A stretch of 64,000 bases of DNA from an uncultured bacterium (GTDB lineage: Bacteria; Patescibacteriota; Saccharimonadia; UBA4664), in the NCBI GenBank assembly GCA_963720265.1, contig CAVRET010000001.1, positions 5,916 through 69,915 on the forward strand, read 5' to 3'. Both the position numbers and the translations under genes were made by a program. The notes below the pieces were generated by a model, which was not told where the DNA came from, did no database searches, and was given only the letters and a program-made list of their open reading frames with translations. Numbering within the stretch: position 1 is the first letter of the stretch; the number at the start of each line of letters is the position of its first letter. Shown here piece by piece: positions 1 to 64,000 of this stretch.

Positions 1-112
1 GGAACATACCGGCATGCTGGTGGTGGTGTCGGTTACCAGCACAAACGGTACGGATGACCTGGGATCGTTTGTGAATGTGATCAGCGGCTCGCTGAAGTGG
101 GTGGCGTCGTGA
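1..112 (+). CDS. 3' end of an upstream gene, truncated by the window edge; function unknown
   Basis: Frame-2 open reading continues from the window edge to a TGA at 110-112 (…SVTSTNGTDDLGSFVNVISGSLKWVAS*). No start is visible. Confidence 0.25.
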   Translation, partial: EHTGMLVVVSVTSTNGTDDLGSFVNVISGSLKWVAS

Positions 113-126
113 ACTGGCACGGAATC

Positions 127-1164
127 ATGGTGTGGTTGGGTGCATTATTGCTTTTGGCGAGTTTGCCAGCGAGTACTGATTACAAGCTCAATTCATATGG
201 CTTTGGCAATGGGGGAACGGCGAATTCGTCATCGACCAACTACCGTGTGAACGGGATAGCGGGTGAGCAGGCCGGATCGGGCGCGAGCACGAACTATAAG
301 GTCGGGGCGGGCGAAAATTATCTGAAGCAGGCAAATGTGCCGATCGTGACGTTATCAAATCCCAGCAGCTGGTATGACAAGCTTTCGCTCGTGATCGACC
401 CGCAGAATAATCCGTCGGATGCTGAGTTTGTGGTGGAGATCTCGACTGACAATTTTGTAACCACGGAGTATGTGCAGAACGATTTTACGGTGGGCTCGAC
501 CTTGAGCTCGGCCGACTACATGACGTATGCCGCTTGGGGCGGGGCGAGCGGTGTGACCTTGCGGGGGCTTTTACCTTCAACCGTGTACTCGGTAAAGGCG
601 GCGGCTATTCACGGCGCGTTCACTGAGTCGCAATTTGGGCCCGTGTCGACGGCTTCCACGGTGTCGCCCGAGTTGTCATTTAGCATTAGCGTGGCTACGA
701 CCTACACGCCGACCTCGCCGCCATATGAGGTGGATTTTGGCGACCTGCTGGCCGGAACTGTGGAGACGGCGCCGAAGAATGTTTGGTTTACGCTCGATAC
801 CAATGCTGATAACGGTGCCATGATTTTTGGCGACGGCCAAAACGGGGGACTCACCAGCGCCTCGACCAGCCACACTATTGCTTCATCGTCGGCTGATTTA
901 TCAACCCTCACCGAAGGCTTTGGGGAGCAGGATGTGAGTGCAACTCAGACCTCGGGCGGGCCGCTTGCCACGGTGGCGCCATACAACGTCACTGGCACAA
1001 ATGTAGGCCAGGATTACACCTCGCTCGATGAGTGGTTTGTGACCGGGGCCCCGATTATCGGCGGCCTGGCTGAGTTGAGCTTGCTGGCTAAGAGCAGTAC
1101 ACTCACGCCTTCGGCCTCGGATTATTCTGAGACACTAACGGCCGTGGCGGCCGGCAGCTTCTAG
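127..1164 (+). CDS. Secreted Thr/Ser/Gly-rich surface protein, first WxL-like paralog of locus A
   Basis: ORF 97..1164; the likely start is the ATG at 127, giving signal peptide MVWLGALLLLASLPA. Low-complexity T/S/G/N-rich body. The C-terminus AVAAGSF ends in an aromatic residue like the other paralogs. Shares an SSSTNY/SSSTDY motif with the 25255..26091 protein. Confidence 0.55.
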   Translation: MVWLGALLLLASLPASTDYKLNSYGFGNGGTANSSSTNYRVNGIAGEQAGSGASTNYKVGAGENYLKQANVPIVTLSNPSSWYDKLSLVIDPQNNPSDAEFVVEISTDNFVTTEYVQNDFTVGSTLSSADYMTYAAWGGASGVTLRGLLPSTVYSVKAAAIHGAFTESQFGPVSTASTVSPELSFSISVATTYTPTSPPYEVDFGDLLAGTVETAPKNVWFTLDTNADNGAMIFGDGQNGGLTSASTSHTIASSSADLSTLTEGFGEQDVSATQTSGGPLATVAPYNVTGTNVGQDYTSLDEWFVTGAPIIGGLAELSLLAKSSTLTPSASDYSETLTAVAAGSF

Positions 1165-1234
1165 ATGGCCTGTGGAAAAGTTTTCGGAATGGGCCTTACT
1201 GGCGGGTGTTGTGGCCATGACTGTTGTAAAAGTG

Positions 1235-1263
1235 TTGACACCTTCCGGCCTTGCCAATAAACT
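1235..1263 (+). promoter_or_regulatory. Sigma70-like promoter candidate (TTGACA-N17-TAAACT) upstream of the 1345 gene
   Basis: A TTGACA hexamer, a 17-nt spacer and TAAACT were read directly. They lie about 80 nt upstream of the ATG at 1345, which has a purine-rich RBS (AAAGAG). Confidence 0.4.
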
Positions 1264-1344
1264 GGAGCGTAAGAAGTAAAGATTTAAAACGAAACTTCCT
1301 GTACTGAGCCTCACGGCAAGTAAACACAACAACCAAAGAGTCAA

Positions 1345-2634
1345 ATGCAAAAACGTTCACAAAAGCTAGTAATAGGAATCTCGGTAGCAGCGCTGATCTT
1401 GGCGGTGTTTCCTCAGTTTGCCGGCAAAGCGAATGCTTCGAGCCTGCCGCAGTTTGGGACTGTGGTGGTGCGGCTGGATAATGACACCTCGGCAGCCTAC
1501 TCGGGCGGTTCCGTGTGTATCGCCACCCCTGCGGTAACCTCAGGCGTTACCGGCTTTGGCACCGAGAATTACGTAGATATCGGCTTCCCAGATACGGATG
1601 GTGTGACTTCAGGTCAAGACTTTCAAGTGCAGGACACGACGCTGACGAACTGGATTACGAGTACAACTCCGCCGGCTAGTCCTGGTACCGGTAGTGCGTA
1701 CTGGCCGACAATCAATATCGGTGGTACCGGTGTGGCACCGGCGGGCTGGCCTAGCATTGGTACGAACGCGGTGGCCGCTACCAATGGCTCGTACACGCTT
1801 GGTGACCCACAAACCCTCAAGGTCGTGCGGTTTGCCACGGGCAACCTCACGGCCGATAAAACCTATTGCTTCGATTTCCGCTCCGGCACAAACTGGCCGG
1901 GTTCCGCTGAAACCTCATCAACCTATGCACTTCAGGTGTCACATGTAGGCACGAACGGCTATATCGAGGATGTGCCGGGATACGTTGAGACCTACCACTG
2001 TTCCTCCGGTTGCTCAGCAGTGGGGGCAGGCCAGGGTATCGAATCGAGCAACTGGGGCACGCAGGTCAGTGCTAACAATCAGATCGTGGTATCGGCGGTC
2101 GTGCCTCCAATCTTTGAAATGGACTTTGCCTCCAACATTGACTCATTTCCAACTAACTTGAACCCGAACAGTGTTACGACAACTACGGGCAATACCGTCG
2201 TCGTGAAGACGAACGCGAAAGGAGGTTGGTTCGTATGGACCAAGAGCGCAAACCAGGCACTAACATCCGTGTCCTCCGGAGGTTCGATACCAAGTGTAGG
2301 GTGGGGCTCGACGCCCGACACCCCCACGGCGCTCGTGGCCGGAACGCCCGGATACAACCTGACAGTAGGAGTAACCGCGAATGTGAACGGCGCAGGCACG
2401 ACGAAATGCACCCCAGCAGTCACGGCAGAGTACGCCGGTGTGCTCACAAGCTTCCAGGGTGGTGAACTGACCCCCAACTGGGAAATGGCAGCCACCTGCT
2501 CTACCGTCACGCCTCCCGGCACAGACGGCGGCACGGACGTAACCTTTAATGAAAACGCCGCCATCTCGTTCAGCACCCCAGCCGCATCTGATTACACTGA
2601 CACCATTTACGTGACAGGAGCCGGCCAATTCTGA
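1345..2634 (+). CDS. Secreted WxL-like surface protein (C-terminal …TDTIYVTGAGQF)
   Basis: N-terminal signal peptide (MQKRSQKLVIGISVAALILAVFPQFAGKANA). Conserved blocks AVVPPIFE, KTNAKGGWFVW, NQALTSVSSGGSIPSVGWGS and a terminal YVTGAGQF. Clear paralog of 2766..3860. Confidence 0.7.
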   Translation: MQKRSQKLVIGISVAALILAVFPQFAGKANASSLPQFGTVVVRLDNDTSAAYSGGSVCIATPAVTSGVTGFGTENYVDIGFPDTDGVTSGQDFQVQDTTLTNWITSTTPPASPGTGSAYWPTINIGGTGVAPAGWPSIGTNAVAATNGSYTLGDPQTLKVVRFATGNLTADKTYCFDFRSGTNWPGSAETSSTYALQVSHVGTNGYIEDVPGYVETYHCSSGCSAVGAGQGIESSNWGTQVSANNQIVVSAVVPPIFEMDFASNIDSFPTNLNPNSVTTTTGNTVVVKTNAKGGWFVWTKSANQALTSVSSGGSIPSVGWGSTPDTPTALVAGTPGYNLTVGVTANVNGAGTTKCTPAVTAEYAGVLTSFQGGELTPNWEMAATCSTVTPPGTDGGTDVTFNENAAISFSTPAASDYTDTIYVTGAGQF

Positions 2635-2691
2635 TCGCAATGCTCTAGATTTACTCCGGTTCACGCTCGATATTAAGCTCACATAATTCTT

Positions 2692-2718
2692 GAGGCATGC
2701 AATGCTCTTGCATGCCTC
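2692..2718 (+). terminator. Perfect 11-bp-stem hairpin between the two tandem paralogs (attenuator/terminator-like)
   Basis: GAGGCATGCAA-tgctc-TTGCATGCCTC followed by a weak T-containing tract (ttatgctttcgg). Intergenic position between 1345..2634 and 2766..3860. Confidence 0.35.
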
Positions 2719-2765
2719 TTATGCTTTCGGTAAACTGGATTCAATAGTTGTGACACGGAGAGTCA

Positions 2766-3860
2766 ATGAGGCCCACGCGCCTGTCTGGTGTACGAATTGG
2801 TCTGGTAGTTGCCTTACTTCTGGCTACCTTTGATGCCTTTATGCCGCTTGGTGCGATGGCGTCGACGGGGGAGCTCAAAACGACCATGATCCGGCTTGAC
2901 AATATGTCAGCGAGCACGGCCACGAAGGGGACCGTGTGCGTAGAAGGAGAAACCTCGACCGCGACTGACTATCTTCAGGTGACATTCCCGACTGGATTCG
3001 TTTTGGGTACAACTGCCAACTGGGCAACAACAACGACGCCACCGTCCGGGCCGGGCACCGGTAGTCTCTATTGGCCAAGTAGTGCGAGCGGCTTCCCGAC
3101 TTCTCTCACGGCCACCAATGTGACTGGACAAACCGTCACGTTCCAATATGGGACTGCTACCAACATCGCTCTTACTGCCACTGTATATTGCTTTGATTGG
3201 ACAAATTCAGCAGCTCTTACCACATCGACTGCAGGGACCGATTTGCAAGGATCAGTAACCCTTGAGAACGCAACGCCCGCAGCGGTTGATGTTGGCGACT
3301 ATGCGCTCACGGTACTTACGAGCAACTCGATCACCGTGACTGCAGTGGTGCCTCCAATCTTTGAGTTTACGATGCCTGGTACTACGGATCAATTTACTAC
3401 AAACTTGAGTCCATCGGCTATCACGACCACGACTGGAGTGACGCCAACGATTAAGACTAACGCCAAAGGCGGGTGGATAATGTGGGCACATGATTCGAAC
3501 CAGGCACTAACTTCTGCGTCGTCAGGCGGATCAATACCAAGTGTGGGCTGGGGTTCGCCGGCCAATACTCCAACGACGCTCGTAGCAGGTACGGCTGGAT
3601 ATGCATTGAACGTTGTAAAATCGGTGGCCGGCGGTACGTTCTGTACTGAGACGGTCGATCCGGAATATGATACCGTAGGACATGGATCTGGTAATGGTGG
3701 TGAATTTTGGTCAAACTGGCAGCAGATTGGGCAGTGTGCGGGTGGACCGTCGAATGGTGACGGCTTGGAATTGCAAGAAGAGGCGACGATCGCGGTGACG
3801 ACTCCGGCCTCAACTGATTACACTGACACGATATATGTGACGGGCGCAGGTCTGTTCTGA
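2766..3860 (+). CDS. Secreted WxL-like surface protein (C-terminal …TDTIYVTGAGLF)
   Basis: Signal peptide. Shares AVVPPIFEF, KTNAKGGWIMW, NQALTSASSGGSIPSVGWGS and TDYTDTIYVTGAG with 1345..2634. Confidence 0.7.
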   Translation: MRPTRLSGVRIGLVVALLLATFDAFMPLGAMASTGELKTTMIRLDNMSASTATKGTVCVEGETSTATDYLQVTFPTGFVLGTTANWATTTTPPSGPGTGSLYWPSSASGFPTSLTATNVTGQTVTFQYGTATNIALTATVYCFDWTNSAALTTSTAGTDLQGSVTLENATPAAVDVGDYALTVLTSNSITVTAVVPPIFEFTMPGTTDQFTTNLSPSAITTTTGVTPTIKTNAKGGWIMWAHDSNQALTSASSGGSIPSVGWGSPANTPTTLVAGTAGYALNVVKSVAGGTFCTETVDPEYDTVGHGSGNGGEFWSNWQQIGQCAGGPSNGDGLELQEEATIAVTTPASTDYTDTIYVTGAGLF

Positions 3861-5068
3861 TGCGCGGAGCCGGGGGAGCACGTGGGCGTTTTGCGAAAAC
3901 GCAGCTGGCGCTAGCGTTTGTGTTTCTTGGATTTGCGAATTCGCCGACGGTGGCACAGGCGGCCAGTGCGCCGGCTCCGACGCCCAGCCCGGTGACTCGG
4001 CCTACGACGCCGCTTGATCTCACGACATCGCCGCTCCCAATTACGCTATCGGCCTCGCCGGGTGAGACGGTGTCGACGAGTATTAAAGTGAAGCAATCCG
4101 GTGGTGATACCGAGGCGCTGCAGGTTAATTTGCTCAAATTTTCGGCCTATGGCGAAGCAGGCGAGCCGGCACTGAGTTCGTTTGGGCCGGGTGATGATTA
4201 CAAGAATTGGGTAACCTTTGACAAGCCGACGTTTGAGGCGCCGAACGACGTGTGGCAAACCGTCAAAATGACGATTGCGTTGCCCAAAACAGCGGCTTTT
4301 GAGTATAACTACGCAGTGCAGTTCTCGCGGGTGGGGGACAACTTGTCGCCTGGCGGCAAGGACGTGGAGGGCGTGGCAGGCTCTACGGCGGTGCTAGTGC
4401 TTTTGAACGTGAACGCGCCGGGCGAGAATCGGTCGGTACAGCTTGATTCATTTGGCGTAGTGCGTAAGATCGTGCAATTTTTGCCGACCACGTTTGAAGC
4501 TAGATTTTACAACAACGGCAATGTGTACGTGCAGCCGACCGGCGATATTTTCATTACCCAGGGCAAGCACCAGGTCGGAATGGTGCTGCTTAACGATGAA
4601 CAGGGGAATCTGCTGGCCGGGACGCACCGCATTTATCAGATTAATTGGGCCGATGGGTTTCCGTATTATGAGCCGACCAGCCAACAGGGCAAGCCGGTGG
4701 TGGATCGGCATGGCAATGTCGTGCAGTCACTGAATTGGAACTTGCCAAATAGCACAACGGCTGCGCTAACAAGCGGCGTGGCTTCAACCACGAACCCGGA
4801 TATGGCTCAAGAAAGTACAAATCCGCTGTCGCGGTTTCGGTTTGGTGAGTATACGGCTAGGCTAGTCGCCGTGTATCAGGATAACTATGGCCGTGACGTG
4901 CCGATTACGGCGCAGATCAATTTCTGGGTCATTCCGTGGTGGCTGCTGCTAGCCCTGCTGGCAGTGCTGCTGGTGTTTGGATTTGCGATTTACTCGCTGG
5001 TTGCTAGTGTTATGCGCCGCCGGCGGCGGCTCGAGCGGATCAAACGGAGGCGCAGAAATAATAGCTAA
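3860..5068 (+). CDS. Surface protein with a C-terminal membrane anchor (DUF916/DUF3324-like architecture; Csc/Duf-type partner of the WxL-like proteins)
   Basis: Signal peptide (LALAFVFLGFANSPTVAQA) and a Pro/Thr linker. The C-terminus reads INFWVIPWW + TM helix LLLALLAVLLVFGFAIYSLV + basic tail RRRRRLERIKRRRRNNS. Same end architecture as 4977..6026 and 32140..33195. Confidence 0.65.
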   Translation: MRGAGGARGRFAKTQLALAFVFLGFANSPTVAQAASAPAPTPSPVTRPTTPLDLTTSPLPITLSASPGETVSTSIKVKQSGGDTEALQVNLLKFSAYGEAGEPALSSFGPGDDYKNWVTFDKPTFEAPNDVWQTVKMTIALPKTAAFEYNYAVQFSRVGDNLSPGGKDVEGVAGSTAVLVLLNVNAPGENRSVQLDSFGVVRKIVQFLPTTFEARFYNNGNVYVQPTGDIFITQGKHQVGMVLLNDEQGNLLAGTHRIYQINWADGFPYYEPTSQQGKPVVDRHGNVVQSLNWNLPNSTTAALTSGVASTTNPDMAQESTNPLSRFRFGEYTARLVAVYQDNYGRDVPITAQINFWVIPWWLLLALLAVLLVFGFAIYSLVASVMRRRRRLERIKRRRRNNS

Positions 5069-6026
5069 GGTCGGCAAAGCCGTACGGGCGGCGATCCTTG
5101 GGATTGCTGCCTCGCTGGTTTTGCTGGTCGGCTCGTGGCCCGCTGAGGTCAAGGCAGCACAGAGCACCGCTGGGTTTGCCATCTCGCCGATTTACCAAAA
5201 CGTTACGTTGGATCCCAATGCTCCGCAGTCGCACTATGTTGCAACTTTGTCTAATTCAACGACTTTTAGCCAGGCGTTTAAGCTCAGCACTGTTGACTTT
5301 GGAAGTTTAAATGAATCCGGCGGGGTGGCGTTTCTTGGTACTTCGTCTAGTGCGTTTGCACGACGGTTTGGACTGTCGGCTTGGATGCAATTAGATCAGA
5401 ACGCCGTCGTGGTGCCGGCTGGGGCGAGCGTGGATATCGGCGTTACCATTGTGAATTCTTCCAACCTGCAGCCGGGCGGTCATTACGGGGCGGTACTAGC
5501 CACGGCGCAAACTGCTCCCAACGGTTCGCCGCAGACGTCACGGGTGGGTGTGCTTGAGGTATTGTCTTCCCTGATTCTGCTGGTGAAGGGCGGTGGGCCG
5601 CCGCCGGATCTCGAACTCGCGGCGCAATCGGTTAACCGGATCGGCTCAAGATTTCCGACAGCTGTGACGGACCGCTTTCACAACATCGGCGACGTGCACG
5701 TGGTGCCGCGGGGCGTTGCGACGGTGCGCGACCCACTGGGAAAGGTGGTAGCGCGGGCCGCATTGAACGAAAACTCGGGCATTATCTTGCCGCAGACTTA
5801 CCGGCTGTACAGTGCGCCGTTTACACCAATGGCCCGGGCCGAGATTCCGGGCCGGTATCAGGTGATGACGAGCTACCGTTTCGACGGCACTGAGGCTACG
5901 AAAACGTTTACTAGTTGGTTTTGGTATGTGCCGCCGGTTTGGTTTTGGGTCGGCGTTGCGCTAGTACTGGCAGCGTTGAGCCTCATTGTGTGGTGGTACG
6001 TCCGGCGCCGGCGCGTTAGAGGTTAA
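4977..6026 (+). CDS. Second C-terminally anchored surface protein (DUF916/DUF3324-like); the 5' end overlaps the previous gene, so the real start is probably an internal GTG/TTG
   Basis: Signal peptide AILGIAASLVLLVGSWPAEVKA. PGGHYGAVL motif shared with 32140..33195 (PGGHYGVVRF). C-terminus FWYVPPVWFW + TM VGVALVLAALSLIVWWY + VRRRRVRG. Confidence 0.6.
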   Translation: MDLRFTRWLLVLCAAGGGSSGSNGGAEIIAKVGKAVRAAILGIAASLVLLVGSWPAEVKAAQSTAGFAISPIYQNVTLDPNAPQSHYVATLSNSTTFSQAFKLSTVDFGSLNESGGVAFLGTSSSAFARRFGLSAWMQLDQNAVVVPAGASVDIGVTIVNSSNLQPGGHYGAVLATAQTAPNGSPQTSRVGVLEVLSSLILLVKGGGPPPDLELAAQSVNRIGSRFPTAVTDRFHNIGDVHVVPRGVATVRDPLGKVVARAALNENSGIILPQTYRLYSAPFTPMARAEIPGRYQVMTSYRFDGTEATKTFTSWFWYVPPVWFWVGVALVLAALSLIVWWYVRRRRVRG

Positions 6027-6477
6027 CCGTGGCCTGAATTGTCTTGCCAAGCTCGGCTTCTGGCGCCGTAATGAGAAGGTTGCCACCGGGTTGGCTGCTG
6101 ATGTAGAAACCGCTACCCCACAGGCCGTGGCCGCCGAAGGGATCCTGTGGTATGCCGGTGATGTAATCGCCGGCCGTGGTGAGGAAGCTGAGGTCAACCA
6201 GGTTCTTGGATGTACAGTCGGCGCCGGAGCTCGTGCAGATTTGGGCAGGCTGTAAGCTGATAGTCGTGGGGAAGGCGCCGTGATCTTTGTGGTACTGCTC
6301 GAGGGCACTTGCTATCTGATTGATGTAGGCGGTGCGTTCGCTGTTGCGATAGCTGGGCGTGTCGGCCGGTTGGCGCGACTGCATCCAGGGGTCGGTGTTT
6401 GTTGCTAGCATTACAACTCCGAGGACTGCGCCGATCGCGACATAGGACAAAAATGTACGCAGACGCATGATCTCCAC
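6016..6477 (-). CDS. Small exported pilin/pseudopilin-like protein with a non-canonical (Sec-type) leader
   Basis: N-terminal hydrophobic segment MRLRTFLSYVAIGAVLGVVMLA. The downstream stretch ERTAYINQIASALEQYHKDHGAFPTT matches the alpha1-C helix and loop signature of GspG/type IV pilins (A.xDI..I..ALE.Y..DNG.YPTT). It lacks the G-F-T-L-I-E prepilin cleavage motif. Confidence 0.45.
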   Translation of the reverse strand: MEIMRLRTFLSYVAIGAVLGVVMLATNTDPWMQSRQPADTPSYRNSERTAYINQIASALEQYHKDHGAFPTTISLQPAQICTSSGADCTSKNLVDLSFLTTAGDYITGIPQDPFGGHGLWGSGFYISSQPGGNLLITAPEAELGKTIQATVNL

Positions 6478-6592
6478 GCATCGATTCTAGCATAGGAGGT
6501 TTCGGGGCTTGGGCTAGGGGCGCAACTTACCCTCAAAACTCTTGCGCTTATACCTGAAAACGGCTATGCTTTAAGGGTAACTGTGTGAAGGT

Positions 6593-9500
6593 GTGCGGCT
6601 ACCCAATCGCTTCGGATTGAATCGAAGATTTCGGGTAAGGGCTGGTAAGAACCGGCGCATAGTGGCCAAGGCCCTGACGGCGATTGGTCTTTTTGGCGTT
6701 GCTATTCTAGCGGCTGCGAGCCCGTGGCTGGCACCAGGCGCTGCGGCCGGGACGGGGATCAACCAAACCATCAACTTCCAGGGCAAGCTCGTGAACACCG
6801 ACGGCACCAATATCCCGGACGGCACCTACAACATGGAATTTAAGCTCTACACCGGTGGTAACGGCTGTGTGGGCGGCGGCAGCTCGCCGTGCTCGGGGTC
6901 AAACGTTTGGACCGAGGATTGGCTGAACAACAACTCGCAGGGCGTAAGCGTGTCGGCGGGTATCTTCCAGGTCAATCTGGGTTCGATTACGAGCCTGCCC
7001 ACTTCGGTGTTCAACAACGATACCGTGTGGATGTCGATTAACCTTGGCAACACCAACCTGACCTGCACGCCATTTGGCTCCTGTAGCGGCGACGGCGAGA
7101 TGCTGCCGTTTATCCGGTTTACGGCTTCACCGTACTCGTTTAACTCGCTTGAGCTGGGTGGGATTGGGGCGAATGGATTTGCGCAGCTAAGCCCGGCGAG
7201 CGCACAGAGCGGCAGCTTGAACGTAACCGGCAGCGTGCAGGCGGCTACCAGCTTGCAGGCGCCACTGGTTGACACGGCTACGGCCACGGCGCTCGACATT
7301 GGGACCGGCATGGCTAGCAGCGTGACTATTGGGCAGACCACTACGCCGTTTTTGATACAAGGCAATTCAACGAGTACGTTCACGGCTACCAATAGCACTA
7401 ATACAACCACGGTGGGTTTTGCGACGCCGACCGCTAATCAGACGCTGACGTTTGCGGCTGAGAGCGGAGCGCAGACCATCTGTACGACAGCGGCAGCGAC
7501 CTGCAATACGACCTACGAGCCATACAGTTCGACAGGCTATTTGGCCAAGAACGCAACTGATACCTCGACTGTAACAGGGACGGCAGTTACGGCTGGCAAT
7601 TACTTGTACGGTTTCACGAATAACTCAACCGCGACCACCGGCGGCGTGCTCAACCTTTCCAACGGTGCCAATACCGGCAACGCTTTGTACGTGACGGCCA
7701 GCGGCAACCCGGCTGCGAGCACAAATGCACTCGTGGTGGTGAATAACACGGCCGGCAGCCCAAGTGGAAACCTGATTGATTTGCAAAAAGCTGGGGCGAA
7801 TGAGTTGAGCGTGGATTACAACGGTAATGTGACACAAAACGGCGGCACGAGCACAACTGATACCGTTAACGGCCAAACAATTTCAGCGGCCGCCAACTTT
7901 ACCGGCACGGTGACAGCTACCGGTACGATTATTGGAGGCGGGACGTTTAAATCGGCGGATCAGACGGCTGGCAATACGGCGGCGGTTACCTTGACTTCAG
8001 GCAATGCCAGTGTGGGCTCGAGCCTGAATTCCGGATCAGTGACGATCGACTCAGGCACGCCGACCAGCGGCGGCACGGCCGGATCTATATCGGTGGCACC
8101 GACGAACTCAGGGAGCGTCACTATTGGACGCAATGGATCGGGTGCCCCGACTATTGCGATAGAGGGCGGCTCGAGTAGCTCTTTCCAGATTAATAACGGG
8201 ACCGATTACTCACTGGTGCAATTTACGGCACCGACAGCCCAGGTTACGTATACGCTGGGCACTAACGCAAGTAACACCACGGCTACCATTTGTACTTCTC
8301 TTGCAGCCAGTTGTAGTAGTACCTACGAGGCGGCTGGTAGTTACTTGCTGCAGAACCCGGCGGCCAACGACGCCTCGACTAGCAACTTCGCCGGCTACCA
8401 GTATTCGTTTACGCAAAGCAACACCGGGGCGGCCGGCAACTTATCGCTTACCAATGCCGGCACCGGCGACGCCCTGTCGGTGAGCGCCAGCACGAACCCG
8501 GGCGCCACCACGAGCGCGCTGATTGTTGCGAACAACACTAACGGCACGCCGAGCGGGAATTTGCTGGATTTGCAAAAGGCCGGCGCGAACGAGTTGAGCG
8601 TGGACACCAGCGGCGACATCGCTACACTTGGCGGATACACGCAAACCGGTTCGACTGCCAACACGCTGACCGGTGCGACTACGATTAGCGCCGGAAGTTC
8701 GAGCGTGAATGGGTTGACAGTAAATAACAACTCCAATTTTGGCACCAACTCCGGTACCACACTTACGGTTGGTATTAATAGCACACCCAATGCCAAGCTG
8801 AATGTGAATACTGGCAGCGCGGTGGCGTTCCGGGCGTATGAGGCCAGCACATATGACATCGGCCAGTTTGCTGAGACCGGCGCCGGTGTTGGCAATGTGA
8901 ACACGAACGCCACAACAACGGTGTCGGGCGGCAGTGTGAGCCCCTTGTTCACGCAATATTTCAGGGTGGGCGATGCTATTTTGGTAAACGGCCAGCTCAG
9001 GACGGTGTCGAGCATTGCCAGCGATACCAGCATGGTGGTGAGCACGTCGATTACATCCGGCACCAACCAAAGCTACTACAACGGCGTGGTGGGACCGGGG
9101 ACGGTGACGACCAACGGCACAACCGCGATTGTGGGGTCGAGCACGACCTTTACCACGACCTTCCAGGCGGGTGACACGATTTTGATCAACGGTGAGACGA
9201 ACCCAGGCACTGTCGCCAGCATTACCGATAATACGCATCTGACGTTGGTTAATACGGCGGCTACAAGTGCGAGCGGATTGGCATATGCGCGCAGCGAGTA
9301 CGACCGGCTCGACATTAAGGCCAACGGCAACGTGGGGATCGGGACTAACAGTTCGACCGCAGCGCTTATGATTCAGCCGGACGGGGTAGGGCAGGCCGGC
9401 TTTGCGATCCAGGGCGCGGACGGGCAAACGGCACTCTTGCAGCAAAACCAGGATTACACCGGTGCGGTCTTAAGTTCGTTTGGCACCAACGGCCAGCTGA

Positions 9501-11218
9501 CGCTTGGGCGGGCAGCAGGCTCCGGGACGCAGCAGACCGGCACGATATCGTTTGTGGACGGTACGAGTGGGACGAATACATATGTTGACACGCTCAACGT
9601 GGCGAGCCTCAGCGGAAACCACACAATCTCGCTGCCGGATGCGGCCGGCACGATTTGTTTGACCAGCCAGAACTGTAGTACGGCCGGGTCGGGTTACATC
9701 CTGTCTCAGAGCTCATCACCCGGAACGGCACAGACCGGTGCTAACTTTAACATCGCGGGTACCGGGATTGCCGGCACCGCCCTGGAGTCGCCGATACTTG
9801 ATACCGCTACAGGTGTTGCACTTACGATCGGCAACACTCACGCGACCGCAATTAACTTGGGTAATACAACCAGTAACATTGCCACCACCATTAACGGTAC
9901 GGCCAGCGTTCAGCCGACGAGCGGGCACGATTCAGGGACGGCATTCACGGTCAAGAACGGCGCCGGTACGACGACTGAACTTCAAGTGGACACGAGCGGC
10001 AACCAAGTGGTGGTTGACGGAACGACCGGGTCGGCCACACTGACGGTGCAAAATACGAGTAGTAACACGAACGTGTTGAACGTGCAGGATTCGAGCAGCA
10101 CGAGCCTGATCGAAGCGACCAATTCAGATAACGTTAATCTAGGCAAAGCTCCGACGGCGCCGTTCGGGAATGCGAACACCGGTTCAGCCGGTGGCTCTGA
10201 TGATGGCGACTTGCTGGCCATAGGCTTTACGACAGGGGTATCAGGTGGCGGTGCGATTTCGTCGATAAGCGCATATGTTAGCGGTGCAGTGGCGGCCTCC
10301 CCTGACAATAAGGGCCAAATTGCAATTTATAGCGATTCTTCCGGTTCGCCCGGTTCGCTGTTGGCGTCGTCGTCACCGATTGCGCTGACTGCCAGCGCGT
10401 GGAATACGTTCTCCATCTCTTACACCTTGATGAACAGTACGCCCTATTGGTTTACCTATTGGGAGAACAGCGGTGCGGGTGAGAATAGGATTGGTCTTGA
10501 AACCCCCACGGTGGGAACAACACTTGACATTGCGCACTCTGCATATGGAAGTTTGCCGGGCACCTGGCCGGGTACGGCGACTGGTCCACTTGGCAACTAT
10601 GACATGTCAATCTATGCGACCTACGCGGCTTCAAGTGAGCCGGCTGTCGAGCTCAACAACAGCACCAATCAAGCCGATTTCGGCTATGGTACTGGTGTGT
10701 ACCTGCAGGGTGCCGGCGCATATTTTTCGAATCCGCAGGGCAACACTGACGCCGAAGCATTTGGACTGGATGCCAGCGTTTCAGGGTCGGAGGCTACCGC
10801 CCTCGGAGAGGGCTCCACGGCTAATTATCAGGGTACGGCCGCTGGTCAAGGTTCGTTCGCGGGACAAGGTTCCCTGGCCCTGGGGCAAAATACGGGTGCA
10901 TCGGGACTTGACGCCACGTCGGTCGGTGGTGGAGCGGCAGCGGTCGGTAATTACGGTGTTAGCTTGGGGGCCGGAGCATCAGCTCCGTCCAACGCCAGTA
11001 TTGCCCTTGGTGTCGGCGCACTCACGACGGCCGTTAATCAGCTGGTGGTCGGCGGGAGTAACGCGGATGGAACCTATATCCAAAATGCCTACTTTGGATC
11101 TGGAAGTCACGGACGGTACGCCTCAGAGCGTGACCTTAAATGCGACCGGTGGTTCGGGTTCGAACATTGGCGGTGCGAGCTTGACCCTGGCTGGCGGTAT
11201 CGGTACCGGGACAGGTAA
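6593..11218 (+). CDS. Giant Thr/Gly/Ser/Asn-rich surface protein, N-terminal part (beta-helix-like repeats); the reading frame decays after about 11,106
   Basis: 1541-aa ORF with an N-terminal hydrophobic signal anchor (ALTAIGLFGVAILAAASPWLA). Internal ~260-aa repeats (…PSGNLIDLQKAGANELSVDYNGN… and …PSGNLLDLQKAGANELSVDTSGD…). The last ~35 aa (HGRYASERDLKCDRWFGFEHW…) are compositionally aberrant. The frame-0 ORF takes over from that point. Confidence 0.6.
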   Translation: MRLPNRFGLNRRFRVRAGKNRRIVAKALTAIGLFGVAILAAASPWLAPGAAAGTGINQTINFQGKLVNTDGTNIPDGTYNMEFKLYTGGNGCVGGGSSPCSGSNVWTEDWLNNNSQGVSVSAGIFQVNLGSITSLPTSVFNNDTVWMSINLGNTNLTCTPFGSCSGDGEMLPFIRFTASPYSFNSLELGGIGANGFAQLSPASAQSGSLNVTGSVQAATSLQAPLVDTATATALDIGTGMASSVTIGQTTTPFLIQGNSTSTFTATNSTNTTTVGFATPTANQTLTFAAESGAQTICTTAAATCNTTYEPYSSTGYLAKNATDTSTVTGTAVTAGNYLYGFTNNSTATTGGVLNLSNGANTGNALYVTASGNPAASTNALVVVNNTAGSPSGNLIDLQKAGANELSVDYNGNVTQNGGTSTTDTVNGQTISAAANFTGTVTATGTIIGGGTFKSADQTAGNTAAVTLTSGNASVGSSLNSGSVTIDSGTPTSGGTAGSISVAPTNSGSVTIGRNGSGAPTIAIEGGSSSSFQINNGTDYSLVQFTAPTAQVTYTLGTNASNTTATICTSLAASCSSTYEAAGSYLLQNPAANDASTSNFAGYQYSFTQSNTGAAGNLSLTNAGTGDALSVSASTNPGATTSALIVANNTNGTPSGNLLDLQKAGANELSVDTSGDIATLGGYTQTGSTANTLTGATTISAGSSSVNGLTVNNNSNFGTNSGTTLTVGINSTPNAKLNVNTGSAVAFRAYEASTYDIGQFAETGAGVGNVNTNATTTVSGGSVSPLFTQYFRVGDAILVNGQLRTVSSIASDTSMVVSTSITSGTNQSYYNGVVGPGTVTTNGTTAIVGSSTTFTTTFQAGDTILINGETNPGTVASITDNTHLTLVNTAATSASGLAYARSEYDRLDIKANGNVGIGTNSSTAALMIQPDGVGQAGFAIQGADGQTALLQQNQDYTGAVLSSFGTNGQLTLGRAAGSGTQQTGTISFVDGTSGTNTYVDTLNVASLSGNHTISLPDAAGTICLTSQNCSTAGSGYILSQSSSPGTAQTGANFNIAGTGIAGTALESPILDTATGVALTIGNTHATAINLGNTTSNIATTINGTASVQPTSGHDSGTAFTVKNGAGTTTELQVDTSGNQVVVDGTTGSATLTVQNTSSNTNVLNVQDSSSTSLIEATNSDNVNLGKAPTAPFGNANTGSAGGSDDGDLLAIGFTTGVSGGGAISSISAYVSGAVAASPDNKGQIAIYSDSSGSPGSLLASSSPIALTASAWNTFSISYTLMNSTPYWFTYWENSGAGENRIGLETPTVGTTLDIAHSAYGSLPGTWPGTATGPLGNYDMSIYATYAASSEPAVELNNSTNQADFGYGTGVYLQGAGAYFSNPQGNTDAEAFGLDASVSGSEATALGEGSTANYQGTAAGQGSFAGQGSLALGQNTGASGLDATSVGGGAAAVGNYGVSLGAGASAPSNASIALGVGALTTAVNQLVVGGSNADGTYIQNAYFGSGSHGRYASERDLKCDRWFGFEHWRCELDPGWRYRYRDR

Positions 11219-14200
11219 CGGCGGCAACATTAACTTTAATATAGCGAAACCGAGCGGGTCGAGCAGCTCGACGCCGAATACGCTTGCTGCTTCACCTGTC
11301 GAGAGCCTGAGCGGTGTCAACGGAGCAGCAACTTTTGAAAATTCCGCCAACTCGACAACGGCGTTCCAGATCCAAAATGCTTCGGGCGTGCCGGAACTCG
11401 CGGTAGACACGAGCGGCAACAAGACCACGCTTGGGCACATTGGGACGAGCAACGCGTTGCAAGGCACATTAGTGCTGAGCGACGGCAGCACGGACAACTT
11501 TGGGGCGACGATTCAAACCACCGGCAGCCTCACCGGTAGCTCGACCTTCCAGCTGAGTGTGACGAGTGCCAATGGAACCTATCAGATTTGTACGACGCTG
11601 TCGGTCTGCTCTGGTTATTCGGGTGGATCCGGTACCGCGATTGTTGAAGCTCCCGCGTCGACCGCTCAGAACACGATTAACCCCGGTGCGACATCGGGCG
11701 TGGTGGCGCTGACGGCGCGCGGAGGTAGCTCCGGCAGCCCAGACATTATTGATGTGATGGATTCGGGCAATACCAAGCAGGACTACTTTAATTCCGCCGG
11801 CTCGCTTAACGTGAACCAGCTGATCCAGCCGACGGCCAACAATACGATTGACCTGGGCGTGAGTGGTACGGCGTTTAGGACCGGCTACTTCGGTACGAGT
11901 GTGCAGACGCCGCTGTTGGATACGCCGAGCGGCACGACGACGCTGGCGGTCGGCGCCACCAGTGGCGGCAACGCGACGGCGATCAACTTAAATCAGAGCA
12001 CGAGCGTGGCAGCCGGCAAGAACTTAAGCTTGGCCAGCGGCACGGGCACGTTTAGCCAAACCTATACCGGGACTTCAACGGATGCACATACCATTACGGC
12101 CAATTCGTTGACGACCGGCACTGGTCTGAAAGTGACGACCAGTAATAACACCGCGGCCAACACGTCGTGGAGTGCGATTCAATTTGACCCCACTAATGCG
12201 CAGGGGACGACAGCGGTGAGCGGCACGAATTTGATCTCTGGGTTTGACGAAGAGTTTACGCAAGCGGCGACGGTGGCCGGTAATAATGAGACGGTGGCCA
12301 ATTTCGCGATTGCGGCCAACAGCGGCTCGCCGGCCGACCAGACCGTGAACTCGATCATTAACCTAGCCAACAACGATACCGCAACCGGCAACCAGATTAC
12401 AGCCACCGACGGCTTGCAGGTGAACGGTGCTAATGTGACAAACGGCATTTACTTTAACGGGACGTTTGGGACGAACCTAATTTCGTCTTCCACCAATAAC
12501 TTTAGCGTCAGCCAGGCCGGCGCGATCGTGGGTGTGGGTGTGAATTCGGGCATGGGTCTCCTGCAGGGCACCGGCGGACTGACGCTCACCGGCACTACTC
12601 AGATTAATGCGACTACAGCCGGCACGACCACAATTGGCAACACTACGGCCGGGGCGATTCAGCTGGCGTCAGGCGGGGCCTCAAGCTTTACCGTGACTGG
12701 GTCGACATTGGCGCTCGGTGGCACCAACTTTAATTTGGCCACGACCGGCGTTATTACTATGCTGGGCGGCACGGGTGGCGACATTACCACCGCGGCTGGT
12801 GCGACTGCGAATGGACTCGTGTTCCAGCCGGGTAATACCACAACGGCGACTTCGACCGGCGCAGGCATGACGATCCAGGGCGGGAATGATTCCGGCGCGA
12901 CTGCGGCGACCGGCGGCCTGCTGACACTCAAAGGCGGCAATGCTACAACTGGAACCACGACGACCGGTGGGGGGGTGACGATTGACAGCGGTTCGGGGAC
13001 TACGGCCGGCGGGGCGGTAGCGATTGGCGGCTCGAATGCGGCTTCGGTGGCGCTGGGGCGCACGGGTATTACGACGCAGGTAAATGGCACGGCGCAGCTC
13101 GGCGGTTCGGCCGGCAGCGGGGCACTCATTAATAATGGGTCCACGACCAATACCGTGGACGCGTTGGGGAACTTTACTAGCAGCGGTTCGATTTCGGCTA
13201 CGCCAACGACAACGGTTGATATTTACACCTATATTTCGATCGCGGAGACGAGTACCGGCATAAGCTTGACCATTCCGTCGCCCACGGCTAGTACCGCTTA
13301 CGGGAAGCTGTTATATATCTCGAATATTGGTACGCAGCCGTTTGGGCTGTTGAGTTCGAATTTGAACCCGGGCTCGACCGCGACATTGGTGTGGGCCAAC
13401 GCGAGTGGGGGAGCGGCCTGGACGTTCGCGGGCGCCGATGCCAATGGTTTGCAGTCGGCCTACAACAACTCAGGGACAACGAACCCGCAGATTGTGCTGT
13501 CGAACACCAACGGTGGCATTAAAGTGCAGGATGCGTCGAGCTCGACGATCACGTACCTGCTGCAGATTTCCAATAATGGCGGCACGAGCAACTACCTGAC
13601 CGTGACTTCGGCGGCGTCGGGGACGTTAGGTACATCCAATATCACGCTTTACGCGACGTCGGCGGGTAATGGCTCGCGGACGATTTCGATTGCTAACCAA
13701 ACCACGGCCGGGCAAATCGGCGACACGCTTAATGTGATTGCGGCGGCGGGTAACACGTCGGGCGCCGGTGGTGCGCTCAACGTAACGGCCGGCGCGGGCG
13801 GCAATGCAGCCGGCGGCGGGGCAGTGACAGTGTCGGGTGGCGCAGCCGGCGGCGGTAATAACGGCGGGGGTGTGGCGACGCTGCAGGGCGGTGCGGCCAC
13901 CGGTACGGGTACTGGTGGCACGACCAACGTGGACGGCGGCGCGGCAAGCAGCACAGCAGGATCGGCGGGCGGCGCGGTGTCGATTGCTTCGGGCGCGGGC
14001 GCTACCGGATCAGGTGCTACCGGTGGCGCGGCGAGTGGCGCGGTGACGATTAATAGTGCGAACGCGGGCGCCGGCGGCGGAACTAGTTCGCCCGGCGGTA
14101 GTGCCGGGAACGTTACTATTACCGCTGGGAATGGCGGCACGAGCACTAACGCGGCGGCGAATGGTAGTGGTGGCAGCATCTTCTTAGTGGCTGGCAACGC

Positions 14201-17200
14201 GGGCACTAATGGTAGCGGTACTGCCGGTACGCCCGGTGTGGTGAGCATTGATTCGCCGGTGTTTACGTCAGTTGCGGCTTCCGCTAGTGGCTCATCCTAC
14301 GCCATACCTCAGGGTGACATTGATAACTATGGAACCGTTGTTATTACCGAGAGCACGTCAGGTGGTACGGTTACGGTGGCTGCGCCCACAAACAATTCCA
14401 CTGGTCATGTCATATATATGATGGCGAGCAACGGGTCGTTAAGCTTTACGCTCTCGCCGTCCGGTGGTCCGAGTGTCAACATGGACCCGGATGACACGGA
14501 AATGCTGGAGTGGAACGGGAGCCAGTGGACGGCGAGCGTTTCCGGCAGTTCGCTACAGCAGGTCTACAACAACACGACGACGGCCCCGGCGTCGATTGTA
14601 ACGACCTCGAACACCAAGACAATTTTGCTGCAGGCGGGCTCCGGTGATGACGCTTCGAACTTGTTTGCGGTCGACAACGGCTTGGGCTCGGCAGCATTGG
14701 ATGTAGATACTACAGCAGGCGTAAACCTGATTCAGAACTCGAGTTTTGAGACCAACCCGTTGCCCGGCTCGGGGGCTGGGGCATGGACAAAGGTTGGTAA
14801 CGCCTCGGCCTCGGTGGCTCGCAGCACTACTTATGCATACGTTGGCTCGGCCTCGCTGCAACTTAACACTACGAATAACTCGGGTGACGGCGTTGAGCAG
14901 GCGATTACCACTAGCACCGGCACGGCGACCGCGTTGACTGCCTCAACGCAATACTACATTTCTTGGTATGCCAACGGCGCCGGTACGGCTGTGCCGAGCA
15001 CCATCGCGGAATACGCATATAATGGCTCAACGTTCTCGGCCTGCACGGGTCTGAACATTACGAGCGGTGCAATTCCGAGTAGTACGGGTTGGACCCGCTA
15101 CAGCTGTACCTTTACCACCGGCTCGGGTGGTACAGCGCCTACGACGAGCAATGCGATTGAGATTATCCAGAATTCGGCACCGGGCGGGACGCGCACGTGG
15201 TACATCGACGCGGTGCAGTTGGAGCAAAACGCGACCGGCCCGACCGCTTTCCGCGAGACGGCGCTGCAGCTGAACGGCCTCATTACTTCGCCGGTGGCGA
15301 TCCAGTCGGCCAACAACTCGGTGTCGGCATTGAGCGTGCAAAATGCTTCGGGCTCGTCGCTGCTCGTAGCCGACACCTTGGACGGCGCAGTGGGGATTAA
15401 CATGGGCGCGCAGGCGATGGTGAACGGCGGCGGCGACTTGCAGTTTGGTGGCAGCGCCAACCGGACGATCGAGGTGGAGTCGGCAGTGGCAGCTAATGCA
15501 AATGGTGGGAATTTAACGTTAGCGGCTGGCCAAGCGAACGGCACTGGCACCGGTGGCACGCTCAACCTTAATGGTGGCACGGCGAGCTCAACGGCTGGGT
15601 CGGCCGGTGGTGGCGTGGCGGTGAGCGGGCAGACCGGTGCGGCTAGCTCGAGTGCTACTGCGGCCGGGGCTGGTGGCGCACTTACGGTTACGAGCGGTTC
15701 CGGGGGTAATGATTCAAGCTCCGGTGCCGGTGGGGCTGGTGGTAACCTTACGCTTGCGGCTGGTAATGGCGGCAGTTCCACCAGCGGCACGAATGGCGGC
15801 GGCGGCAGCATCTTCCTGGTCGCCGGTAATGCTGGCGGCACCAGCAGCGGTACGCCCGGGGTAGTCAGTATCGATTCGCCGGTGTTTACCTCAATAGCTG
15901 CGTCTGCTAGCGGATCCTCATATGCGATTCCTCAACCCGATATTGATGGTTACGGGACCGTGGTTATTACCGAGAGCACGTCGGGCGGTACGGTGACTGT
16001 GGCTGCGCCAACGAACAATTCCACGGGTCACGTTATCTACATGATGGCCAGTAACGGGTCCACTAGCTTTACGCTATCACCGTCAGGTGGTCCGAGCGTG
16101 AATATGAACCCGGATGATACCGAGATGCTGGAATGGAATGGTTCACAGTGGACCGCCAGTGTTTCCGGCAGTTCGCTGCAACAGGTGTACAACAATACCA
16201 CGTCCTCCCCGGCCTCGATTCTGACGACTTCCAGTACTAAGACGATTTTGATTCAAGCCGGGGTGGGTGATGATTCATCGACCTTGTTCTCGGTTGATAA
16301 CTCATACGGTTCGTCGGCGCTAGATGTGGACTCGACGACCGTTAATCTGATCCAAAACTCGAGTTTTGAGGAAAGTCCGTTGCCCGGTTCGGGCGCAGGC
16401 GCCTGGACGAAGGTTGGTAACGCTTCTGCGTCGGTAGCGCGCAGTACAGCGCAGGCCTATTTGGGCTCTGCCTCGCTGCAACTCAATACCACGAACAACT
16501 CAGGCGACGGCGCTGAACAGACGCTGACCAACACCGCGGGCACCGGTACCGCTCTGACGGCCTCTACAACCTATTATCTGTCCTGGTACGCCAACGGCGC
16601 TGGGACGGCGGTTTCAAATACGGTTGGTGAATATGCCTATAACGGCTCGACATTCTCGGCTTGCACGAACTTGAGTATTACAAACGGCGCTATCCCGGCC
16701 TCAACCGGCTGGACGCGCTACACTTGTACCTTTACAACGGGTTCGGGCGGCACGGCTCCAACTACGAGCAATGCGATTGAGATTATCCAGAATGCGGCGC
16801 CTGGCGGGACGCGGACATGGTACATCGACGCGGTGGAGCTGGAGACAGCCGGGAGCCTGGCCCAGACCGATGCCTACGCTGAGGCCAACCTGCAGTTTAC
16901 CGGCAACGTGGTGTCGCCGTTGTCGATCCAAAATGCTACCAACTCGACCACGGCTTTCCAGATTCAAAACGCCGGTGGAACGCAGATGCTGGACGTGGAT
17001 ACGCTGGACAGCTTGGTTGTGATCGGTACGAGTACAAATAATGAAACCTTTGGGTCGACCGGGGAGCCGACATTAGCGGGCACAGCACGGCACGCCAAGA
17101 CGATACAGCTGACGGCTGAGTATGCGGGTGCGGTGCTTGATACGGGCGGTCAAACGAGTGTTACCGGTATTATGACTGCTGCGTTTGATAGCACGCACGA

Positions 17201-17603
17201 CATTGGGTACTACAACTGGACTACGAGCCAGGGCACGGCTCAAACGTACGATATTGTGGCGCGAGTGCCGATTCCATCTGATTGGAGTTCATGGAACGGC
17301 AATCCGACATTCCTCACGCAAGCAAACGTGGGCACTACTACCGGCGTGTCTCTGACTGTTGAGTCGATTTCGTACGAGGTTAACAGCAATCCGACTGGTA
17401 CACCTACAACGGACGCGACCTTCGGGACCTACACGATTACTCCATCGTCCGCTAATACCTGGACCGCATTCAGCGGTAATGCGCTGGCGTCGAGTGGTTA
17501 CGCCGTGGGCGACACTATGATTATTCGCATTCGGTTGAGCGCACTGAGCAACGATTCGGTGGAGATGGGCGATATCACGATACCTTACCTGAGCAAGTAT
17601 TAG
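10473..17603 (+). CDS. Giant surface protein, C-terminal part (Gly-rich beta-helix repeats plus 2x CBM4/9-like modules); its first ~210 codons are non-coding-like, so it is probably continuous with 6593..11218 via a frameshift
   Basis: 2376-aa ORF. Translation becomes protein-like only from about 11,100 (…LDLEVTDGTPQSVTLNATGGSGSNIGG…). Contains GGxLNxxGGxA glycine-rich repeats. Two ~350-aa modules carry NLIQNSSFE…GWTRY.CTF…TWYIDAV.LE, matching the CBM_4_9 beta-sandwich signature. Confidence 0.6.
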   Translation: MRVRIGLVLKPPRWEQHLTLRTLHMEVCRAPGRVRRLVHLATMTCQSMRPTRLQVSRLSSSTTAPIKPISAMVLVCTCRVPAHIFRIRRATLTPKHLDWMPAFQGRRLPPSERAPRLIIRVRPLVKVRSRDKVPWPWGKIRVHRDLTPRRSVVERQRSVITVLAWGPEHQLRPTPVLPLVSAHSRRPLISWWSAGVTRMEPISKMPTLDLEVTDGTPQSVTLNATGGSGSNIGGASLTLAGGIGTGTGNGGNINFNIAKPSGSSSSTPNTLAASPVESLSGVNGAATFENSANSTTAFQIQNASGVPELAVDTSGNKTTLGHIGTSNALQGTLVLSDGSTDNFGATIQTTGSLTGSSTFQLSVTSANGTYQICTTLSVCSGYSGGSGTAIVEAPASTAQNTINPGATSGVVALTARGGSSGSPDIIDVMDSGNTKQDYFNSAGSLNVNQLIQPTANNTIDLGVSGTAFRTGYFGTSVQTPLLDTPSGTTTLAVGATSGGNATAINLNQSTSVAAGKNLSLASGTGTFSQTYTGTSTDAHTITANSLTTGTGLKVTTSNNTAANTSWSAIQFDPTNAQGTTAVSGTNLISGFDEEFTQAATVAGNNETVANFAIAANSGSPADQTVNSIINLANNDTATGNQITATDGLQVNGANVTNGIYFNGTFGTNLISSSTNNFSVSQAGAIVGVGVNSGMGLLQGTGGLTLTGTTQINATTAGTTTIGNTTAGAIQLASGGASSFTVTGSTLALGGTNFNLATTGVITMLGGTGGDITTAAGATANGLVFQPGNTTTATSTGAGMTIQGGNDSGATAATGGLLTLKGGNATTGTTTTGGGVTIDSGSGTTAGGAVAIGGSNAASVALGRTGITTQVNGTAQLGGSAGSGALINNGSTTNTVDALGNFTSSGSISATPTTTVDIYTYISIAETSTGISLTIPSPTASTAYGKLLYISNIGTQPFGLLSSNLNPGSTATLVWANASGGAAWTFAGADANGLQSAYNNSGTTNPQIVLSNTNGGIKVQDASSSTITYLLQISNNGGTSNYLTVTSAASGTLGTSNITLYATSAGNGSRTISIANQTTAGQIGDTLNVIAAAGNTSGAGGALNVTAGAGGNAAGGGAVTVSGGAAGGGNNGGGVATLQGGAATGTGTGGTTNVDGGAASSTAGSAGGAVSIASGAGATGSGATGGAASGAVTINSANAGAGGGTSSPGGSAGNVTITAGNGGTSTNAAANGSGGSIFLVAGNAGTNGSGTAGTPGVVSIDSPVFTSVAASASGSSYAIPQGDIDNYGTVVITESTSGGTVTVAAPTNNSTGHVIYMMASNGSLSFTLSPSGGPSVNMDPDDTEMLEWNGSQWTASVSGSSLQQVYNNTTTAPASIVTTSNTKTILLQAGSGDDASNLFAVDNGLGSAALDVDTTAGVNLIQNSSFETNPLPGSGAGAWTKVGNASASVARSTTYAYVGSASLQLNTTNNSGDGVEQAITTSTGTATALTASTQYYISWYANGAGTAVPSTIAEYAYNGSTFSACTGLNITSGAIPSSTGWTRYSCTFTTGSGGTAPTTSNAIEIIQNSAPGGTRTWYIDAVQLEQNATGPTAFRETALQLNGLITSPVAIQSANNSVSALSVQNASGSSLLVADTLDGAVGINMGAQAMVNGGGDLQFGGSANRTIEVESAVAANANGGNLTLAAGQANGTGTGGTLNLNGGTASSTAGSAGGGVAVSGQTGAASSSATAAGAGGALTVTSGSGGNDSSSGAGGAGGNLTLAAGNGGSSTSGTNGGGGSIFLVAGNAGGTSSGTPGVVSIDSPVFTSIAASASGSSYAIPQPDIDGYGTVVITESTSGGTVTVAAPTNNSTGHVIYMMASNGSTSFTLSPSGGPSVNMNPDDTEMLEWNGSQWTASVSGSSLQQVYNNTTSSPASILTTSSTKTILIQAGVGDDSSTLFSVDNSYGSSALDVDSTTVNLIQNSSFEESPLPGSGAGAWTKVGNASASVARSTAQAYLGSASLQLNTTNNSGDGAEQTLTNTAGTGTALTASTTYYLSWYANGAGTAVSNTVGEYAYNGSTFSACTNLSITNGAIPASTGWTRYTCTFTTGSGGTAPTTSNAIEIIQNAAPGGTRTWYIDAVELETAGSLAQTDAYAEANLQFTGNVVSPLSIQNATNSTTAFQIQNAGGTQMLDVDTLDSLVVIGTSTNNETFGSTGEPTLAGTARHAKTIQLTAEYAGAVLDTGGQTSVTGIMTAAFDSTHDIGYYNWTTSQGTAQTYDIVARVPIPSDWSSWNGNPTFLTQANVGTTTGVSLTVESISYEVNSNPTGTPTTDATFGTYTITPSSANTWTAFSGNALASSGYAVGDTMIIRIRLSALSNDSVEMGDITIPYLSKY
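13700..16900 (+). repeat. In-frame tandem duplication (~1.65 kb unit x2) inside the giant ORF
   Basis: Protein segment 14170-15230 (GGSIFLVAGNAG…TWYIDAVQLE) recurs at about 15800-16850. It is about 90% identical at protein level and about 80% at DNA level. Each copy is preceded by a Gly-rich repeat stretch. Confidence 0.7.
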
Positions 17604-20600
17604 GTGGGCTGGAAGCTGAGACGGACAATGGTTATGGTAGACACAGTGAAAGTGGTGATGGTTAAAGTTTGGGCGGCGATGCGGTCGTGGCTGGTCAGTT
17701 TGCGCCCACGCGATGTAAGGCGCTGGTGTCAGTATCTAGTGCGGCATCTTAGCCGTGTGGATATTCGAAAACCGGTTCATGCCGTCGTAATTGGTGCGAT
17801 TATCGCCATGATCGCTGCGCCGGTCTTGAATGTGTGGGCTACGGATGCGCGTTATGACCTCACTGCTGACCAGCTGAGTGTGATGGAAAAGCCCGCGCCG
17901 GATCTTGAAAGCAAGCTCAAATACTACAGCGCGAAGCAGGCCATCATATTTAATGAGTCGGGGGCTGGTGCGACCGATCCGGAGAGCGGCGGCACATTGG
18001 CGGCCGAGGCTGGCGGCGGCAAAGACCAGCTCTACACTGCGACCATGCCGGATGATCCAAGCCAGGGCATTACGGTCCAGGATAACGTTAATCAGGTGTC
18101 GGTGTCCTTTACCCCAGAGCTTAGTTTGATGAATGGACGGGCCGTAGATAACCATGTGGTTTACCCTTTGCAGAACCAAAGTGGAGTGTTGAGTTTCACG
18201 CCCAAGGGCAATGGAGTAAAGGAAGACATTGTGCTTGATTCAGCGCCGGGAACGGATACAGCGGACTTCCAATATAAATTGAGCATGCCGGATTATGTGC
18301 AGCCGCGTCTCAATGATGACGGTAGCGTTGGATTTTACACAGCCGACCCTGAGTTTTTTGGCGATATCAGCTACGGGGACCAGAAAGACGAAGACGCAGT
18401 CAATAAGGCCCGGATGAACGACCCCAAGAATTACCTGATGTTTGAGATTCCAGCACCGTATGTCAAGGATGCGGCCGGAGTGGAGGCGACACAGGCACGA
18501 TTTAGTCTCTCGGGTGACCAGTTGACCGTGCACGTAACTGGCTTGGATCACGCTGCGTATCCGCTGTCGATCGACCCGACGTTTGTGCTCTCAAGTACGT
18601 CTGACTTCGTTACAGGCAGTATAGACGATAACATTGACCTCTCGGTCGCCAATCAGATTGGCCGGTCGCCGCTGTCCGGTGGGTCGATCCCGACTTTTAC
18701 GGCTTCAAGTTTCGATACAACGAGCGACGTTTTTGCAGGGGCGCTGGTTGCCTATAACGGCTACTTGTACCTGATCGGCGGCGTGGCTGGCGCCGCTGGT
18801 TCGACAACGGACAACCAAGTTGAGTATAACCCTATAAACTTAAGCACCGGAGCAACTACCGGCTGGACCTTGGATTCGACTACGCTTAAGACCGGCCGAC
18901 AGGGGTTGGTGGCATTTGGCTTTAACGGCTATTTATATGCCGTGGGCGGAGAGGTTGCTACTACGGGCGTGCCAATAACCACAGCTGATTCGGTTGAATA
19001 TGCACCTATTAACAGCAACGGGACGGTTGGTACATGGAATTACACGACTGGGCACTTGAATACTGCCCGCAGTTACCCGGCTGGGGCGAGCTACCAAGGA
19101 TTTCTGTATGTTATGGGTGGTTCCAGCGGTACGCTTGATGCGACCCAATTGAATACGTATGAATATGCTCAAATTGAGGGTGATGGAGATATTGCCTCGT
19201 GGACCCAAACCGGCAATACGACGTTTACAACGGCACGGAACCGGTTTGAGGGAGCGGCATACAATGGATATGTTTATATAGCCGGCGGGCTGAGTGGCGT
19301 GGGAGGCACTCCGATTGTTAACGACGACGTACAATATGCGCCCATAACCAGTACCGGGGCACTCGGAAATTGGTCCACGACAACGTCGTTTCCCACGGCC
19401 AGACGTAACTTTGGTTTGGCTGTGAACAATGGCTATATGTATGTGTATGCCGGCTGCAACCAGGCCGCCTTGGGTTGTACTGGCGCCAATATTTTGGCTG
19501 ATACTGAATACGCGGTTATTAATGCCGACGGGAGTATTGGTCAGTGGCAGGAAACCCTTAATTATAATGGTGCTGACTCCACTCGTGAGCCGGGTGGCTC
19601 GACATTCTACAGCAACCACTTGTACTTTGTGGCTGGATGTAACTCTGAGTCGGGTACGGCTAACGAGTGCGCTACGCCGCTGGAGTTGACTTTCTATTCT
19701 ACTCTTGACAGTCCAGGACGGTATGACCGGGGGATATCGAATATTGAGACCACTGCGCCCTATTCTAATAACGGTATGACAGAGGCAAAAGATGGCGGGT
19801 CGAGCGTGGCGTTGAATGGATATCTGTACTATCTTGGTGGGTGCAGTATCCAGAACTGTGCCGGCTATGACAATACGGTTGAGTACGCGACGCTGAATGC
19901 GAATGGGACACTTGGAACATTTTCCGCTACCACGAGCTTGCCGAGTGCGGGTTCCGGCCTGGGAGGTGGCCGGATGGGCGCGAGCGTGGTGGCGTACAAC
20001 AATAAGTTGTACGTGATTGGAGGTGTAGCAAACGGTATTTTCCCGCAGGTGCTGGCAGTGCAGCCGACAGTGGTTGGCACGACTTCGACCACGCACAATA
20101 TCGCAATGCCAACCGGCACGGTGACCTCAGGGGATTTGTTGCTGGCAATTATTACCATGACCGGCGGTACTGGTACGACGATTACAACACCTTCAGGATG
20201 GACGCCGATCACAAGCGCGACTAATGGGACCACGACGCTTATTTCAGTGTATGCGAAGAGTGCAGCCGGGACCGAGAGTGGAACGACTGTGAACTTTGGT
20301 ACTGGGTCGAATGCCGTGGCGGCGGCCCAGGTGTACCAAATCCAGAACGGCACCTGGAATGGTGGTACGCTGACATCGGTGATCGCCACAGGGACAGCGG
20401 CGGCCAGCGCTACTACCGCTCCCAATCCACCGTCGGTGACGCCGGGCTGGGGAGCGGCGAACGATTTGTGGATCGCGGCGGCCGGGGGCAACACCTGGAC
20501 GGCAGCGTCAGCCTATCCAGCCGGGTTTAACAGTGAGCCCGATACATTTACTGGCAGCGGTACGACGGGTGCGGATGTTGTGTCGTCGATTACGGATCTT

Positions 20601-22913
20601 AACGCCACATCCGAAGACCCGGCTGCGTTCACGACGAGTCCCAGCTCAACTGGCGAGGCGCTGACGGTGGCAATTGAGCCGCCGGCCGGGGGAGGCTCAC
20701 AAACATATTTGTCGAGCATCGTGTCATCGACGCAAAATTCGAATGGAACGCTTGGGTCGTGGAGCACTGAAGCGAACGCGCTGCCAGCGGTGCGAGCGTT
20801 TACGACTGCCGAGGTGTGGCATAACTGGATTTTTGTGATGGGCGGGATTGCGAGCGGCACGACGGCTCCGGTCGCGACGATTTACCATTCGCAGATTACG
20901 AGTAACGATCCAGGTACTTGGTCGGCGACAACGGATGGGTTGACGGAAGCCCGGTTCGCGGCTTCAGGAGGGATATGGGGGAACTGGCTCTATGTTATAG
21001 GCGGCCAGAGTGTGGCGTTGTCGACTGGCACGTATGTACCAGCGGCGGACGGCATAGAGCAGTTGACTATCACGAATGCCGGCAACATTACTTCAGCGTC
21101 GTCGGTGCAGGATCCTACGGGTCAGTTTTTGACCAGGTTGGACGGCGGGTTTGTGCATAACGGTGTGATTTATACGTTTGGGGGTGAGACGAGCGGATCA
21201 ACTAACGCGGTGGCGACGATTAACTACGCCAATTTGAACTCATCAACCGGTGCGGTGGGGGCATGGACCAATACGAACATTGGGAATATTAGCGGCTCTA
21301 CAGCCGGCTTGGCAACGGCCCGCAACCTGACGACGGCAGTGGACGACGGCGGGAATTTCTATGTGCTCGGAGGCTGTACTTCAACTGTGGCGGCTACCAG
21401 CTTCACAGCCTGTACGGGATTCGTGACGACGGCTAACTCGGTTGAGCTGAATTTGGTGAACAACGGTGGTGATGGGCAGACGAATTCGTTTAATATAGCA
21501 ACGGCGCTGCCAACGGCGACGTCGGATCATGCGGTGGTGGCATACAACGGCTATTTGTATCAGATTGGCGGCTGTACCGCGTATACTTCGGGGGCGTGCT
21601 CGACGTTTTCGTCGACGATTGAGGGAGTGCCGATTAATGCGGATGGGTCATTGGGCACATGGACTACCACTGGCATGACAGCGTTGCCGACGGCAACATC
21701 CTTGGAGCAAGCCGCGGCCTATAACGGGAATATGTACGTGCTCGGTGGGTCTCAGAGCGGATCGACCTCAACGACCACGGTCTGGATTGCGCCGATTTCG
21801 AGCACCGGCACGATTGGAACATGGCTTACGAGTTCGAGCGGGGTGCCTCAATTGACGACGGCGGTGAGTAATTTTGGCGCTGCCATCGCGAATGGGTATT
21901 TGTACGTGGCGGGAGGTAACGATGCGGGCACGTTGCAAACGGGAGTTTACTCTTCGCAGATCAACACGACAACTGGGTCGCTGGGATCGTGGACTTCGAC
22001 GACGGCGCTACCGACGGCCGAAGCCGGCTTTACGCTCATCTCGTACAACGGCTATTTGTACGTGATTGGCGGTTGCTCGGGCTATACCTCGAACGCATGT
22101 ACGAGCGGTGATACGCTGCCGTATATTTCGTATGGATCGACTAACACGAGTGGCGCAGTGGCATCGTGGAATTACACTACAGATGTGCCACAAAGTATGG
22201 TGTCACGTCAGGTAGTGGCTGCCGATGGGTACATGTACTTCATCGGTAATGAGAATGATGGCACCGAGATTAACTATGTGGACGTGAACGCGAATGGTAC
22301 CTTGGGAACGACTATGGATTCGCAGCCAGCGACGGCGGGCGGTCATGCCCATGGGGCAGCGGCTTGGTTTGACGGCTTCTTGTACGTGACGGGCGGGTGC
22401 ACGCTGACCAGCGGGGTGTGTACAACTGCGGGTATTACGACGAGCGACGAGTACGCTGGGCAGGCGGCGATCTCGCGCGTGGGGCACTATTCAAAGTTGT
22501 TTAACACGCAAGTAAATACTTCGCCGAGCCAGCTCGTTCTCAATGGTGCGCTCTCCGGTCCGGGCAGCTCGGTCGCGGTTTTGTTCCGCACTGAGGCTAC
22601 GGGCGCAACACAGTTTGGTGTGCCACAGGTAATTAACCCCGTGATTTTTGGCAACTTCTACAATGTTAAGGCGTTGGATTCGAGCGGGAATAACGTGGGT
22701 ATCGCGTTTAATTATTTGATCATTATTACGCTAGACGACAGTAACTCAGGTACGTTCCCTGATATCACGAGTTCGACTGAGACGAACGTGCAAGATATTA
22801 CCTTGTACTACCATGCCAATCCAGGTCGGCGGCTTCGGCACGGGGCATCGTTTACGAATACTGGGTGTAACGCTACGCCTGCGAACGGCTGCATTCTAGA
22901 TACTGCGCCATAA
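17604..22913 (+). CDS. Giant Kelch-repeat (beta-propeller) surface protein
   Basis: 1769-aa ORF with an N-terminal TM segment (VHAVVIGAIIAMIAAPVLNVWA). About 18 recurrences of the Kelch-type motif (AYNGYLYLIGG, GFNGYLYAVGG, SYQGFLYVMGG, AYNGYVYIAGG, ALNGYLYYLGG, AYNNKLYVIGG, SYNGYLYVIGG …), each followed by Y/W-containing blade segments. The real start is probably downstream of the GTG at 17604. Confidence 0.7.
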   Translation: MGWKLRRTMVMVDTVKVVMVKVWAAMRSWLVSLRPRDVRRWCQYLVRHLSRVDIRKPVHAVVIGAIIAMIAAPVLNVWATDARYDLTADQLSVMEKPAPDLESKLKYYSAKQAIIFNESGAGATDPESGGTLAAEAGGGKDQLYTATMPDDPSQGITVQDNVNQVSVSFTPELSLMNGRAVDNHVVYPLQNQSGVLSFTPKGNGVKEDIVLDSAPGTDTADFQYKLSMPDYVQPRLNDDGSVGFYTADPEFFGDISYGDQKDEDAVNKARMNDPKNYLMFEIPAPYVKDAAGVEATQARFSLSGDQLTVHVTGLDHAAYPLSIDPTFVLSSTSDFVTGSIDDNIDLSVANQIGRSPLSGGSIPTFTASSFDTTSDVFAGALVAYNGYLYLIGGVAGAAGSTTDNQVEYNPINLSTGATTGWTLDSTTLKTGRQGLVAFGFNGYLYAVGGEVATTGVPITTADSVEYAPINSNGTVGTWNYTTGHLNTARSYPAGASYQGFLYVMGGSSGTLDATQLNTYEYAQIEGDGDIASWTQTGNTTFTTARNRFEGAAYNGYVYIAGGLSGVGGTPIVNDDVQYAPITSTGALGNWSTTTSFPTARRNFGLAVNNGYMYVYAGCNQAALGCTGANILADTEYAVINADGSIGQWQETLNYNGADSTREPGGSTFYSNHLYFVAGCNSESGTANECATPLELTFYSTLDSPGRYDRGISNIETTAPYSNNGMTEAKDGGSSVALNGYLYYLGGCSIQNCAGYDNTVEYATLNANGTLGTFSATTSLPSAGSGLGGGRMGASVVAYNNKLYVIGGVANGIFPQVLAVQPTVVGTTSTTHNIAMPTGTVTSGDLLLAIITMTGGTGTTITTPSGWTPITSATNGTTTLISVYAKSAAGTESGTTVNFGTGSNAVAAAQVYQIQNGTWNGGTLTSVIATGTAAASATTAPNPPSVTPGWGAANDLWIAAAGGNTWTAASAYPAGFNSEPDTFTGSGTTGADVVSSITDLNATSEDPAAFTTSPSSTGEALTVAIEPPAGGGSQTYLSSIVSSTQNSNGTLGSWSTEANALPAVRAFTTAEVWHNWIFVMGGIASGTTAPVATIYHSQITSNDPGTWSATTDGLTEARFAASGGIWGNWLYVIGGQSVALSTGTYVPAADGIEQLTITNAGNITSASSVQDPTGQFLTRLDGGFVHNGVIYTFGGETSGSTNAVATINYANLNSSTGAVGAWTNTNIGNISGSTAGLATARNLTTAVDDGGNFYVLGGCTSTVAATSFTACTGFVTTANSVELNLVNNGGDGQTNSFNIATALPTATSDHAVVAYNGYLYQIGGCTAYTSGACSTFSSTIEGVPINADGSLGTWTTTGMTALPTATSLEQAAAYNGNMYVLGGSQSGSTSTTTVWIAPISSTGTIGTWLTSSSGVPQLTTAVSNFGAAIANGYLYVAGGNDAGTLQTGVYSSQINTTTGSLGSWTSTTALPTAEAGFTLISYNGYLYVIGGCSGYTSNACTSGDTLPYISYGSTNTSGAVASWNYTTDVPQSMVSRQVVAADGYMYFIGNENDGTEINYVDVNANGTLGTTMDSQPATAGGHAHGAAAWFDGFLYVTGGCTLTSGVCTTAGITTSDEYAGQAAISRVGHYSKLFNTQVNTSPSQLVLNGALSGPGSSVAVLFRTEATGATQFGVPQVINPVIFGNFYNVKALDSSGNNVGIAFNYLIIITLDDSNSGTFPDITSSTETNVQDITLYYHANPGRRLRHGASFTNTGCNATPANGCILDTAP

Positions 22914-22927
22914 GCCTTTTGCTGGCC

Positions 22928-22936
22928 TGGTATACT
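22928..22936 (+). promoter_or_regulatory. Extended -10 promoter (TGgTATACT) 8 nt upstream of the 22944 ATG (near-leaderless transcript)
   Basis: A TGG followed by TATACT was read directly immediately upstream of ATG 22944. No good -35 hexamer is present, as is typical of extended -10 promoters. Confidence 0.35.
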
Positions 22937-22943
22937 AAGCGCA

Positions 22944-23135
22944 ATGGACGAAGAAATTAAGCAACAGTTTGATGGGTTGGGGGATCAGATCCGCAAGGGC
23001 TTCGCGGCCAATAATCGGCAGTTTAGTGCGCTCAAATCGCGGATTGCCAAGATGGAGCTGGAGCTGGCTTCGCTCAAACGTATGGAGAACCGGCGCTCGG
23101 AAGAGATTATGGAGCTCAAGACCAAGCGGGCTTAA
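22944..23135 (+). CDS. Small coiled-coil protein (63 aa), hypothetical
   Basis: ORF MDEEIKQQFDGLGDQIRKGFAANNRQFSALKSRIAKMELELASLKRMENRRSEEIMELKTKRA. The heptad-like charged/hydrophobic pattern looks like a real protein. Lies in the mobile-element-like patch. Confidence 0.35.
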   Translation: MDEEIKQQFDGLGDQIRKGFAANNRQFSALKSRIAKMELELASLKRMENRRSEEIMELKTKRA

Positions 23136-23150
23136 CCGATCGATCATTGA

Positions 23151-24050
23151 CTACGAGTCTGGCGCTTTTGCGATTAAGTGCAAGCCGCGGGGTTTAACGG
23201 GCTCGTCAGGGTTGTCGGCGAATTCTTCGACTATGCGCCAGATGCGTCCCTTGGCGTCATCTCCGGCAAGAAGTTCCGGCAGTGTGGTAGTAGCAAAGAT
23301 TAGTTCATCGTCAAAGGAGTCTTCAAGCTCCCGGGCAAGGCGTTTGCGGAGGCGTTTTTCGACGCTTGGGTGGGCTGCCGCCATCAGGATGGCGGGTAGC
23401 TCGGTGTTTGTTCCGGCCCAGTCGCCGCTGTCGGCATAACCAACGTAATTTTTCGTGCGACGCACGAGCACAAAATACGGCTCGGTGTCTTCAAAAATAT
23501 TCAGGAAGAACTGACGTTCGCCTCGGCTGGTCTGAAGTCGGATATAAGCATCGGGCAGAGGGTGGGGAAAATAGTCGAATTTGTCGTAACCCAGGTCGCT
23601 TTTGGTGAAGAACGATAATTTGTCGCCGTAGAGTTTTTTGAGATTGGTGTAGGCGGTGACCAGGTTGGAACAGTGGATCATAAAGGGTTCTGAACGACCC
23701 TTATCTTTGTAAATGGTTTTGAGGCTAATGGGATCGTCATTGAAGCGGGTGCCGGATGCGGTGAGCGTCCTGGCTCCGGTCGGAGTGAGGTAGTAGGCGG
23801 CCGGCCGGCCGTGGAGCTTGTAGCTTGAGTCATAGCGCTTAGCGATGAGTCCTTGGTCTTCTAGGATACGCAGTCGCTTCTGAACATCTTTGTGACTGTT
23901 CTTGCCAATAAGTGTTGCGACGTGCCGGCTGCTTGCGAATCTGAATTTTCGTAAGGTTTCTAATACGGCCAGCTGTTCGTGGTTTAAGGTTTTTCGGTAT
24001 TTAGGTTGAGATATATCAGCTGGTGGTTGGATGGTTGTGTAGGTTATTGG
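23151..24050 (-). CDS. Replication-relaxation family-like winged-helix protein (plasmid/ICE-type); the open frame has no canonical start codon and may be a pseudogene
   Basis: The listed ORF 23151..23681 continues open in-frame for ~120 more codons upstream to a TGA at about 24051-24053 with no ATG/GTG/TTG. That upstream part reads …LNHEQLAVLETLRKFRFASSRHVATLIGKNSHKDVQKRLRILEDQGLIAKRYDSSYKLHGRPAAYYLTPTGARTL… This matches the Replic_Relax (PF13814) N-terminal wHTH pattern (LT.RDLAILRAL.ELRVLT..QLARLF…RRLRRL.ELGLV.R…P.VY.LT..GARLL) as recalled from memory. Confidence 0.45.
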   Translation of the reverse strand, partial: PITYTTIQPPADISQPKYRKTLNHEQLAVLETLRKFRFASSRHVATLIGKNSHKDVQKRLRILEDQGLIAKRYDSSYKLHGRPAAYYLTPTGARTLTASGTRFNDDPISLKTIYKDKGRSEPFMIHCSNLVTAYTNLKKLYGDKLSFFTKSDLGYDKFDYFPHPLPDAYIRLQTSRGERQFFLNIFEDTEPYFVLVRRTKNYVGYADSGDWAGTNTELPAILMAAAHPSVEKRLRKRLARELEDSFDDELIFATTTLPELLAGDDAKGRIWRIVEEFADNPDEPVKPRGLHLIAKAPDS

Positions 24051-24206
24051 TCATAGGTGATTTGCGGACTTGGTTGGCTAGTACCAAATGCCAACCCCAC
24101 CTACTCCTATGTAAAGAGGATAGGAGAAACGACGATTATGAGAGAATATCAGATGCAGCCGGATAAAGAAAGTTGGGTATCGGCGGAGTATGTTGGAGGC
24201 GCAGAT

Positions 24207-25163
24207 TTATTGCGTTACAAGGTAGTCGAAGCTGAGCACCTGACCGGATGCAGGTACCGGTAAGTTTGCGTGGAGTACGAATGAGCCTGCACTTGGTGAC
24301 ACATACGCCTGAGCGCTGGCGGCGGCCGAGGTGAGGGGGGTGAGCTGCACATGGACGATACCCCCGAAGGCGGCCTTAAAGGTGACGGTAGCAAGCGTGC
24401 CGCCCGGGCTGGTGCCGGTGTTGACGTTGATTTGGCCCGAGGTGTCGTTGCCGGAAATTGAGACGGTGCCACCTGAGCCATCTTGGCCGCCGGCGATTCC
24501 TGGCGTTGGGCCTTGGGTGACGAGATGGCCGACGGTGAGCGGCCCGCTAATTGAAATATTATGCACTGTAATGGTGTTTGCGGTGAGGTTAGCAAAATTG
24601 GTGGCGCCGGAAACCGTGAGACCGCCGAAGGTGGCGAGGCCGGTGACGGTGAGGGCGTTTTGGAATGTGGTAGCACCGGACACGTTTAGGGTCGACGTAG
24701 CCAGGCCGCCGGTGACGTTAAGCTGGTTTAAAGTAGAGTTGCCGGTGGCGTCAAGTTTGCCGCCGACGGTGAAGTTGCCGACCACATCGGCTTGGCCGCG
24801 GAACAGCGCGTCGGCCGAAACATCGAGTACCTCGTTGCTGGTGCCGAGGTTGGTGCCGATTTGGCCGAGCTTTTGCAGATCGGATGGCGATAGGGTCTGA
24901 ACTGTCGGGCCCTGAGCGGAGGTTGGCACTGGTTTGCGGCTTTGCTCAATAAAATAGCCAGTGACGGCACCAACAGCCAGGAGAAAAATAAACAGCGTGC
25001 CAATGCTGGCAACAAGGCTGGCGCGCCGGCTGAGATCATTCCATCGGTTATCGGAGTGGAAGCCGGGGATTTGAAACGACTTCTTCGGTCGTTTTGGCGG
25101 TGGCGCCGCGACGGGAGTTTTTACCAGCAACGGATTGGGATTGTCGTTTTCGTCGGGCGGCAT
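24207..25163 (-). CDS. N-terminally membrane-anchored protein with beta-helix-like LxVxG repeats, hypothetical
   Basis: Pro-rich N-terminus and a TM helix (LVASIGTLFIFLLAVGAVTGYFI). Repeats follow: GNFTVGGKLDATGNSTLNQLNVTGGLATSTLNVSGATTFQNALTVTGLATFGGLTVSGATNF…. Confidence 0.5.
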   Translation of the reverse strand: MPPDENDNPNPLLVKTPVAAPPPKRPKKSFQIPGFHSDNRWNDLSRRASLVASIGTLFIFLLAVGAVTGYFIEQSRKPVPTSAQGPTVQTLSPSDLQKLGQIGTNLGTSNEVLDVSADALFRGQADVVGNFTVGGKLDATGNSTLNQLNVTGGLATSTLNVSGATTFQNALTVTGLATFGGLTVSGATNFANLTANTITVHNISISGPLTVGHLVTQGPTPGIAGGQDGSGGTVSISGNDTSGQINVNTGTSPGGTLATVTFKAAFGGIVHVQLTPLTSAAASAQAYVSPSAGSFVLHANLPVPASGQVLSFDYLVTQ

Positions 25164-25254
25164 GCGCGCTCACAATGGTTATGCTTACGAGAATTTTACC
25201 ACAAAGCGTAAGGGGATTTGCACGGCGGCGTTGTTTGCGTCAAGATGGAGAGTG

Positions 25255-26091
25255 ATGAGAGGGTGGGGACGACAGTTTGCATGCGTGTTTTTGGCATCGC
25301 TCGTAGTGTCGGGCGTGGCTTTGGCGACCTCAGACCCGACCATGACGAGCACAAGCTGGAGCGCGGTCGAGACCGAGTTGGGCGGGAACGGCTGCAACAA
25401 CTCTGCCTCAGGTTGCGGAGTTTCGACCGACTATTCGTTGAAACCGAGCACTGATGACGGCGGCGCAAGCGCGGGCGAAGCGGCGGTAGGGAATTCGAGT
25501 TCTACGGACTACCAGACCAACGCCGGCTTTAACACGACGGCCCAGCCGGGGTTGGCGATGACGGTCAATTCGTCATCGATGAACCTCGGTGTGCTTTCTA
25601 CCGCAACAACGAGCTCAACAACCGCGACCTTTACGGTTTCGGATTATACGTCGTACGGCTACATTGTGCAGATATACGGCAATCCTCCCACGTATGGAGG
25701 CCATACCTTAACCGCGATGGGTAACAACACCTCACCCGCAACGGCCGGGACAGCAGAGCAATTTGGTATTAATCTGCGAGCGAACAACAGCCCAAGCGTT
25801 TCGGGATCGGCGGACCCGCTTGAGGTGCCAGACAATGAGCCGTTTGGATCGTCCAAGTTTAGTTATGGTCAGGCGGGGAATTACGCCCAGGGGGGTACAA
25901 CGTATGGTACGAACCGGACATACACGGTACCTAATGAGTACACCTATAGTTCAGGCGATACGATTGCTTCGTCATCGCAGACTACCGGGCCGACGCTGTT
26001 TACTATAAGTTTCCTGGCGAACATCAAAAACAATACTCCGGCCGGTGTTTATACCGGCAGTTTGAGCTTAATCGCGACCGGAACGTATTAA
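25255..26091 (+). CDS. Secreted WxL-like surface protein, first paralog of locus B (C-terminal …YTGSLSLIATGTY)
   Basis: ORF 25135..26091; the likely start is the ATG at 25255 (MRGWGRQFACVFLASLVVSGVALA signal peptide). Shares EQFGINLRANNSPSVSGSADP with the locus B paralogs (FGINLRANTSPS) and SSSTDY with 127..1164. Confidence 0.6.
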   Translation: MRGWGRQFACVFLASLVVSGVALATSDPTMTSTSWSAVETELGGNGCNNSASGCGVSTDYSLKPSTDDGGASAGEAAVGNSSSTDYQTNAGFNTTAQPGLAMTVNSSSMNLGVLSTATTSSTTATFTVSDYTSYGYIVQIYGNPPTYGGHTLTAMGNNTSPATAGTAEQFGINLRANNSPSVSGSADPLEVPDNEPFGSSKFSYGQAGNYAQGGTTYGTNRTYTVPNEYTYSSGDTIASSSQTTGPTLFTISFLANIKNNTPAGVYTGSLSLIATGTY

Positions 26092-26348
26092 CTCGCGTTT
26101 AGGTAACTGAGGCTAGGTCAATTTTGCTGATGTATTAGTGTTGTTTGAATTTGATATTTTGCTGAGATTTTGATTGCAACGATACTGAGGGCGACATAGT
26201 ATAAGCATAAGAATTATGAGGAGAGGGTATGAGAGTGAGTGTGAATATCTTTAAGCCAGGATTGATACCGATCGTAGCTGTTATTTTACTTCTTGGCCCT
26301 TGGTCGTCAGAGGTGGCAATGGCCACTGTTCCCGGCACAAATGACCTT

Positions 26349-27244
26349 GAACCCATTTCAAATCTCCACCCTCCTCAGACAGATAAGCAGGCAGGCCAAG
26401 TCAACAACAGCCTGAAACATGCACTTCTTTCGTTCCCAGCGGTAACGTAGTTTGCGAAAGTACTTCAGCCATGCATTGGTGCGTTCGACAACAGCCCGAA
26501 ACTTAGCTTTGACTTTGTCGTAGTTGGGCTTGCGTCCCAGTTTACGCCGGTGCTTGTACTTACGTTCAGGAATATTCGTTTTAATGCCGCGTCCGCGTAA
26601 GTTTCGGCGAAAAGCCGCGCTGTCGTAGCCTTTGTCCGCGTTAAGCTCGACAACCCGTCGCTTCGCTCCAACCCGAATCTTGCGGATGGTAGCTTCGGCA
26701 CTCACGAGGTCGTGCCGGTTACCTTTGGCAAGGACATTAGCAAGTGGCAGTCCCTGCTTGTCGGTCACCAAGGACATATTCGTGCCAGTTCGGTGGTGTT
26801 TGTTGGAGAAGCCAGTCCCCTCATATTTGGGTGACTGAATGAGTGAACCATCCAAGTGGCCGAGGCTCAGGTCGAGTTTGCCTTGCCGGTCAAGCAGAAG
26901 TAGGATTTGCTGCCAAACCAGTTTGAGCGCACCCCGGCTGCGCTAGTAACCCAGCCTCCGCCAGCATGATGCGTATCCATGGCCGCAAATGGAGGGTGGG
27001 ATATCTTGCCACCGGCAGCCAGTTTTGAGCACAAACAGAACTCCGTTGAGAAGCTCATTATTAGGTGTGACTGGTTTAGTCTTGCTGGCTGGCGGCTGGG
27101 GGAGCTGAGCTGCCAACCAGTCATATTGTGGCTGGCTTAAAAAGAACGTAGCATTATTCACTGGGTAGTACCCTTGTTTGTTTTGGTTTACAAACGGATG
27201 CTACCCAATCTGTATTATTGGCTCAAGAGATTTGAAATGGGTTC
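26349..27244 (-). mobile_element. IS5-family insertion sequence (896 bp) with perfect 18-bp terminal inverted repeats
   Basis: Left end GAACCCATTTCAAATCTC (about 26349-26366) and right end GAGATTTGAAATGGGTTC (about 27227-27244) are exact reverse complements. The element encodes an IS5/DDE_Tnp_1 transposase (N-terminal ELLNGVLFVLKTGCRWQDIP hallmark). The transposase stop codon lies inside the left IR. Confidence 0.7.
26358..27161 (-). pseudogene. IS5-family transposase interrupted by one in-frame TAG
   Basis: The N-terminal ORF 26943..27161 (…CGHGYASCWRRLGY*) and the C-terminal ORF 26358..26855 are in the same frame. They are separated by only the TAG plus 29 sense codons (RSRGALKLVWQQILLLLDRQGKLDLSLGH), so the read-through product would be a continuous ~267-aa DDE transposase. 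Confidence 0.6.
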
Positions 27245-27410
27245 TATGACACTAACTCTGTATCGATGAGTGGGGACGGTACGACCGTGAGTCTGTCGAC
27301 ACTTGCGAGCAATCTTGTGTCAGGTGACACTAACTCTAATCGGGATGTTATTGCTGCCCAAACCGGGAATAGTGCGGTCACGTACTGTTCACTGTAAGCA
27401 TCTCGTTTAG

Positions 27411-27439
27411 AAAAGCCGGGTTTTATCCCGGCTTTTCTG
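27411..27439. terminator. Bidirectional intrinsic-terminator-like hairpin (AAAGCCGGG-ttttat-CCCGGCTTT) flanked by A/T runs
   Basis: Perfect 9-bp GC-rich stem with a T-run on the + side (cttttctg) and an A-run on the other side. Intergenic position between the IS and locus B. Confidence 0.45.
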
Positions 27440-27463
27440 TCGTTACATGTTGTAAAAATTGCG

Positions 27464-27493
27464 TTGACTTGTCCATAGTGCTTAAGCTAAAAT
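27464..27493 (+). promoter_or_regulatory. Sigma70-like promoter candidate for the locus B operon (TTGACT-N18-TAAAAT)
   Basis: The hexamers were read directly about 40 nt upstream of ATG 27532. RBS AAGGA lies 8-10 nt before the ATG. Confidence 0.4.
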
Positions 27494-27531
27494 TTAGCCA
27501 AGTACCATTTTAAGTACCATTAAGGAAAAAT

Positions 27532-28686
27532 ATGAGTAGTAGAAGGGCAATCCTGCGGGATCATTACCTCGGTCTGTTCAGAAGGGCTGGCACCTGGGCT
27601 GGTCTCGTTTCGATCTTGGCAACAATGTTTGTGGCGGCTCCGGCGCTGGCGCTCGGCCAGCTTACGACGAGATCGGCAACGCTGAGTAATCCGGCGGCCG
27701 GTGCGACCACCGATAACATTGCCGTCAAGTTCACGCTTGGAACATCGGGACAAACGATTGCAGGTTTGGGATTTCAAATCTGCGACTCTCCATTGCCGGG
27801 AGCTTGTGCAAATACCGGTACCTCATCGGGTGAGAACTTTTCGACTGTATCAACGGTGGCTACTGTAGTCAGCGGTGGTGGTTCATGGACCAATGGTTCG
27901 ACTTGTAGCACTTTAGGCACAACCCACACAGGTAACTTGCTTGAGGTGAACTGTACTTCACAAGCAGTGACAGGAACGCCGACTGCAACAGTGACGATAA
28001 CCGGTGTAACCAACCCGTCGGCTAATGGCGAGTGGTATATACGTGTGAACACCTACACCGCAGCCAACGATGGTGGTACTGACACTGACCAGGGTGCAAT
28101 GGCGGTTGACACGAACAACCAGCTGAGTGAGTCGGCTACCGTTCAGGAAAGTCTGGTCTTTGCAGTTGGTTTGTCAGGGTCAACTTGCGCAGGCATCTCG
28201 GGTGGTCCGTCGGTGACCCTGAGCAATTCTTCGCCTATGTCTACCGCTTCGACTGCCGCAGGTACTGGTCTCCTATGCGCGAACACAAACGCCGGTTCTG
28301 GCTATGTCATTGCTTATAACGGCGCTGCTTTCGCCGGAGGCGGCACAACCTTTCCGACGATACCGTCTCCAACAACTGGATTCACATCAACCGCTGGTTC
28401 GCAACAGTTTGGCTTCAACCTCGTCGATGTTGCTGAGAATGAAGTGAGTGGTAGTAGTTCTGTTGGCAAATGCGACTCCGGTGCCGGCGCCGATACAGGT
28501 TCATATTGCACGTCAAGCAAATATAACTACGACACGTCCGCAGGCTTCCACCAGATCGCATCAAGTGAAGGTGCGCCTAGCAATGACACGATCTACACGG
28601 TGACCTATAAGGCAAACATTGACAACACAGTCCAAAAAGGTACTTATACAGCTACGCAGACGTTCGTTTGTACTGGTACGTTTTAA
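27532..28686 (+). CDS. Secreted WxL-like surface protein (C-terminal …KGTYTATQTFVCTGTF)
   Basis: Signal peptide, then a conserved post-cleavage motif QLTTRSATLSN. Shares the QESLVFAVG block, TNAGSGYVIAY and QQFGFNL with its paralogs. Confidence 0.7.
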   Translation: MSSRRAILRDHYLGLFRRAGTWAGLVSILATMFVAAPALALGQLTTRSATLSNPAAGATTDNIAVKFTLGTSGQTIAGLGFQICDSPLPGACANTGTSSGENFSTVSTVATVVSGGGSWTNGSTCSTLGTTHTGNLLEVNCTSQAVTGTPTATVTITGVTNPSANGEWYIRVNTYTAANDGGTDTDQGAMAVDTNNQLSESATVQESLVFAVGLSGSTCAGISGGPSVTLSNSSPMSTASTAAGTGLLCANTNAGSGYVIAYNGAAFAGGGTTFPTIPSPTTGFTSTAGSQQFGFNLVDVAENEVSGSSSVGKCDSGAGADTGSYCTSSKYNYDTSAGFHQIASSEGAPSNDTIYTVTYKANIDNTVQKGTYTATQTFVCTGTF

Positions 28687-28719
28687 GTAAGGTAAAAAGG
28701 AAACAGGCAAGAAAAAGCA

Positions 28720-29877
28720 ATGCCGAGCAGAAGTCAAATCCTGAAAACGCACTATGTAAAAGTATTACAGAAGGCAGCAACGTGGGTTGGGCTTGGTTCC
28801 CTGGTGGCGATGACTCTGGTGGCGGCACCGGCTAGCGCGGGCGGGGCTCAGATTACGAATCGTTCAACGACCTTAAGTAGCTCAAGTGCAGCATCTAGCA
28901 ATGCGACGACATCGTATGCGTTGAGCTTCAAATTACCTTCGAGTGGCGCAACTATTGAGGCGTTGATGTTCCAGGTCTGTACCTCGCCGCTGGAGACAAC
29001 GTCTTGCTCGACTCCTACGGGCGCGTCTTTGAGTGCGGGTCCGGTAACACTATCGGCGCAGGGCGGGCAGTTTTCCGGCTGGACGCTGGGTGCTGGTACG
29101 CCACCGGCGCCGACTGCGAACACGGCCTATATTTTTAATGCCTCCGGTTTTTCTGAAAATACCTCAACTACCCAAGCGTTGACTTTCAACAATATCCAGA
29201 ACCCAACTACCGTAAATCAGGAATACTACGTTCGCATAACTACGTATACGGGATACAACGGTAGCGGCGGTACGGGTGAGCAAGACTTTGGCGCGATGGC
29301 GGTTGCAACCACTCAGTCGCTGAGTGTAGACGCTAATGTGCAGGAGTCGCTCGAGTTTTGTGTGGGCACGGTTTCGGCGCCGTCTAACTGCGGGGCCGAA
29401 TCGGGTAGCACCGTGAATATCGGCAGTGGCACCGATAACGTGTTGTCGTCGTCTGCTCCGTCGGGTGCCATTTCGACGATGATTGCTGACACTAATGCTA
29501 CGACCGGGTATGTTATTACGTACTATGCGGGCAATCTGTCGTCGTCAAGCGATACGATTACAGCGATTGCCGGCACTCCGACAACGTTCCCGTCGGCTGG
29601 TACGGCTGCGTTTGGCATTAATTTACGCGCAAATACGAGCCCAAGTATTACGAACTCGGCTGATAAGGCCGGCTCCGGATCGGGAGCTGTGGCGGCTAAC
29701 TACAACACCGTCAACCAGTTTGCCTTTGTGCCTTCTACCACTACCACGGTGGCAACGGCTAGCGCTCCGACCGTGGCTAACACCTACACGGTGTCTTATG
29801 CCGCTCAAGCTGGATCGACGACAAAGCCTGGCGCCTTTGCCACGAGTTTCAACTATGTGGCGACCGGCACATTCTAA
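28720..29877 (+). CDS. Secreted WxL-like surface protein (C-terminal …PGAFATSFNYVATGTF)
   Basis: Signal peptide plus QITNRSTTLSS, QESLEFCVG, TNATTGYVITY and AAFGINLRANTSPS. Paralog of its neighbours. Confidence 0.7.
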   Translation: MPSRSQILKTHYVKVLQKAATWVGLGSLVAMTLVAAPASAGGAQITNRSTTLSSSSAASSNATTSYALSFKLPSSGATIEALMFQVCTSPLETTSCSTPTGASLSAGPVTLSAQGGQFSGWTLGAGTPPAPTANTAYIFNASGFSENTSTTQALTFNNIQNPTTVNQEYYVRITTYTGYNGSGGTGEQDFGAMAVATTQSLSVDANVQESLEFCVGTVSAPSNCGAESGSTVNIGSGTDNVLSSSAPSGAISTMIADTNATTGYVITYYAGNLSSSSDTITAIAGTPTTFPSAGTAAFGINLRANTSPSITNSADKAGSGSGAVAANYNTVNQFAFVPSTTTTVATASAPTVANTYTVSYAAQAGSTTKPGAFATSFNYVATGTF

Positions 29878-29905
29878 ACTAAACCCGTAATCCTTTTAGT
29901 AAGCC

Positions 29906-31030
29906 ATGAAGACAAAACCACTCACAAAAACACTCATTGCAAAACTATCGATACTTGGGCTGCTGGCTTCGACTTTCGTGCCATTGGTTGCGAATGCGGC
30001 AACGGGTCAGCTTTCACCGCGTAGTGCGACGCTCAGTACTTCGGTGGCTGGTGCGACGGCTGTGACAGCCACATTTAAGTTTACGCCGAGTGCGGCTAAC
30101 AGCGGCGCGACCATTAAGGGCATCAAGTTTCAGATGTGCAATTCGCCGGTAGAGACGACAACTTGTACGATCCCCGACGGCACCTCGACCATGGCGTCGG
30201 CCACGGCTGGAAGCGAGTCGGGAACGGATATGACAAATACATATGGCAGTCCATCGTATAATGGCGCGACGGATGTCACATTTACGAATGCGACCGGGAA
30301 CGTGTTTAATTCTGGCGACGGCATCGAAACATTTGCGGTGCAGAATATCACCTTGCCTGCAACTGCAAATACCGAATTTTACTTCCGTATCACGACGTAT
30401 AACAGTAGCTCGACCTTTAATGGCGCGACCGAGGTGGATTACGGCGGTATTGCGGTCAGTACCGCGCAGCAGATTACCATAACCGGCACAATGCCGGAAA
30501 GCCTGGTGTTCTGTGTCGGCACGAGCGGCTCGAATTGCGGCAACATTACCGGCTCGAGCGTGGCACTGGGTACGTTTAGCCCAACGTCGACGAATACTGG
30601 TACGAGCGTCATGGATGTGAGTACGAATGCCGGGTCGGGGTATGCCATTACGCTCAGTGGGACGGTGCCGACCTCGGGTTCGAATACGATTCTGGCCATG
30701 GGGACGCAGAGCGCCAACTCGTCCGGCTGTGCGGTAAGTTGTACCTCAACGACCGGCACGAGCCAATTTGGCAGCAATGTGCGCACTAACACTTCGCCCA
30801 GCGTGGGTGCCGATGTAACGCCGACCGGCGGCGGCTTCAACGGCGCAGGCTCAGGCGGCTACAATACGCCAAATAGCTTCCGTTTCTTTACGGGCGATAC
30901 GGTGGCGGGCTCGAGCCAAGTGAGCAACGCACAGTTGTTCACCAATTCTTACCTTGTGAACGTAGCAGGATCGCAAGCGGCTGGTCTGTACACCGCGACC
31001 ATGACGTATATTTGCACGGCTACGTTCTAA
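29906..31030 (+). CDS. Secreted WxL-like surface protein (C-terminal …AGLYTATMTYICTATF)
   Basis: Signal peptide plus QLSPRSATLST, PESLVFCVGTSGSNCG, TNAGSGYAITL and SQFGSNVRTNTSPS. Confidence 0.7.
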   Translation: MKTKPLTKTLIAKLSILGLLASTFVPLVANAATGQLSPRSATLSTSVAGATAVTATFKFTPSAANSGATIKGIKFQMCNSPVETTTCTIPDGTSTMASATAGSESGTDMTNTYGSPSYNGATDVTFTNATGNVFNSGDGIETFAVQNITLPATANTEFYFRITTYNSSSTFNGATEVDYGGIAVSTAQQITITGTMPESLVFCVGTSGSNCGNITGSSVALGTFSPTSTNTGTSVMDVSTNAGSGYAITLSGTVPTSGSNTILAMGTQSANSSGCAVSCTSTTGTSQFGSNVRTNTSPSVGADVTPTGGGFNGAGSGGYNTPNSFRFFTGDTVAGSSQVSNAQLFTNSYLVNVAGSQAAGLYTATMTYICTATF

Positions 31031-31061
31031 ATAACGGCCGCAGCTCGGGAACAGCGACATA

Positions 31062-32108
31062 ATGGAAACAAACAAACAATCCAGGTTTGCCCGATTCATC
31101 ACCTTGGTGGTCATGGGGCTTATGTTGTGCGTGTCGACTGGGTCGGTTCAGGCGGCGGGGCTGTCGAGCCGTTCGGATACAATGAGTACGTCGCAGGCGA
31201 GCGTGACAGCTACGCATGTGTTTGCGTTTACAACCGCGACCACGGCTAACATTGGCTCGATTGGGCTGACGTTTTGCACGACGGCCAACGGGAGCTGCAC
31301 AATGCCGCTTGGCCTCGTAACCACAAGTGCGACTCTGACGGGCCAAACCGGGATTAGCGGGTTTACACTGAACAACGCAACCAACGGCGCGCCTTTCATT
31401 TTGAACAACGGCGCGCCGCAGGTGACCTTAAACACTGCGGTGACGGCGACACTGACCGGCGTAACCAACCCATCGGCCGTGAACACGACGTTTTTCGTGC
31501 GCATCACAACTTACACAGGCACAGATGGTGCGACCGGACCAGTGGATACGGGTAATGTGGCGGTGTCGACCGCGCAGCCGATTCAGTTGACCGGCGTAAC
31601 GCCGGAAATCTTGGTGTTTTGCGTCGGTATCACGATTACGAGCGACTGCACTACGGTGAGCGGCAACTCGATTGACTTTGGTGATTTTGACCCGTTGTCG
31701 ACCAAATCGGGCACCAGCGTGATGCAGGCGAGTACCAATGCCGGTGGCGGCTACAACGTTACAGTGAATGGTACGACCTTGCAGTCGGGCGCCAATAGTA
31801 TAGGGGCATTGGCCGCGCAGACCGCATCGGCGACTGGTGCGCCGCAATTTGGCCTTAACCTGCGGGCCAATACGACCCCGGCGGTCGGAGCTGACCCGTC
31901 GACCGGTAGCGGCGCAATCGGCACGTATAGTGCTCATTATGGTACGGCTAACCAGTATCGGTTTGTGACCGGTGATGCGGTCGCGACATCGGCCGGACCA
32001 AGCAATGCTAACACGTTTACTTCGAGCTACATTGTGAACATTCCGAGCTTGCAGGCGGCGGGTACTTACACGTCGACCATGACGTACATTTGCACGGCCA
32101 ATTTCTAG
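31062..32108 (+). CDS. Secreted WxL-like surface protein (C-terminal …AGTYTSTMTYICTANF)
   Basis: Signal peptide plus GLSSRSDTMSTS, PEILVFCVG, TNAGGGYNVTV and PQFGLNLRANTTPA. Confidence 0.7.
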   Translation: METNKQSRFARFITLVVMGLMLCVSTGSVQAAGLSSRSDTMSTSQASVTATHVFAFTTATTANIGSIGLTFCTTANGSCTMPLGLVTTSATLTGQTGISGFTLNNATNGAPFILNNGAPQVTLNTAVTATLTGVTNPSAVNTTFFVRITTYTGTDGATGPVDTGNVAVSTAQPIQLTGVTPEILVFCVGITITSDCTTVSGNSIDFGDFDPLSTKSGTSVMQASTNAGGGYNVTVNGTTLQSGANSIGALAAQTASATGAPQFGLNLRANTTPAVGADPSTGSGAIGTYSAHYGTANQYRFVTGDAVATSAGPSNANTFTSSYIVNIPSLQAAGTYTSTMTYICTANF

Positions 32109-32139
32109 ACCGATTGCAGGTCCCCTGGTTGGCGGTTGC

Positions 32140-33195
32140 GTGAGCGTTATCTTGTGCGATACACTGAGAGCAATGCGTAAGTGGTTTGTGGGTAGCTTTA
32201 TCGGTGCAATGCTGGCGGCAGCTGTTGTAGTGCCGTGGGGTGTACTGGCGGCTACAACGGGCTCAACCTCGCCGGGTGGGGCAGCCTCAACCAGTAGTGG
32301 CTCACCGGGCCAGGGCCTGGAGATTTCGCCGCCGGTGGTTGAGCTATCAGCAAATCCCGGCCAGACGGTAACTGTTCCAATTGACGTACGCGATATTACG
32401 AGAGGTGAGCTGATCGCAAAAGGTCAGGCCGATGACTTCGGTGCTAGCAGTAACGAGAGCGGGCAGCCGCAAATCCTGCTGAACGAGAATGGCGAGACCC
32501 GTTATTCGCTGAAGTATTGGATTCCTTCTGTGCCGGATATGGATCTACAACCAGACCAGCTGAAAACAGCTGACATTGTTATCAACGTGCCGGCCAACGC
32601 AGAGCCCGGCGGCCACTACGGCGTGGTTCGTTTTACCGCGGTGCCGCCAAATTTGGCCGGGACAGGCGTGGCGCTGTCGGCCAGTGTGGGGACGTTGATC
32701 CTGCTAACGGTCAATGGTCCGGTCACGCACAATTTGACTTTGGTGCAATTTTCGAGTGGGCTCCAAAATAACAAGACCGACAACTGGACGAGCAAAAGCT
32801 CGTTCGAGACCGGTCCGGTTGATTTTCTCGTTCGCTTACATAATGGGGGTACGGTCCACGAACAGCCGAGCGGGCAGATTGTGGTGAAGAATATGTTTGG
32901 GCGTCAGGTTTCGACCATGACGGTCAACTCCACTGGGGGCAATGTATTGCCTGATAGCATTCGGCGGTTCACCACTGCAATGAGCAATAAGAAGTTGTTT
33001 GGCTACTACTCGGCTACACTATCGCTGACCTACGCGAAGACAATGCGTGTGAACGGCAGCCTGCATTTTTGGGTGATTCCGTGGATGCTCGTGCTCACCG
33101 TACTCCTCCTTATTGTGATCCTGTTCTTCGCGCTGCGTTGGGCGCTGAAGCGATACAACGAGCACATCATTTCCAAGGCGGGCGGGCGCCGGTAA
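32140..33195 (+). CDS. C-terminally membrane-anchored surface protein (DUF916/DUF3324-like), locus B partner
   Basis: Signal peptide, ISPPVVELSANPGQTVTVPIDV, and PGGHYGVVRF. C-terminus LHFWVIPWM + TM LVLTVLLLIVILFFALRWAL + KRYNEHIISKAGGRR. Same architecture as the two locus A anchored proteins. Confidence 0.65.
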   Translation: MSVILCDTLRAMRKWFVGSFIGAMLAAAVVVPWGVLAATTGSTSPGGAASTSSGSPGQGLEISPPVVELSANPGQTVTVPIDVRDITRGELIAKGQADDFGASSNESGQPQILLNENGETRYSLKYWIPSVPDMDLQPDQLKTADIVINVPANAEPGGHYGVVRFTAVPPNLAGTGVALSASVGTLILLTVNGPVTHNLTLVQFSSGLQNNKTDNWTSKSSFETGPVDFLVRLHNGGTVHEQPSGQIVVKNMFGRQVSTMTVNSTGGNVLPDSIRRFTTAMSNKKLFGYYSATLSLTYAKTMRVNGSLHFWVIPWMLVLTVLLLIVILFFALRWALKRYNEHIISKAGGRR

Positions 33196-33198
33196 GCC

Positions 33199-34143
33199 AT
33201 GCTGGGCCACGAACACTCTGGGCGGTTGCGGCCGCATACCCACACAACGTATGCGGCCTTGACGTTTATGCTCCTACTGGTGGGGGTATTGCTCGTGGGC
33301 TTGAGTTGGGCGGCGGAGGCGGCGCCGCCGGCGGTCAATCCGCAATCCGGGTCGATCGGTCTTTCGGGCACGGTTCCGGGCAAGCCGCCCAGCAGCGCCG
33401 CAACGATCCTGACGCCTTCCGACGGCACGCACACCAGTACGATCCCGTTGACCGTTTCAGGCACGTGCCCGGCCGGTGATTTTGTTGATATTGAGAAAAA
33501 TAACGTGTTTGCGGGTGCGGCTGAGTGCGGGGATAACGGCACCTTTAGCGTTCAAGTTGATCTATTTAGCGGGATTAACACGCTCGTGGCGCGGGTGGCC
33601 GATGCGCTGGGGCAATTTGGGCCGGATTCGGCCGGCGTAACTGCGTATTATGATGCGCCGACGCCGGCCAATGGTGCGAGCACGGTTCAGCAACTGTTTC
33701 TCACAACCGCAACCACTATTTTGGGAGGGAATCCGGGCCAGGGCTTTGCGCGCTCGGTAACGATTAACGGAGGCGTAGGTCCATACGCTGTGAGCTGGGA
33801 CTTCGGGGATGGCGCAACGAGTTTGGCCAGTGCCTCAACTACCGGCATTGTGAGCTCAAATCATTCGTATACGCGGCCGGGCATTTACAATGTTATCGTG
33901 CGGGTCACAGATAGCACCGGTTCGACTGCTTACTTACAAGTGCTGTCAGTGGTGAACGGGCCGGTGGCGGCATATGGCGCGAGTGGCGCTTCAGGCGTGG
34001 GTGCGATTACCGGTGGTTTGGTGGGGGCATGGCCGCTGTATAGTATCGCAGTGCTAATGGTGGGCGTGTTTTGGCTCGGCGAGCTAAGGGAAGGGCGCAA
34101 ACTGCGCAAGCTGCGGGAGTTGCAGGAGCGATCTTTGGTATAA
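33199..34143 (+). CDS. PKD-domain surface protein with an N-terminal signal anchor and a C-terminal TM plus basic tail
   Basis: WDFGDGATS…SHSYTRPGIYNVIVRVTDSTG is a classic PKD-domain motif. C-terminal TM (LYSIAVLMVGVFWLG) followed by EGRKLRKLRELQERSLV. Confidence 0.55.
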   Translation: MLGHEHSGRLRPHTHTTYAALTFMLLLVGVLLVGLSWAAEAAPPAVNPQSGSIGLSGTVPGKPPSSAATILTPSDGTHTSTIPLTVSGTCPAGDFVDIEKNNVFAGAAECGDNGTFSVQVDLFSGINTLVARVADALGQFGPDSAGVTAYYDAPTPANGASTVQQLFLTTATTILGGNPGQGFARSVTINGGVGPYAVSWDFGDGATSLASASTTGIVSSNHSYTRPGIYNVIVRVTDSTGSTAYLQVLSVVNGPVAAYGASGASGVGAITGGLVGAWPLYSIAVLMVGVFWLGELREGRKLRKLRELQERSLV

Positions 34144-34149
34144 TGCCAG

Positions 34150-34920
34150 ATGATGGCTGGTGTTATCGCGATTGCGAATCAAAAAGGTGGCGTCGGAAAG
34201 ACCACGACGACTATTAACCTTGGTGCTTATCTGGCGGCCGCTAAAGAGCGGGTGCTGGTGGTGGACCTCGATCCTCAGGGCAATACGTCGAGCGGACTGG
34301 GTATCGTCGGCGAGGGCTTAAAGGCTAGCATGTACGATGTGCTGCTTGAAGATATGCCGGCTGCTGATGCGATACAACCAACCGGCGTGAAGGGGCTTGA
34401 TGTACTGCCGGCATCGCCGGTACTGGCCGCGGCCGAAGTAGAGCTGGTGGCTCAGCCGAAGCGTGAGTTTCGGCTTAAGAAGGCCCTGGCCACATTGGAA
34501 TATGATTACATTTTGATCGACTGTCCGCCGAGTTTGGGGATATTGACCGTGAACGGATTGGTGGCGGCTGAGAATTTGATTATCCCGGTGCAGGCGGAAT
34601 TTTATGCACTTGAAGGCTTGGGGCAGTTGGTTCAAACGGTGCAGCGAGTGCGACGCGGGCTGAACCCATCGCTTAAACTCATGGGCGTGCTCGTGACCAT
34701 GCATAACGGCCGCACGACGCTGTCTGCTCAGGTGCACGATGAGGTGAAGCGGCATTTTCCGGATGTGGTGTTTGATACCGTAATTCCTCGGAACGTGCGG
34801 CTGGCTGAGGCGCCGAGTTTCGGCAAGCCGATTATGCAGTATGATGGATGGAGTAAGGGGGCGAGAAGTTATAAAGCGTTGGCCAAAGAAGTGGTCGCGC
34901 GCACGAAGGTGAGGAGTTAA
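34150..34920 (+). CDS. parA: Chromosome-partitioning ATPase ParA/Soj
   Basis: IAIANQKGGVGKTTTTINLGAYLA deviant Walker A and the DLDPQGN motif. Immediately upstream of parB. Confidence 0.85.
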   Translation: MMAGVIAIANQKGGVGKTTTTINLGAYLAAAKERVLVVDLDPQGNTSSGLGIVGEGLKASMYDVLLEDMPAADAIQPTGVKGLDVLPASPVLAAAEVELVAQPKREFRLKKALATLEYDYILIDCPPSLGILTVNGLVAAENLIIPVQAEFYALEGLGQLVQTVQRVRRGLNPSLKLMGVLVTMHNGRTTLSAQVHDEVKRHFPDVVFDTVIPRNVRLAEAPSFGKPIMQYDGWSKGARSYKALAKEVVARTKVRS

Positions 34921-35802
34921 ATGGCAGACAAACGGCGAGGATTAGGACGGGGCTTTGATTCGCTTATTCCGACGCAGCTCGTGGAGGCAGAATTTGATGT
35001 AACAGCCGACAACGACGAAGGTAACATGCGCGAGATTGCGTGCGAGCTGATCGACCCTAATCCGCACCAGCCGCGGACTGAGTTTAACGAAGAAGCACTG
35101 CAGGCGTTGGCAGCCAGCATTCGAGTGCACGGGATTTTGCAGCCGCTGGTAGTTACGAGGGCGGGTACGCGGTTTGAGCTAATCGCAGGCGAGCGGCGTC
35201 TGAGGGCGGCCAAGATTGCCGGGTTTGACAGCGTGCCGGTGATCGTGCGCAGCTTTGACGAGCAAGAGAAGCTGGAGCTCGCGCTGATTGAGAATATCCA
35301 GCGCGAAGATTTGAACTTACTCGAGGTGGCAACGGCGTACCGCAAGTTGACGGATCAGTTTAATTTGACGCTTGATACAATTGGCAAGAAGGTGGGAAAG
35401 TCGGTGCCGTCGATTTCAAACACGATGCGGCTGCTCAATTTGCCGCCGGCGGCCAAGCGGGCGCTCGTGGACGGGGTAATTACGGAAGGGCACGCGCGGA
35501 TCATTTTGAGCTTGGACGAGCCGCATAAGCAAATGGAGCTGCTCAGGCTTATGCTGGAGCGGCATTGGACCGTTCGCCAGGCTGAGGAATACGCTCGTGG
35601 CTACCGCGGCGAGGCAGGGTCCAAGATGGCAGCTGAGGCCCGGATTGCGAGCACCAACCAGCTCACCAAGAGCCTGTCCGACTATTTGGGCGCACACGTT
35701 ATGCAGCGGCATACTGCTAAGGGCGGGCGGCTCATTATTGAATATACATCCGAGGATGAGCTGGAACGGATCTATCGCGCGATTCACCGTGAAGCGGACT
35801 AA
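34921..35802 (+). CDS. parB: Chromosome-partitioning protein ParB/Spo0J
   Basis: LIAGERRLRAAKIAG ParB box and an HTH region. Adjacent to parA. Confidence 0.85.
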   Translation: MADKRRGLGRGFDSLIPTQLVEAEFDVTADNDEGNMREIACELIDPNPHQPRTEFNEEALQALAASIRVHGILQPLVVTRAGTRFELIAGERRLRAAKIAGFDSVPVIVRSFDEQEKLELALIENIQREDLNLLEVATAYRKLTDQFNLTLDTIGKKVGKSVPSISNTMRLLNLPPAAKRALVDGVITEGHARIILSLDEPHKQMELLRLMLERHWTVRQAEEYARGYRGEAGSKMAAEARIASTNQLTKSLSDYLGAHVMQRHTAKGGRLIIEYTSEDELERIYRAIHREAD

Positions 35803-36136
35803 GGTTATTTAGGGCAAAAGATGAGCCATCGGGCGGTGCGCCGATGGCTTTGGTGGTGATTCCCGCGCAGGTTGGCGGAAAATTATAGTATTGATTTGGG
35901 GCGACAGGGGCGCGCGCGACGTTTAACGTTCTTGGAACGTACGCGCGCGGCCCTGCCTTACCTTTATATAGACCGGTCCTGGATTCTCGCATGCGCCGCG
36001 TGGGGTTAGCATCTAACCCATATGATCACCCCTTAGTTCGTGGACGGACGGACCGTCCGGATGGGCAAGGGATGTGGGACTAGCAGAATACGGTCATACG
36101 GTTCACCTCCAAGGCTGAACGGTCTTGCTGGTGATT

Positions 36137-36249
36137 GGTGGCGGGGCTGGGAATTGAACCCAGGCATGCCTTTTCGGGTGGGCTCTTCGCCGCCGTTGGG
36201 TCGAGGTACCCCGGGGAAGTTACTTGCGCATCCCCTGGTATGCCCGCCA
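36137..36249 (-). ncRNA. tRNA-like element with a canonical T-arm, acceptor 3' strand and encoded CCA; the full cloverleaf is not recoverable
   Basis: The minus-strand RNA ends …CUGGGUUCAAUUCCCAGCCCCGCCACCA (5-bp T-stem, UUCAAUU loop, 7-nt acceptor strand, A73, CCA). A matching 5' strand GGCGGGC exists 113 nt upstream with one C·C mismatch. A nearer GGCGGCG gives only a 59-nt minihelix. Neither option yields standard D/anticodon arms. Confidence 0.3.
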
Positions 36250-36261
36250 GGAATGATATTA

Positions 36262-36996
36262 CTAAAGAATCTTAACTTGGTCGAGAGGAAGGAGTCGCAG
36301 GACCGCGTTGCCGATGATGTAGCTGGAGGGGAGCTCGCCCCATTCGCGCGAATCGAAGCTCCCGCCGGGTGTGCGGTTGTCGCCCATGACGAACAGGTTG
36401 TCGGGCTGCACCACTTCATCGGTATCGATAAGCGTTTGGGTGCCGGCGGGCTCGAAGCCGGCGTCGGGGTTGTAGCCGTCCGGGTGCTCTTTGTTATAAA
36501 CCGTAACCGTGCCGTTCTTGATCACAATATGATCACCGGGGAGGCCGATAACGCGCTTCACAAAGATTTTGGTGGGATCTTTGGGGTAGTGGAAGACGAT
36601 AATCTCGCCGCGGGCGGCTAGATACGGATCGTTGCGGTGGAAGACATCACGGGCTATGAGCGCTTCGGTGTAGCCGACTTTGGAAACGATGAGATAGTCG
36701 GCGTTGTGAAGCGTCGGCTGCATGCTGGTGCCGAGCACGTGGTAGGCCTGGAAAACAAAGTTGTGCAGAATTAAGACAACCGCGATTGGAAAGATGATCC
36801 AGGAGAAGATCGCTCCGAGGACCGCCCCAAAACCGGAAGCAATGCCCGACAGCGCTGAGCCGGTATCAGGGTCGTCGGACGGTGCTGGTTGAGCAGTAGG
36901 GTTAGCTGGAGGCTGGGACGGCGTTTGCGGGGCTGGTGAGGGCGGCGGGGGAGTAGGCCCGGCCGGTGGGGTCGGAGATTGGTTTTGTTCGTCCAT
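36262..36996 (-). CDS. lepB: Signal peptidase I
   Basis: GTSMQPTL (catalytic Ser box), KRVIGLPGD and GDNR…SFDSR boxes. N-terminal Pro-rich low-complexity region and a TM segment. Confidence 0.85.
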   Translation of the reverse strand: MDEQNQSPTPPAGPTPPPPSPAPQTPSQPPANPTAQPAPSDDPDTGSALSGIASGFGAVLGAIFSWIIFPIAVVLILHNFVFQAYHVLGTSMQPTLHNADYLIVSKVGYTEALIARDVFHRNDPYLAARGEIIVFHYPKDPTKIFVKRVIGLPGDHIVIKNGTVTVYNKEHPDGYNPDAGFEPAGTQTLIDTDEVVQPDNLFVMGDNRTPGGSFDSREWGELPSSYIIGNAVLRLLPLDQVKIL

Positions 36997-37089
36997 TGGT
37001 TACGAGTATAAGGGCAAGATATCTCAGTAACAAGGGCTTCGCAGCACGGGGTTGTTCAGCTTTCGTGATAGCGGTTATACTTAACTGCG

Positions 37090-38586
37090 ATGACGAGTTT
37101 CGAGGGTGGGCGGAGATTTGTAGACGGACCTCGGCCACCGCGGTCACTTGACGGACCGCGGCGACGGCCGTTGGCGCCGCGCGTCGCGCCGCCGGTGCCG
37201 GTGCCGGCCCAGCCGGCGTTTGAGTATCACGACCGGGTGCCGGAGCGGCCGCGAGTGCGGCGGTATTTGCTGCGGGCGGGCGGTGGCATACTCGGCTTGG
37301 TGTTGGCCACAATTGTGTGGTTTGGCTGGCAGACACTGAATGCGGCGCACAAGATAATTGCACATCCGGGTCCAGGTAGTGCGGCCCTAGCCGGCAAGCA
37401 GCTTGCGCCCAGCCAGCTCAAAGGTGAGGGGAGCGGCCGCGTCAACATTTTGGTTCTGGGAATCGGCGGTGAAGGGCATTCGGGGCCTGATTTGAGCGAT
37501 ACCATGATGGTTTGGAGTATTGACCCGCAAACAAAAGATGCGGCCATGCTATCGATTCCGCGTGATTTGTACGTGCAGATCCCGGGACACGGCTATGGAA
37601 AAATTAATTCGGCCAATGCCTTGGGCGGTCCACAGCTGGCTGAGCAGGTGGTGGAAAACGTCATTGGCGTGCCGATCGATTACTATGTGTTGATCGACTT
37701 CTCCGGCTTTAAGCAGGCAGTAGATGCAGTGGGCGGCATTGATTTTAATGTGCCGACGGCGCTTGATGACCCGCTGTTTCCGTGCGACGACAACACGCGG
37801 GATGCTAACGATTATTGCCCAATCCATTTTATGCCGGGGTTTCAGCACATGGACGGCGAACAGGCGCTGGAGTACTCGCGCTCGCGTGAGACCACGAGCG
37901 ATTTCGCTCGGGCGGCCAGGCAGCAACAGGTGCTGGTGGCGCTGCGAGCTAAGGCGCTGTCGGCGTCAACGCTGACCAACCCGATTAAGCTGACTGAACT
38001 AATTGACGCCGTAGGCGACCACTTGAAGACCGACTTGCAGCTCGGCGACTTGGAGCGGCTGGCACTTTTGGCCAAAGACGTCGACCCGACGAAAGTGACA
38101 CAAAACGTGATTAGCGCCGATCCGCCGAACCCGCTGCTCAACGTCGGCTACCTGATTCCGGGTGCCGGTTCCATTGAGCTGCCGAAGGCCGGCGAATTTA
38201 ATTATTCTGCGATTCAGGACTTTGTGCAGAACATTTTCGTGGATCATTATTTAACGCAAGAAAACGCGCTTATCCAAGTAGAGAACGGTTCGGGGCAGAC
38301 GGGTCTGGCCGCCGAGGTGGTGAACAGTCTGGCTGAAGCGCATTATAATGTGGAGGCACCGGGGAACGCGGCCGCTCCGGTGACGCAGACCGTTATTTAT
38401 GACTATACGAACGGCGCCAAACCGTATACTATTCATTATCTGGAACAGCGGTTTGGGGTGCAGGCTCAGGTAGAGCCGGCGCCAACGCCCGAACCACTGG
38501 CAAGCGGCCAGCAGCAGGCGCCGCCACAGATAAGGATTATTCTTGGTAACGACTATCACCAACCCGGTACGAGCGCTTCGCAGTAG
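37090..38586 (+). CDS. LytR-CpsA-Psr (LCP) family cell-envelope polymer transferase
   Basis: N-terminal TM, then RVNILVLGIGGEG…DTMMVWSIDPQTKDAAMLSIPRDLYVQIPGHG…NSANALGGPQL: the LCP catalytic-domain signature. A C-terminal LytR_C-like region follows. Confidence 0.8.
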   Translation: MTSFEGGRRFVDGPRPPRSLDGPRRRPLAPRVAPPVPVPAQPAFEYHDRVPERPRVRRYLLRAGGGILGLVLATIVWFGWQTLNAAHKIIAHPGPGSAALAGKQLAPSQLKGEGSGRVNILVLGIGGEGHSGPDLSDTMMVWSIDPQTKDAAMLSIPRDLYVQIPGHGYGKINSANALGGPQLAEQVVENVIGVPIDYYVLIDFSGFKQAVDAVGGIDFNVPTALDDPLFPCDDNTRDANDYCPIHFMPGFQHMDGEQALEYSRSRETTSDFARAARQQQVLVALRAKALSASTLTNPIKLTELIDAVGDHLKTDLQLGDLERLALLAKDVDPTKVTQNVISADPPNPLLNVGYLIPGAGSIELPKAGEFNYSAIQDFVQNIFVDHYLTQENALIQVENGSGQTGLAAEVVNSLAEAHYNVEAPGNAAAPVTQTVIYDYTNGAKPYTIHYLEQRFGVQAQVEPAPTPEPLASGQQQAPPQIRIILGNDYHQPGTSASQ

Positions 38587-39361
38587 ACTCTCGCGAGGTG
38601 AGCTGGTAAACGTGGCCGTAGCCGTTGGGCTTTCAGCCGTAGTGCTGGTGATCGCGCGGCATAGCGGGTGGTGGCTGCCGGCGGCAGCGGTGGTGCTGGT
38701 GGCAGAGTGGTGGGAGCTGGCCCGGCCTGGGCTTTCGGCCAAGCAGCGGCAGGAATTGGTACTTAGCCGATTCCCCGTGGTGGTGCTGGGGGTAAGTATG
38801 GCGGTGGTAATTTCGCTTGAATCGCGCCTGGTGGGGCAGGTGGCGACAGCTGTTTTGTACGCGGCTTTGCGATGGTGGTGGGCAGACGGCGTGCGCCAAG
38901 GTAAAACGAAGGGCGAGCCCGGCCATTTGCAACTTTGGCGGCTGCTGGCAGTGCAGGCCGTGCTGTTCGAGGCCATATTTTTGGCAGCAGCAATTCTTAA
39001 GCCGGCATCGTGGCAGGTGCTGGTCGTGGTATGGATCGGTGTGTATGGGTTGATTTACAGCGTGCTGTCGGCCTGGGGGGAACGGGCGGCCGGGGTGATG
39101 GCCGCGACTTGGGCGCTGGTGGCGACGGAAGTGGCATGGGTGCTGCAATTGTGGCTGTTTACCTACACAACGGCCGGCGGCTACGTGCTCGTGCCGCAGC
39201 CGGCGCTGATTCTGACCGCATTGGCATATTGCTTCGGCAGTGTCTATTGGTCGCAGCGGCAGGGGATGCTGAGCCGTGGTCGGTTGACCGAGTATTTGCT
39301 GATCGGCCTGGTTCTCATCGTAATTGTGGCTGTGGGTACGTCGTGGCGAGGGTCAATTTAG
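38543..39361 (+). CDS. Polytopic membrane protein, hypothetical
   Basis: About six hydrophobic helices, Trp-rich. The 5' end overlaps the LCP gene, so the real start is likely further downstream. Confidence 0.45.
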   Translation: MVTTITNPVRALRSRLSRGELVNVAVAVGLSAVVLVIARHSGWWLPAAAVVLVAEWWELARPGLSAKQRQELVLSRFPVVVLGVSMAVVISLESRLVGQVATAVLYAALRWWWADGVRQGKTKGEPGHLQLWRLLAVQAVLFEAIFLAAAILKPASWQVLVVVWIGVYGLIYSVLSAWGERAAGVMAATWALVATEVAWVLQLWLFTYTTAGGYVLVPQPALILTALAYCFGSVYWSQRQGMLSRGRLTEYLLIGLVLIVIVAVGTSWRGSI

Positions 39362-39389
39362 ACAAGACGCTTGTGCTAGCATTTAAGAG

Positions 39390-39917
39390 ATGAAATTTTC
39401 AAATAAAAGAATAATTCCCGACAAAATCCTTCACTACTTGCCGGGAATTTTCGTAGCGATAACGCTTTGCGGAGTCCTGATTGATCGAGATTTCGCTGAC
39501 CCGATCAGTAAGTTAGGTGCCTATGTCGGTATTGTGGGGGCAATTGGTCTCGTAGTATCAATTTTGGCCAATCTAATTAATGATCCAGCTAGTATCGGGT
39601 CGCCATCGAAACGTCAGAGCCGATCAATTATGCGTTTTACCCTTGTTATGCTTTCGCTTTTGTTATTCGGCGGAGCCATATCGTATAGCTCTGCAGACCG
39701 ATGTCGCACAAATTATGACATTCTTCACTGGGTTGAGTATTCCGGAGCGCTGGCATTTGCTTTGGCAGTCGGTCTCCGATTTGAAGCCCGCAAGCGGCCG
39801 GAAAATAAGTGGATCCGTATGATTTTAAGCGTTGCTTCGGGGTTCATCGGAGGTGCGGTGGCCCTTTACGTTGTGTTTTACCTGTCATTCTTAGCGAGTG
39901 TTTGCTGGGGGTTCTGA
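39390..39917 (+). CDS. Small membrane protein, hypothetical (lower-GC patch)
   Basis: Four predicted TM helices. The local GC of about 48% is visibly lower than in the neighbouring genes. Confidence 0.45.
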   Translation: MKFSNKRIIPDKILHYLPGIFVAITLCGVLIDRDFADPISKLGAYVGIVGAIGLVVSILANLINDPASIGSPSKRQSRSIMRFTLVMLSLLLFGGAISYSSADRCRTNYDILHWVEYSGALAFALAVGLRFEARKRPENKWIRMILSVASGFIGGAVALYVVFYLSFLASVCWGF

Positions 39918-40006
39918 GCAGCCTTCAGGGTAATTTCAGTCTGGGCCGGGAAACTTAGATTGTCTTGTATTATTAAGTATAGCCATTATTTTTTGAGGGA
40001 GCATAG

Positions 40007-41332
40007 ATGACCGAAGAGACCGAACCAAAGCCCGAACCAGCGCATGAACCACATCACCACGTTGAGCATGAGACGGTGATTGACGGGCCGGCAGACGATG
40101 CGCCGGCGACGCCGCTGCCGGTAGTGGCGGCTCGGGCGTTGGGCCGGCGGGCGCGCGGATTCCGGTTGCCGGGGACGAGTATCGTAATTTTGGCGCTCGG
40201 TGTTGGGCTGGTCGGCGGGATATTGGGTGCGTTTGCTTACGTCCAGTTTTTTGCCAGCTCGATTCCTGTTGATAAGCGGTCGATCGTGGTACAAGAGAGC
40301 TCGGCGGTGATTGGTGTGGCCAAGGCAGTGTCGCCGGCGGTGGTGTCGATTACGTCGCAGTCGGTTTCACAAGGCTTTTTTGGTTCTCAGCAGCAAGTGG
40401 AGGGCGCCGGGACCGGCATGATTGTGAAATCGGACGGATTGATTCTGACCAACCGCCACGTGGTGGACGACGATATGGCGACATACACGGTGGTGCTGTC
40501 GAACGGCAAGACATACCCGGCTAAGGTGTTGGCCCTGGACACGGTAAACGATCTCGCTTTTGTGAAGATCTCGGCCAGCAACTTGCCAACGGTTCAGCTT
40601 GCTGATTCAAGCCAGGTGCAGGTGGGCCAGCAAGTGGTGGCAATTGGGAACGCTTTGGGACAATTTCAGAATACGGTGACTCAGGGGATTATTTCGGGAC
40701 TATCGCGGGGAGTGACGGCTGGTGAGGACGGCAGCTCGGGCGACGACTCGGGTGGTATGGATTTTGGCAATGGCAGCAGTGGCAGTAGCAGTGCTGATGA
40801 CCCGTCTGAAGAGCAGCTAACCGATTTGTTCCAAACCGATGCGGCGATTAATCCAGGCAACTCCGGCGGCCCGCTCGTGAACCTGGACGGCCAAGTGGTG
40901 GGTATTGACACGGCCGTGGCCGGCGATGGGGCGCAGAATATCGGCTTTGCGATTCCGATTAACGATGCCAAGCCGTTAATTTCGAGCGTTGAAGCGACGG
41001 GCAAAATTGTGCGAGCATACTTGGGCGTGGAATACGTACAGCTCGACCCGCAGACGGCCAGTGCCAACAATCTGCCGGTGAGCGCGGGCGCATGGATCGA
41101 CGGTTCGGACGGCAATTCAGCCGTTGTGAGCGGCAGCCCCGCGGACAAGGCCGGCCTGCAGAGCGGCGACGTTATTACGAAAGTGAACGGCACGACGCTT
41201 GACGCGACGCACAGCTTGCAAACGGTGATCGGCACCTACAAGCCGGGTGATACGGTGAAGCTAACCGTGAATCGTGGCGGCAAGACGATTACGGTTAATG
41301 TAACCCTGGGCACGGCGCCAAGTTCCAACTAG
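40007..41332 (+). CDS. htrA: HtrA/DegP-family serine protease with a C-terminal PDZ domain
   Basis: N-terminal TM. Trypsin-like catalytic motifs (TNRHVVDD His, GNSGGPLVN Ser). A PDZ-like C-terminus (GSPADKAGLQSGDVITKVNG). Confidence 0.85.
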   Translation: MTEETEPKPEPAHEPHHHVEHETVIDGPADDAPATPLPVVAARALGRRARGFRLPGTSIVILALGVGLVGGILGAFAYVQFFASSIPVDKRSIVVQESSAVIGVAKAVSPAVVSITSQSVSQGFFGSQQQVEGAGTGMIVKSDGLILTNRHVVDDDMATYTVVLSNGKTYPAKVLALDTVNDLAFVKISASNLPTVQLADSSQVQVGQQVVAIGNALGQFQNTVTQGIISGLSRGVTAGEDGSSGDDSGGMDFGNGSSGSSSADDPSEEQLTDLFQTDAAINPGNSGGPLVNLDGQVVGIDTAVAGDGAQNIGFAIPINDAKPLISSVEATGKIVRAYLGVEYVQLDPQTASANNLPVSAGAWIDGSDGNSAVVSGSPADKAGLQSGDVITKVNGTTLDATHSLQTVIGTYKPGDTVKLTVNRGGKTITVNVTLGTAPSSN

Positions 41333-41370
41333 CGCCTCGCTGACCGGGCGTGGCATGCGCCAATGTGCTC

Positions 41371-41396
41371 AGCGGCCCGCCTGACGGCGGGCCGCT
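41371..41396. terminator. GC-rich perfect hairpin between the convergent genes
   Basis: AGCGGCCCGCC-tgac-GGCGGGCCGCT sits between the htrA stop and the stop of the minus-strand gene 41401..41865. No strong U-tract is present. Confidence 0.35.
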
Positions 41397-41400
41397 GTTG

Positions 41401-41865
41401 TCATGAGTGATCCCATTGCCCGAACTGGTAGTAGCCGACAATCCGTGCAATGGTGGCGGTGTTTGTCCCCCGCACGAGGGTGCCGGTTGTCTGATGGGGT
41501 CCGGGTCTGCCGGCTGACAGGTGCGGGATGTCCCAGCTCAAATGGCCAAGCGTTGAGCCGATGAGGCTGGGGTCGGGTGCCACTTCGTCGGGCGCCGTGA
41601 GCTCAGGGTGTTCATCGTCGCGGAAGAACGGCCGGCCGCGGCGCATGAGCCCAATGAGTCGTTCGGTTTCTCTGCGCATGGCACCGGATACCCTTGACTC
41701 AAGTTCCTCTGACCCGAGTTCATCGAACTTGCCGATGTGCGCCCAGGGGACAACACGGACCTGTACTAGACGGTGTGCCCAGACAACCACCAAGGATCTA
41801 AACAAGTGTCCGTCGCTCATGATGATGTGCATAGGGTCGGGATTACAAAACAGGCAATCGTCCAT
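41401..41865 (-). CDS. Hypothetical protein (possibly HIT-like fold; very uncertain)
   Basis: 154-aa ORF with an N-terminal CLFC. The fold assignment is only an impression. Confidence 0.3.
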   Translation of the reverse strand: MDDCLFCNPDPMHIIMSDGHLFRSLVVVWAHRLVQVRVVPWAHIGKFDELGSEELESRVSGAMRRETERLIGLMRRGRPFFRDDEHPELTAPDEVAPDPSLIGSTLGHLSWDIPHLSAGRPGPHQTTGTLVRGTNTATIARIVGYYQFGQWDHS

Positions 41866-41906
41866 AATTTTGCTTCTCCAAAGAACGAAGGGCCGGGATG
41901 GTCAGA

Positions 41907-42719
41907 TTATACCAGTTGGAAGCCTAAGATGAAGTAACCTTGCTCGATTGGTTGGAGGCCGACATCAGCGGCAGCGGTAACCAGCGCGTCGTGTTGCCAA
42001 GGGTCGGACTCGGTAAAGAGGAATCCGCCGGGCTTGAGATGGCGGGGGAGTTCGCCTAAGAAGCGGCGATAGATGCCAAGGCCGTCGGGACCGCCGAACA
42101 GGGAAATGGCCGGCTCGCGCTTCACTTCGGGCATGAGCTCGGCATTATCAGCCAAGTAGGGGAGATTTGTGACAACGGTAGCGAACGAACGGCCGGCGAG
42201 TTCCGGCGTGTCCCAGAGGTCGGAGCGGATGAATTCGATTTCGGTGCTATGTTCATGGGCATTGCGGCCCGCCACAATGAGTGCGAGTTCTGAGATATCG
42301 GTAGCAGAGACGGTAAGATCCGGCCTGGCGTGCTTGATGGCGACGGCGAGCGCGCCGGAGCCGGTGCCAATGTCGATCAGGGGAGAGTTCACGGGAGCGT
42401 ATTTGACGGCCCAGTCAACCATTTGCTCGGTTTCGACGCGCGGCGTCAGCACATCAGGGGTAATGAGCAGTTGGTGGCCGTAGAATTCGCGGCTGCCGGT
42501 GATGTGGACAAGCGGCTCGCGGTTTTCGCGACGGTTGATGAGCGAGTTGAATAATTCGAGTTGTGTAGTGTCGAGTTCGGTATCGTCGTGGGCCAGTACC
42601 CAAGCTCGATCACGTCCCAGCACATAGGCCATAATGAGTTCGGCATCGAGTTGTGAGCCAGGTACTTTGGCTTCGGTTAGTCGGCGGACGGCGTGATGGA
42701 GGGCATCTCTTGCGGTCAT
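41907..42719 (-). CDS. prmC: Release-factor glutamine N5-methyltransferase (PrmC/HemK family)
   Basis: Class I SAM-methyltransferase motifs (DIGTGSGALA) and an N(L/P)PY box (VVTNLPYL). The genomic neighbourhood includes prfA. Confidence 0.6.
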   Translation of the reverse strand: MTARDALHHAVRRLTEAKVPGSQLDAELIMAYVLGRDRAWVLAHDDTELDTTQLELFNSLINRRENREPLVHITGSREFYGHQLLITPDVLTPRVETEQMVDWAVKYAPVNSPLIDIGTGSGALAVAIKHARPDLTVSATDISELALIVAGRNAHEHSTEIEFIRSDLWDTPELAGRSFATVVTNLPYLADNAELMPEVKREPAISLFGGPDGLGIYRRFLGELPRHLKPGGFLFTESDPWQHDALVTAAADVGLQPIEQGYFILGFQLV

Positions 42720-43267
42720 CGAGCGGCCCGTATTAAAATTTGGTTCACGATATGGTCAAGGGACTCATTGGTGTTGATCAGGATAACTCCACGATCGCGC
42801 CATGTACTTACAAAAGCGGAATTCCAACCGAGGAGGTGCTTGAGCTCAGGATTGGTGTTGTTGAAACGCCTGCTATGGCGGGTTGTGAGCCGGTGCTCAA
42901 TAGTGTCGTTGTCGGCATAGAGGGCAAAACGCAGATGGAATTTCGAGAAGAAATCCTCGATATTCTCCGCTCCGCCACAAAAGAAGATTGCCCGGTGGCT
43001 CGAGGGCCGGTGGAGTTCATTAAAGCGTTCGGCGTCCCAGCGCCAGCGATGTGTCCTAAGCCAGGCTTCGGACAGGGGGAAGCCGGGAAAGTCTTTGACT
43101 CGCTGGCCGGTTGCGAGGTCCACCCAGTCGGCCAGCTGTTTGTCGTTATCAGTGTCGATTGCGATATAGCCGAGTTCGCACAGGCGCTGCGCGATCGTGC
43201 TTTTACCGGTACCGGAAAGGCCAAAAATGAGGTAGGCGCCGGGTTTTGGAGATGGTGACGATTTCAC
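42716..43267 (-). CDS. P-loop kinase (shikimate/adenylate-kinase-like fold)
   Basis: Walker A LIFGLSGTGKSTIAQ near the N-terminus; length 183 aa. Confidence 0.5.
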   Translation of the reverse strand: MKSSPSPKPGAYLIFGLSGTGKSTIAQRLCELGYIAIDTDNDKQLADWVDLATGQRVKDFPGFPLSEAWLRTHRWRWDAERFNELHRPSSHRAIFFCGGAENIEDFFSKFHLRFALYADNDTIEHRLTTRHSRRFNNTNPELKHLLGWNSAFVSTWRDRGVILINTNESLDHIVNQILIRAAR

Positions 43268-44115
43268 GAGACACCTCGTTGGCCGGCTGTGCGTTGGCGT
43301 ACAACCTCGTAGGCCATGACGACCGTGGCCGCGGAGACGTTGAGCGAATCGGCCAGGCCCAGCATGGGCAGACGGACGGGCTGATCAGCAGCTTGCTGCC
43401 AGGCGGGTGACAGGCCAAATTGCTCGCTGCCCATAATGATGGCAGTGGGTTTGGTGTAATCAACCTCGGTGTAGTTTTTTGTGGCCTGGACGATGGCGGC
43501 AGTGGATTGGATATTGTTTTCGTGCAGGAATTTGATGGTCTCGGGTGTGGTGGTGATGGCGGTGGGGACTTTGAACATCACGCCGGTGCTGGCGCGGACG
43601 ACATTGGGGTTAAAGAGATCGGTCACCGGATCGCAAATGATCACGGCAACGGCGCCAGTCGCGTCGGCCGAGCGTAAGATCGTACCAAGGTTGCCGGGCT
43701 TTTCAATAGACTCAACCACGATGAGGAAGGGGTCTTTGGGGAGCTTGAGTTCGGCCAGTGCCGTGTGCCATTGGCGGCCAACGGCCAGTAGACCTTCCGG
43801 CCGGTCGCGGTAGGCGGCTTTGGCAAGCGCTTCTTTGCCCAGCCTAACGGTGTTGACGCCGATGTCATGGGCGCGTTCGACCACGGCCGGCTCGTTTTCG
43901 CCGAGGTACCATTCCGGCGCGTAGTACAGAGCTTCGAGCTTGAAGCCGACTTCCAGGGCGCGGGTTATGGCGCGGTAGCCCTCAATGAGGAAAAGCCCGC
44001 GCTCGTCGCGCTCGGAGCGTTTGTGCAAAGCGTAGAGCGCTTTAACCTCGGGGTTGGCTGTGCCTGTAATGGCGGCGCTGTTTGCGGTCATGCGGTACTC
44101 CGGCTGGTAAGCCAT
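43264..44115 (-). CDS. SpoU/TrmH-family RNA 2'-O-methyltransferase (RlmB-like)
   Basis: LIVVESIEKPGNLGTILRSADATG and LGLSPAWQ…DQPVRLPMLGLADSLNVSAA are the SPOUT-class motifs. Confidence 0.7.
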   Translation of the reverse strand: MAYQPEYRMTANSAAITGTANPEVKALYALHKRSERDERGLFLIEGYRAITRALEVGFKLEALYYAPEWYLGENEPAVVERAHDIGVNTVRLGKEALAKAAYRDRPEGLLAVGRQWHTALAELKLPKDPFLIVVESIEKPGNLGTILRSADATGAVAVIICDPVTDLFNPNVVRASTGVMFKVPTAITTTPETIKFLHENNIQSTAAIVQATKNYTEVDYTKPTAIIMGSEQFGLSPAWQQAADQPVRLPMLGLADSLNVSAATVVMAYEVVRQRTAGQRGVS

Positions 44116-44828
44116 TCGAGCGAGTGCTTTAGCATTTGCTCCATGGCTTCGTCAGTGGAAAAGCCGTGATCGGCTTCTGAGATTTCGACCAGCTCAGCCT
44201 CGACACCGTGCTTTTTGAGGACTGCCAGGTATTTTCTCTTGTACTCGGGCTTGGCACCACCGGCCGAGATGATGAGCGACGGCGCGTGGTAACCTGTGAG
44301 GAAATCTTCGGGCTTGAGACTCCAGTATTGTTCCACCATGACAGGATTTAGGAGGTAATCTACGCGCCGGTCCGGCCGGTGGTAGAGGCCTAGCTCGGGC
44401 ACCAGGACGGCGGTTTTGAAAGCATCCTTAGTGGGGTAGGCGGGATCCAGGAGGACGGCCGTATCCACATCAAGGTCGCCGGACATTAGAATGGTGAGGC
44501 CGCCGAAGCTGTGGCCCATGAGGGTGATGTTTTTTGCCCCGTTCTCACGGGCAAACGCGGTGATGCTTGCGAGGTCATGGACCTGGTCTGTGAGTGTGAT
44601 GCCGGCCAGCTTCCTGGCGTCCGGCGCATCGCCGTAGAAGTTGAATCGCAAGACACTGTAGCCGCGGGTGCCCAGAAATTTTGAAATCTCGTAAGGCAAT
44701 GCGTCGCCCATACTAGCTGAGTTGCCGTGCGCGAAGATTACGAGTGGGCGGTTCCAGCCGCCGCGGAGCCTGGCATAAGCGATTTTGCTGTCTGCAAGAG
44801 GGATTCTCAGATGCTGCTCAGCGCTCAC
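44088..44828 (-). CDS. Alpha/beta-hydrolase family protein
   Basis: GHSFGG nucleophile elbow ([12 protein letters not shown]); 246 aa. Confidence 0.6.
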
Positions 44829-45910
44829 GCGGTAGCCTGCTCTAATTTTAAGCGAGTGTCCTCGGCGCGGAGGGCTTCGAGCATGGGCTCAATCGCGCCG
44901 GTCATGAAGGTGGGCAGATTATGCTCGGTGCGGCCGATGCGGTGGTCGGTGACGCGGTCTTGGGGGAAATTGTAGGTGCGGATTTTCTCGGAGCGGTCGC
45001 CGGTACCGATTTGGCTAAGCCTGGCTTCGCGGCCGGCGCGCTCTTCTTCCTCGCGCTTCATTTGCAGGAGGCGTGAGCGGAGGACATTCATTGCTTTGAT
45101 CTTGTTTTTGAGTTGGGACTTTTCGTCTTGGCAGGTAACGACGATGCCCGTGGGGAGGTGGGTGATACGCACGGCTGAATCAGTGGTGTTGACGGATTGG
45201 CCGCCATGGCCGGTGGACCGATAGACATCGATGCGGAGGTCTTTGTCTTCAATAACGAGGTCGGTTTCTTCGGCTTCAGGCAGGACTGCAACTGTGACGG
45301 TTGAGGTGTGGATGCGGCCTTGCGATTCGGTTTCGGGCACGCGCTGCACGCGATGGACGCCGGATTCGTATTTGAGCCAGCCGTAGGCGCCGTTGCCCTG
45401 GACTTCAAAAATGATTTCTTTGTAGCCGCCGACTTCGGAAGGCGACTCGGAGACGAGCTCAATACGCCATTGCTTGGTTTCGGCAAAGCGGGCATACAGG
45501 CGGTAAAGTTCGGCGGCGAATAGCGAGGCCTCGTCGCCGCCGGCGCCGGCCCGGATTTCCATGATGGCGGTTTTGGCATCGGCCGGGTCGCGGGGAGCAA
45601 GCGCGGTACGCAGATCGGCCTGGGCTGTCACTAGGGTTCGCTCAAGCTCGACCAGTTCAGCCTCGGCGTCGTCGTGGAGGTCGGGATCGTCGAGCAAGGC
45701 TTTGGTGGCCGTGATTTGCGCTTCAGTGCCGCCAACTTTATCAAACAGGCTGATCACGTTGTTGATACGGCTAAGCTCTTTGGTCTTGGCAATGTAGTCA
45801 CTTGATGAATAGTCGGTAGTAGCCGCGAGTTCGGCTTCGAGGCTACGGGCGCTGTCGCGATAGGTGGTTTGGGTTTGATCCATGGCTAGTTCCTTTGAAA
45901 CGAGTACCAA
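44825..45910 (-). CDS. prfA: Peptide chain release factor 1
   Basis: GGQ motif ([26 protein letters not shown]) and a P-x-T tripeptide ([14 protein letters not shown]), which indicates RF1 rather than RF2. Confidence 0.85.
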
Positions 45911-45955
45911 AAAACGCTCTGCCTCAATTGTAGCAAGAGCGTTTGTGGTACGAAA

Positions 45956-46354
45956 TTAAGCGTCGGCTTTGGCAGCTGCGGATTCGGTTTGCTCCTGAAG
46001 CTCGGCCTGAATTTTGGCCAGCTCGGCGTCTTTCTTGTTCTTGGCCTCGGCGCGCACTTCGGCGTGCTTGGTGGCCTTAGCCTGGCGGGCCTTGAACTTG
46101 TCAACGCGGCCAGCGGTGTCGATGAGTTTTTGCTTACCGGTGTAAAACGGATGGCAGTTGGAGCAAATTTCAACATTAATCTCCTTCACGGTCGTGTGAG
46201 TAGTGAAGGTAGTGTTGCAGCCGTTGCAGTGTACTACGGTTTCGTAGATTTGAGGGTGAATTCCAGCTTTCATAACTAAATGATTGTATCTTATTTTGGC
46301 GGGTTGGTCAATGGGTCGCGAGGGGACGATTGATTGCAAAATGGTCCGACCCAC
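45956..46354 (-). CDS. rpmE: 50S ribosomal protein L31 with a C-terminal extension
   Basis: [19 protein letters not shown]…[10 protein letters not shown] (Zn-ribbon L31), followed by a ~60-aa Lys/Ala/Glu-rich tail. Confidence 0.8.
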
Positions 46355-46398
46355 CTCGCTGCACAGTCTCGTGCGGTGAGGTGGGTCGTAGCACCCTC

Positions 46399-47448
46399 CT
46401 AGTCTAGGTATTCGCGCAAGGGATCAGCTCGGCTGGGATGGCGAAGCTTGCCCATGGTCTTGCTCTCGATTTGCCGGATGCGTTCGCGGGTGACCCCCCA
46501 GACTTTCCCACACTCATCGAGCGTATGCGGCTGGCCGTCGGTCAGGCCGAATCGCATCTCGATGATTGACGCCTCGCGTTCGGTCAACGTGTCGAGAACC
46601 CCTGCCAGCCGTTCTTGGAGCATTCTGAACGCTGCCGCCTCGAGTGGCTCCGTCGCGTCCGTATCCTCGATAAGGTCGCCAAGCACCGTTTCGCCGTCTT
46701 CTCCCAGCGGCGTGTGGATCGACACTGGTTCCTGGGCGATTCGCCGGATTTCGATTACACGCTCAGGCTCGAGGCCCATCTCGGCGGCAATTTCTTGCTC
46801 GTTGGGCTCGCGCCCGAGCTCTTGGTGCAGTTGTCGCCGAACACGCTCCATCTTGTTGATGATCTCGACCATGTGCACCGGCACCCGGATGGTGCGTGCC
46901 TGATCGGCCATGGCGCGCGTGATGGCTTGCCGAATCCACCACATGGCGTAGGTCGAGAACTTGTAGCCCTTCGTGTAGTCGAATTTGTCGACCGCGCGGA
47001 TAAGGCCGAGGTTGCCCTCCTGAATGAGGTCGAGGAAGAGCATGCTGCGATCGCTGTATTTCTTGGCCACGGATACAACCAGACGCAGGTTGGCCTCGAG
47101 CATGTGCGCTTTGGCGCGTCGGCCGTCCTCGGCTATCAGCTCGAGGTCGCGCCGGAAGTTCTCGTCCAAGCCGGTCGCGGTCTCCAGTTTGTGCTCGGCG
47201 TACAGCCCGGCCTCAATTCGTTTGGATAGATCCACCTCTTGCTGGGCTGTGAGCAAGGAAGTGCGGCCGATCGCCTTGAGGTAGGTGTGCACCGAATCAC
47301 CCAAGGCGGGCGTTTGATCGTCGAGGTCAACCTCAGTGAGTCGGTCGGCTTCGGCAAGGGCGGCAGCTTCAGCCTCGAGGCTTGCCGCGTCAGCGAGGTC
47401 AAAATCAGCGTCGCCATCGGGCATTTGGCTCATGATGCCTCTTCTCAA
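46399..47448 (-). CDS. rpoD: Primary-type RNA polymerase sigma factor (RpoD/SigA family, short N-terminus)
   Basis: Region 2 ([12 protein letters not shown]…[37 protein letters not shown]), RpoD-box [10 protein letters not shown], and regions 3 and 4 present. 349 aa. Confidence 0.85.
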
Positions 47449-47572
47449 AATGTCAGGTAGATACGAATCTACTGTGCAACGAGTTGATACAGAATATCAC
47501 ACGATTAGGCAAAAGGGGAATAAGAACGAGAATCGGCCCACAGGCGCGGCATGAGCCGATTCCCGTGAGCCG

Positions 47573-48208
47573 TTACAGCCACCAGACCCAGACCCATTTC
47601 GGCAGCAAGCGCTTGATGATGCGGCGTATTAGCAAGCGGCGCTGGACGAGGAACGCGATCCGCCAGGCTGTGACGCGCGACCACCGGTTGGTGTAGGTCA
47701 CGTCTGCGGCGTGTGATCCGAGCCACATTTCGTCGCTGGCGTGGGCTAGACGCCCGGATATCTCTTCAGGAGTTTCGCGGCCTCGTCCGGTGAGCCGCCT
47801 TCTGAGGAATCTGATGCGACGGGCTTCGGTCCGGCCGGCCGGCTTAAGATTCACGATGAGCGTGTTTCTCGGGAACCGTCTCCGCACATCGAGTGCCGTC
47901 GTGATGATCACCTCGAGGATGATACAGAGGTGGTGTTCTTCGGGGACGATATCGAAATACCGCCGTCCGCCGTATTCCCCGTATGTGAGCAGCTCGTGCG
48001 TTGCGATGAGGCGATCGCACTCATCGAATGTACGGAAGTGGTATTCCCGGCCGTCTTGCTCGCCGTTTTTACACGGCCGGTCGGTGTAAGAGACCAGGAG
48101 GGTCAGCCAGAGCAGTATCCGTCGCAGGTACTTGATCGTTGTGCCCTTACCGCAGCCGGAAGGGGCGACGATCACCAGAATCAGATCTGGTTTCATGGAA
48201 TCAATCAC
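47573..48208 (-). CDS. gmk: Guanylate kinase (the 3' ~35 codons give an odd Trp/Arg-rich tail, so the end is uncertain)
   Basis: P-loop APSGCGKGT. S-x-T-x-R-P…GE.DG.EYHF and the YGEYGGRRY motif. The C-terminal …RIIKRLLPKWVWVWWL is atypical. Confidence 0.65.
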   Translation of the reverse strand: MIDSMKPDLILVIVAPSGCGKGTTIKYLRRILLWLTLLVSYTDRPCKNGEQDGREYHFRTFDECDRLIATHELLTYGEYGGRRYFDIVPEEHHLCIILEVIITTALDVRRRFPRNTLIVNLKPAGRTEARRIRFLRRRLTGRGRETPEEISGRLAHASDEMWLGSHAADVTYTNRWSRVTAWRIAFLVQRRLLIRRIIKRLLPKWVWVWWL

Positions 48209-48322
48209 CCTCTTCGTTGAGGTTTTCGCTTTACCAGGCCTGAACTTCGCATCGAACCGGCGCTTGCCGGCAGAATTGATTTACAAACGGTAACCTCAGA
48301 CGGCTACAGAGTCAAGTCGTTC

Positions 48323-48351
48323 TTGCCGCAACGGGTGATTTCTGGTACACT
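48323..48351 (+). promoter_or_regulatory. Candidate promoter (TTGCCG-N17-TACACT) plus a structured leader upstream of rpsB
   Basis: The hexamers were read directly. The leader contains CCCGGGC…GCCCGGG nested inverted repeats (possible S2 autoregulatory structure). Confidence 0.3.
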
Positions 48352-48435
48352 TGGCAGGTTAAATTGTATTAATGACACAACCCGGGCGTGAGTCCTCCCG
48401 CAAGCGGGTGGCCCGGGCGAAGACGGAAGGATTTC

Positions 48436-49167
48436 ATGGCAGACGTAAACGTAAAAGAATTATTGGCGGCCGGTGCGCACTTTGGTCACCAAACCCGGCG
48501 CTGGAACCCCAAAATGAAGCCGTATATTTATGGCGTGCGGGGTGGCGTGCATATTATTGATCTGACGAAAACCGGGGGCCTGCTAACGACTGCGACTGAT
48601 TTTGCCAGGCAGGTTACAGCCGGCGGCGGCACTGTGCTGTTTGTGGGCACTAAGCGTCAAGCGGCACCAGTGGTGCGTGAAGTGGCTGAATCACACAATT
48701 TGCCGTATGTAACCGAGCGTTGGCTCGGCGGGATGCTAACCAATTTTCGTACCATTCGACTGCAGGTGCAGCGGCTGAAGAAACTTGAGGCCGGATTGGA
48801 AAGTGGAGATTTGGCTTCAAAATATAACAAGAAAGAGTTACTTGACTTCACCAACGAAGCAGCCGCATTGGACCGTATTTTTAGCGGTATCAAGCGTATG
48901 GATGGATTGCCTGCGGCGCTGTTTGTGGTGGATGTGCCGCGTGAAGCGATTGCGGTGGCAGAAGCTCGCAAACTGGGTATTCCGGTGATCGCAATTGCCG
49001 ACTCTAACGCTGACCCTGATCTCATCGATTACCCGATTCCGGCCAATGATGATGCCATTAAGGCAATTCGGATCATAACGAATGCCATTGCGGAAGCGGC
49101 GGCCGAGGGCGCCAAGCTCAATGCCAGCAAAGCTAGTGAGCGGGCGGCAGAGGAGGTGGCAGCGTAA
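48436..49167 (+). CDS. rpsB: 30S ribosomal protein S2
   Basis: MADVNVKELLAAGAHFGHQTRRWNPKM… is canonical S2. The ORF 48388..49167 includes an N-terminal over-extension; the start is probably the ATG at 48436. Confidence 0.9.
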   Translation: MADVNVKELLAAGAHFGHQTRRWNPKMKPYIYGVRGGVHIIDLTKTGGLLTTATDFARQVTAGGGTVLFVGTKRQAAPVVREVAESHNLPYVTERWLGGMLTNFRTIRLQVQRLKKLEAGLESGDLASKYNKKELLDFTNEAAALDRIFSGIKRMDGLPAALFVVDVPREAIAVAEARKLGIPVIAIADSNADPDLIDYPIPANDDAIKAIRIITNAIAEAAAEGAKLNASKASERAAEEVAA

Positions 49168-49751
49168 TGGCGGTAACGGCTCAGGATATTAAGAAATTAC
49201 GCGATGCAACCGGTGCCGGCATGATGAAGGCTAAGGAGGCGCTGGAGTCGGCGGGCGGCGATTTTGACAAGGCGGTGCAATACTTGCGCGAAAAAGGTGA
49301 GGCGACGGCAGCCAAAAAGGCTGATCGTGAGACTCGTGCCGGTTTGATTGAGGCGTATGTGCATGGCGGACGGATCGGCGTGCTCGTTGAAGTAAACTGC
49401 GAGACCGACTTTGTGGCCCGCACACCCGACTTCAAAGAGTTTGTACGTGACATTGCTTTGCAAGTGGCAGCGACGAGTCCAGAATATCTGGCTCCGGAAG
49501 ACGTGCCGGCCGGGATTGTGGCTGCCGAGCAGGCATTGTACACCAAAGAGGCAGCCGGCAAGCCGGAGGCGGTGGTGGGGAAGATTGTGGACGGCAAGTT
49601 GGCCAAGTTTTACGAGCAGGTGTGCTTGACACACCAGCCGTTTGTGAAAGACCCCGATATTACAGTTGGTAAACTAACGACGAATTTGATTGCAAAACTT
49701 GGTGAGAACATCGTCATCCGGCGCTATATGCGCTGGGAGCTAGGAGCTTAA
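49167..49751 (+). CDS. tsf: Elongation factor Ts (short form, 194 aa)
   Basis: ITAQDIKKLRDATGAGMMKAKEALESAGGDFDKAVQYLREKG (UBA-like N-terminus) plus a dimerisation core. Immediately downstream of rpsB. Confidence 0.85.
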   Translation: MAVTAQDIKKLRDATGAGMMKAKEALESAGGDFDKAVQYLREKGEATAAKKADRETRAGLIEAYVHGGRIGVLVEVNCETDFVARTPDFKEFVRDIALQVAATSPEYLAPEDVPAGIVAAEQALYTKEAAGKPEAVVGKIVDGKLAKFYEQVCLTHQPFVKDPDITVGKLTTNLIAKLGENIVIRRYMRWELGA

Positions 49752-49752
49752 G

Positions 49753-50316
49753 ATGCAGGTGCGCGCGGTGGTGGCAACGGCCGACCCAAAAATGGAGAAA
49801 GCGCTCGAGCACTACTCGCAGGCTGTGAAAAGCCTGCGGACGGGGCGGGCGAATACCGCCATGCTCGACGGCATCATCGTTGAGTACTATGGAGTACCGC
49901 AACCGCTCAAGGCGATCGCGCAGATAACCACGCCGGACGGGCGAAGTCTCGCTATCACGCCGTGGGATAAGGGCGCGGTGCAGTCGATAGAGAAGGCAAT
50001 TCGCGAGGACCAGGCGTTTGGTCTCAACCCAATGAATGACGGCAACATTATCCGGATTGCTGTGCCGCCGCTGACCGAAGAGCGCCGTCGGGATATTGTG
50101 AAGGCCCTCGGTGCCAAGAGCGAAGAATGCAGGGTAGCCTTACGTAACGTTCGGCACGATGTGTTGAACGAGGTGAAGCGTATGGAGAAGGCCAAAGAGG
50201 CAACGGCTGACGATGTGAAGTTTGCCGAGGCTGAGCTGAACAAAAAGATTGATCAATTTCAGAAGCGTTTGCTCGAACTTGAGGCAGCCAAGACTAAAGA
50301 CATTATGGAGGTGTAG
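49753..50316 (+). CDS. frr: Ribosome recycling factor
   Basis: Canonical RRF sequence (…LDGIIVEYYGVPQPLKAIAQITTPDGRSLAITPWDK…). Confidence 0.9.
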   Translation: MQVRAVVATADPKMEKALEHYSQAVKSLRTGRANTAMLDGIIVEYYGVPQPLKAIAQITTPDGRSLAITPWDKGAVQSIEKAIREDQAFGLNPMNDGNIIRIAVPPLTEERRRDIVKALGAKSEECRVALRNVRHDVLNEVKRMEKAKEATADDVKFAEAELNKKIDQFQKRLLELEAAKTKDIMEV

Positions 50317-51002
50317 TGTCAGAAACTCCGACTCACGTCGCGATTATTGCCGATGGCAATCGCCGATGGGCACGTGAAAGGGGATTGTCGCCGATGGAAG
50401 GGCATCGGCAGGCCTATGAACAGGTTTTCGAGTTGGCTGAGCACGTGGCCGACCGAGGCGTAAAGTACATGACTTTTTTTGCGTTTTCAACGGAGAACTG
50501 GAAGCGAGCCAAAGTTGAAGTGGACTTCTTACTCGGACTCCTCGATCGATTTGTGTCCGGCGAGGTTGACCGATTGCACGAAAAGGGCTTTCGGGTGAGA
50601 TTTTTTGGCTCGAGGAAGGGCTTAAGCGAGAAGCTGGCGACTGCGCTTGAGCGTGTGCAGGAACGGACGGCGGCTAACACCCGGGCTACTATCAACATCT
50701 GCTTTAACTACGGCGGCCGGACCGATTTGGTGGAAGCTGTGCAAAAGATAGTGCGCGAGGGCACTCCGGCGGACGAAATTACCGAAGAGACAATAACCGA
50801 GCATCTTTCCAGCGCCGGTACACCACCGCCGGATCTTGTGATTCGGACCTCCGGCCAGCAGCGGTTGAGCAACTTTTTGATCTGGGAAGCGTATTACGCT
50901 GAGCTGATGTTTTTTGATTGCAAGTGGCCGGATTTTGGCGAGACTGAGATAGAAGAGGCGTTGGCTGAGTATGGCCGGCGCCAGCGGCGCTTCGGAGCCT
51001 AA
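50316..51002 (+). CDS. uppS: Undecaprenyl-diphosphate synthase
   Basis: HVAIIADGNRRWARERGL motif. The cis-prenyltransferase family is recognisable. Confidence 0.85.
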   Translation: MSETPTHVAIIADGNRRWARERGLSPMEGHRQAYEQVFELAEHVADRGVKYMTFFAFSTENWKRAKVEVDFLLGLLDRFVSGEVDRLHEKGFRVRFFGSRKGLSEKLATALERVQERTAANTRATINICFNYGGRTDLVEAVQKIVREGTPADEITEETITEHLSSAGTPPPDLVIRTSGQQRLSNFLIWEAYYAELMFFDCKWPDFGETEIEEALAEYGRRQRRFGA

Positions 51003-51053
51003 GGCGATTTTCAGCATTCGTACAGCCTGGCATTTTAGGATAAAATACGAGAG

Positions 51054-52157
51054 ATGCTGATAGCCATTTTGATCATTCTGCTGTTTGCGAGTCTTGTGTT
51101 GATTCACGAGTGGGGTCACTTCATAATGGCTCGGCGCAACGGTGTGGGGGCCGAGGAATTCGGCTTTGGTTTTCCGCCTAGGGTGTGGGGCAAGAAAGTG
51201 CATGGCACTGTGTATTCGATCAACCTGCTGCCGCTCGGCGGATTTGTGCGTATGAAAGGTGAAGACACCGGCGATACACGGCCGGGAACATTCGGCGGCG
51301 CCAGCATTGGCGCAAAGACTAAGATACTGCTGGCCGGGGTCGTGATGAACCTGGTGAGCGCGTTTTTGATTTTGTATGTACTGTGTCTGACTGGGCTGCC
51401 GGGCCTGGGTTCGCCGTTTGAGCCAACCTTTTTACATCCCAACTACGCTCAACCCAAGCGGTTGATTTTGACCGAAGTGGAGGCGGGATCGCCGGCGGCC
51501 AAGGCGGGGCTGGTGCGCGGCGACTATGTGTTGGCCGGCGATGGCAAGACGCTTACGACTGAGACTGACCTGCAGAACTTTACTAAGGACCACGCCGGTA
51601 AATCGGTTGTGCTGACCGTGAACGCCCAGGGCGATGAGCGCAATGTAACGCTAACGCTTAGGCCGCCGAGTGCTACTACCGGTTATCTTGGTGTGGTGGG
51701 CCAGCAAGTGTACAAACTGCGGTATGACCCGCTGTCAGCATTGGCGGCGGCGGCTTACATTACGGCGGCGCTGTTTGTGGCTACGATCTGGGGCGTGATT
51801 ATGCTGATTATTAATATTCCGGCGCTGCTGGTGGGACTATTCTCGAGCTCGGTACCGGCGGCGGCGCAAAATGCGGCCGGACCTTTAGGTATCATCTTTA
51901 TTTTCAAGAGTATCTCGGCGCTTGGCTTTGCCTATATTTTCTTGTTTATGGCAAATATCGGCGTGGCGTTGGCGGCCTTTAATGTATTACCTCTGCCGGC
52001 GCTTGACGGCGGCCGGCTGGCTTTAGTGTGGTGGCAAGGAGTGACAAAGCGGCGGATCAACCCTGACACTGAGGCCCGCATTCATACATATGGCTTTATG
52101 GCTTTGATTGGGCTCATGCTCGTGATCAGTGTGTACGATTTGCGGAAGTATTTCTAA
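51054..52157 (+). CDS. rseP: Site-2 protease RseP (M50 family)
   Basis: HEWGHFIMAR (HExxH) in TM1, a PDZ-like central region and a C-terminal LDGG motif. Confidence 0.85.
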   Translation: MLIAILIILLFASLVLIHEWGHFIMARRNGVGAEEFGFGFPPRVWGKKVHGTVYSINLLPLGGFVRMKGEDTGDTRPGTFGGASIGAKTKILLAGVVMNLVSAFLILYVLCLTGLPGLGSPFEPTFLHPNYAQPKRLILTEVEAGSPAAKAGLVRGDYVLAGDGKTLTTETDLQNFTKDHAGKSVVLTVNAQGDERNVTLTLRPPSATTGYLGVVGQQVYKLRYDPLSALAAAAYITAALFVATIWGVIMLIINIPALLVGLFSSSVPAAAQNAAGPLGIIFIFKSISALGFAYIFLFMANIGVALAAFNVLPLPALDGGRLALVWWQGVTKRRINPDTEARIHTYGFMALIGLMLVISVYDLRKYF

Positions 52158-52894
52158 TGCCCAAACGACCAGTACCAGAGTTTTTGCAGGTGCCGTGGGG
52201 CGTGCGAGACGTGGTGGTGTTGGTAGTGGCGTGGTTTGGCCTGCAGATTGTGGTGGCGCTGGTGCTGGCCTGGGGACTGGCGCCGTTTGTGCCGGCAGTG
52301 GCGACGTTTGTGAAGGCTGCGAACAATGGCTCAGTTGGTCCCAATTTTGCGCTTTATCTGCTCGATGCGGCACTCGGCCTGGGCGTTGTGAGCTTGTATT
52401 TGCGCAAATACCACGTGGGGTGGAACGAAGTGGGCTGGCGCAAAGTGAACATCGGCCGGGCTTTGCTGTATCTGGTGGGCATACTGGTAGTGTTTGTGGC
52501 CTCGATTGGGATTATTTTGGGCTTGGTGTCGGTGCTGGTGCCTGGGTTTAATGCTAATCAACCGCAAACCAACGATTTCACTGGTGCTACGTCCGGCTCG
52601 GGGCATAGCCTGGCGTTGGTTGCGCTCGTGCTGTTGCCACCGGTGCTGGAGGAGACGATTTTCCGCGGCTTTATTTTTCCGGCGCTGTCTAAACGAGCCG
52701 GTGTAGTGTGGGGCGCAATTTTGTCGTCAGCGCTATTTGGACTGGCGCATCTCCAGGCCAATATTAGCGTTTATACGTTTGTGTTGGGACTCTTGCTGTG
52801 CTTTATGTACGTGCGGCTAAAGAGCATTGTGCCTGGGATTTTTGTGCACATGCTTAACAATTATTTGGCGTTTATTGCGCTTTCCTCTAAGTGA
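52157..52894 (+). CDS. CPBP-family (CAAX) intramembrane metalloprotease
   Basis: EETIFRGFIFPAL (EExxxR), FGLAHL and HMLNN motifs with multiple TM segments. Confidence 0.75.
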   Translation: MPKRPVPEFLQVPWGVRDVVVLVVAWFGLQIVVALVLAWGLAPFVPAVATFVKAANNGSVGPNFALYLLDAALGLGVVSLYLRKYHVGWNEVGWRKVNIGRALLYLVGILVVFVASIGIILGLVSVLVPGFNANQPQTNDFTGATSGSGHSLALVALVLLPPVLEETIFRGFIFPALSKRAGVVWGAILSSALFGLAHLQANISVYTFVLGLLLCFMYVRLKSIVPGIFVHMLNNYLAFIALSSK

Positions 52895-53067
52895 GAAGTG
52901 TAGATTTGACGACTGCCTGGACGAATGGTAGTGTTGCCACAAAGCTGTGAACGGGTATCCCGCCCGGGAGCTGCCGGCGATGAGCCGTGCCGGAATCTCG
53001 ACCGTAGAAATGGAGTGGCTGCATTAAGAAGCAGCTAGTAAGGCCGCAAGCGGTGACGCGCGGCAAA

Positions 53068-53141
53068 GGCAAGATGGTACCACGAGACACCTCGTTCTTG
53101 CCAAACGCAATTTTTGGCGTTTGGTGGGCACGAGTTTTTTG
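53068..53141 (+). promoter_or_regulatory. Candidate T-box-like antiterminator/terminator element upstream of the CsaA-like/proS operon
   Basis: GGCAAGA-[UGGUACC]-ACGAG-acac-CUCGU-UCUUGCC forms helix A1, a 7-nt bulge UGGUACC (matches T-box UGGNACC; N=U would pair with A73 of tRNA-Pro) and helix A2. It partly overlaps a terminator, cuugCCAAACGC-aauuuuu-GCGUUUGGuggg, followed by UUUUUU. Stem I and the specifier were not identified. Confidence 0.4.
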
Positions 53142-53154
53142 ATGGGAGCGTGAT

Positions 53155-53487
53155 GTGATCGTATACGACGATTTTGCCAAAGTGGATATACGGGTGGGCC
53201 GGGTGGTACGGGCTGAGGTGTTTCCGCAAGCCCGCAAGCCGGCTTATAAATTGCTTATCGATTTTGGGCTGGAGGTGGGTATGAAGAAATCGTCGGCGCA
53301 GATCACGCACCATTACCGGCCGGAAGAGCTGGTGGACACACTTGTGATGGGCGTGGTGAATTTGCCGCCGAGGCAGATTGGGCCCGTACGCAACGAGGTG
53401 CTGACGCTCGGATTTGCCGATGAGAACGGGGAGATTGTGCTAGCAACGCCGGAGCGAGATGTACCGCTCGGCAGCAGATTATGTTAA
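53155..53487 (+). CDS. tRNA-binding domain protein (CsaA/Trbp111-like)
   Basis: DFAKVDIRVGRVVRAEVFPQARKPAYKLLIDFG… is the OB-fold tRNA-binding (EMAP) domain signature. 110 aa; GTG start. Confidence 0.7.
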   Translation: MIVYDDFAKVDIRVGRVVRAEVFPQARKPAYKLLIDFGLEVGMKKSSAQITHHYRPEELVDTLVMGVVNLPPRQIGPVRNEVLTLGFADENGEIVLATPERDVPLGSRLC

Positions 53488-53505
53488 CGGATAAGGAGAG
53501 CTAAG

Positions 53506-54762
53506 ATGCGATTATCACAGACATTTGTAAAACCAACAAAAACGCTTGAGGGCGAAGGCGAGAGCCTGAACTATCAATTGCTAACGCGTTCGGGCATGGT
53601 TGATCAGCTGATGGCGGGCGTCTACACCTATTTGCCGTTGGGCTTGCGGGTGCTGCGCAAGATCGAGCAGGTGGTGCGCGAGGAAATGAACAGTCTCGGG
53701 GCTGAGGAGATTCTCATGCCAACGCTGCACCCCAAGGCCAATTGGGTGACGACCGGCGGCTGGGACTCGATAGACGTGCTGTTTAAGCTCAAGTCGCGAA
53801 CAGGCAATGAATACGCGCTGGGCCAGAGTGAGGAAGAGGTGGTGACGCCGCTCGTGCTATCTCGGGCGCAATCCTATAAGCAGTACCCGATTAAGGCCTA
53901 TCAGATTCATTGGAAGTACCGCGACGAGCTGCGGGCGAAATCCGGAATTATGCGCGGCCGCGAGTTTTTGATGAAGGACATGTACTCGTTCCATACCAGC
54001 CAAGAGGACTTTGACCGGTTTTACCAGGAGGCGAAAGAAGCATATCTGCGTGTTTATAAGCGGCTCGGTCTGACGGCTAAGGTGACTGAGGCTTCGGGTG
54101 GCGCCTTTTCGACCAAGATTTCGTACGAGTTCATGGTACTGACCGATGCCGGCGAAGACGACATTCTATATTGCGACAAATGTGATTTCTGCGTCAATGT
54201 GGAGATTGCCAAGGTGAAAGAGGGCGACGAGTGTCCGCGCAATAAGGACGGCAAGCTGAAATTGGCTCGAGCTAGCGAGGTGGGCAATGTGTTTGACCTC
54301 GGCCAAAAGTATGGTAAAGACTTTGAGCTCGGCTTTGTGGACGAGCACGATCGGAAGCAGTATCCGTTTATGGGTTGCTATGGGATTGGGATTTCGCGAG
54401 TCATGGGTGTGATTGTGGAAAAGTACGCCGATGAGAAGGGAATTGTGTGGCCCGAGAGCGTCGCGCCGGCACCAGTGCAACTGGTGCGGCTCGGCGATGA
54501 TGCAGCGGTGACGAAAGCGGCGGACAAGCTGTATGCCGAGCTGGAGAAGGCCGGCGTGTCCGTGCTATATGATGACCGCGACGAATCGGCGGGCGCGAAG
54601 TTTGCTGACGCCGATCTCATCGGCTGCCCAATGCGCGTGACCATGAGCCGCAAGACGCTCGGGCACGATTCGGCTGAGCTTAAGCGCCGGGACAGCGATG
54701 AGGCGAAATTGGTTAAGCTGGGTGAGGTAGTAAGCCACATACGGCCGCGGCCTGTTCATTAG
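53506..54762 (+). CDS. proS: Proline--tRNA ligase (short form without the large editing insertion)
   Basis: Class II aaRS motifs (…MPTLHP…; FLMKDMYSFH motif 2; GCYGIGISRV motif 3) and a C-terminal anticodon-binding domain. 418 aa. Confidence 0.85.
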   Translation: MRLSQTFVKPTKTLEGEGESLNYQLLTRSGMVDQLMAGVYTYLPLGLRVLRKIEQVVREEMNSLGAEEILMPTLHPKANWVTTGGWDSIDVLFKLKSRTGNEYALGQSEEEVVTPLVLSRAQSYKQYPIKAYQIHWKYRDELRAKSGIMRGREFLMKDMYSFHTSQEDFDRFYQEAKEAYLRVYKRLGLTAKVTEASGGAFSTKISYEFMVLTDAGEDDILYCDKCDFCVNVEIAKVKEGDECPRNKDGKLKLARASEVGNVFDLGQKYGKDFELGFVDEHDRKQYPFMGCYGIGISRVMGVIVEKYADEKGIVWPESVAPAPVQLVRLGDDAAVTKAADKLYAELEKAGVSVLYDDRDESAGAKFADADLIGCPMRVTMSRKTLGHDSAELKRRDSDEAKLVKLGEVVSHIRPRPVH

Positions 54763-54777
54763 TCGCATACTTTAGTC

Positions 54778-55128
54778 ATGGCACAGGAAAGCCTTGAGCC
54801 TCGGTCGGACATGAGGTTCACCGCCGAAGACGCACAGGAGTTGCATAGGATACTCGCCGAACAAGGTGATGCGCGTACATCGGCGGTTGAGGGCCGGCTG
54901 CGTCCGGGTGAGATGTGGCTGCCCGGCTTTGATCATACCCCGCGCAGCTTGGAGCCCATTGAAGCGGATGCGCGCTACCAGGCGCTAATGTCGCGGTGGC
55001 AACCGGTGCAGGATGAACTTGTGGCATCACAGGATGAGTACAGAAACTATATAACCGAACGTGATGCGGGTGTGCCTCCTGGTCGATTAAGTCAGTCGCA
55101 GCTCGATGCAAATCAGAGACGCCAGTGA
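54778..55128 (+). CDS. Hypothetical protein (116 aa), apparently co-oriented and co-transcribed with the ParB-like gene
   Basis: ORF only; acidic, no recognisable motif. Confidence 0.4.
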   Translation: MAQESLEPRSDMRFTAEDAQELHRILAEQGDARTSAVEGRLRPGEMWLPGFDHTPRSLEPIEADARYQALMSRWQPVQDELVASQDEYRNYITERDAGVPPGRLSQSQLDANQRRQ

Positions 55129-55155
55129 GAACTTAGTATCCTCATCCAAAACGGG

Positions 55156-55659
55156 ATGCGGCAGGAGCTTGAGCCGCTGCTACGCGAGCGTTTGCCGCAG
55201 TTAGCGAAATTGCCGATGTACTCGGGATCTGCAGATACGCTCGGGGATGCTCTTGGTATTCCACAACCGTTACCGACAACCGAACGAGTGCCGTACGGAA
55301 TACATGAAGTTGAGATTGAACGTATCATAGCAACGCCGAGTGCCGGCAATTGGGCGGGAATTGGCTACACAAAAGACGGGCGTGCAAGTTCAGACATAAT
55401 TGTCGGTCGTGCACTAGATATGCTAACCGGTGTCCATGACGAGACACGGCCAGGCTTGCCTCAAGTATCAATTGCGGTAGATCATCACGGCAATTATCAG
55501 TACCTGGCTTCTGACGGTACACACCGGATTGGGGGCGCCAAGCTAATCGGGCGAAAAACAATGCCGGTTCGCATAGAGAGCTTTAACTATCTATCCGGCG
55601 ATCCGATGGCGGCGCGGGTAGAGGCGGAACAGAGCGGGCCGTGGCAGCAGGCTGCTTAA
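55156..55659 (+). CDS. Standalone ParB/sulfiredoxin-like nuclease (ParBc) domain protein
   Basis: …VSIAVDHHGNYQYLASDGTHRIGGAKLIGRKTMPVRI contains the ParBc DGxHR core. 167 aa with no HTH or dimerisation domain. Confidence 0.5.
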   Translation: MRQELEPLLRERLPQLAKLPMYSGSADTLGDALGIPQPLPTTERVPYGIHEVEIERIIATPSAGNWAGIGYTKDGRASSDIIVGRALDMLTGVHDETRPGLPQVSIAVDHHGNYQYLASDGTHRIGGAKLIGRKTMPVRIESFNYLSGDPMAARVEAEQSGPWQQAA

Positions 55660-56801
55660 CGTTTAGCCCAGGCGTCGGCGAAGCGGCGGGTGATTTCGTA
55701 GAAATTGGAAAGGTCGGAAATTTCGATCCACTCCGGTGAGGTGTGATAGCCGCTACCGGAGATACCGACGTTGATAACCGGTACGTCTTTGAACGCAAAC
55801 CATCTGGCGTCAGCTGAGCCGTGTGAAAGGTATCGGGTAACAGTTTGGCCCGTCACTTCTTTTACAATTGCTTCGTATTGGTTGAGCACAGGATGCGATT
55901 TGGTCCGATACGGTAAAGCTTCTGTAATTATCTCGGCTGTAACGTGTGGCACCGCGGTGATGTCTGTGAACCAGCCTCGAATATCATCTAAACTAATTTC
56001 TTCTGGGAAGCGGACATCAATCTCGGCTGTGGCTGAGTTGGGAACCTGATTAATGGCCGTACCGCCGGTGATTCTCGCCAAGTTGATAGTGGCGTGGCGG
56101 TGGTGAGTATCGCCGCATGGTTCGGTTGGTACGTTTGAACGCAGGAGATTAACCGCGCGCATGAGCTCATCGATCGCGTTTATGCCTTGCCAGGGTCGGC
56201 TGCTGTGGGCGGCGCGGCCGGTGGCTGTGAGCGTCCAGCGTGAGATGCCTTTGCCGCCCATTTCGGCCTGCCAGGCCGTGCTGGTATCAGGTAATAATAC
56301 GGCTCCACCGCGGTAGCCACGGTTGTTAACAAGCCAACCGGCGCCGAGCTCGCCGCCCACTTCTTCGTCGGCTGTAATGAAGAGACCGAGATCATACTGA
56401 TCAAGAATTGGTGCTAACTCGTTAAGCAGCACAATGTAACTTGCGATGGAGTACTTCATGTCATGGGTGCCGCGGCCGTAGACGCGGCCGTCTTTCACTA
56501 CTGGAGTAAAGTCGTCAGGGCCGGAAGGCGCCACCACGTCCATGTGAGCGGCCAGCCAGAGGCTCGGCGACTTAGGATCTTTGGCCCCTGTTGTTGTGGC
56601 AATGAGCGCTGGTACGCCGTGATTCTCGAGTCGCTGAATCTGCAGCGGGAGACCACTAAGCTGCTGCTCAAGCCAGTCAAGGGCGGCGCTGTTGGTGGCA
56701 TTATCGCCGGTAACGGTGGGGAAGCGGACGAGGTGTATGAGTGTATCGGTGAGTGTATCAACGACGGTTTTGGTGGGCATAACAGCTTCCAAATTTATCA
56801 A
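55656..56801 (-). CDS. M20-family metallopeptidase (ArgE/DapE-like)
   Basis: HMDVV (metal-binding His-x-Asp), TADEEVGG, GTHDMK. 381 aa. Confidence 0.8.
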   Translation of the reverse strand: MINLEAVMPTKTVVDTLTDTLIHLVRFPTVTGDNATNSAALDWLEQQLSGLPLQIQRLENHGVPALIATTTGAKDPKSPSLWLAAHMDVVAPSGPDDFTPVVKDGRVYGRGTHDMKYSIASYIVLLNELAPILDQYDLGLFITADEEVGGELGAGWLVNNRGYRGGAVLLPDTSTAWQAEMGGKGISRWTLTATGRAAHSSRPWQGINAIDELMRAVNLLRSNVPTEPCGDTHHRHATINLARITGGTAINQVPNSATAEIDVRFPEEISLDDIRGWFTDITAVPHVTAEIITEALPYRTKSHPVLNQYEAIVKEVTGQTVTRYLSHGSADARWFAFKDVPVINVGISGSGYHTSPEWIEISDLSNFYEITRRFADAWAKR

Positions 56802-56894
56802 ATATACGGATATTAGTCTAGGTGCTTTACCTAAATCAGAGTTTTGGTGGTTGCCTTGGGTTTAGTATTTTGCACGGTCGTTCGCATATGAGCG

Positions 56895-58016
56895 TTAGCG
56901 GGACGGGGCCACCGCAATCTGGACGAAATCTGTGAGAACTTGGTGAAATCGTGTGAGTTCGGGCAAACTGATGAACTCGTCTTCGCTATGCAACCCGCCG
57001 CCGTCGGGCCGAATAACGATTACGGGTATGCCGATGGCAGTAAAGAATCGGGCGTCGGATGAGCCGTAGGTCACATCAAAATCGTATTTGACGCCGTGCT
57101 TTTTTAAAGCGGTAAGGTATGACTGGAAGTAAGGGTTGTCTTTATCGACATGATAGCCGGAACCTTCAGCTACGGTTTTAAGTAATATGTAGGGGTGCTT
57201 TTTTACTAACGTATTAATTTGGTTCTTGATCTTGGGCCCATCTTCCACGAGATAGCGTACATCAATACCGGCGGTGGCGTGGTCGGGAATCTGGTTTATA
57301 GCCTTGCCGGCATTGAACGTGCCGACGTTCATAGAGTTATGGAAGTGGTAAGGCACATTACAGGGCTCGGTGGGGAAGAGCTGAGACAGCTCGTTAATAA
57401 AAGCCATGAGCGCAAGGACGGCATTGTTACCCAACCAGGGTCGAGAGCCGTGGTGTGATGATCCTTTGGCCGTGAGCTCGAAATGCCAGATGCCGCGTGA
57501 GGCTGATACAAAGTGCCAGTTGTTGCCCCCGTCCGGCAAGAGAACCACATCCGACGTGTAACCTTGGTCAATGAGAGCTTTAACACCATGCTCGCCGCCG
57601 ACTTCCTCGTCGGTAGTAACCATGAGGCCAAGATCATAGTTTTTCAGCTTCGGGCCCAGTTTTTGCAAAAGTAGAATATATGAAGCAATAGCGAACTTCA
57701 TATCGAATGCGCCGCGGCCGTGCACTAGGCCGTTCTCAATTTTTGCAGTGAAGGCTTGCTCGGAGGCCGGGACGACATCTAAGTGTGCTTGCAGCCAGAG
57801 CTTGGGTTGCTTAGTTGACTTGGTGGTGGCAATAAGCGCCGGGAAACCGCCGAATTCGAGCAATTGAACATGTAGCGGCAGACCGATCAGTTGATACCCT
57901 ATCCACTCAAGGGCTTCGCGGTTGGCGGTATGGTCGCGGCTGAGTGTCCGGAAGCTGATGAGTTTGGTGAGTAGGTCTTCAATATGATCTTGGATTTGAT
58001 TAGTCATGGTTTCCAC
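56895..58016 (-). CDS. M20-family metallopeptidase, tandem paralog
   Basis: HLDVV, TTDEEVGGEHG, GAFDMK. 373 aa. Architecture colinear with 55656..56801. Confidence 0.8.
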   Translation of the reverse strand: METMTNQIQDHIEDLLTKLISFRTLSRDHTANREALEWIGYQLIGLPLHVQLLEFGGFPALIATTKSTKQPKLWLQAHLDVVPASEQAFTAKIENGLVHGRGAFDMKFAIASYILLLQKLGPKLKNYDLGLMVTTDEEVGGEHGVKALIDQGYTSDVVLLPDGGNNWHFVSASRGIWHFELTAKGSSHHGSRPWLGNNAVLALMAFINELSQLFPTEPCNVPYHFHNSMNVGTFNAGKAINQIPDHATAGIDVRYLVEDGPKIKNQINTLVKKHPYILLKTVAEGSGYHVDKDNPYFQSYLTALKKHGVKYDFDVTYGSSDARFFTAIGIPVIVIRPDGGGLHSEDEFISLPELTRFHQVLTDFVQIAVAPSR

Positions 58017-58053
58017 AGTTAAGCGTATTTATGATTTGTTTGACCGGACGAAG

Positions 58054-58088
58054 CGACAGGGAGAGAGGGTCGCCCTCTCTCCCTGTCG
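58054..58088. repeat. 35-bp perfect palindrome (16-bp arms, 3-nt centre)
   Basis: CGACAGGGAGAGAGGG-tcg-CCCTCTCTCCCTGTCG lies between the stop of the minus gene 58120..59205 and the start of the M20 gene. Confidence 0.6.
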
Positions 58089-58119
58089 GCTACACGCCAT
58101 CCCCGCCGATGTGTGCGGG

Positions 58120-59205
58120 CTATACCGGGATCGCCGGACCGAAGACGGTGTCTTGGGCACCGTGTACGAGTGCGTTCCGACGCAGGTTCCAGACGCCGCC
58201 GAGACAATGCCAGCCGGTGTGCCGATGCACGCCTCGGCCGAAGAACGCGCGAATTGTCAGATTCGCGTCGTGTACCCGGATTGGCGGCCACCATGGCTGC
58301 AGAAACATGCCACCGCTAAGGCGAACTTGTTTGGCGAATTCGCGCTCCAGCCGCGACCGCGTCACCATGCCGGGCTGGCTGTCCGCATTACGAGGTGGTG
58401 CTATCAGAATTCCCCGGGCCTTGCTGCCCTGAAGGGGTTTGAGTACCACGATCTCGCCGCCCCTGCCGGGGACGGGGAGCTCATCCAGGCTGGACACTTG
58501 AGTCCACCAGCCCAGTTTCTCGCCGTAGGACTTGTTGCCCTTGGTTGTGAGGCTTGAAACGCTGCGGGAGGCCAGCGGGTGATACTCGGACTGCTCCGGT
58601 TCCGCCCGCACGATGAGGTACGAACCGTCGTTCGGGACGCCGGTGCCGACGGTAAGCCGGTCGGTGCCGACCCAAAGCTGGTCGTCGTAACCGCGTCGGT
58701 CCGGCGCCACCACGACACGCATGTCCGGCCAGGCGGACCGGAGGTGCCCGAAGGCAGCAGCGAACTTGGGGTTGAACTGGGCCGTTAGCCCGAGTCCAGC
58801 TGGACGCTCCTCGAATTCGAACAGGCCAACCTCGCCGTCCAGAACCGGGAAATGTCCGTTGTGGCTTGAGGGGAGCGTAAGCTGAGCGCCGTTCTCGCCG
58901 ACAATGGTGAAGTCTAGACGGCAAATGATCGTCGGCGCTTCGCCGCCGGTGAGCTCCCAGGCCGCGGTGGGCTCGGGAGCGAACGCCGCATTTGCCTGCG
59001 ACAAGAGGTTCAGGCCCTGGGCGACGACCGACGGGCTGAGGCCGAACACCGTATCGGATACGGCGGTCTGCCAACCGAGGGTTTGTATCGTTCGGGTAGT
59101 GAGCATTGTCTTGGCGCCTCTCCAAAGCATAGACTGATTCCGCTGTGTATTGGGATGTACGTGTGCGAGAGCGATGGATACCCGCTCTATGAGTTTTCCA
59201 GGCAA
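58120..59205 (-). CDS. Hypothetical protein in a GC-rich island (possible ATP-grasp-like region)
   Basis: 361-aa ORF with about 65% GC. GEIVVLKPLQGSKARGILIAPP is reminiscent of the ATP-grasp KP.GS.G.GV motif, but the similarity is not convincing. Confidence 0.4.
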   Translation of the reverse strand: MPGKLIERVSIALAHVHPNTQRNQSMLWRGAKTMLTTRTIQTLGWQTAVSDTVFGLSPSVVAQGLNLLSQANAAFAPEPTAAWELTGGEAPTIICRLDFTIVGENGAQLTLPSSHNGHFPVLDGEVGLFEFEERPAGLGLTAQFNPKFAAAFGHLRSAWPDMRVVVAPDRRGYDDQLWVGTDRLTVGTGVPNDGSYLIVRAEPEQSEYHPLASRSVSSLTTKGNKSYGEKLGWWTQVSSLDELPVPGRGGEIVVLKPLQGSKARGILIAPPRNADSQPGMVTRSRLEREFAKQVRLSGGMFLQPWWPPIRVHDANLTIRAFFGRGVHRHTGWHCLGGVWNLRRNALVHGAQDTVFGPAIPV

Positions 59206-59539
59206 CCTAATAATGGTTTGATCCTGGGGTCTGCCCCGGCATTGTGGCCGAGGCAGACCCCGTGTTCAAAACAAAAAGCCCGCTCCTGGAGAGCGGTGCT
59301 CTGGGGCGGGTTAGTCTTGGTTTAGACGCCCTGGCCAGTCACCGCCGGCTCCAGAAACAGGACCATAATCAGCCAGATGCGGGTCTGGCTCATAATCTCC
59401 TGGAAGCGGGTAACGGTGCTGGACATGGTCCGAGCCTAGCATGATGGCTCGCGACGTGTCAAATTTTGGCTACTGGATAGATAAAAGCGTTGGTGGCCGC
59501 CAGCGGATCGAGCAGATGCTCGCCGCCGGCGGCCGGGGC

Positions 59540-59992
59540 TTACCCGACGGTGTTGCCAGCCGGGTATCCTGGTGGGTACCCCGTAGAAGTTACCTTCAGC
59601 GGATAGCAGTACCCGTTAGTCGCCTTGATGCACGGGGGATTGTTGACAACTGTGCTGCCCGAGGTCTGGAAGAACCCGAGATAAAGCGTTGCCACCCCGA
59701 GGAGTACGGCTGCGGCGAACAGGATCGGGCCGAGCGGCCGTATGTGCCAAGTGGCCGCAAACGCGATCGCTCCCAGCACGTCAACGACGGCTGCGACTCC
59801 AAACAACCCTCCGCCGTGCCCATGTGGCCAGTCCTCGCTCTTCTGGAGCTTCGCGAACACGATGGTTGCGATGGCACAGATGGCGAGGACCAGCACGGTC
59901 AGCACGATGCTCCGGGCGATAGGGGGCCGCGCCGGGCGGCGCCGGGCGACGTGTCCTCGGGTAGTGGCCATGATGACCTCCAGGGTCGGCAA
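59540..59992 (-). CDS. Small membrane protein (3 TM), hypothetical
   Basis: Hydrophobic helices (SIVLTVLVLAICAIATIVFA, LFGVAAVVDVLGAIAFAATW, ILFAAAVLLGVATLYLGFF). Preferred over the antisense ORF 59441..60034, whose product is Arg/Gly/Asp-rich junk. Confidence 0.45.
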   Translation of the reverse strand: MPTLEVIMATTRGHVARRRPARPPIARSIVLTVLVLAICAIATIVFAKLQKSEDWPHGHGGGLFGVAAVVDVLGAIAFAATWHIRPLGPILFAAAVLLGVATLYLGFFQTSGSTVVNNPPCIKATNGYCYPLKVTSTGYPPGYPAGNTVG

Positions 59993-60110
59993 TTTTTAGG
60001 TTCGATTAGGCGTCTTTATTTGATACAACTGTAGCATAAAAATGTCAATTTGTCAATTTGCGGGTGGCCAGATGGCGCTGCTACACTGGAGAGAATGAAA
60101 GTGCGCCCTC

Positions 60111-61163
60111 ATGATTAACCGACTGCTCGGCCTGGTGAGCCATGATATTGGTATTGATCTGGGGACAGCTAATACGCTCGTGTACGTGCGGGGCAAGGGG
60201 ATTGTGATTAACGAGCCCTCAGTGGTAGCGATAAACACGCGTACTAAGCAAGTGCTGGCGATCGGCGATGACGCCAAGAAGATGGTGGGCAAGACGCCGG
60301 CCAGCATTGTGGCCACGCGGCCGTTGGTGGACGGGGTGGTGAGCGACTTTGAAGTGACCGAGCAGATGCTGAAGTACTTTATCAACAAGGTTCACCGTGA
60401 GACATACTCCGTGTTGCCGCGGCCGCGGGTGGTGGTGGGAATCCCAAGCGGTGTGACCGAGGTGGAGAAGCGGGCAGTGGAAGATGCGGCCACCAATGCG
60501 GGCGCCAGGCAGACATTTTTGATTGAAGAACCGATGGCAGCAGCGATTGGCTCGCGACTGCCCATTCAGGATGCGGCCGGATCGATGATTGTGGACATCG
60601 GCGGCGGCACGACCGAGGTGGCGATTATTAGCCTGGGCGGGATTGTGGCGTCGCGCAGTTTGCGGATCGCAGGCGATGAGTTGAGTGACGACATTATTCA
60701 ATACGCACGCGAGCAGTTTAGCTTGCAAATCGGCGAGCGGACGGCTGAGAACATTAAGATCGCGATTGGCTCAACGTCGTCCATTAGCGGGCTCAAAGAC
60801 GTGCCGATGCGTGGGCGCGACTTGGTGACCGGGCTGCCTAAAGAGCTGATGGTGACGCCGGAGCAGGTGCGGCAAGCGTTGGCCAAGAGTGTGCGCGAGA
60901 TCGTGGAAGCTGTGAAGATTACGATTGAGGAAACGCCGCCGGAATTGGTGGCCGACATTATGGAACGGGGGATTTATTTGGCCGGTGGCGGCGCTCTACT
61001 CAAGGGTCTTGATACTACGCTGGCACGCGAAACCAAGATGCCGGTACATGTCAGCGAAGACCCGCTGACAGCGGTGGCGCGCGGAACTGGGCTGGTACTC
61101 GAAGACATCGATGCACTTAAAGACGTGCTGGTGCCAACGCAATATGGGAAGATTCCGAAATAG
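60111..61163 (+). CDS. mreB: Rod-shape-determining protein MreB
   Basis: DIGIDLGTANTLVYV…, VVGIPSGVTEVEKRAV and DIGGGTTEVAIIS are the actin-fold MreB motifs. Confidence 0.9.
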   Translation: MINRLLGLVSHDIGIDLGTANTLVYVRGKGIVINEPSVVAINTRTKQVLAIGDDAKKMVGKTPASIVATRPLVDGVVSDFEVTEQMLKYFINKVHRETYSVLPRPRVVVGIPSGVTEVEKRAVEDAATNAGARQTFLIEEPMAAAIGSRLPIQDAAGSMIVDIGGGTTEVAIISLGGIVASRSLRIAGDELSDDIIQYAREQFSLQIGERTAENIKIAIGSTSSISGLKDVPMRGRDLVTGLPKELMVTPEQVRQALAKSVREIVEAVKITIEETPPELVADIMERGIYLAGGGALLKGLDTTLARETKMPVHVSEDPLTAVARGTGLVLEDIDALKDVLVPTQYGKIPK

Positions 61164-61206
61164 TCCCGCGTCCTGCTAGACTAGAAGGGATGAGTGAGCT
61201 CGAGTC

Positions 61207-62010
61207 ATGAGACGTTCCCAGGCGAATCAGCGGGTGCTGGTGATGGTTGGCACCGGGGCAGCGCTGGTTGTGCTCGGAGTGATTGGGGCGCTCGGGCCGC
61301 TGCGGTTTGTGTACGATCACACGGCGTTACCGGCGGCAGGTTGGTTGAGCGGTCTGGGTGAGGGGGCCGGCGGTTTTTTTAGCGATCTCACCCAGGTGCG
61401 TAATTTGGCCAAGCAAAATTCCCAGCTGGAGCAGCAAAACGCCGCGTTGCGCCAACAGCTGGCGGCCGATGACCAGACCCGGCAGGATAATGATGCGCTG
61501 CGCAAGCAATTGGGCCTGGATGTGGCCGGTGCGCCACCGGAAGTGGCGGCTGAGGTCGTAGCGTTGCAGCCGGATTCATACCGGCAGTTTGTAACGATTA
61601 ATCGCGGCAGTAAGCAAGGCATAAAGTCCGGCATGGCCGTGATGAGCCAGGGTGTACTAATGGGCACGGTGGCGGATGCGTCGCCGGATACGGCCAAAGT
61701 TATGCTCGTGACTGATCCAGAATTTAAGCTAACGGCCGAGGATCAGGGAACGAGCGCGCAGGGGTTGATTGCGGGGCAACTGGGTGGAGGCTTGGCACTG
61801 CAGGATATTGCTCAAACCGATACCGTGAAGCCGGGGGATACAGTGACAACCTCGGGACTCGGCGGTATTGTGCCGGCCGGGCTGTTGATTGGGCAGGTTG
61901 AATCGGTCAACACGCGCTCAAATGCAGTGTTCCAATCGGCGGCGGTTGAGACAAGTCTGGACGCAAGCAGTCTGCGATTTGCGTTTGTGGTGCTGGGGCC
62001 GGGCCAATGA
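61207..62010 (+). CDS. mreC: Rod-shape-determining protein MreC
   Basis: N-terminal TM, a coiled-coil (LEQQNAALRQQL), and a beta-rich C-terminus (GMAVMSQGVLMGTVADASPDTAKVMLVTDP). Sits between mreB and mreD. Confidence 0.8.
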   Translation: MRRSQANQRVLVMVGTGAALVVLGVIGALGPLRFVYDHTALPAAGWLSGLGEGAGGFFSDLTQVRNLAKQNSQLEQQNAALRQQLAADDQTRQDNDALRKQLGLDVAGAPPEVAAEVVALQPDSYRQFVTINRGSKQGIKSGMAVMSQGVLMGTVADASPDTAKVMLVTDPEFKLTAEDQGTSAQGLIAGQLGGGLALQDIAQTDTVKPGDTVTTSGLGGIVPAGLLIGQVESVNTRSNAVFQSAAVETSLDASSLRFAFVVLGPGQ

Positions 62011-62522
62011 TACGCGGCGGGCGCGTGCGGCGGACCGCCTTAGTGGCCGTGGTGGGACTATGTTTGTTTATGCAACTAAGTTTCCTGCCTGCGTTGCGGC
62101 CGTTTGGTGTGGTGCCAAACATTGTGCTCGTGCTGGTAGTGTTGTTGGGACTGGAGGCCACGGCCAGTACCGCGCTGGTGGTGGCTGTAGTGAGCGGGTT
62201 GGTGCTTGATGTGGGCAGTGGTGCTAATTTCGGGTTGTGGACAGCGGTGCTTGTACTGGCGGCGCTGACCGGAGGGCTGGCGGCCAGGGCCGGCGTGGAG
62301 CTTGTGGGCGGCTTGGTGGCAGCAGCTATGGTGATGATCGGTACCATCCTGATGGCAGTGGTCATTTTGGTGGGCGTGGCTGGGGCGGTAACCCACTGGC
62401 CTTGGGCGGCGCTCATGATCGGGCTGGCCGCACAGATAGTGCTAAACTTAATCCTAACAGCAGCCGGGCGTCCGGTGGTGCGGTGGCTCGTGCCGTTAGC
62501 GCCTGAGACTGTTGGGCTGTAG
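62007..62522 (+). CDS. mreD: Rod-shape-determining protein MreD
   Basis: Small polytopic membrane protein. Its ATG overlaps the mreC stop (ATGA). Position in the mreBCD-mrdA cluster. Confidence 0.7.
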   Translation: MIRGGRVRRTALVAVVGLCLFMQLSFLPALRPFGVVPNIVLVLVVLLGLEATASTALVVAVVSGLVLDVGSGANFGLWTAVLVLAALTGGLAARAGVELVGGLVAAAMVMIGTILMAVVILVGVAGAVTHWPWAALMIGLAAQIVLNLILTAAGRPVVRWLVPLAPETVGL

Positions 62523-62530
62523 GGGGCCGA

Positions 62531-64000
62531 TGCGTTCAATTTTTGGGTATTTGGAAGGGGAGCAGGCGCGGGGCAGCGGCAAGCTGAGCCGTACCGGAGA
62601 TGCCAGCGAGCAGTGGGCTGAGGCGGTTTTGCCGGCTGATGCCGAAGCCGAAGTGCCGGAGGGCGAGACGAGCCGCCGCCCCATGGTAGTGCTGGGTCTG
62701 GTGAGCATCATTGTGTTGGGCGTGCTGGTGGCGCGCTTATTCGGTCTGCAGGTGTTGGCTGGGTCGTATAATTTGGCCTTGGCAAACGGCAACCGGGTAC
62801 GCGAACAGGTTGAGCGGGCGCCACGCGGAATGATAGTTGACCGTAACGGCCAGGTGCTGGCGAGTAATGTGGCGAGTTATGACGTGACGGTCGTGCCGGA
62901 GCTCCTGCCCGCCACGCGGACTGAGCGGACGGCCGAATACGCGCGAGTGGGCTCACTTATTGGCATGAATGCTCAGGCGGTGCAGGCAAAGGCCGAAGTG
63001 ACGTGCAAGACTCACGAGCCGGATTGTCTGGGCAGCGCTGTGCCGCAACTGGTGGCTTCGGACGTTACTCACGATCAGGCGCTGCTGGTTGATCAGGACG
63101 CTGACAGCCTGCCTGGATTCACCCTGGACGTAAACCCGGTGCGGCAATACTCAGACGGGGGACTGTTATCCGTTATTTTGGGCTACACTGGCCGGGTCGA
63201 CGCGCAGGACATCGCGCAGCATCCAGATTACGGGCCAACGGATTTGATCGGCAAGCTCGGCTTGGAAAAGGAATACGAAAGTGTACTGAGAGGTACCAAC
63301 GGCGGTACCGAGACCGAGGTGGACGCTTCGGGTAGACCGATTCGGGTCTTGGCAAGCCAAAACCCGGTACCCGGTGATAACTTGGTATTGTCAATCGATC
63401 AGAATCTGGAGCAGCACATGGTGACCGCAATCCAGGAGCAAATGCAGGCTTCGGGCTCGATCCGGGCGGCCGGCGTGGCGGTGGATCCTAGAAACGGCCA
63501 GGTGCTAGCCATTGCTTCGCTGCCGAGCTATGACAACAATTTGTTTAGCCGTGGCATCTCGCAGGCAGCATACAACCAGCTCTTGAGTAACCCCGGCCAG
63601 CCGCTGTTCGACAAGGCGGTGGATGGTGGGTATCCGAGCGGTTCGATTATTAAGCCGATTGGTGCAACGGCGGCGTTGCAAGAGGGCATTATTACGCCAG
63701 AAACGATCATCGACGACACTGGCAAGATCATTGTGCCCAATAAGTACGACCCGTCGAACCCGGCTGTTTATCTCGGCTGGGAACGTACGACCGGACTTGG
63801 GCCCGTGAATGTACTGCAGGCGCTGGCCCAAAGCTCGGACATTTTCTTTTACGAGGTGATGGGCGGGTTTACGACGTTTACGCACTATTTGGGCGTAACT
63901 CAGCTGACGGATTGGTATAAGAAATTTGGCCTGGGCGCACAGACCGGGATCGATTTGCCGGATGAAGCTACCGGCAGGGTGCCGACGCCGGCCTGGAAGC
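62531..64000 (+). CDS. mrdA: Penicillin-binding protein 2 (transpeptidase), 3'-truncated by the window edge
   Basis: ATG at about 62531. N-terminal TM (VVLGLVSIIVLGVLVARLF). PBP dimer-domain blocks and an SIIKP (SxxK) active-site motif near 63,640. The frame stays open to the end of the window. Confidence 0.8.

What the first reader, a model, noticed from the sequence alone, without database searches (positions are those of the whole stretch)
1..34143. Two paralogous loci resembling a divergent WxL/Csc-type cell-surface complex: secreted ...Y-x-x-T-G-T-F proteins plus C-terminally anchored partners
Eight secreted paralogs fall in two loci. Locus A is 127..1164, 1345..2634 and 2766..3860. Locus B is 25255..26091, 27532..28686, 28720..29877, 29906..31030 and 31062..32108.

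All eight share internal blocks (VPPIFEF/PESLVFC; TNAKGGW/TNAGSGY; FG.NLRANTSP). All end in a terminal strand ending in an aromatic residue: YVTGAGQF, YVTGAGLF, FVCTGTF, YVATGTF, YICTATF, YICTANF, LIATGTY.

Each locus is followed by genes for proteins with a signal peptide and a C-terminal [FW]W[VY][IV]PxW + TM helix + Arg/Lys tail: 3860..5068, 4977..6026 and 32140..33195. A PKD-domain anchored protein also follows at 33199..34143.

This gene pairing mirrors Firmicute WxL loci: WxL-domain proteins with a C-terminal …YxTTLTWTLxDAP, and DUF916/DUF3324 proteins with a C-terminal TM anchor. Here the terminal motif is different (GTYTATQTFVCTGTF versus GTYxTTLTWTL) and no small LPXTG protein is present.

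If this genome is CPR/Saccharibacteria-like, such a system has not to my knowledge been described there.
Basis: partly seen in the sequence, partly recalled or inferred. Interest (0 to 1): 0.8.

Follow-up and report, generated by a model that had tools for sequence, protein, structure and literature searches.

The report
CPR Pam pilus operons, two modules
The two loci encode the recently described "Pam" pilus of candidate-phyla-radiation bacteria: secreted pilins that link by strand exchange, helped by membrane-anchored chaperones.

Summary
The genome is a Saccharimonadia (CPR) bacterium.

**Locus B (25255-34143)** is a typical Pam pilus operon, as described in the 2026 preprint 10.64898/2026.03.03.709456 and in NCBIfam release 20:
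- PamT tip pilin
- four two-domain pilins carrying the CPR_Pam_pilin_C domain
- one chaperone with two Ig-like domains and a C-terminal membrane anchor
- the PamR anchor protein

**Locus A (109-6026)** is a second, much more divergent module: a tip-like protein, two pilins and two chaperones. No NCBIfam Pam model detects it. Profile comparison and synteny in many metagenome contigs tie it to the same system. The window edge cuts it; an independent assembly shows its own PamR-like gene just upstream.

**The WxL/Csc reading is half right.**
- The secreted proteins show no WxL similarity, and no LPXTG protein is present.
- The preprint does not mention this link.

Verdict: a new member of a known kind, with moderate interest.

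The parts
109..1164 (+). A1: tip-like subunit of the locus-A module. It has a signal peptide, a PamT-like N-terminal S-T-[DN]-Y repeat region, an FN3-like middle part (assigned by eye only), a linker-like strand (SPELSFSIS) and an A-family C-terminal domain ending AVAAGSF.
   Evidence: Public call is 351 aa. NCBIfam PamT matches the N-terminal part only, E 3.4e-6. An A-family HMM built without window sequences gives 50.7 bits over residues 173-345. An A1-like gene precedes A-family pilins in many metagenome loci.
1345..2634 (+). A2: divergent two-domain pilin (A family), 429 aa, six Cys, ends YVTGAGQF.
   Evidence: 39% identical to A3 by BLASTP, E 3e-61. Scores 266 bits against the A-family HMM. 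No NCBIfam or Pfam hit.
2766..3860 (+). A3: divergent two-domain pilin (A family), 364 aa, four Cys, ends YVTGAGLF. Its stop codon overlaps the start of the chaperone gene (TGATG).
   Evidence: The family has 292 representative clusters at E<=1e-3. None of 62 members hits an NCBIfam Pam model. hhalign against the locus-B pilin family: probability 90%, E 1.7e-6. The overlap is seen.
3345..3368 (+). Putative donor (linker) strand of A3, VVPPIFEF.
   Evidence: A193, V195 and F199 are nearly invariant in the 62-sequence alignment. The strand aligns with MPESLVF of the B-family pilins in hhalign. The donor-strand role is inferred from the cryo-EM description of PamA/PamB.
3860..5068 (+). A4c: membrane-anchored chaperone with two Ig-like domains (PamC/D-like, WxLIP-like). 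It has a roughly 50-residue insertion in its C-terminal domain, the FWVIPWW motif, a TM helix and an Arg-rich tail.
   Evidence: 50.9 bits against a chaperone HMM built without window sequences. BLASTP vs B6c: 5e-11. TM segment at residues 351-387.
5007..6026 (+). A5c: second membrane-anchored chaperone of locus A, with FWYVPPVW, a TM helix and an RRRRVRG tail.
   Evidence: Public call is 339 aa (P0397). 50.3 bits against the chaperone HMM. 28 of 43 family members match PF06030, best E 3.4e-6. Homologue P0513 carries a precomputed PF06030 hit.
24207..25163 (-). N318: divergently transcribed protein with an N-terminal membrane anchor and a Gly/Thr-rich beta-repeat ectodomain. It is a conserved neighbour of both module types. 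Its role is unknown; it may be the 'tail fibre-like' neighbour named in the preprint.
   Evidence: A homologue sits divergently upstream in L001, L150, L143, L126, L128 and L159, and upstream of locus A in L205 (phmmer 4e-23). No Pfam, NCBIfam or PDB hit.
25255..26091 (+). B1: PamT, a single-domain tip pilin. It has a signal peptide, an S-T-D-Y repeat region and a C-terminal truncated-Ig domain, with no linker strand. It ends LIATGTY.
   Evidence: NF058579 PamT: E 1e-57, 195 bits (curated cut-off 240), profile positions 6-241 of 241. NF058581: E 4e-37.
27532..28686 (+). B2: two-domain Pam pilin.
   Evidence: NF058581 CPR_Pam_pilin_C: E 4.4e-20, 72 bits, above the cut-off of 55.
28720..29877 (+). 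B3: two-domain Pam pilin.
   Evidence: NF058581: E 1.4e-27, 96.6 bits.
29906..31030 (+). B4: two-domain Pam pilin, the one modelled here. Layout: N-terminal beta-sandwich (residues ~39-185), linker strand (196-205), C-terminal domain (214-374).
   Evidence: NF058581: E 1.6e-38. AF2 model pLDDT 84. 878 homologues, some on the same contigs as the chaperone homologues.
30491..30520 (+). Putative donor (linker) strand of B4, MPESLVFCVG.
   Evidence: E198, L200, F202, V204 and G205 are invariant in 39 sequences. It is an isolated strand (200-205) between the two domains in the AF2 model. The role is inferred from the PamA/PamB cryo-EM description.
31062..32108 (+). B5: two-domain Pam pilin.
   Evidence: NF058581: E 2e-48, 164 bits.
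32173..33195 (+). B6c: membrane-anchored chaperone with two Ig-like domains (PamC/D-type), with FWVIPW, a TM helix and a basic tail.
33199..34143 (+). PamR: RbmA-like terminator/anchor with a signal peptide, two Ig/PKD-like domains, a C-terminal TM helix and a basic tail.
   Evidence: NF058578 PamR: E 1.2e-88, 296.8 bits (cut-off 300), profile positions 2-292 of 297. PKD_4: E 8e-10.

Best explanation
Both loci encode modules of the CPR-specific Pam pilus, a surface filament built without an usher or a sortase.

**Shown here**
- Locus B has the full gene set in the order PamT, four two-domain pilins, one chaperone, PamR.
- Locus A is a divergent second module: a tip-like A1, two A-family pilins and two chaperones. 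Its own PamR-like gene lies just upstream of the window.

**Inferred from the cryo-EM and AlphaFold work on Ca. Mycosynbacter amalyticus**
1. All components are exported by Sec and their signal peptides are removed.
2. Each pilin has an N-terminal beta-sandwich, a conserved linker strand (PESLVFCVG or VPPIFEF) and a C-terminal Ig-like domain that lacks one strand. That domain ends in the conserved aromatic strand.
3. The membrane-anchored two-Ig chaperone fills the groove of a newly exported pilin with one of its own strands.
4. The linker strand of the next pilin then displaces the chaperone strand (donor-strand exchange). The filament therefore grows from its base.
5. PamT, which has no linker, caps the distal tip.
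6. PamR inserts its N-terminal strand into the last pilin and ties the filament to the membrane through its TM helix.

**Likely function:** long thin fibres for contact with the host bacterium.

**Added here:** the chaperones are remote homologues of Firmicute WxLIP (DUF916-DUF3324-TM). [quoted passage not shown]
For: **NCBIfam**
- PamT: E 1e-57.
- CPR_Pam_pilin_C above its curated cut-off in B2-B5: E 4e-20 to 2e-48.
- PamR: E 1e-88.

**Published system:** described.

**AF2 models**
- Pilin: two beta domains with an isolated, invariant linker strand.
- Chaperone: two Ig-like domains plus a TM helix.

**Synteny**
- B-type order is conserved in L001 and L002.
- A-type order (N318(-), PamR-like, A1, pilin x1-2, chaperone x2) recurs in at least six independent metagenome contigs and in the organism's own upstream DNA.

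**Link between A and B pilins:** hhalign 90%, E 1.7e-6. The A-family HMM detects B2, B4 and B5 full-length and collinear.

**Other features**
- Tight operon spacing and a TGATG overlap between A3 and A4c.
- Even numbers of Cys in A2, A3 and B3, compatible with the paired cysteines reported for PamA and PamB. B2, B4 and B5 carry odd numbers once the signal-peptide Cys of B5 is set aside.
- No sorting signal in 1-36000. No usher family among the Pfam results for the proteins I scanned.

**WxLIP link:**
Against: - PamT (195 vs 240 bits) and PamR (296.8 vs 300 bits) fall below NCBIfam's equivalog cut-offs.
- None of A1-A3 or 62 A-family relatives reaches any Pam model. A1 has only an N-terminal PamT match at E 3.4e-6, and A1-A3 show no pairwise BLAST significance to B1-B5.
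- No chaperone-pilin complex was modelled here. No filament has been seen in this organism.
- I could not obtain the M. amalyticus sequences, so orthology to PamA, PamB, PamE, PamC and PamD individually is untested.
- The PamA/PamB structures are not in the PDB copy searched. The pilin model finds only generic Ig folds.
- A1 has a linker-like strand, so it does not fit the 'tip without donor strand' picture.
- An IS element separates pamT from the pilin genes in locus B and may disturb expression.
- I found no ATP synthase genes among the ten largest ORFs I scanned downstream. The preprint reports them as a conserved neighbour.
Confidence: 0.85

Rival explanations
1. This is a true WxL/Csc-type complex. 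The secreted paralogs would attach non-covalently to the cell wall through a WxL-like C-terminal domain. The anchored WxLIP-like partner would hold them there, and no filament would form.
For: - The anchored partners are remote DUF916/WxLIP homologues with the same architecture: signal peptide, two Ig domains, TM helix, basic tail.
- Both systems pair several secreted beta-rich paralogs with such a partner.
- WxLIP is predicted to donate a strand into WxL.
Against: - No WxL similarity in any secreted protein or in 39 homologues, even at E<=10.
- hhalign gives 2% probability, and HMM scores equal reversed decoys.
- There are no W-x-L motifs and no LPXTG protein.
- Locus B proteins match the Pam pilin, PamT and PamR models, and members of that family form filaments by cryo-EM.
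- The DUF3324 half is not detectable by sequence.
Confidence: 0.08
2. These are families of independent, non-polymerising Ig-fold surface adhesins or S-layer-like proteins. They happen to be clustered with anchored Ig-fold proteins, and there is no chaperone or strand-exchange relationship.
For: - Fold searches of the pilin model return mostly generic adhesin Ig domains: MSCRAMMs, integrin and cohesin.
- No complex was modelled here.
Against: - The invariant inter-domain linker strand and the invariant C-terminal strand are not explained by independent adhesins.
- The fixed gene order tip - pilins - chaperone - anchor recurs across many genomes.
- NCBIfam places the proteins in a family with solved filament structures.
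Confidence: 0.05
3. This is a classical chaperone-usher pilus, or outer-membrane beta-barrel proteins, of a diderm host. The terminal aromatic residue would be an outer-membrane targeting signal.
For: - C-terminal aromatic residue on all eight secreted proteins.
- The chaperone fold resembles FimC/PapD.
Against: - No usher or outer-membrane assembly gene appears among the Pfam and NCBIfam results for the window proteins I scanned.
- The chaperones carry a C-terminal TM anchor.
- The pilin model is made of two beta-sandwich domains, not a barrel.
- The organism is Saccharimonadia, which by established knowledge lacks an outer membrane.
Confidence: 0.01

Closest known systems
Pam pilus of Candidatus Mycosynbacter amalyticus (PamA/B/E pilins, PamT tip, PamC/D anchored chaperones, PamR anchor). 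Sources: bioRxiv 10.64898/2026.03.03.709456 and NCBIfam NF058578, NF058579, NF058581.
   Same: - Locus B has the same components in the order PamT - pilins - chaperone - PamR. This matches the accession order T(289) A(287) E(285) D(284) R(282) in M. amalyticus; that comparison is an inference from accession numbers.
- The pilins have the same layout: N-terminal sandwich, linker strand, truncated-Ig C-terminal domain.
- The chaperones carry a C-terminal TM helix.
- There is no usher.
- The class is the same, Saccharimonadia.
   Different: - There are four similar-sized pilins (348-385 aa) and no 55-kDa PamA-sized one.
- The system is split into two modules about 19 kb apart, each with its own PamR-like and N318-like genes.
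- The locus-A pilins, the A1 protein (PamT-like N-terminus + FN3-like part + linker + C-terminal domain) and their two chaperones are not recognised by the NCBIfam Pam models.
- An IS5-family element sits between pamT and the pilins.
- I found no ATP synthase genes among the downstream ORFs I scanned.
WxL / Csc clusters of Firmicutes (WxL proteins plus WxLIP = DUF916-DUF3324-TM). Sources: Siezen 2006 and Hassan & Williamson 2023 (PMC10599100); PDB 9i1y.
   Same: - The anchored partner has the same architecture, and its N-domain is a remote homologue of DUF916 by sequence profile.
- WxLIP is its best structural match in the PDB.
- Both systems pair it with several secreted beta-rich paralogs.
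- In both, the partner is predicted to donate a strand that completes the secreted protein's beta-sandwich (for WxL, for Pam).
   Different: - The secreted proteins are not WxL domains by any sequence test.
- No dual W-x-L motif and no LPXTG CscD-like protein.
- No detectable DUF3324 sequence signal.
- Pam subunits polymerise through an internal linker strand, whereas WxL proteins are thought to sit on peptidoglycan as monomers.
- The phylum is different.
Classical chaperone-usher pili (Pap/Fim, Csu, CFA/I).
   Same: - Donor-strand complementation by a two-Ig-domain chaperone followed by donor-strand exchange.
- A tip subunit without a donor strand.
- A conserved C-terminal strand bordering the acceptor groove.
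   Different: - No outer-membrane usher.
- The chaperone is membrane-anchored rather than soluble in the periplasm.
- The donor strand is an inter-domain linker, not an N-terminal extension.
- The pilins have two domains.
- No Pfam PapD_N or PapD_C match.
- The host is a monoderm.
Sortase-assembled Gram-positive pili.
   Different: No LPXTG or pilin motif and no sortase in the loci. Assembly is non-covalent.

Membership tests
CPR Pam pilus system | Two-domain pilins carrying the CPR_Pam_pilin_C domain (NF058581), laid out as N-terminal sandwich - linker strand - truncated Ig-like C-terminal domain | tested here: met
   B2-B5 score 72-164 bits against a cut-off of 55. The AF2 model of B4 shows the layout with an invariant linker strand. 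This holds for locus B only.
CPR Pam pilus system | The same pilin domain in the locus-A proteins A1-A3 | tested here: inconclusive
   No NF058581 match for A1-A3 or for 62 relatives. hhalign of the A family against the B family gives 90%, E 1.7e-6 over 195 collinear columns with controls <1%. The A-family HMM finds B2 at 17.5 bits, full-length.
CPR Pam pilus system | Single-domain tip pilin PamT (NF058579) | tested here: met
   B1: E 1e-57 over the full profile (6-241 of 241). Its 195 bits are below the equivalog cut-off of 240, so it is a PamT-family member but not certified as an equivalog.
CPR Pam pilus system | FimC/PapD-like chaperone with two Ig domains and a C-terminal TM helix (PamC/PamD) | tested here: met
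CPR Pam pilus system | RbmA-like membrane-anchored PamR (NF058578) | tested here: met
   E 1.2e-88, profile positions 2-292 of 297, 296.8 bits against a cut-off of 300. C-terminal TM helix and basic tail. A second PamR-like gene lies upstream of locus A (phmmer 5.9e-49).
CPR Pam pilus system | No usher, no sortase, CPR host | tested here: met
   No such families in the Pfam or NCBIfam scans of the window proteins I tested. No sorting signal. Homologues are named Candidatus Saccharimonadia, Patescibacteria or Moraniibacteriota.
CPR Pam pilus system | Filament assembled by donor-strand exchange | not testable with these tools
   This needs multimer prediction or cryo-EM. It is shown only for M. 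amalyticus PamA/PamB.
WxL / Csc cluster | Secreted proteins with a C-terminal WxL domain (PF13731, dual W-x-L) | tested here: not met
   None of 8 window proteins at E<=1 and none of 39 homologues at E<=10. hhalign of the pilin C-terminal domain against a 141-sequence WxL profile gives 2.2%. HMM scores are no better than reversed decoys.
WxL / Csc cluster | WxLIP N-domain (DUF916, PF06030) | tested here: inconclusive
   Below the Pfam gathering score (14-17 bits against 27.3; best E 3.4e-6). The matches are domain-length and recur in 28/38 and 28/43 members. hhalign 95.3%, E 2.2e-8. Reciprocal HMMs give 33-35 and 23.7 bits maximum against decoys <=7.6. This is remote homology, not family membership by Pfam's threshold.
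WxL / Csc cluster | WxLIP C-domain (DUF3324, PF11797) | tested here: not met
WxL / Csc cluster | Small LPXTG protein (CscD) in a Firmicute host | tested here: not met
   No L[PA]x[TA]G + TM + basic tail in any ORF of 1-36000. The host is CPR.
Classical chaperone-usher pilus | Outer-membrane usher and soluble PapD-family chaperone (PF00345/PF02753) | tested here: not met
   No usher, PapD_N or PapD_C match in any scan. The chaperones are TM-anchored. The resemblance is of fold only.

The most novel reading that the evidence does not exclude
The membrane-anchored Pam chaperones of CPR bacteria and the WxLIP (DUF916-DUF3324-TM) proteins of Firmicute WxL/Csc clusters would belong to one ancient monoderm family. 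Members of this family are anchored proteins with two Ig-like domains that donate a strand to a secreted partner.

If so, three things follow:
- WxL clusters and Pam pili are evolutionary cousins.
- WxLIP would act as a PapD-like assembly chaperone or anchor for WxL proteins, rather than as a host-membrane-inserting adhesin.
- The A-type module seen here would be a second, unannotated Pam-like pilus class with its own tip (A1), anchor and two dedicated chaperones.

The Pam preprint does not mention WxL or DUF916. A full-text search for 'Saccharibacteria' with 'WxL' found no paper.
Probability: 0.4. Interest if true: 0.7.

Novelty: new member of a known kind. Interest (0 to 1): 0.45.

Why it matters
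Pam pili are thought to be the fibres with which parasitic CPR bacteria reach their host cells. They are the first donor-strand-exchange pili known to work without an outer membrane or an usher.

This window shows three things:
- A single Saccharimonadia genome can carry two deeply diverged modules. Current NCBIfam Pam models miss one of them, so the system is probably under-counted in CPR genomes.
- Each module has its own PamR-like gene and its own conserved N318-like neighbour. These are candidates for further components.
- The chaperones connect by sequence and structure to the WxLIP proteins of lactobacilli, enterococci and Listeria. That gives a testable origin for the CPR system. It also suggests a testable mechanism, strand-donating chaperone or anchor, for the poorly understood WxL clusters, which are implicated in adhesion and virulence.

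Tried and rejected
- **Single-sequence Pfam scans** of all twelve proteins gave no WxL, DUF916 or DUF3324 hit. The DUF916 signal appeared only when whole families were scanned.
- **PDB sequence searches** with B4, B6c and the chaperone profile found nothing meaningful.
- **Untrimmed hhalign runs** gave spurious E values of 1e-18 to 1e-30, driven by signal-peptide and TM segments. For example, the WxLIP TM helix matched the WxL signal peptide. I discarded these and repeated everything on trimmed ectodomains with reversed-profile and cross-domain controls.
- **The afdb50 fold library** was not available. I could not test the pilin or chaperone models against AlphaFold models of WxL or DUF3324 proteins.
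- **No WxL-domain chain** could be found in the PDB copy. A structural test of pilin C-terminal domain against WxL was therefore impossible.
I used a back-translated NQIDKxxxYFDL pattern instead.
- **M. amalyticus sequences** could not be obtained, so one-to-one orthology with PamA, B, C, D and E was not established.

Full report
**Observation**

The window has about 56% G+C. I found no tRNA and no Rfam match at gathering thresholds.

Exact look-ups show that A2, A3, A4c, B1, B4 and the PKD protein are identical to public gene calls on a 567,794-bp contig. Three starts need correction:
- A1 is publicly called as 109..1164.
- The second anchored gene is 5007..6026 (P0397; candidate starts).
- The third anchored gene is 32173..33195 (P0001).

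The reported motif blocks, the aromatic C-terminal strand and the [FW]W[VY][IV]PxW-TM-basic tail are all present.

Paralogy within each group is far beyond chance:
- B2-B5: BLASTP 1e-27 to 1e-66.
- B1 C-terminal domain against B2-B5: 1e-7 to 1e-17.
- A2-A3: 3e-61.
- A1 against an A-family HMM built without window sequences: 50.7 bits.
- The three anchored proteins to each other: 6e-6 to 3e-12.

No locus-A pilin is significantly similar to a locus-B pilin by pairwise BLAST. The 'eight paralogs' statement holds only at profile level.

**Organism and spread**

Homologues of the anchored protein B6c (more than 1000) and of the pilin B4 (878) come from metagenomes. Where they are named, the source is Candidatus Saccharimonadia or Saccharibacteria. 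Several B6c and B4 homologues share a contig. The A5c family also reaches proteins labelled Patescibacteria and Moraniibacteriota.

**What it is**

Single-sequence Pfam scans gave nothing for WxL, DUF916 or DUF3324. NCBIfam release 20 gave these matches:

| Protein | Model | E-value | Bits | Cut-off | Coverage |
|---|---|---|---|---|---|
| B1 | PamT (NF058579) | 1e-57 | 195 | 240 | full-length |
| B2-B5 | CPR_Pam_pilin_C (NF058581) | 4e-20 to 2e-48 | 72-164 | 55 | C-terminal ~150 residues |
| PKD protein | PamR (NF058578) | 1e-88 | 296.8 | 300 | profile 2-292 of 297 |

These models derive from a 2026 preprint (10.64898/2026.03.03.709456). That work solved cryo-EM structures of thin filaments of Ca. 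Mycosynbacter amalyticus and reports:
- The linker of one subunit fills the groove of the adjacent one (donor-strand exchange).
- PamC and PamD are FimC/PapD-like chaperones that carry a C-terminal TM helix.
- PamT is a single-domain tip.
- PamR is an RbmA-like membrane anchor.
- There is no usher.

My AF2 models agree with this:
- **B4 (pLDDT 84):** a beta-rich N-domain, an isolated strand at 200-205 within the invariant MPESLVFCVG, and a beta-rich C-domain ending in the invariant ...TATF.
- **B6c (pLDDT 85):** two beta-sandwiches followed by a long C-terminal helix.

The terminal aromatic strand is the last strand of the acceptor domain. Both assignments are inferred by analogy with the published structures.

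**Two modules**

Locus B reads N318(-), PamT, [IS element], four pilins, chaperone, PamR. Another Saccharimonadia contig has the same order without the IS (L001/L002).

Locus A belongs to a distinct family:
- A profile of A2+A3 finds 292 representative clusters.
- None of 62 members hits any NCBIfam Pam model.
- After removal of signal peptides, hhalign of this family against the locus-B family gives 90% probability, E 1.7e-6, over 195 collinear columns. These include the linker, the TNAxxG[WY] block and the C-terminal strand. Reversed controls give 0.3-0.8%.
- The A-family HMM detects B2, B4 and B5 weakly but full-length.

A metagenome scan returned 80 A-type loci. Annotated with local HMMs, they show a recurrent order: N318-like(-), PamR-like, A1-like, one or two A-family pilins, two chaperones.

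An independent assembly of the same organism (L205) is identical to the window up to position 11104. It shows that the window edge cuts this module. Upstream of base 1 lie an N318-like gene, a 184-aa gene, a PamR-like gene (5.9e-49 to the window's PamR) and a 256-aa TM protein.

A1 is unusual. It combines the PamT-like N-terminal S-T-[DN]-Y repeat region, an FN3-like segment (assigned by eye only), a linker-like strand and an A-family C-terminal domain.

By gene order, locus B resembles the pamT-A-E-D-R part of the M. amalyticus operon, and locus A may correspond to pamB-pamC. I could not test this without those sequences.

**The WxL question**

Scanning whole families against Pfam gave these results:
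- PF06030 (WxLIP_PGBD, formerly DUF916) was the most frequently matched family: 28 of 38 B6c-family members and 28 of 43 A5c-family members, best E 3.4e-6.
- The matches cover profile positions 21-120 of 121. The next family, NPCBM_assoc, matches only a 25-residue hairpin.
- One A5c homologue carries a precomputed PF06030 hit.

To compare profiles directly, I fetched 120 Firmicute loci with the back-translated WxLIP motif NQIDKxxxYFDL. From them I extracted 94 WxLIP and 141 small WxL proteins.

Untrimmed profiles gave spurious significance from hydrophobic segments, so all comparisons used ectodomains only:

| Comparison | Probability | E-value |
|---|---|---|
| PamC/D N-domain vs DUF916 domain | 95.3% | 2.2e-8 |
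| Reversed and cross-domain controls | 0.1-1.9% | - |
| C-domain vs DUF3324 | 7.6% | 0.0046 (not significant) |
| Pilin C-terminal domain vs WxL | 2.2% | not significant |

Decoy-controlled HMM searches agree:
- The PamC/D HMM scores WxLIPs up to 33-35 bits (median 12-14). Decoys reach at most 7.6 bits.
- The reciprocal search reaches 23.7 bits against 6.3 for decoys.
- Pilin-versus-WxL scores are indistinguishable from reversed decoys.

Hassan and Williamson (PMC10599100) report that AlphaFold2 predicts a WxLIP strand filling a gap in the WxL sandwich. That is the same principle as chaperone donor-strand complementation.

It fails for the secreted subunits, for DUF3324 and for the LPXTG component. 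The preprint does not mention WxL or DUF916. A full-text search for 'Saccharibacteria' together with 'WxL' found nothing.

**Mechanism (steps 1-6 are inferred from the M. amalyticus work; step 7 is my own interpretation)**

1. All components are exported by Sec.
2. The anchored chaperone captures each pilin by filling its C-terminal-domain groove.
3. The linker strand of the next pilin displaces the chaperone strand.
4. The filament grows from the base.
5. PamT caps the distal end.
6. PamR ends assembly and tethers the filament to the membrane.
7. The two modules may build two filament types, or two segments of one filament.

**Uncertainties**
- The PamT and PamR scores lie just under the equivalog cut-offs.
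- Locus A rests on profile-level similarity and synteny.
- I modelled no complexes.
- The IS5-family element between pamT and the pilins may affect expression.

**Verdict**

The finding is real and was well spotted. It corresponds to a system published and curated in 2026, so it is a new member of a known kind. Three points seen here are not in the preprint text I read:
- the unannotated A-type module;
- the conserved N318-like and 256-aa neighbours;
- the PamC/D-WxLIP homology.

Noticed in passing
window 26342-27251: An IS5-family insertion sequence of about 910 bp sits between the PamT gene and the first locus-B pilin. It has 25-nt terminal inverted repeats (26342-26366 and 27227-27251) and a transposase ORF at 26358-26855(-) (NF033580, E 1.5e-34). 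G+C drops to 0.49 here. In related contigs the two flanking genes are only about 100 nt apart.
   Followed up: partly
window ~11104 (giant ORFs 6593-11218 and 10473-17603): The window carries one extra A (GGAAGTC against GGAGTC) compared with an independent Logan assembly of run ERR11523669. There the gene is a single intact 3646-aa ORF (window 6662-17603). The apparent frameshift is either an assembly error or a strain variant. The protein is Gly/Thr/Ser/Asn-rich and repetitive, with no Pfam hit.
   Followed up: yes
window 24207-25163 (-), and L205 3813-4934 (-): This is a protein with an N-terminal membrane anchor and a Gly/Thr-rich beta-repeat ectodomain. It has no Pfam, NCBIfam or PDB match. 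It is a conserved divergent neighbour of both the A-type and B-type modules in many contigs. It may be the 'tail fibre-like' neighbour mentioned in the preprint.
   Followed up: partly
L205 5030-7347 (immediately upstream of window base 1): The organism's own upstream DNA holds a 184-aa gene, a PamR-like 304-aa gene and a 256-aa protein with an acidic cytoplasmic N-terminus and one TM helix. These precede A1. A 245-aa gene sits in the same position in L124. It may be an undescribed component of the A-type module.
   Followed up: partly
window 17604-22913 (+): A 1769-aa protein with Kelch repeats (PF01344, E 3e-16) lies between the two pilus loci, after the giant repetitive protein.
   Followed up: no
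window 6016-6477 (-): A small protein with an N-terminal hydrophobic segment and a weak type II secretion/type IV pilin match (T2SSG, E 0.009) is encoded convergently right after locus A.
   Followed up: no
window 34150-41332: parA and parB follow PamR with a 6-nt gap. Further downstream lie signal peptidase I (36262-36996, -), a LytR-CpsA-Psr protein (37090-38586) and an HtrA-like protease (40007-41332). I found no ATP synthase genes among the ten largest downstream ORFs I scanned, unlike the neighbourhood reported for M. amalyticus.
   Followed up: partly
window 27409-27438: A perfect 12-nt inverted repeat with a 6-nt loop (AGAAAAGCCGGG / CCCGGCTTTTCT) lies about 100 nt upstream of the first locus-B pilin gene, between the IS element and B2. 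It looks like a terminator.
   Followed up: no
L001 1959-3185 (-) and 9434-11363: In a related Saccharimonadia contig, two cohesin-domain genes lie next to the N318-like gene. Two PadR-family regulator genes flank the Pam chaperone gene. Neither feature occurs in the window.
   Followed up: no

Follow-up and report, generated by a model that had tools for sequence, protein, structure and literature searches.

The window analysed here is a stretch of 64,000 nucleotides from an uncultured bacterium, with positions counted from its first letter. Its plus strand carries two giant open reading frames (ORFs) that overlap in different frames: 6593..11218 in frame 2 (1541 aa) and 10473..17603 in frame 0 (2376 aa), both with GTG starts. 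Are these two genes, one gene whose halves are joined during expression, one gene that was recently disrupted, or one gene that is intact in the organism and broken in the assembly? The original prediction held that one giant gene is cut near 11,105 by a frame change of one nucleotide (+1), and left the cause of this change open among a recent disruption, a sequencing or assembly indel and a programmed +1 frameshift. Comparison of the locus with homologous proteins and with an independent assembly of the same run answers most of this question. The two ORFs are one surface-protein gene of 3,646 residues that is split in the assembly, and the base that splits it is probably a consensus indel.

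Position of the frame change

The overlap between the two ORFs is real (10473..11218); by the ORF listing it measures 746 nt, one more than the 745 first given. Translation of both frames confirmed the coding discontinuity that had been described. Frame 2 is protein-like as far as ...IQNAYFGSGS and aberrant after it (HGRYASERDLKCDRWFGFEHW...); past ...NQLVVGGSNADGTYIQNAYFGSGS it reads HGRYASERDLKCDRW... and meets a stop 37 codons on. Frame 0 is junk before about 11,100 and protein-like after: its first ~211 codons are Arg/Pro/Cys-rich nonsense, and from ...VTDGTPQSVTLNATGGSG on it holds 2,165 protein-like codons. The frame-0 overhang upstream of the seam is stop-free by chance in DNA of 58% G+C. 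The out-of-frame tail of the first ORF, which no homologue matches, is not real coding sequence (Table 1).

The exact seam was placed by homology. A 600-aa query centred on it, searched against a collection of 5.8 billion proteins, returned 14 matches, the best with 50% identity, over 35% of the query. With a best match at this level, the giant gene as a whole has no orthologue in the collection searched. All matches that cover the seam region continue straight across it, into frame 0 of the window. The frame change cuts mid-way through a conserved module of ~105–108 aa, away from any domain boundary. We aligned ten sequences of this module, consisting of nine copies from eight unrelated homologous proteins and the repaired window sequence. 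The copies from homologues show 40–63% identity, and the alignment has a mean column identity of 59% with 18 invariant columns. A Gly38–Val39 pair at the seam is invariant in all aligned copies and belongs to the conserved seam motif ..Y.G.GVT..P....L.ATGGSG... Because this pair is invariant, the ancestral reading of the seam is TAC TTT GGA TCT GGA GTC ACG, or YFGSGVT.

The seam is thus ...YFGSG-VTDGTPQSV..., where ...YFGSGS-TDGTPQSV... had been proposed. The Ser placed at the junction gives way to the Val that is invariant in the homologous modules. The base to be skipped, taken at first to be the C at 11108, was misplaced by 3–4 nt; the surplus base is the A of GGA-A-GTC, at 11104/11105.

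The continuity of the module also bears on whether the ORFs might be two separate adjacent genes, or one gene that is switched by phase variation at a simple-sequence repeat. Nothing but the ORF calls speaks for either, and we regard both as very improbable. The break falls midway through a module that nine homologous copies carry unbroken, and no start after the junction comes with a ribosome-binding site: no Shine-Dalgarno-like sequence precedes the candidate internal starts at 11130 and 11181. Adhesins that vary in phase by slipped-strand mispairing are alike in that a large surface-protein gene is turned off by a 1-nt indel. They carry a repeat tract at the switch, however, whereas the window site has only the AA of GGAAGTC, with no homopolymer or short tandem repeat tract, and the longest runs lie elsewhere.

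The closest database relative, P0001 (50% identity; ENA ERZ25039539 contig_28809, 10001..11404), was considered as an orthologue and rejected for its phage-tail/GTA-like neighbourhood and fragmented genes; it was used only as a module copy. It adjoins GTA_TIM, Phage-tail_3, NLPC_P60 and Phage_BR0599 genes. P0001 is itself visibly frameshifted, with ...GVTMPSPTELYLACHRRLRHRHAGAAFTLAGG... in place of the expected ...ATGGSG..., and ABC_tran on its contig is split into genes of 129 and 126 aa, signs that point to a long-read contig rich in indels.

An independent assembly of the same run

Logan contigs of run ERR11523669 were retrieved through the exact products of neighbouring ordinary genes. Logan starts from the 31-mers that occur 2 or more times in an accession (Cuttlefish2), and its contigs are then simplified by Minia3 with SPAdes-like heuristics (PMC12424806). 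In BLAST comparisons, contig ERR11523669_48075 (75,048 bp) covers window 1..26378 with one gap and 0 mismatches. Contig _158999 matches window 27217..38686 over the part compared, and contig _266788 matches window 47009..60620, each at 100.000% identity with 0 gaps. The three contigs therefore give 0 mismatches and 1 indel in 51,460 bp compared, which indicates that both assemblies represent one strain from one sample and gives no hint of strain heterogeneity. The sole difference is the junction, where the window reads GGAAGTC and Logan, lacking the extra A, reads GGAGTC. Since each Logan 31-mer needs at least two read occurrences, the reads must truly contain the intact allele, which is also the path that the assembler retained.

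On the Logan contig, Prodigal calls a single gene of 3,646 aa, from a GTG at window 6662 (L002:12803) to the stop at 17603. The window minus one A likewise yields an ORF of 3,646 codons with one terminal stop. The protein encoded by this repaired ORF agrees with all 2,802 residues of the Logan product found in L002, and L003 contains its tail. From the GTG at 6593 the repaired gene is 3,669 aa long (+23 residues). The seam predicted from the homologues, YFGSG-VTDGTPQ, is exactly the Logan sequence. Read-through in the homologues and the independent k-mer assembly of the same run settle the frame question, and the central claim of the original prediction, one giant gene cut by a single-nucleotide frame change near 11,105, is upheld by both. 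Annotation should show a single 3,646-aa gene here, in place of two genes, a pseudogene or a site of recoding, with a correction flag at window 11104/11105.

Table 1. Features of the giant gene, its seam and the two window ORFs
Feature	Coordinates	Strand	Evidence
5' part (frame 2), residues 1–1481	6662..11104	+	Translation, Logan gene call
3' part (frame 0), residues 1482–3646 and stop	11106..17603	+	Translation, one-A deletion
N-terminal hydrophobic segment (MAKALTAIGLFGVAILAAASPWLAPGAAAG)	6662..6751	+	Read from translation
YadA-head/Hep_Hag-like repeats, residues 1356–1465, just upstream of the junction	10727..11056	+	PDB, Pfam
Conserved ~108-aa module (..NQLVvG....Y.G.GVT..P....lnATGGSG.n..G..l.LAGG.gTG.g.GG..)	10991..11315	+	Alignment
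Frameshifting base, AA versus single A in the independent assembly (GGATCTGG-AGTCACG)	11104..11105	+	Assembly comparison
Out-of-frame tail of the first ORF (HGRYASERDLKCDRWFGFEHWRCELDPGWRYRYRDR, then stop)	11108..11218	+	Translation; 0 homologue matches
Spurious frame-0 upstream extension of the second ORF	10473..11105	+	Translation, start-site inspection
Tandem duplication, copy 1 (~510 aa), residues 2402–2912	13866..15398	+	65–86% identity to copy 2
Tandem duplication, copy 2, residues 2948–3454	15504..17024	+	Self-comparison

An exact 60-mer across the junction had 0 matches in genome contigs, and a gapped junction pattern that allowed 0–2 extra bases had 0 matches in JGI metagenome contigs; the strain is therefore absent from the genome contigs and JGI metagenome contigs searched. 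Products translated from the window ORFs, the first from 6593 and the second from 11181, had no record in exact look-ups, perhaps because the gene caller chose other starts, and window 40007..41332 likewise had none. The clustered protein collection does not contain the repaired product of 3,646 aa, and a literature search found no paper that mentions run ERR11523669 or the prefix ERR11523.

At window 47009 and 60620, the Logan contigs break within coding sequence that is strongly conserved, namely a sigma-70-like region on the minus strand and a DIGGGTTEVA motif like that of MreB. These breaks are typical de Bruijn branching on k-mers common to genomes and no fault in the window sequence.

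Recoding and the origin of the extra base

Programmed +1 ribosomal frameshifting, as in prfB, or transcriptional slippage would fuse the two ORFs during expression. Such recoding has the formal geometry in its favour, with two long ORFs that stand in the 0/+1 relation and share a long overlap, and it is scarcely credible on every other count. A programmed +1 frameshift was rejected: an in-frame allele of the same strain, without the extra base, is present in the same sample; at the seam TCT GGA A GTC, tRNA-Gly is unable to re-pair on GAA and there is no slippery P-site codon; no stop or rare (hungry) codon imposes a pause, the next frame-2 stop being 37 codons away; and the downstream 120 nt form no unusual RNA structure (z = +0.63; 142 of the 200 shuffles were as stable or more so). 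There is also no AGGAGG-like (Shine-Dalgarno) stimulator upstream, no A/T run of 8 or more that could serve transcriptional slippage, and no frameshift at the seam in any homologue. The likeness to prfB (RF2) is limited to the 0/+1 frame relation of the ORFs. The CUU-U-type slippery codon, in-frame stop, Shine-Dalgarno stimulator and conserved shift of prfB all lack a counterpart at the window seam. In a giant low-complexity gene, a seamless +1 junction does not count as evidence for programmed frameshifting.

Among the three causes offered originally, the sequencing or assembly indel is the best supported; programmed frameshifting falls away, and all that is left of a recent disruption is a possible minor or alternative allele alongside the intact one. 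The extra A is probably a consensus indel in a source assembly that was itself probably made from long reads. There would then be one gene of 3,646 aa (or 3,669 aa) for a secreted or surface protein, which the organism would translate conventionally as one polypeptide, with no recoding. An error in the consensus or polishing step of the source assembly would have written GGAGTC as GGAAGTC and shifted the frame. ORF finders would consequently return a 1,541-aa ORF with a 37-codon nonsense tail and an overlapping 2,376-aa ORF with a 211-codon nonsense head.

Such an artefact is supported by the absence of the indel from the independent assembly of the same reads, and its removal restores a single ORF that is colinear with the homologues. 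The source assembly also crosses an 896-bp IS5-family element without Ns, and both de Bruijn contigs end about k–1 bases inside the element ends. The uninterrupted element suggests that the source assembly was built from long reads with consensus polishing. Isolated indels are known to remain in assemblies of this kind. The locus resembles the artefactual split ORFs of consensus-polished, mostly long-read assemblies in its single-base indel, its overlapping ORFs in adjacent frames, the intact coding signal on either side and the indel-free independent assembly. It differs from them in having no homopolymer at the site.

That difference counts against a plain error, since long-read consensus errors concentrate in homopolymers and the insertion (A to AA) lies outside any. 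The homopolymers of the giant gene, a G7 run and four 5-nt runs, agree between both assemblies. The same observations favour a real extra-A allele, carried by part of the population (or by the population of another run), with the assemblers having picked different alleles. The downstream 6.5 kb are also fully open and identical to the intact allele, as a very recent event would leave them, and loss-of-function variation often affects giant surface proteins. The product of such an allele would be a truncated N-terminal fragment of 1,481 aa with a 37-aa nonsense tail, the C-terminal 2,165 aa being lost, and other cells would retain the intact form. We consider a real allele unlikely, if deserving of attention, because the k-mer assembler kept the intact allele for the same run, the 0 SNPs in 51,460 bp give no other sign of co-existing strains, and two majority-rule assemblers of one read set would differ only near a 50:50 allele frequency. 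Were the source a short-read de Bruijn assembly, the extra-A k-mers would be in the reads and the allele would be real.

A real co-existing extra-A allele in a natural Saccharimonadales-like population would mean standing heterogeneity, on in some cells and off in others, of a surface adhesin of 3,646 aa, a doubtful proposition at present. The extra-A form would keep the N-terminal 1,481 aa and lose the fibre-module end together with the duplicated C-terminal half, and the heterogeneity could reflect phage or host selection on the cell surface.

A GATC site at window 11097..11100 precedes the extra A by 4–5 nt. Methylation-motif-associated consensus errors could matter if the source assembly were nanopore-based, which is purely speculative.

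The giant protein and its neighbourhood

The intact product is composed to 63% of Thr, Gly, Ala, Ser and Asn. Its N-terminal hydrophobic segment is likely a signal peptide or a membrane anchor, as read from the translation. Searches of Pfam, NCBIfam, PHROGs and PDB sequences gave nothing significant for ~95% of the protein (~3,400 residues). The YadA-head/Hep_Hag-like repeats upstream of the junction match PDB 3s6l_A (Hep_Hag family) with E 6.1e-4 over residues 1356–1465. Pfam YadA_head (PF05658) scores 17.3 bits in the giant protein, below the 25-bit cut-off, and scores above the cut-off in P0004–P0006, homologues that carry the junction module. The 3s6l_A match and the YadA_head of the homologues suggest a possible likeness to the head repeats of the YadA/Hep_Hag trimeric autotransporter adhesins. 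The giant protein differs from YadA adhesins in its sub-threshold head score, and neither a YadA stalk nor a C-terminal membrane-anchor β-barrel was found; residues 1482–3646 have no Pfam, NCBIfam or PDB match. There is also a likeness to phage tail-fibre-like proteins in the fibre modules, and P0005, one of the homologues with the junction module, carries phage tail-fibre families elsewhere in the protein.

The C-terminal half holds a tandem duplication (Table 1), whose first copy contains a Gly/Ala/Ser-rich stretch and a jelly-roll-like 'NLIQNSSFE...WYIDAVQLE' segment. A second internal duplication is found nearer the N terminus, with residues 220–413 resembling residues 485–693 at ~49% identity. 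Taken together, the composition, the leader and the YadA-like repeats make a putative fibrous surface adhesin the best functional reading of the predicted protein.

The organism is probably a Saccharimonadales-related member of the Patescibacteria, a placement on one marker protein: ribosomal protein S2 of the window is closest (67%) to that of an uncultured Saccharimonadales MAG, and the remaining loci listed reach at most 58%. Giant Thr/Ser/Gly-rich surface proteins of Patescibacteria (CPR)/Saccharibacteria are similar in size, hydrophobic leader, low-complexity T/G/A/S/N composition and duplications, as well as in clustering with large unannotated proteins and a Kelch-repeat protein. A giant surface protein that lacks annotation and has Hep_Hag-like head repeats, the product holds moderate interest for studies of the Saccharimonadales cell surface.

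Directly after the stop of the giant gene (17603) lies a Kelch/β-propeller repeat protein of 1,761 aa, at 17628..22913, and five unannotated ORFs lie upstream, at 97..6026. Together with the giant gene, these appear to form a cluster of genes for large proteins that are secreted or lie at the surface. Two of the upstream ORFs, 3860..5068 and 4977..6026, lack Pfam matches and overlap on the same strand by 92 nt, or by 62 nt on the Logan calls (402 aa and 339 aa). Both assemblies are base-identical at 3860..6026, so any frame relation there is real.

The IS5-family insertion sequence is 896 bp long (26349..27244) and has 18-bp terminal inverted repeats (GAACCCATTTCAAATCTC). Both Logan contigs break close inside its ends, which implies that the element is repeated in the sample. 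On its minus strand, orfA (27161..26943, DUF4096) and orfB (26855..26358, DDE_Tnp_1) lie in different frames, an arrangement that is usually joined by a programmed –1 frameshift.

Follow-up and report, generated by a model that had tools for sequence, protein, structure and literature searches.

How a very long protein came to carry the same pair of modules twice, and what the pair may be for, is the question raised by one gene of the window, the 64,000-nucleotide stretch of DNA from an uncultured bacterium analysed here. A first-pass annotation had described two giant ORFs, the second with an in-frame tandem duplication of ~1.65 kb carrying carbohydrate-binding (CBM_4_9-like) modules. The locus probably represents an old in-frame two-unit repeat within a secreted surface-fibre gene of ~3,670 residues, of Patescibacteria type, in which the core of the second unit (unit B) has been converted and the units bear lectin-like heads.

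Both giant ORFs (6593..11218 and 10473..17603) exist as frames, but as read from the sequence they are one gene, broken by an extra base at 11105 (GGA-A-GTC). When this base is skipped, ...NAYFGSG runs directly into VTDGTPQSVTLNATGGSG, and the joined reading restores the motif N.LYLGNGVTAA.PN.F..GTG, which is uninterrupted in the homologues P0013, P0057, and P0084. Relatives have a single ORF at this position, and the homologous N-terminus and repeat unit lie in the same single ORF in L001 and L002. The frameshift in this assembly means that the gene may here be a pseudogene. The 3' part of the gene contains the public gene call, P0003 (11181-17603), and the repeat falls inside ORF 10473..17603 on the + strand. 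The parts of the gene and its downstream neighbour are:

6593..11104, + strand: giant gene, 5' part as far as the frameshift (translation)
6761..7000, + strand: N-terminal "INFQGKLVNTDGTNIPDGTYNMEFKLY..." domain with weak similarity to NF053851 Bdello_MAT_N (first half)
7313..8947, + strand: older internal tandem repeat of the 5' part (7313-8089 versus 8108-8947)
11106..17603, + strand: 3' part of the giant gene, with both repeat units and the C-terminal domain
13143..13610, + strand: third, divergent N-module copy upstream of unit A, with no CBM following
13716..14225, + strand: Gly-rich leader of unit A (alignment of units A and B)
14235..14714, + strand: N-module of unit A (module profile, E 5.6e-58)
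14724..15224, + strand: CBM_4_9-type module of unit A (PF02018; family profile, E 4.2e-47)
15225..15848, + strand: linker, "SALSVQNASGSSLLVADT" connector, then the Gly-rich leader of unit B (alignment)
15858..16337, + strand: N-module of unit B (identity to the unit A N-module)
16344..16844, + strand: CBM_4_9-type module of unit B (PF02018, AlphaFold, Foldseek)
16845..17603, + strand: tail connector and C-terminal domain (translation)
17604..22913, + strand: downstream Kelch-repeat gene, 1769 aa (Kelch_1, E 3e-16)

Units A (13716-15398, aa 1082-1642) and B (15366-17024, aa 1632-2184) are in-frame copies of ~545 residues each, which BLASTP aligns with 70.7% identity over 536 aa. Gap-free direct repeats in the DNA join 14225-14524 to 15848-16147 (79% identity, offset 1623) and 14720-15019 to 16340-16639 (74% identity, offset 1620), and shorter matches in the Gly-rich leader have offsets of 1632 and 1635. 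All offsets between the units (1620-1635 nt) are multiples of 3, and the direct repeats and the protein alignment together confirm the tandem duplication. Tandem Repeats Finder does not report it because the repeat period exceeds 500, the longest that the program considers.

Each unit is composed of a Gly-rich spacer, a β-rich module of ~160 aa, a CBM_4_9-fold module, and a short connector. The ~350-aa module originally described is indeed repeated, but it is made up of two: a separate, unannotated, all-β module that takes up the first ~160 residues of each core, the N-module, followed by the CBM_4_9-type module. The N-module profile has no relative by sequence among solved structures. Its matches to PF25692 (Phage_depo_C) are sub-threshold in 12 of 20 family modules (best E 0.0018), and assignment to PF25692 was rejected, as the window module scores 12.8 bits (E 0.17) against a gathering score of 25 bits. 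The third N-module copy, which reads TVDIYTYISIAE...LQSAYNNSG..., is found by hmmsearch with the module profile at E 3.8e-37, and lies closest to the orthologous module of P0004 (78% identity). The leader of unit A consists of about nine imperfect repeats of 16-23 residues, of a G-rich x-V-x-I/L-x-GG kind, from which we infer a β-solenoid-like spacer; it has no Pfam or NCBIfam match. The internal repeat of ~260 aa noted earlier in the first giant ORF also holds, with aa 241-499 and aa 506-785 of that ORF sharing 45% identity over 249 aligned residues and a DNA seed (7666-7824 and 8455-8613) sharing 70%.

The CBM modules are the sole parts of the protein that Pfam recognizes, and only once they have been excised. 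Scans of the uncut giant ORFs yield no Pfam match and nothing in PHROG, probably because compositional bias blinds whole-protein scans to the modules. The Pfam scan finds no match for the Gly-rich leader, the linkers, the C-terminal domain, or the 5' regions. The C-terminal domain, which follows the tail connector TAFQIQNAGGTQMLDVDT, is conserved and β-rich and ends in ...ITIPYLSKY; it has no NCBIfam match either, and the LPXTG motif is absent from this region. Because an AlphaFold model of unit B plus the C-terminal domain, built from a 4-sequence alignment, reached a pLDDT of 43 with the N-module and the C-terminal domain poorly modelled, no statement is made about the fold of either.

The earlier estimate that the copies are ~90% identical in protein and ~80% in DNA applies to the core only and is slightly generous. 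Over the 332 codons of the core (GTPGVVSIDS...WYIDAV.LE; 14226-15224 versus 15849-16844), identity is 86.7% in protein and 76.2% in DNA, while the leaders share 53.5% and the tails after the core 41% of their residues. The dN/dS comparison proposed at first pass gives a pS of 0.685, a dS of ~1.8, a dN of 0.09, and an omega of 0.049 for the core. Synonymous sites are near saturation, not fully saturated: identical residues use the same codon 133 times, where codon usage by itself would predict 102.4 (z 3.9), and identity at four-fold sites is 0.41 versus 0.33 expected. Both copies are under strong purifying selection. A second contig, L003, an independent JGI metagenome contig whose first and second units are termed A4 and B4, has the same two-unit layout and orthologous flanks. 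The low omega, the near-saturated dS, and the shared layout all uphold an old duplication under purifying selection.

A recent or concerted tandem repeat, or an assembly duplicate, would have near-identical DNA, and the first-pass annotation had named identical copies as the sign of an artefact; at the divergence given above, the copies are far from identical. That the repeat was collapsed or expanded in assembly, or that the contig is chimeric, is practically inconceivable: the frameshift 2.6 kb upstream reveals that the assembly has errors, and nothing else speaks for it, but assemblers do not make copies that differ at a quarter of their bases, with in-frame indels and different flanks, and L003 independently has the layout. 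Thus, an artefact is excluded by the DNA divergence combined with the low omega and nearly saturated silent sites. A more subtle proposal is that silent divergence between the copies has itself been favoured, faster than neutral, as a guard against loss of the repeat by recombination. The pS between units A and B is somewhat greater than that between unit B and A4 (0.607), as this would predict, but a third-position relative-rate test is not significant (49 A-unique versus 35 A4-unique sites, p 0.16) and the orthologous N-modules of the window and L003 are equally saturated (pS 0.75-0.79 at 14055-14430). Given the relative-rate test this proposal was dropped, and we consider it very improbable. 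In giant repeat adhesins, such as those of the Bap or RTX type, repeats are often near-identical in DNA as a result of concerted evolution. The gene studied here resembles them in having grown by tandem, in-frame copying of a unit of several domains and in its predicted surface location, but the divergence of its copies and their near-saturated silent sites mark the array as old and stable.

Comparison with L003 indicates that the history is not the one clean event implied at first, even though the repeat is as old as proposed. Unit A is 95% identical in protein to A4 (omega 0.03), the first part of the 15225..15848 linker is 96-100% identical to L003, and the tail and C-terminal domain are 88-94% identical. 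The N-module of unit B, however, is 89% identical in protein to that of unit A and only 54-55% identical to the same-position module of L003. In a four-way alignment this module shares residues only with the A type, whereas a middle patch of unit B (AGVGDDSSTLFS.DNS.GS.ALDVDSTT) and its tail share residues with B4, such that unit B alternates between A-type and B4-type residues in blocks. We infer that unit B is a mosaic, with a core of the A lineage and a middle patch and tail like the much more divergent second unit of L003. The two-unit layout itself is older than the divergence of the window from its closest known relative. L004 has just one unit, which falls outside the group of A, A4, and B.

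A single ancient duplication followed by uniform purifying selection, with the second unit of L003 simply evolving faster and no exchange at all, is distinctly unlikely. It would accord with an omega that is low everywhere and with a third-position three-way comparison that is star-like (branches A 49, A4 35, B 65). Against this, the second N-module of L003 lies 0.53 from the A type and 0.44-0.55 from outgroup modules, and is no further from the outgroups than A is; since its distance to A equals its distance to the outgroups, it is not a fast-evolving derivative of A. The block-wise switching of unit B also argues for exchange, as do jumps in silent divergence between the window and L003, from ~0.4 to ~0.75 and back along the gene, including in stretches where the proteins are 90-96% identical. 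Under the mosaic reading, unit B would originally have been a much more divergent paralogue, resembling the second unit of L003, whose core was overwritten long ago and patchwise when intragenic conversion or recombination brought in sequence of the A lineage. Both cores would since have stayed nearly constant in protein while their silent sites drifted to near saturation. An alternative is that the second unit of L003, rather than unit B of the window, was the one replaced. Because every comparison between paralogues lies close to synonymous saturation, the conversion may have come before or after the lineages split.

The last module of each unit is a true CBM_4_9-superfamily β-sandwich of the jelly-roll type, as the profile matches and the modelled fold attest. 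After excision, the C-terminal half of unit B matches PF02018 with 33.2 bits (E 7.8e-8), above the gathering score of 25.9 bits, and that of unit A with 25.3 bits (E 2e-5), 0.6 below it; 28 of 29 homologous family modules match at E <= 0.01 (best E 1.5e-15). The closest known modules are those of PF02018, with the solved CBM22 of xylanases (1dyo, 4xup), CBM16 (2zew, 3oea), and CBM4 (1gu3). Among solved structures, the family profile matches CBM22 (1dyo, E 4.6e-11; 4xup, E 6.7e-11) and CBM16 (2zew, E 4e-9). An AlphaFold model of the unit B module (pLDDT 88.5, pTM 0.87) has CBM22, CBM16, and CBM4 structures (4xup, 4xuo, 3oeb, 2zex, 1gu3) as its top Foldseek matches, with a probability of 1.00 and TM of 0.6-0.69, and the family retains the "FE" motif at the N-terminal end and "YIDxV" at the C-terminal end.

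The window modules differ from the characterized members in being only 15-20% identical to solved CBMs and in lying inside a giant, non-enzymatic fibre. Pfam finds no glycoside hydrolase or other catalytic domain in the protein, so a glycoside-hydrolase-attached CBM was rejected. They also lack the CBM22 ligand tryptophan. In the profile alignment, AAWNG of 1dyo is matched by AANDG in the family (NSGDG in the window), and the position of W53 of 1dyo, a conserved cleft residue of the CBM22 xylan-binding site, is occupied by N, S, or G. For this reason no sugar specificity can be transferred, and the missing tryptophan and low identity kept the modules from being filed under CBM22.

It is unlikely, but deserves weight, that these modules bind no carbohydrate and act as protein-binding or structural β-sandwich beads in a long spacer. 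The same searches return non-lectin users of the fold (the Stig/HpiC1 cyclases and Cry or Vip3 toxin domains), the ligand tryptophan is not conserved, and the family-invariant residues E9, Y77, G101, and D162 look structural. However, the top-ranking matches by sequence and by fold are all genuine CBMs (CBM22, CBM16, CBM4, and a porphyran-binding CBM), the fold recurs in the "CenC-like" modules of phage tail proteins, and PF02018 recognizes nearly the whole family.

The N-terminus and the gene neighbourhood bear on where such modules would be displayed. The protein starts with a basic stretch and a hydrophobic segment (aa 27-47, nt 6671-6733), interpreted as either a signal peptide or an anchor in the membrane. 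The domain that follows matches NF053851 at 18.6 bits (E 1.3e-3, profile positions 14-80 of 162). In the family, 15 of 17 N-termini match at 20-41.5 bits (best E 1.1e-13), covering only positions 12-89 of 162 and all below the curated 60-bit cut-off. Membership in the MAT superfamily was rejected on this cut-off; the match indicates homology of a sub-domain, short of membership. Bdellovibrio MAT fibres, one of which binds prey glycans (PMC10769870), share with the window family this related N-terminal domain, a long, Gly/Ser/Thr-rich and β-rich build with exchangeable binding modules, and occurrence in a bacterium living on other bacteria. They differ in that the window family has only the first half of the MAT_N profile, the window protein is three to four times longer, and it carries its lectin-like modules internally and in duplicate, not as a single C-terminal tip. 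MAT fibres have an intertwined trimeric shaft, a β-prism or β-helix, that ends in a C-terminal tip domain; the models made here are of monomers. Pfam finds no S74 chaperone-protease domain in the window protein. Weak as it is, the MAT link suggests an experimentally testable way in which these epibionts may hold on to their hosts.

The Kelch-repeat gene begins at the first base past the stop codon of the giant gene, an order kept in L001, L002, L003, L005, and L006. The giant gene and a group of secreted paralogues make up a surface-protein cluster, with synteny to the Patescibacteria genome L002. The locus is chromosomal, adjoined by ParA/ParB, MreB, RF1, and other housekeeping genes. Modules of phage tails, tail fibres, and GTA head spikes share the CenC-like fold (TM 0.66-0.69), there is a weak match to NF048003 GTA_spike_fiber (27.9 bits), and here, too, the function would be to recognize a bacterial surface. 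Unlike them, the window gene has a cellular, chromosomal context with no phage genes nearby and no meaningful PHROG matches, and a phage origin was rejected because of the chromosomal context.

The hydrophobic segment, the MAT_N-like domain, the phage-tail CBM fold, and the syntenic cluster of secreted paralogues are the basis for the surface-fibre reading. The gene belongs to a known type, the modular lectin-bearing surface fibre, and a glycan-binding adhesin is a plausible function for it. The N-terminal segment and domain would hold the fibre at the cell surface, and its shaft would display two near-identical lectin-like heads, a pairing that would probably strengthen binding to one surface glycan through avidity. 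Since cultivated Patescibacteria live as epibionts, that glycan would most likely be on a host bacterium. Several protein adhesins are required for epibiotic growth in Saccharibacteria (PMC10633639).

Duplication alone is a textbook and fairly ordinary route by which modular adhesin-like surface proteins grow; its value here lies in the context, as host recognition by Patescibacteria is poorly understood. The fibre family comprises 127 cluster representatives at E <= 1e-3, with proteins of up to 6,044 aa, and is almost wholly unannotated. It is possible, if somewhat doubtful, that this is a widespread family of giant Patescibacteria fibres with a MAT-sharing N-terminal sub-domain and a variable number of CBM heads, in which shuffling, duplication, and conversion of heads tune host recognition; if so, the fibres would be the ultrasmall epibionts' counterpart of phage receptor-binding proteins. 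Single heads are very strongly constrained (omega 0.03-0.05), and the comparison with one close relative suggests that binding heads change by module exchange rather than by point mutation. Other proteins of the family likewise contain pairs of modules with high identity to each other (0.94 in P0018, 0.85 in P0012, and 0.79 in P0006).

The plus-strand ORF at 10473..17603 holds two consecutive repeat units. A DNA repeat search finds gap-free direct repeats that pair 14225-14524 with 15848-16147 at 79% identity and 14720-15019 with 16340-16639 at 74% identity, together with further, shorter matches in the glycine-rich part. The repeat offsets (1623, 1620, 1632 and 1635 nt) are all divisible by three, and protein alignment sets aa 1082-1642 (unit A, nt 13716-15398) against aa 1632-2184 (unit B, nt 15366-17024). 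The same arrangement, with orthologous flanks, is present in L003, an independent JGI contig that encodes protein P0004 and is the closest relative. Offsets, alignment and relative thus bear out the in-frame tandem duplication described in the first-pass annotation. The two units differ strongly in DNA and their indels are in-frame; therefore, assembly collapse or expansion is ruled out as the source of the repeat.

Codon-wise comparison of unit A with unit B
Glycine-rich leader: amino acid identity 53.5%, nucleotide identity 55.6%
Core of 332 codons (N-module and CBM-type module), 14226-15224 versus 15849-16844: amino acid identity 86.7%, nucleotide identity 76.2%; pS 0.685, dS about 1.8, dN 0.09, omega 0.049
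Tail after the core: amino acid identity 41%, nucleotide identity 55.2%

The omega over the core agrees with the purifying selection that had been proposed for the copies. At residues identical in A and B, 133 codons are also identical, where codon usage alone would predict 102.4 (z 3.9); silent sites are near saturation, short of full.

Each unit has four parts: a glycine-rich leader, an N-module, a CBM-type module, and a short connector of the type TAFQIQNAxG..L.VDT. The leader consists of about nine imperfect repeats of 16-23 residues and has no database match. The N-module (VVSIDSPVFTS...SLQQVYNNTT...LDVD) is beta-rich and about 160 residues long. A profile built from 20 N-module sequences matched no solved structure, and 12 of the 20 members gave matches, all sub-threshold (best E 0.0018), to PF25692, a phage depolymerase C-terminal beta-sandwich. 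A third, more divergent N-module lies without a CBM upstream of unit A (13143-13610); its P0004 ortholog is 78% identical.

The assignment of the remaining large module to CBM4/9 is right as far as fold and superfamily go. When excised, the unit B module scores 33.2 bits against PF02018 (CBM_4_9) and so exceeds the family's gathering score (25.9), of which the unit A module, at 25.3 bits, falls just short; 28 of 29 diverse family modules match PF02018, with a best E of 1.5e-15. The family profile also matches solved chains of CBM22 (1dyo, 4.6e-11; 4xup, 6.7e-11) and CBM16 (2zew, 4e-9). An AlphaFold model from the family alignment is confident (pLDDT 88.5, pTM 0.87), and its best PDB matches by Foldseek are CBM22, CBM16, a porphyran-binding CBM and CBM4, with TM 0.6-0.69. 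Within a viral structure set, the model matches phage tail protein domains annotated as "CenC-like carbohydrate-binding". The cleft tryptophan of CBM22 is replaced in this family. Because of this replacement, and because identity to solved CBMs is 15-20%, neither a CAZy family nor a ligand can be assigned.

Comparison with L003 bears on the history of the two units. Unit A and the first unit of L003 (A4) share 95% protein identity, with an omega of 0.03. Unit B is 87% identical in protein to A and 85.5% to A4, and 63% to its same-position counterpart, B4. In a four-way alignment, the A type alone shares residues with the N-module of unit B; with B4, unit B has in common the inter-module patch AGVGDDSSTLFS.DNS.GS.ALDVDSTT, some dispersed positions in the CBM, and the entire tail. 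The N-module of B4 lies at a distance of 0.53 from the A type and 0.44-0.55 from outgroup modules, and this equal distance marks it as an old paralogue, not a copy that evolved fast. The one unit carried by a further relative, L004, falls outside the branch of A, A4 and B. Together, these relationships show that the two units probably did not arise by one clean duplication alone. The simplest reading would be that the core of the second unit was overwritten patchwise by A-lineage sequence. The reverse direction, in which the replacement occurred in the L003 lineage instead, is possible. Overwriting of the second unit's core would have to be old enough for silent sites to near saturation.

Silent divergence between the window (13074-17600) and L003 (5386-9927) is patchy. 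Some blocks (13455-13830 and 14505-15400) have a pS of about 0.35-0.5; elsewhere, at 14055-14500, it is about 0.75 with the protein still 90-96% identical. This patchiness suggests that diverged alleles have recombined within the giant gene. Extra silent divergence between the same-gene copies A and B was tested and was not significant.

The repeat-bearing ORF overlaps the ORF at 6593..11218, which had been called the first giant ORF, and the two are one gene. An extra A at 11105, in GGA-A-GTC, splits it. A frame switch after the G at 11102-11104 that skips this A reads ...NAYFGSG|VTDGTPQSVTLNATGGSG, restoring a motif that is unbroken in homologues. At the syntenic loci L001 and L002, one uninterrupted ORF (2,994 or 2,629 aa) encodes both the corresponding N-terminus and the unit. 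The extra base may be a sequencing error, or it may mark a true frameshift or pseudogene. At its start, the joined protein of about 3,670 aa has a basic stretch and then a hydrophobic segment, together consistent with a putative signal peptide or anchor. The internal repeat of about 260 aa noted earlier in the 5' part of the gene holds up as an older tandem repeat (7313-8947), in which aa 241-499 and aa 506-785 are 45% identical. Profile searches found no catalytic domain in the giant protein.

An N-terminal INFQGKL..DGT...DGTY domain (6761-7000) matches the first half of NF053851 (Bdello_MAT_N), the N-terminal domain family of the mosaic adhesive trimer (MAT) fibres of Bdellovibrio. The window copy scores 18.6 bits, below the curated cut-off; 15 of 17 family N-termini match (best E 1.1e-13), all under that cut-off. 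MAT fibres lie on the predator surface; the N-terminal domain, nearest the cell, does not vary, the binding tips can be swapped, and one of these fibres binds prey glycans (PMC10769870). Epibiotic growth of cultivated Saccharibacteria needs several protein adhesins (PMC10633639). In the literature searched, no paper linking MAT fibres with Patescibacteria was found.

An exhaustive homologue search yields 127 cluster representatives at E <= 1e-3; these proteins span 1,000-6,000 aa and contain between one and nine CBM-type modules. Intra-protein module pairs of high identity recur in the family. Matches in genome collections are one Patescibacteria MAG (UBA6017) and one unclassified MAG. Members of the family end in one or the other of two conserved C-terminal domains, both without a database match. 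One (16845-17600 in the window) ends in ...IPYLSKY/W and is found in the window, P0004, P0008 and P0020; the other ends in ...TFTMTGK, contains the Cys-containing motif CYE..GWG.CGA, and is found in P0001, P0002 and P0005-P0007. In P0006 (6,044 aa), Kelch-like repeats and CBM modules are fused.

Both CBM-fold modules of the giant protein are under strong constraint, and its gene belongs to a surface-protein cluster. In kind, it would be a modular, lectin-bearing bacterial surface fibre grown by intragenic duplication, a class already known. The observation of the first-pass annotation stands and its interpretation is supported, with a glycan-binding adhesin role plausible; the mosaic history, the single frameshifted gene, and the extra unassigned module refine it. 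We infer a surface fibre that would display two near-identical lectin-like heads, and the duplication would increase avidity or reach for one glycan ligand; the second head of the relative, different in sequence, would perhaps have a different target. The sub-threshold similarity to NF053851 hints that fibres resembling MATs, diversified through exchange of modules, could serve host recognition across Patescibacteria as one family, a tentative and rather unlikely reading.

The surrounding cluster, syntenic with the UBA6017 and unclassified MAGs, runs from four secreted proteins through the giant gene and a Kelch-repeat giant to an array of secreted paralogues. Upstream, 97-6026 holds five ORFs, each with a hydrophobic signal-like N-terminal segment and none with a Pfam or PHROG match; four (1345-6026) are syntenic in L001 and L002, where 97-1164 has no match. 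The ORFs at 1345-2634 and 2766-3860 are 39% identical, and those at 3860-5068 and 4977-6026, which share about 90 nt, are distant relatives of 32140-33195. The 1769-aa Kelch-repeat protein (17604-22913) starts immediately past the stop codon of the giant gene, a pairing also present in L001, L002, L003, L005 and L006. The array, 30-46% identical and without a Pfam match, comprises five genes:

25135-26091, paralogue
27532-28686, paralogue with a hydrophobic signal-like N-terminus
28720-29877, paralogue with a hydrophobic signal-like N-terminus
29906-31030, paralogue
31062-32108, paralogue

The N-termini of the second and third members were those read. A PKD-domain protein (33199-34143) follows the array. 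Homologues occupy the equivalent position in L002. Cumulative GC skew climbs monotonically over the entire window, with no strand switch. The remainder is ordinary chromosome, with LytR, RF1, MreB, a class II tRNA synthetase, and a ParA/ParB pair at 34150-35802, about 11 kb downstream of the surface-protein cluster.
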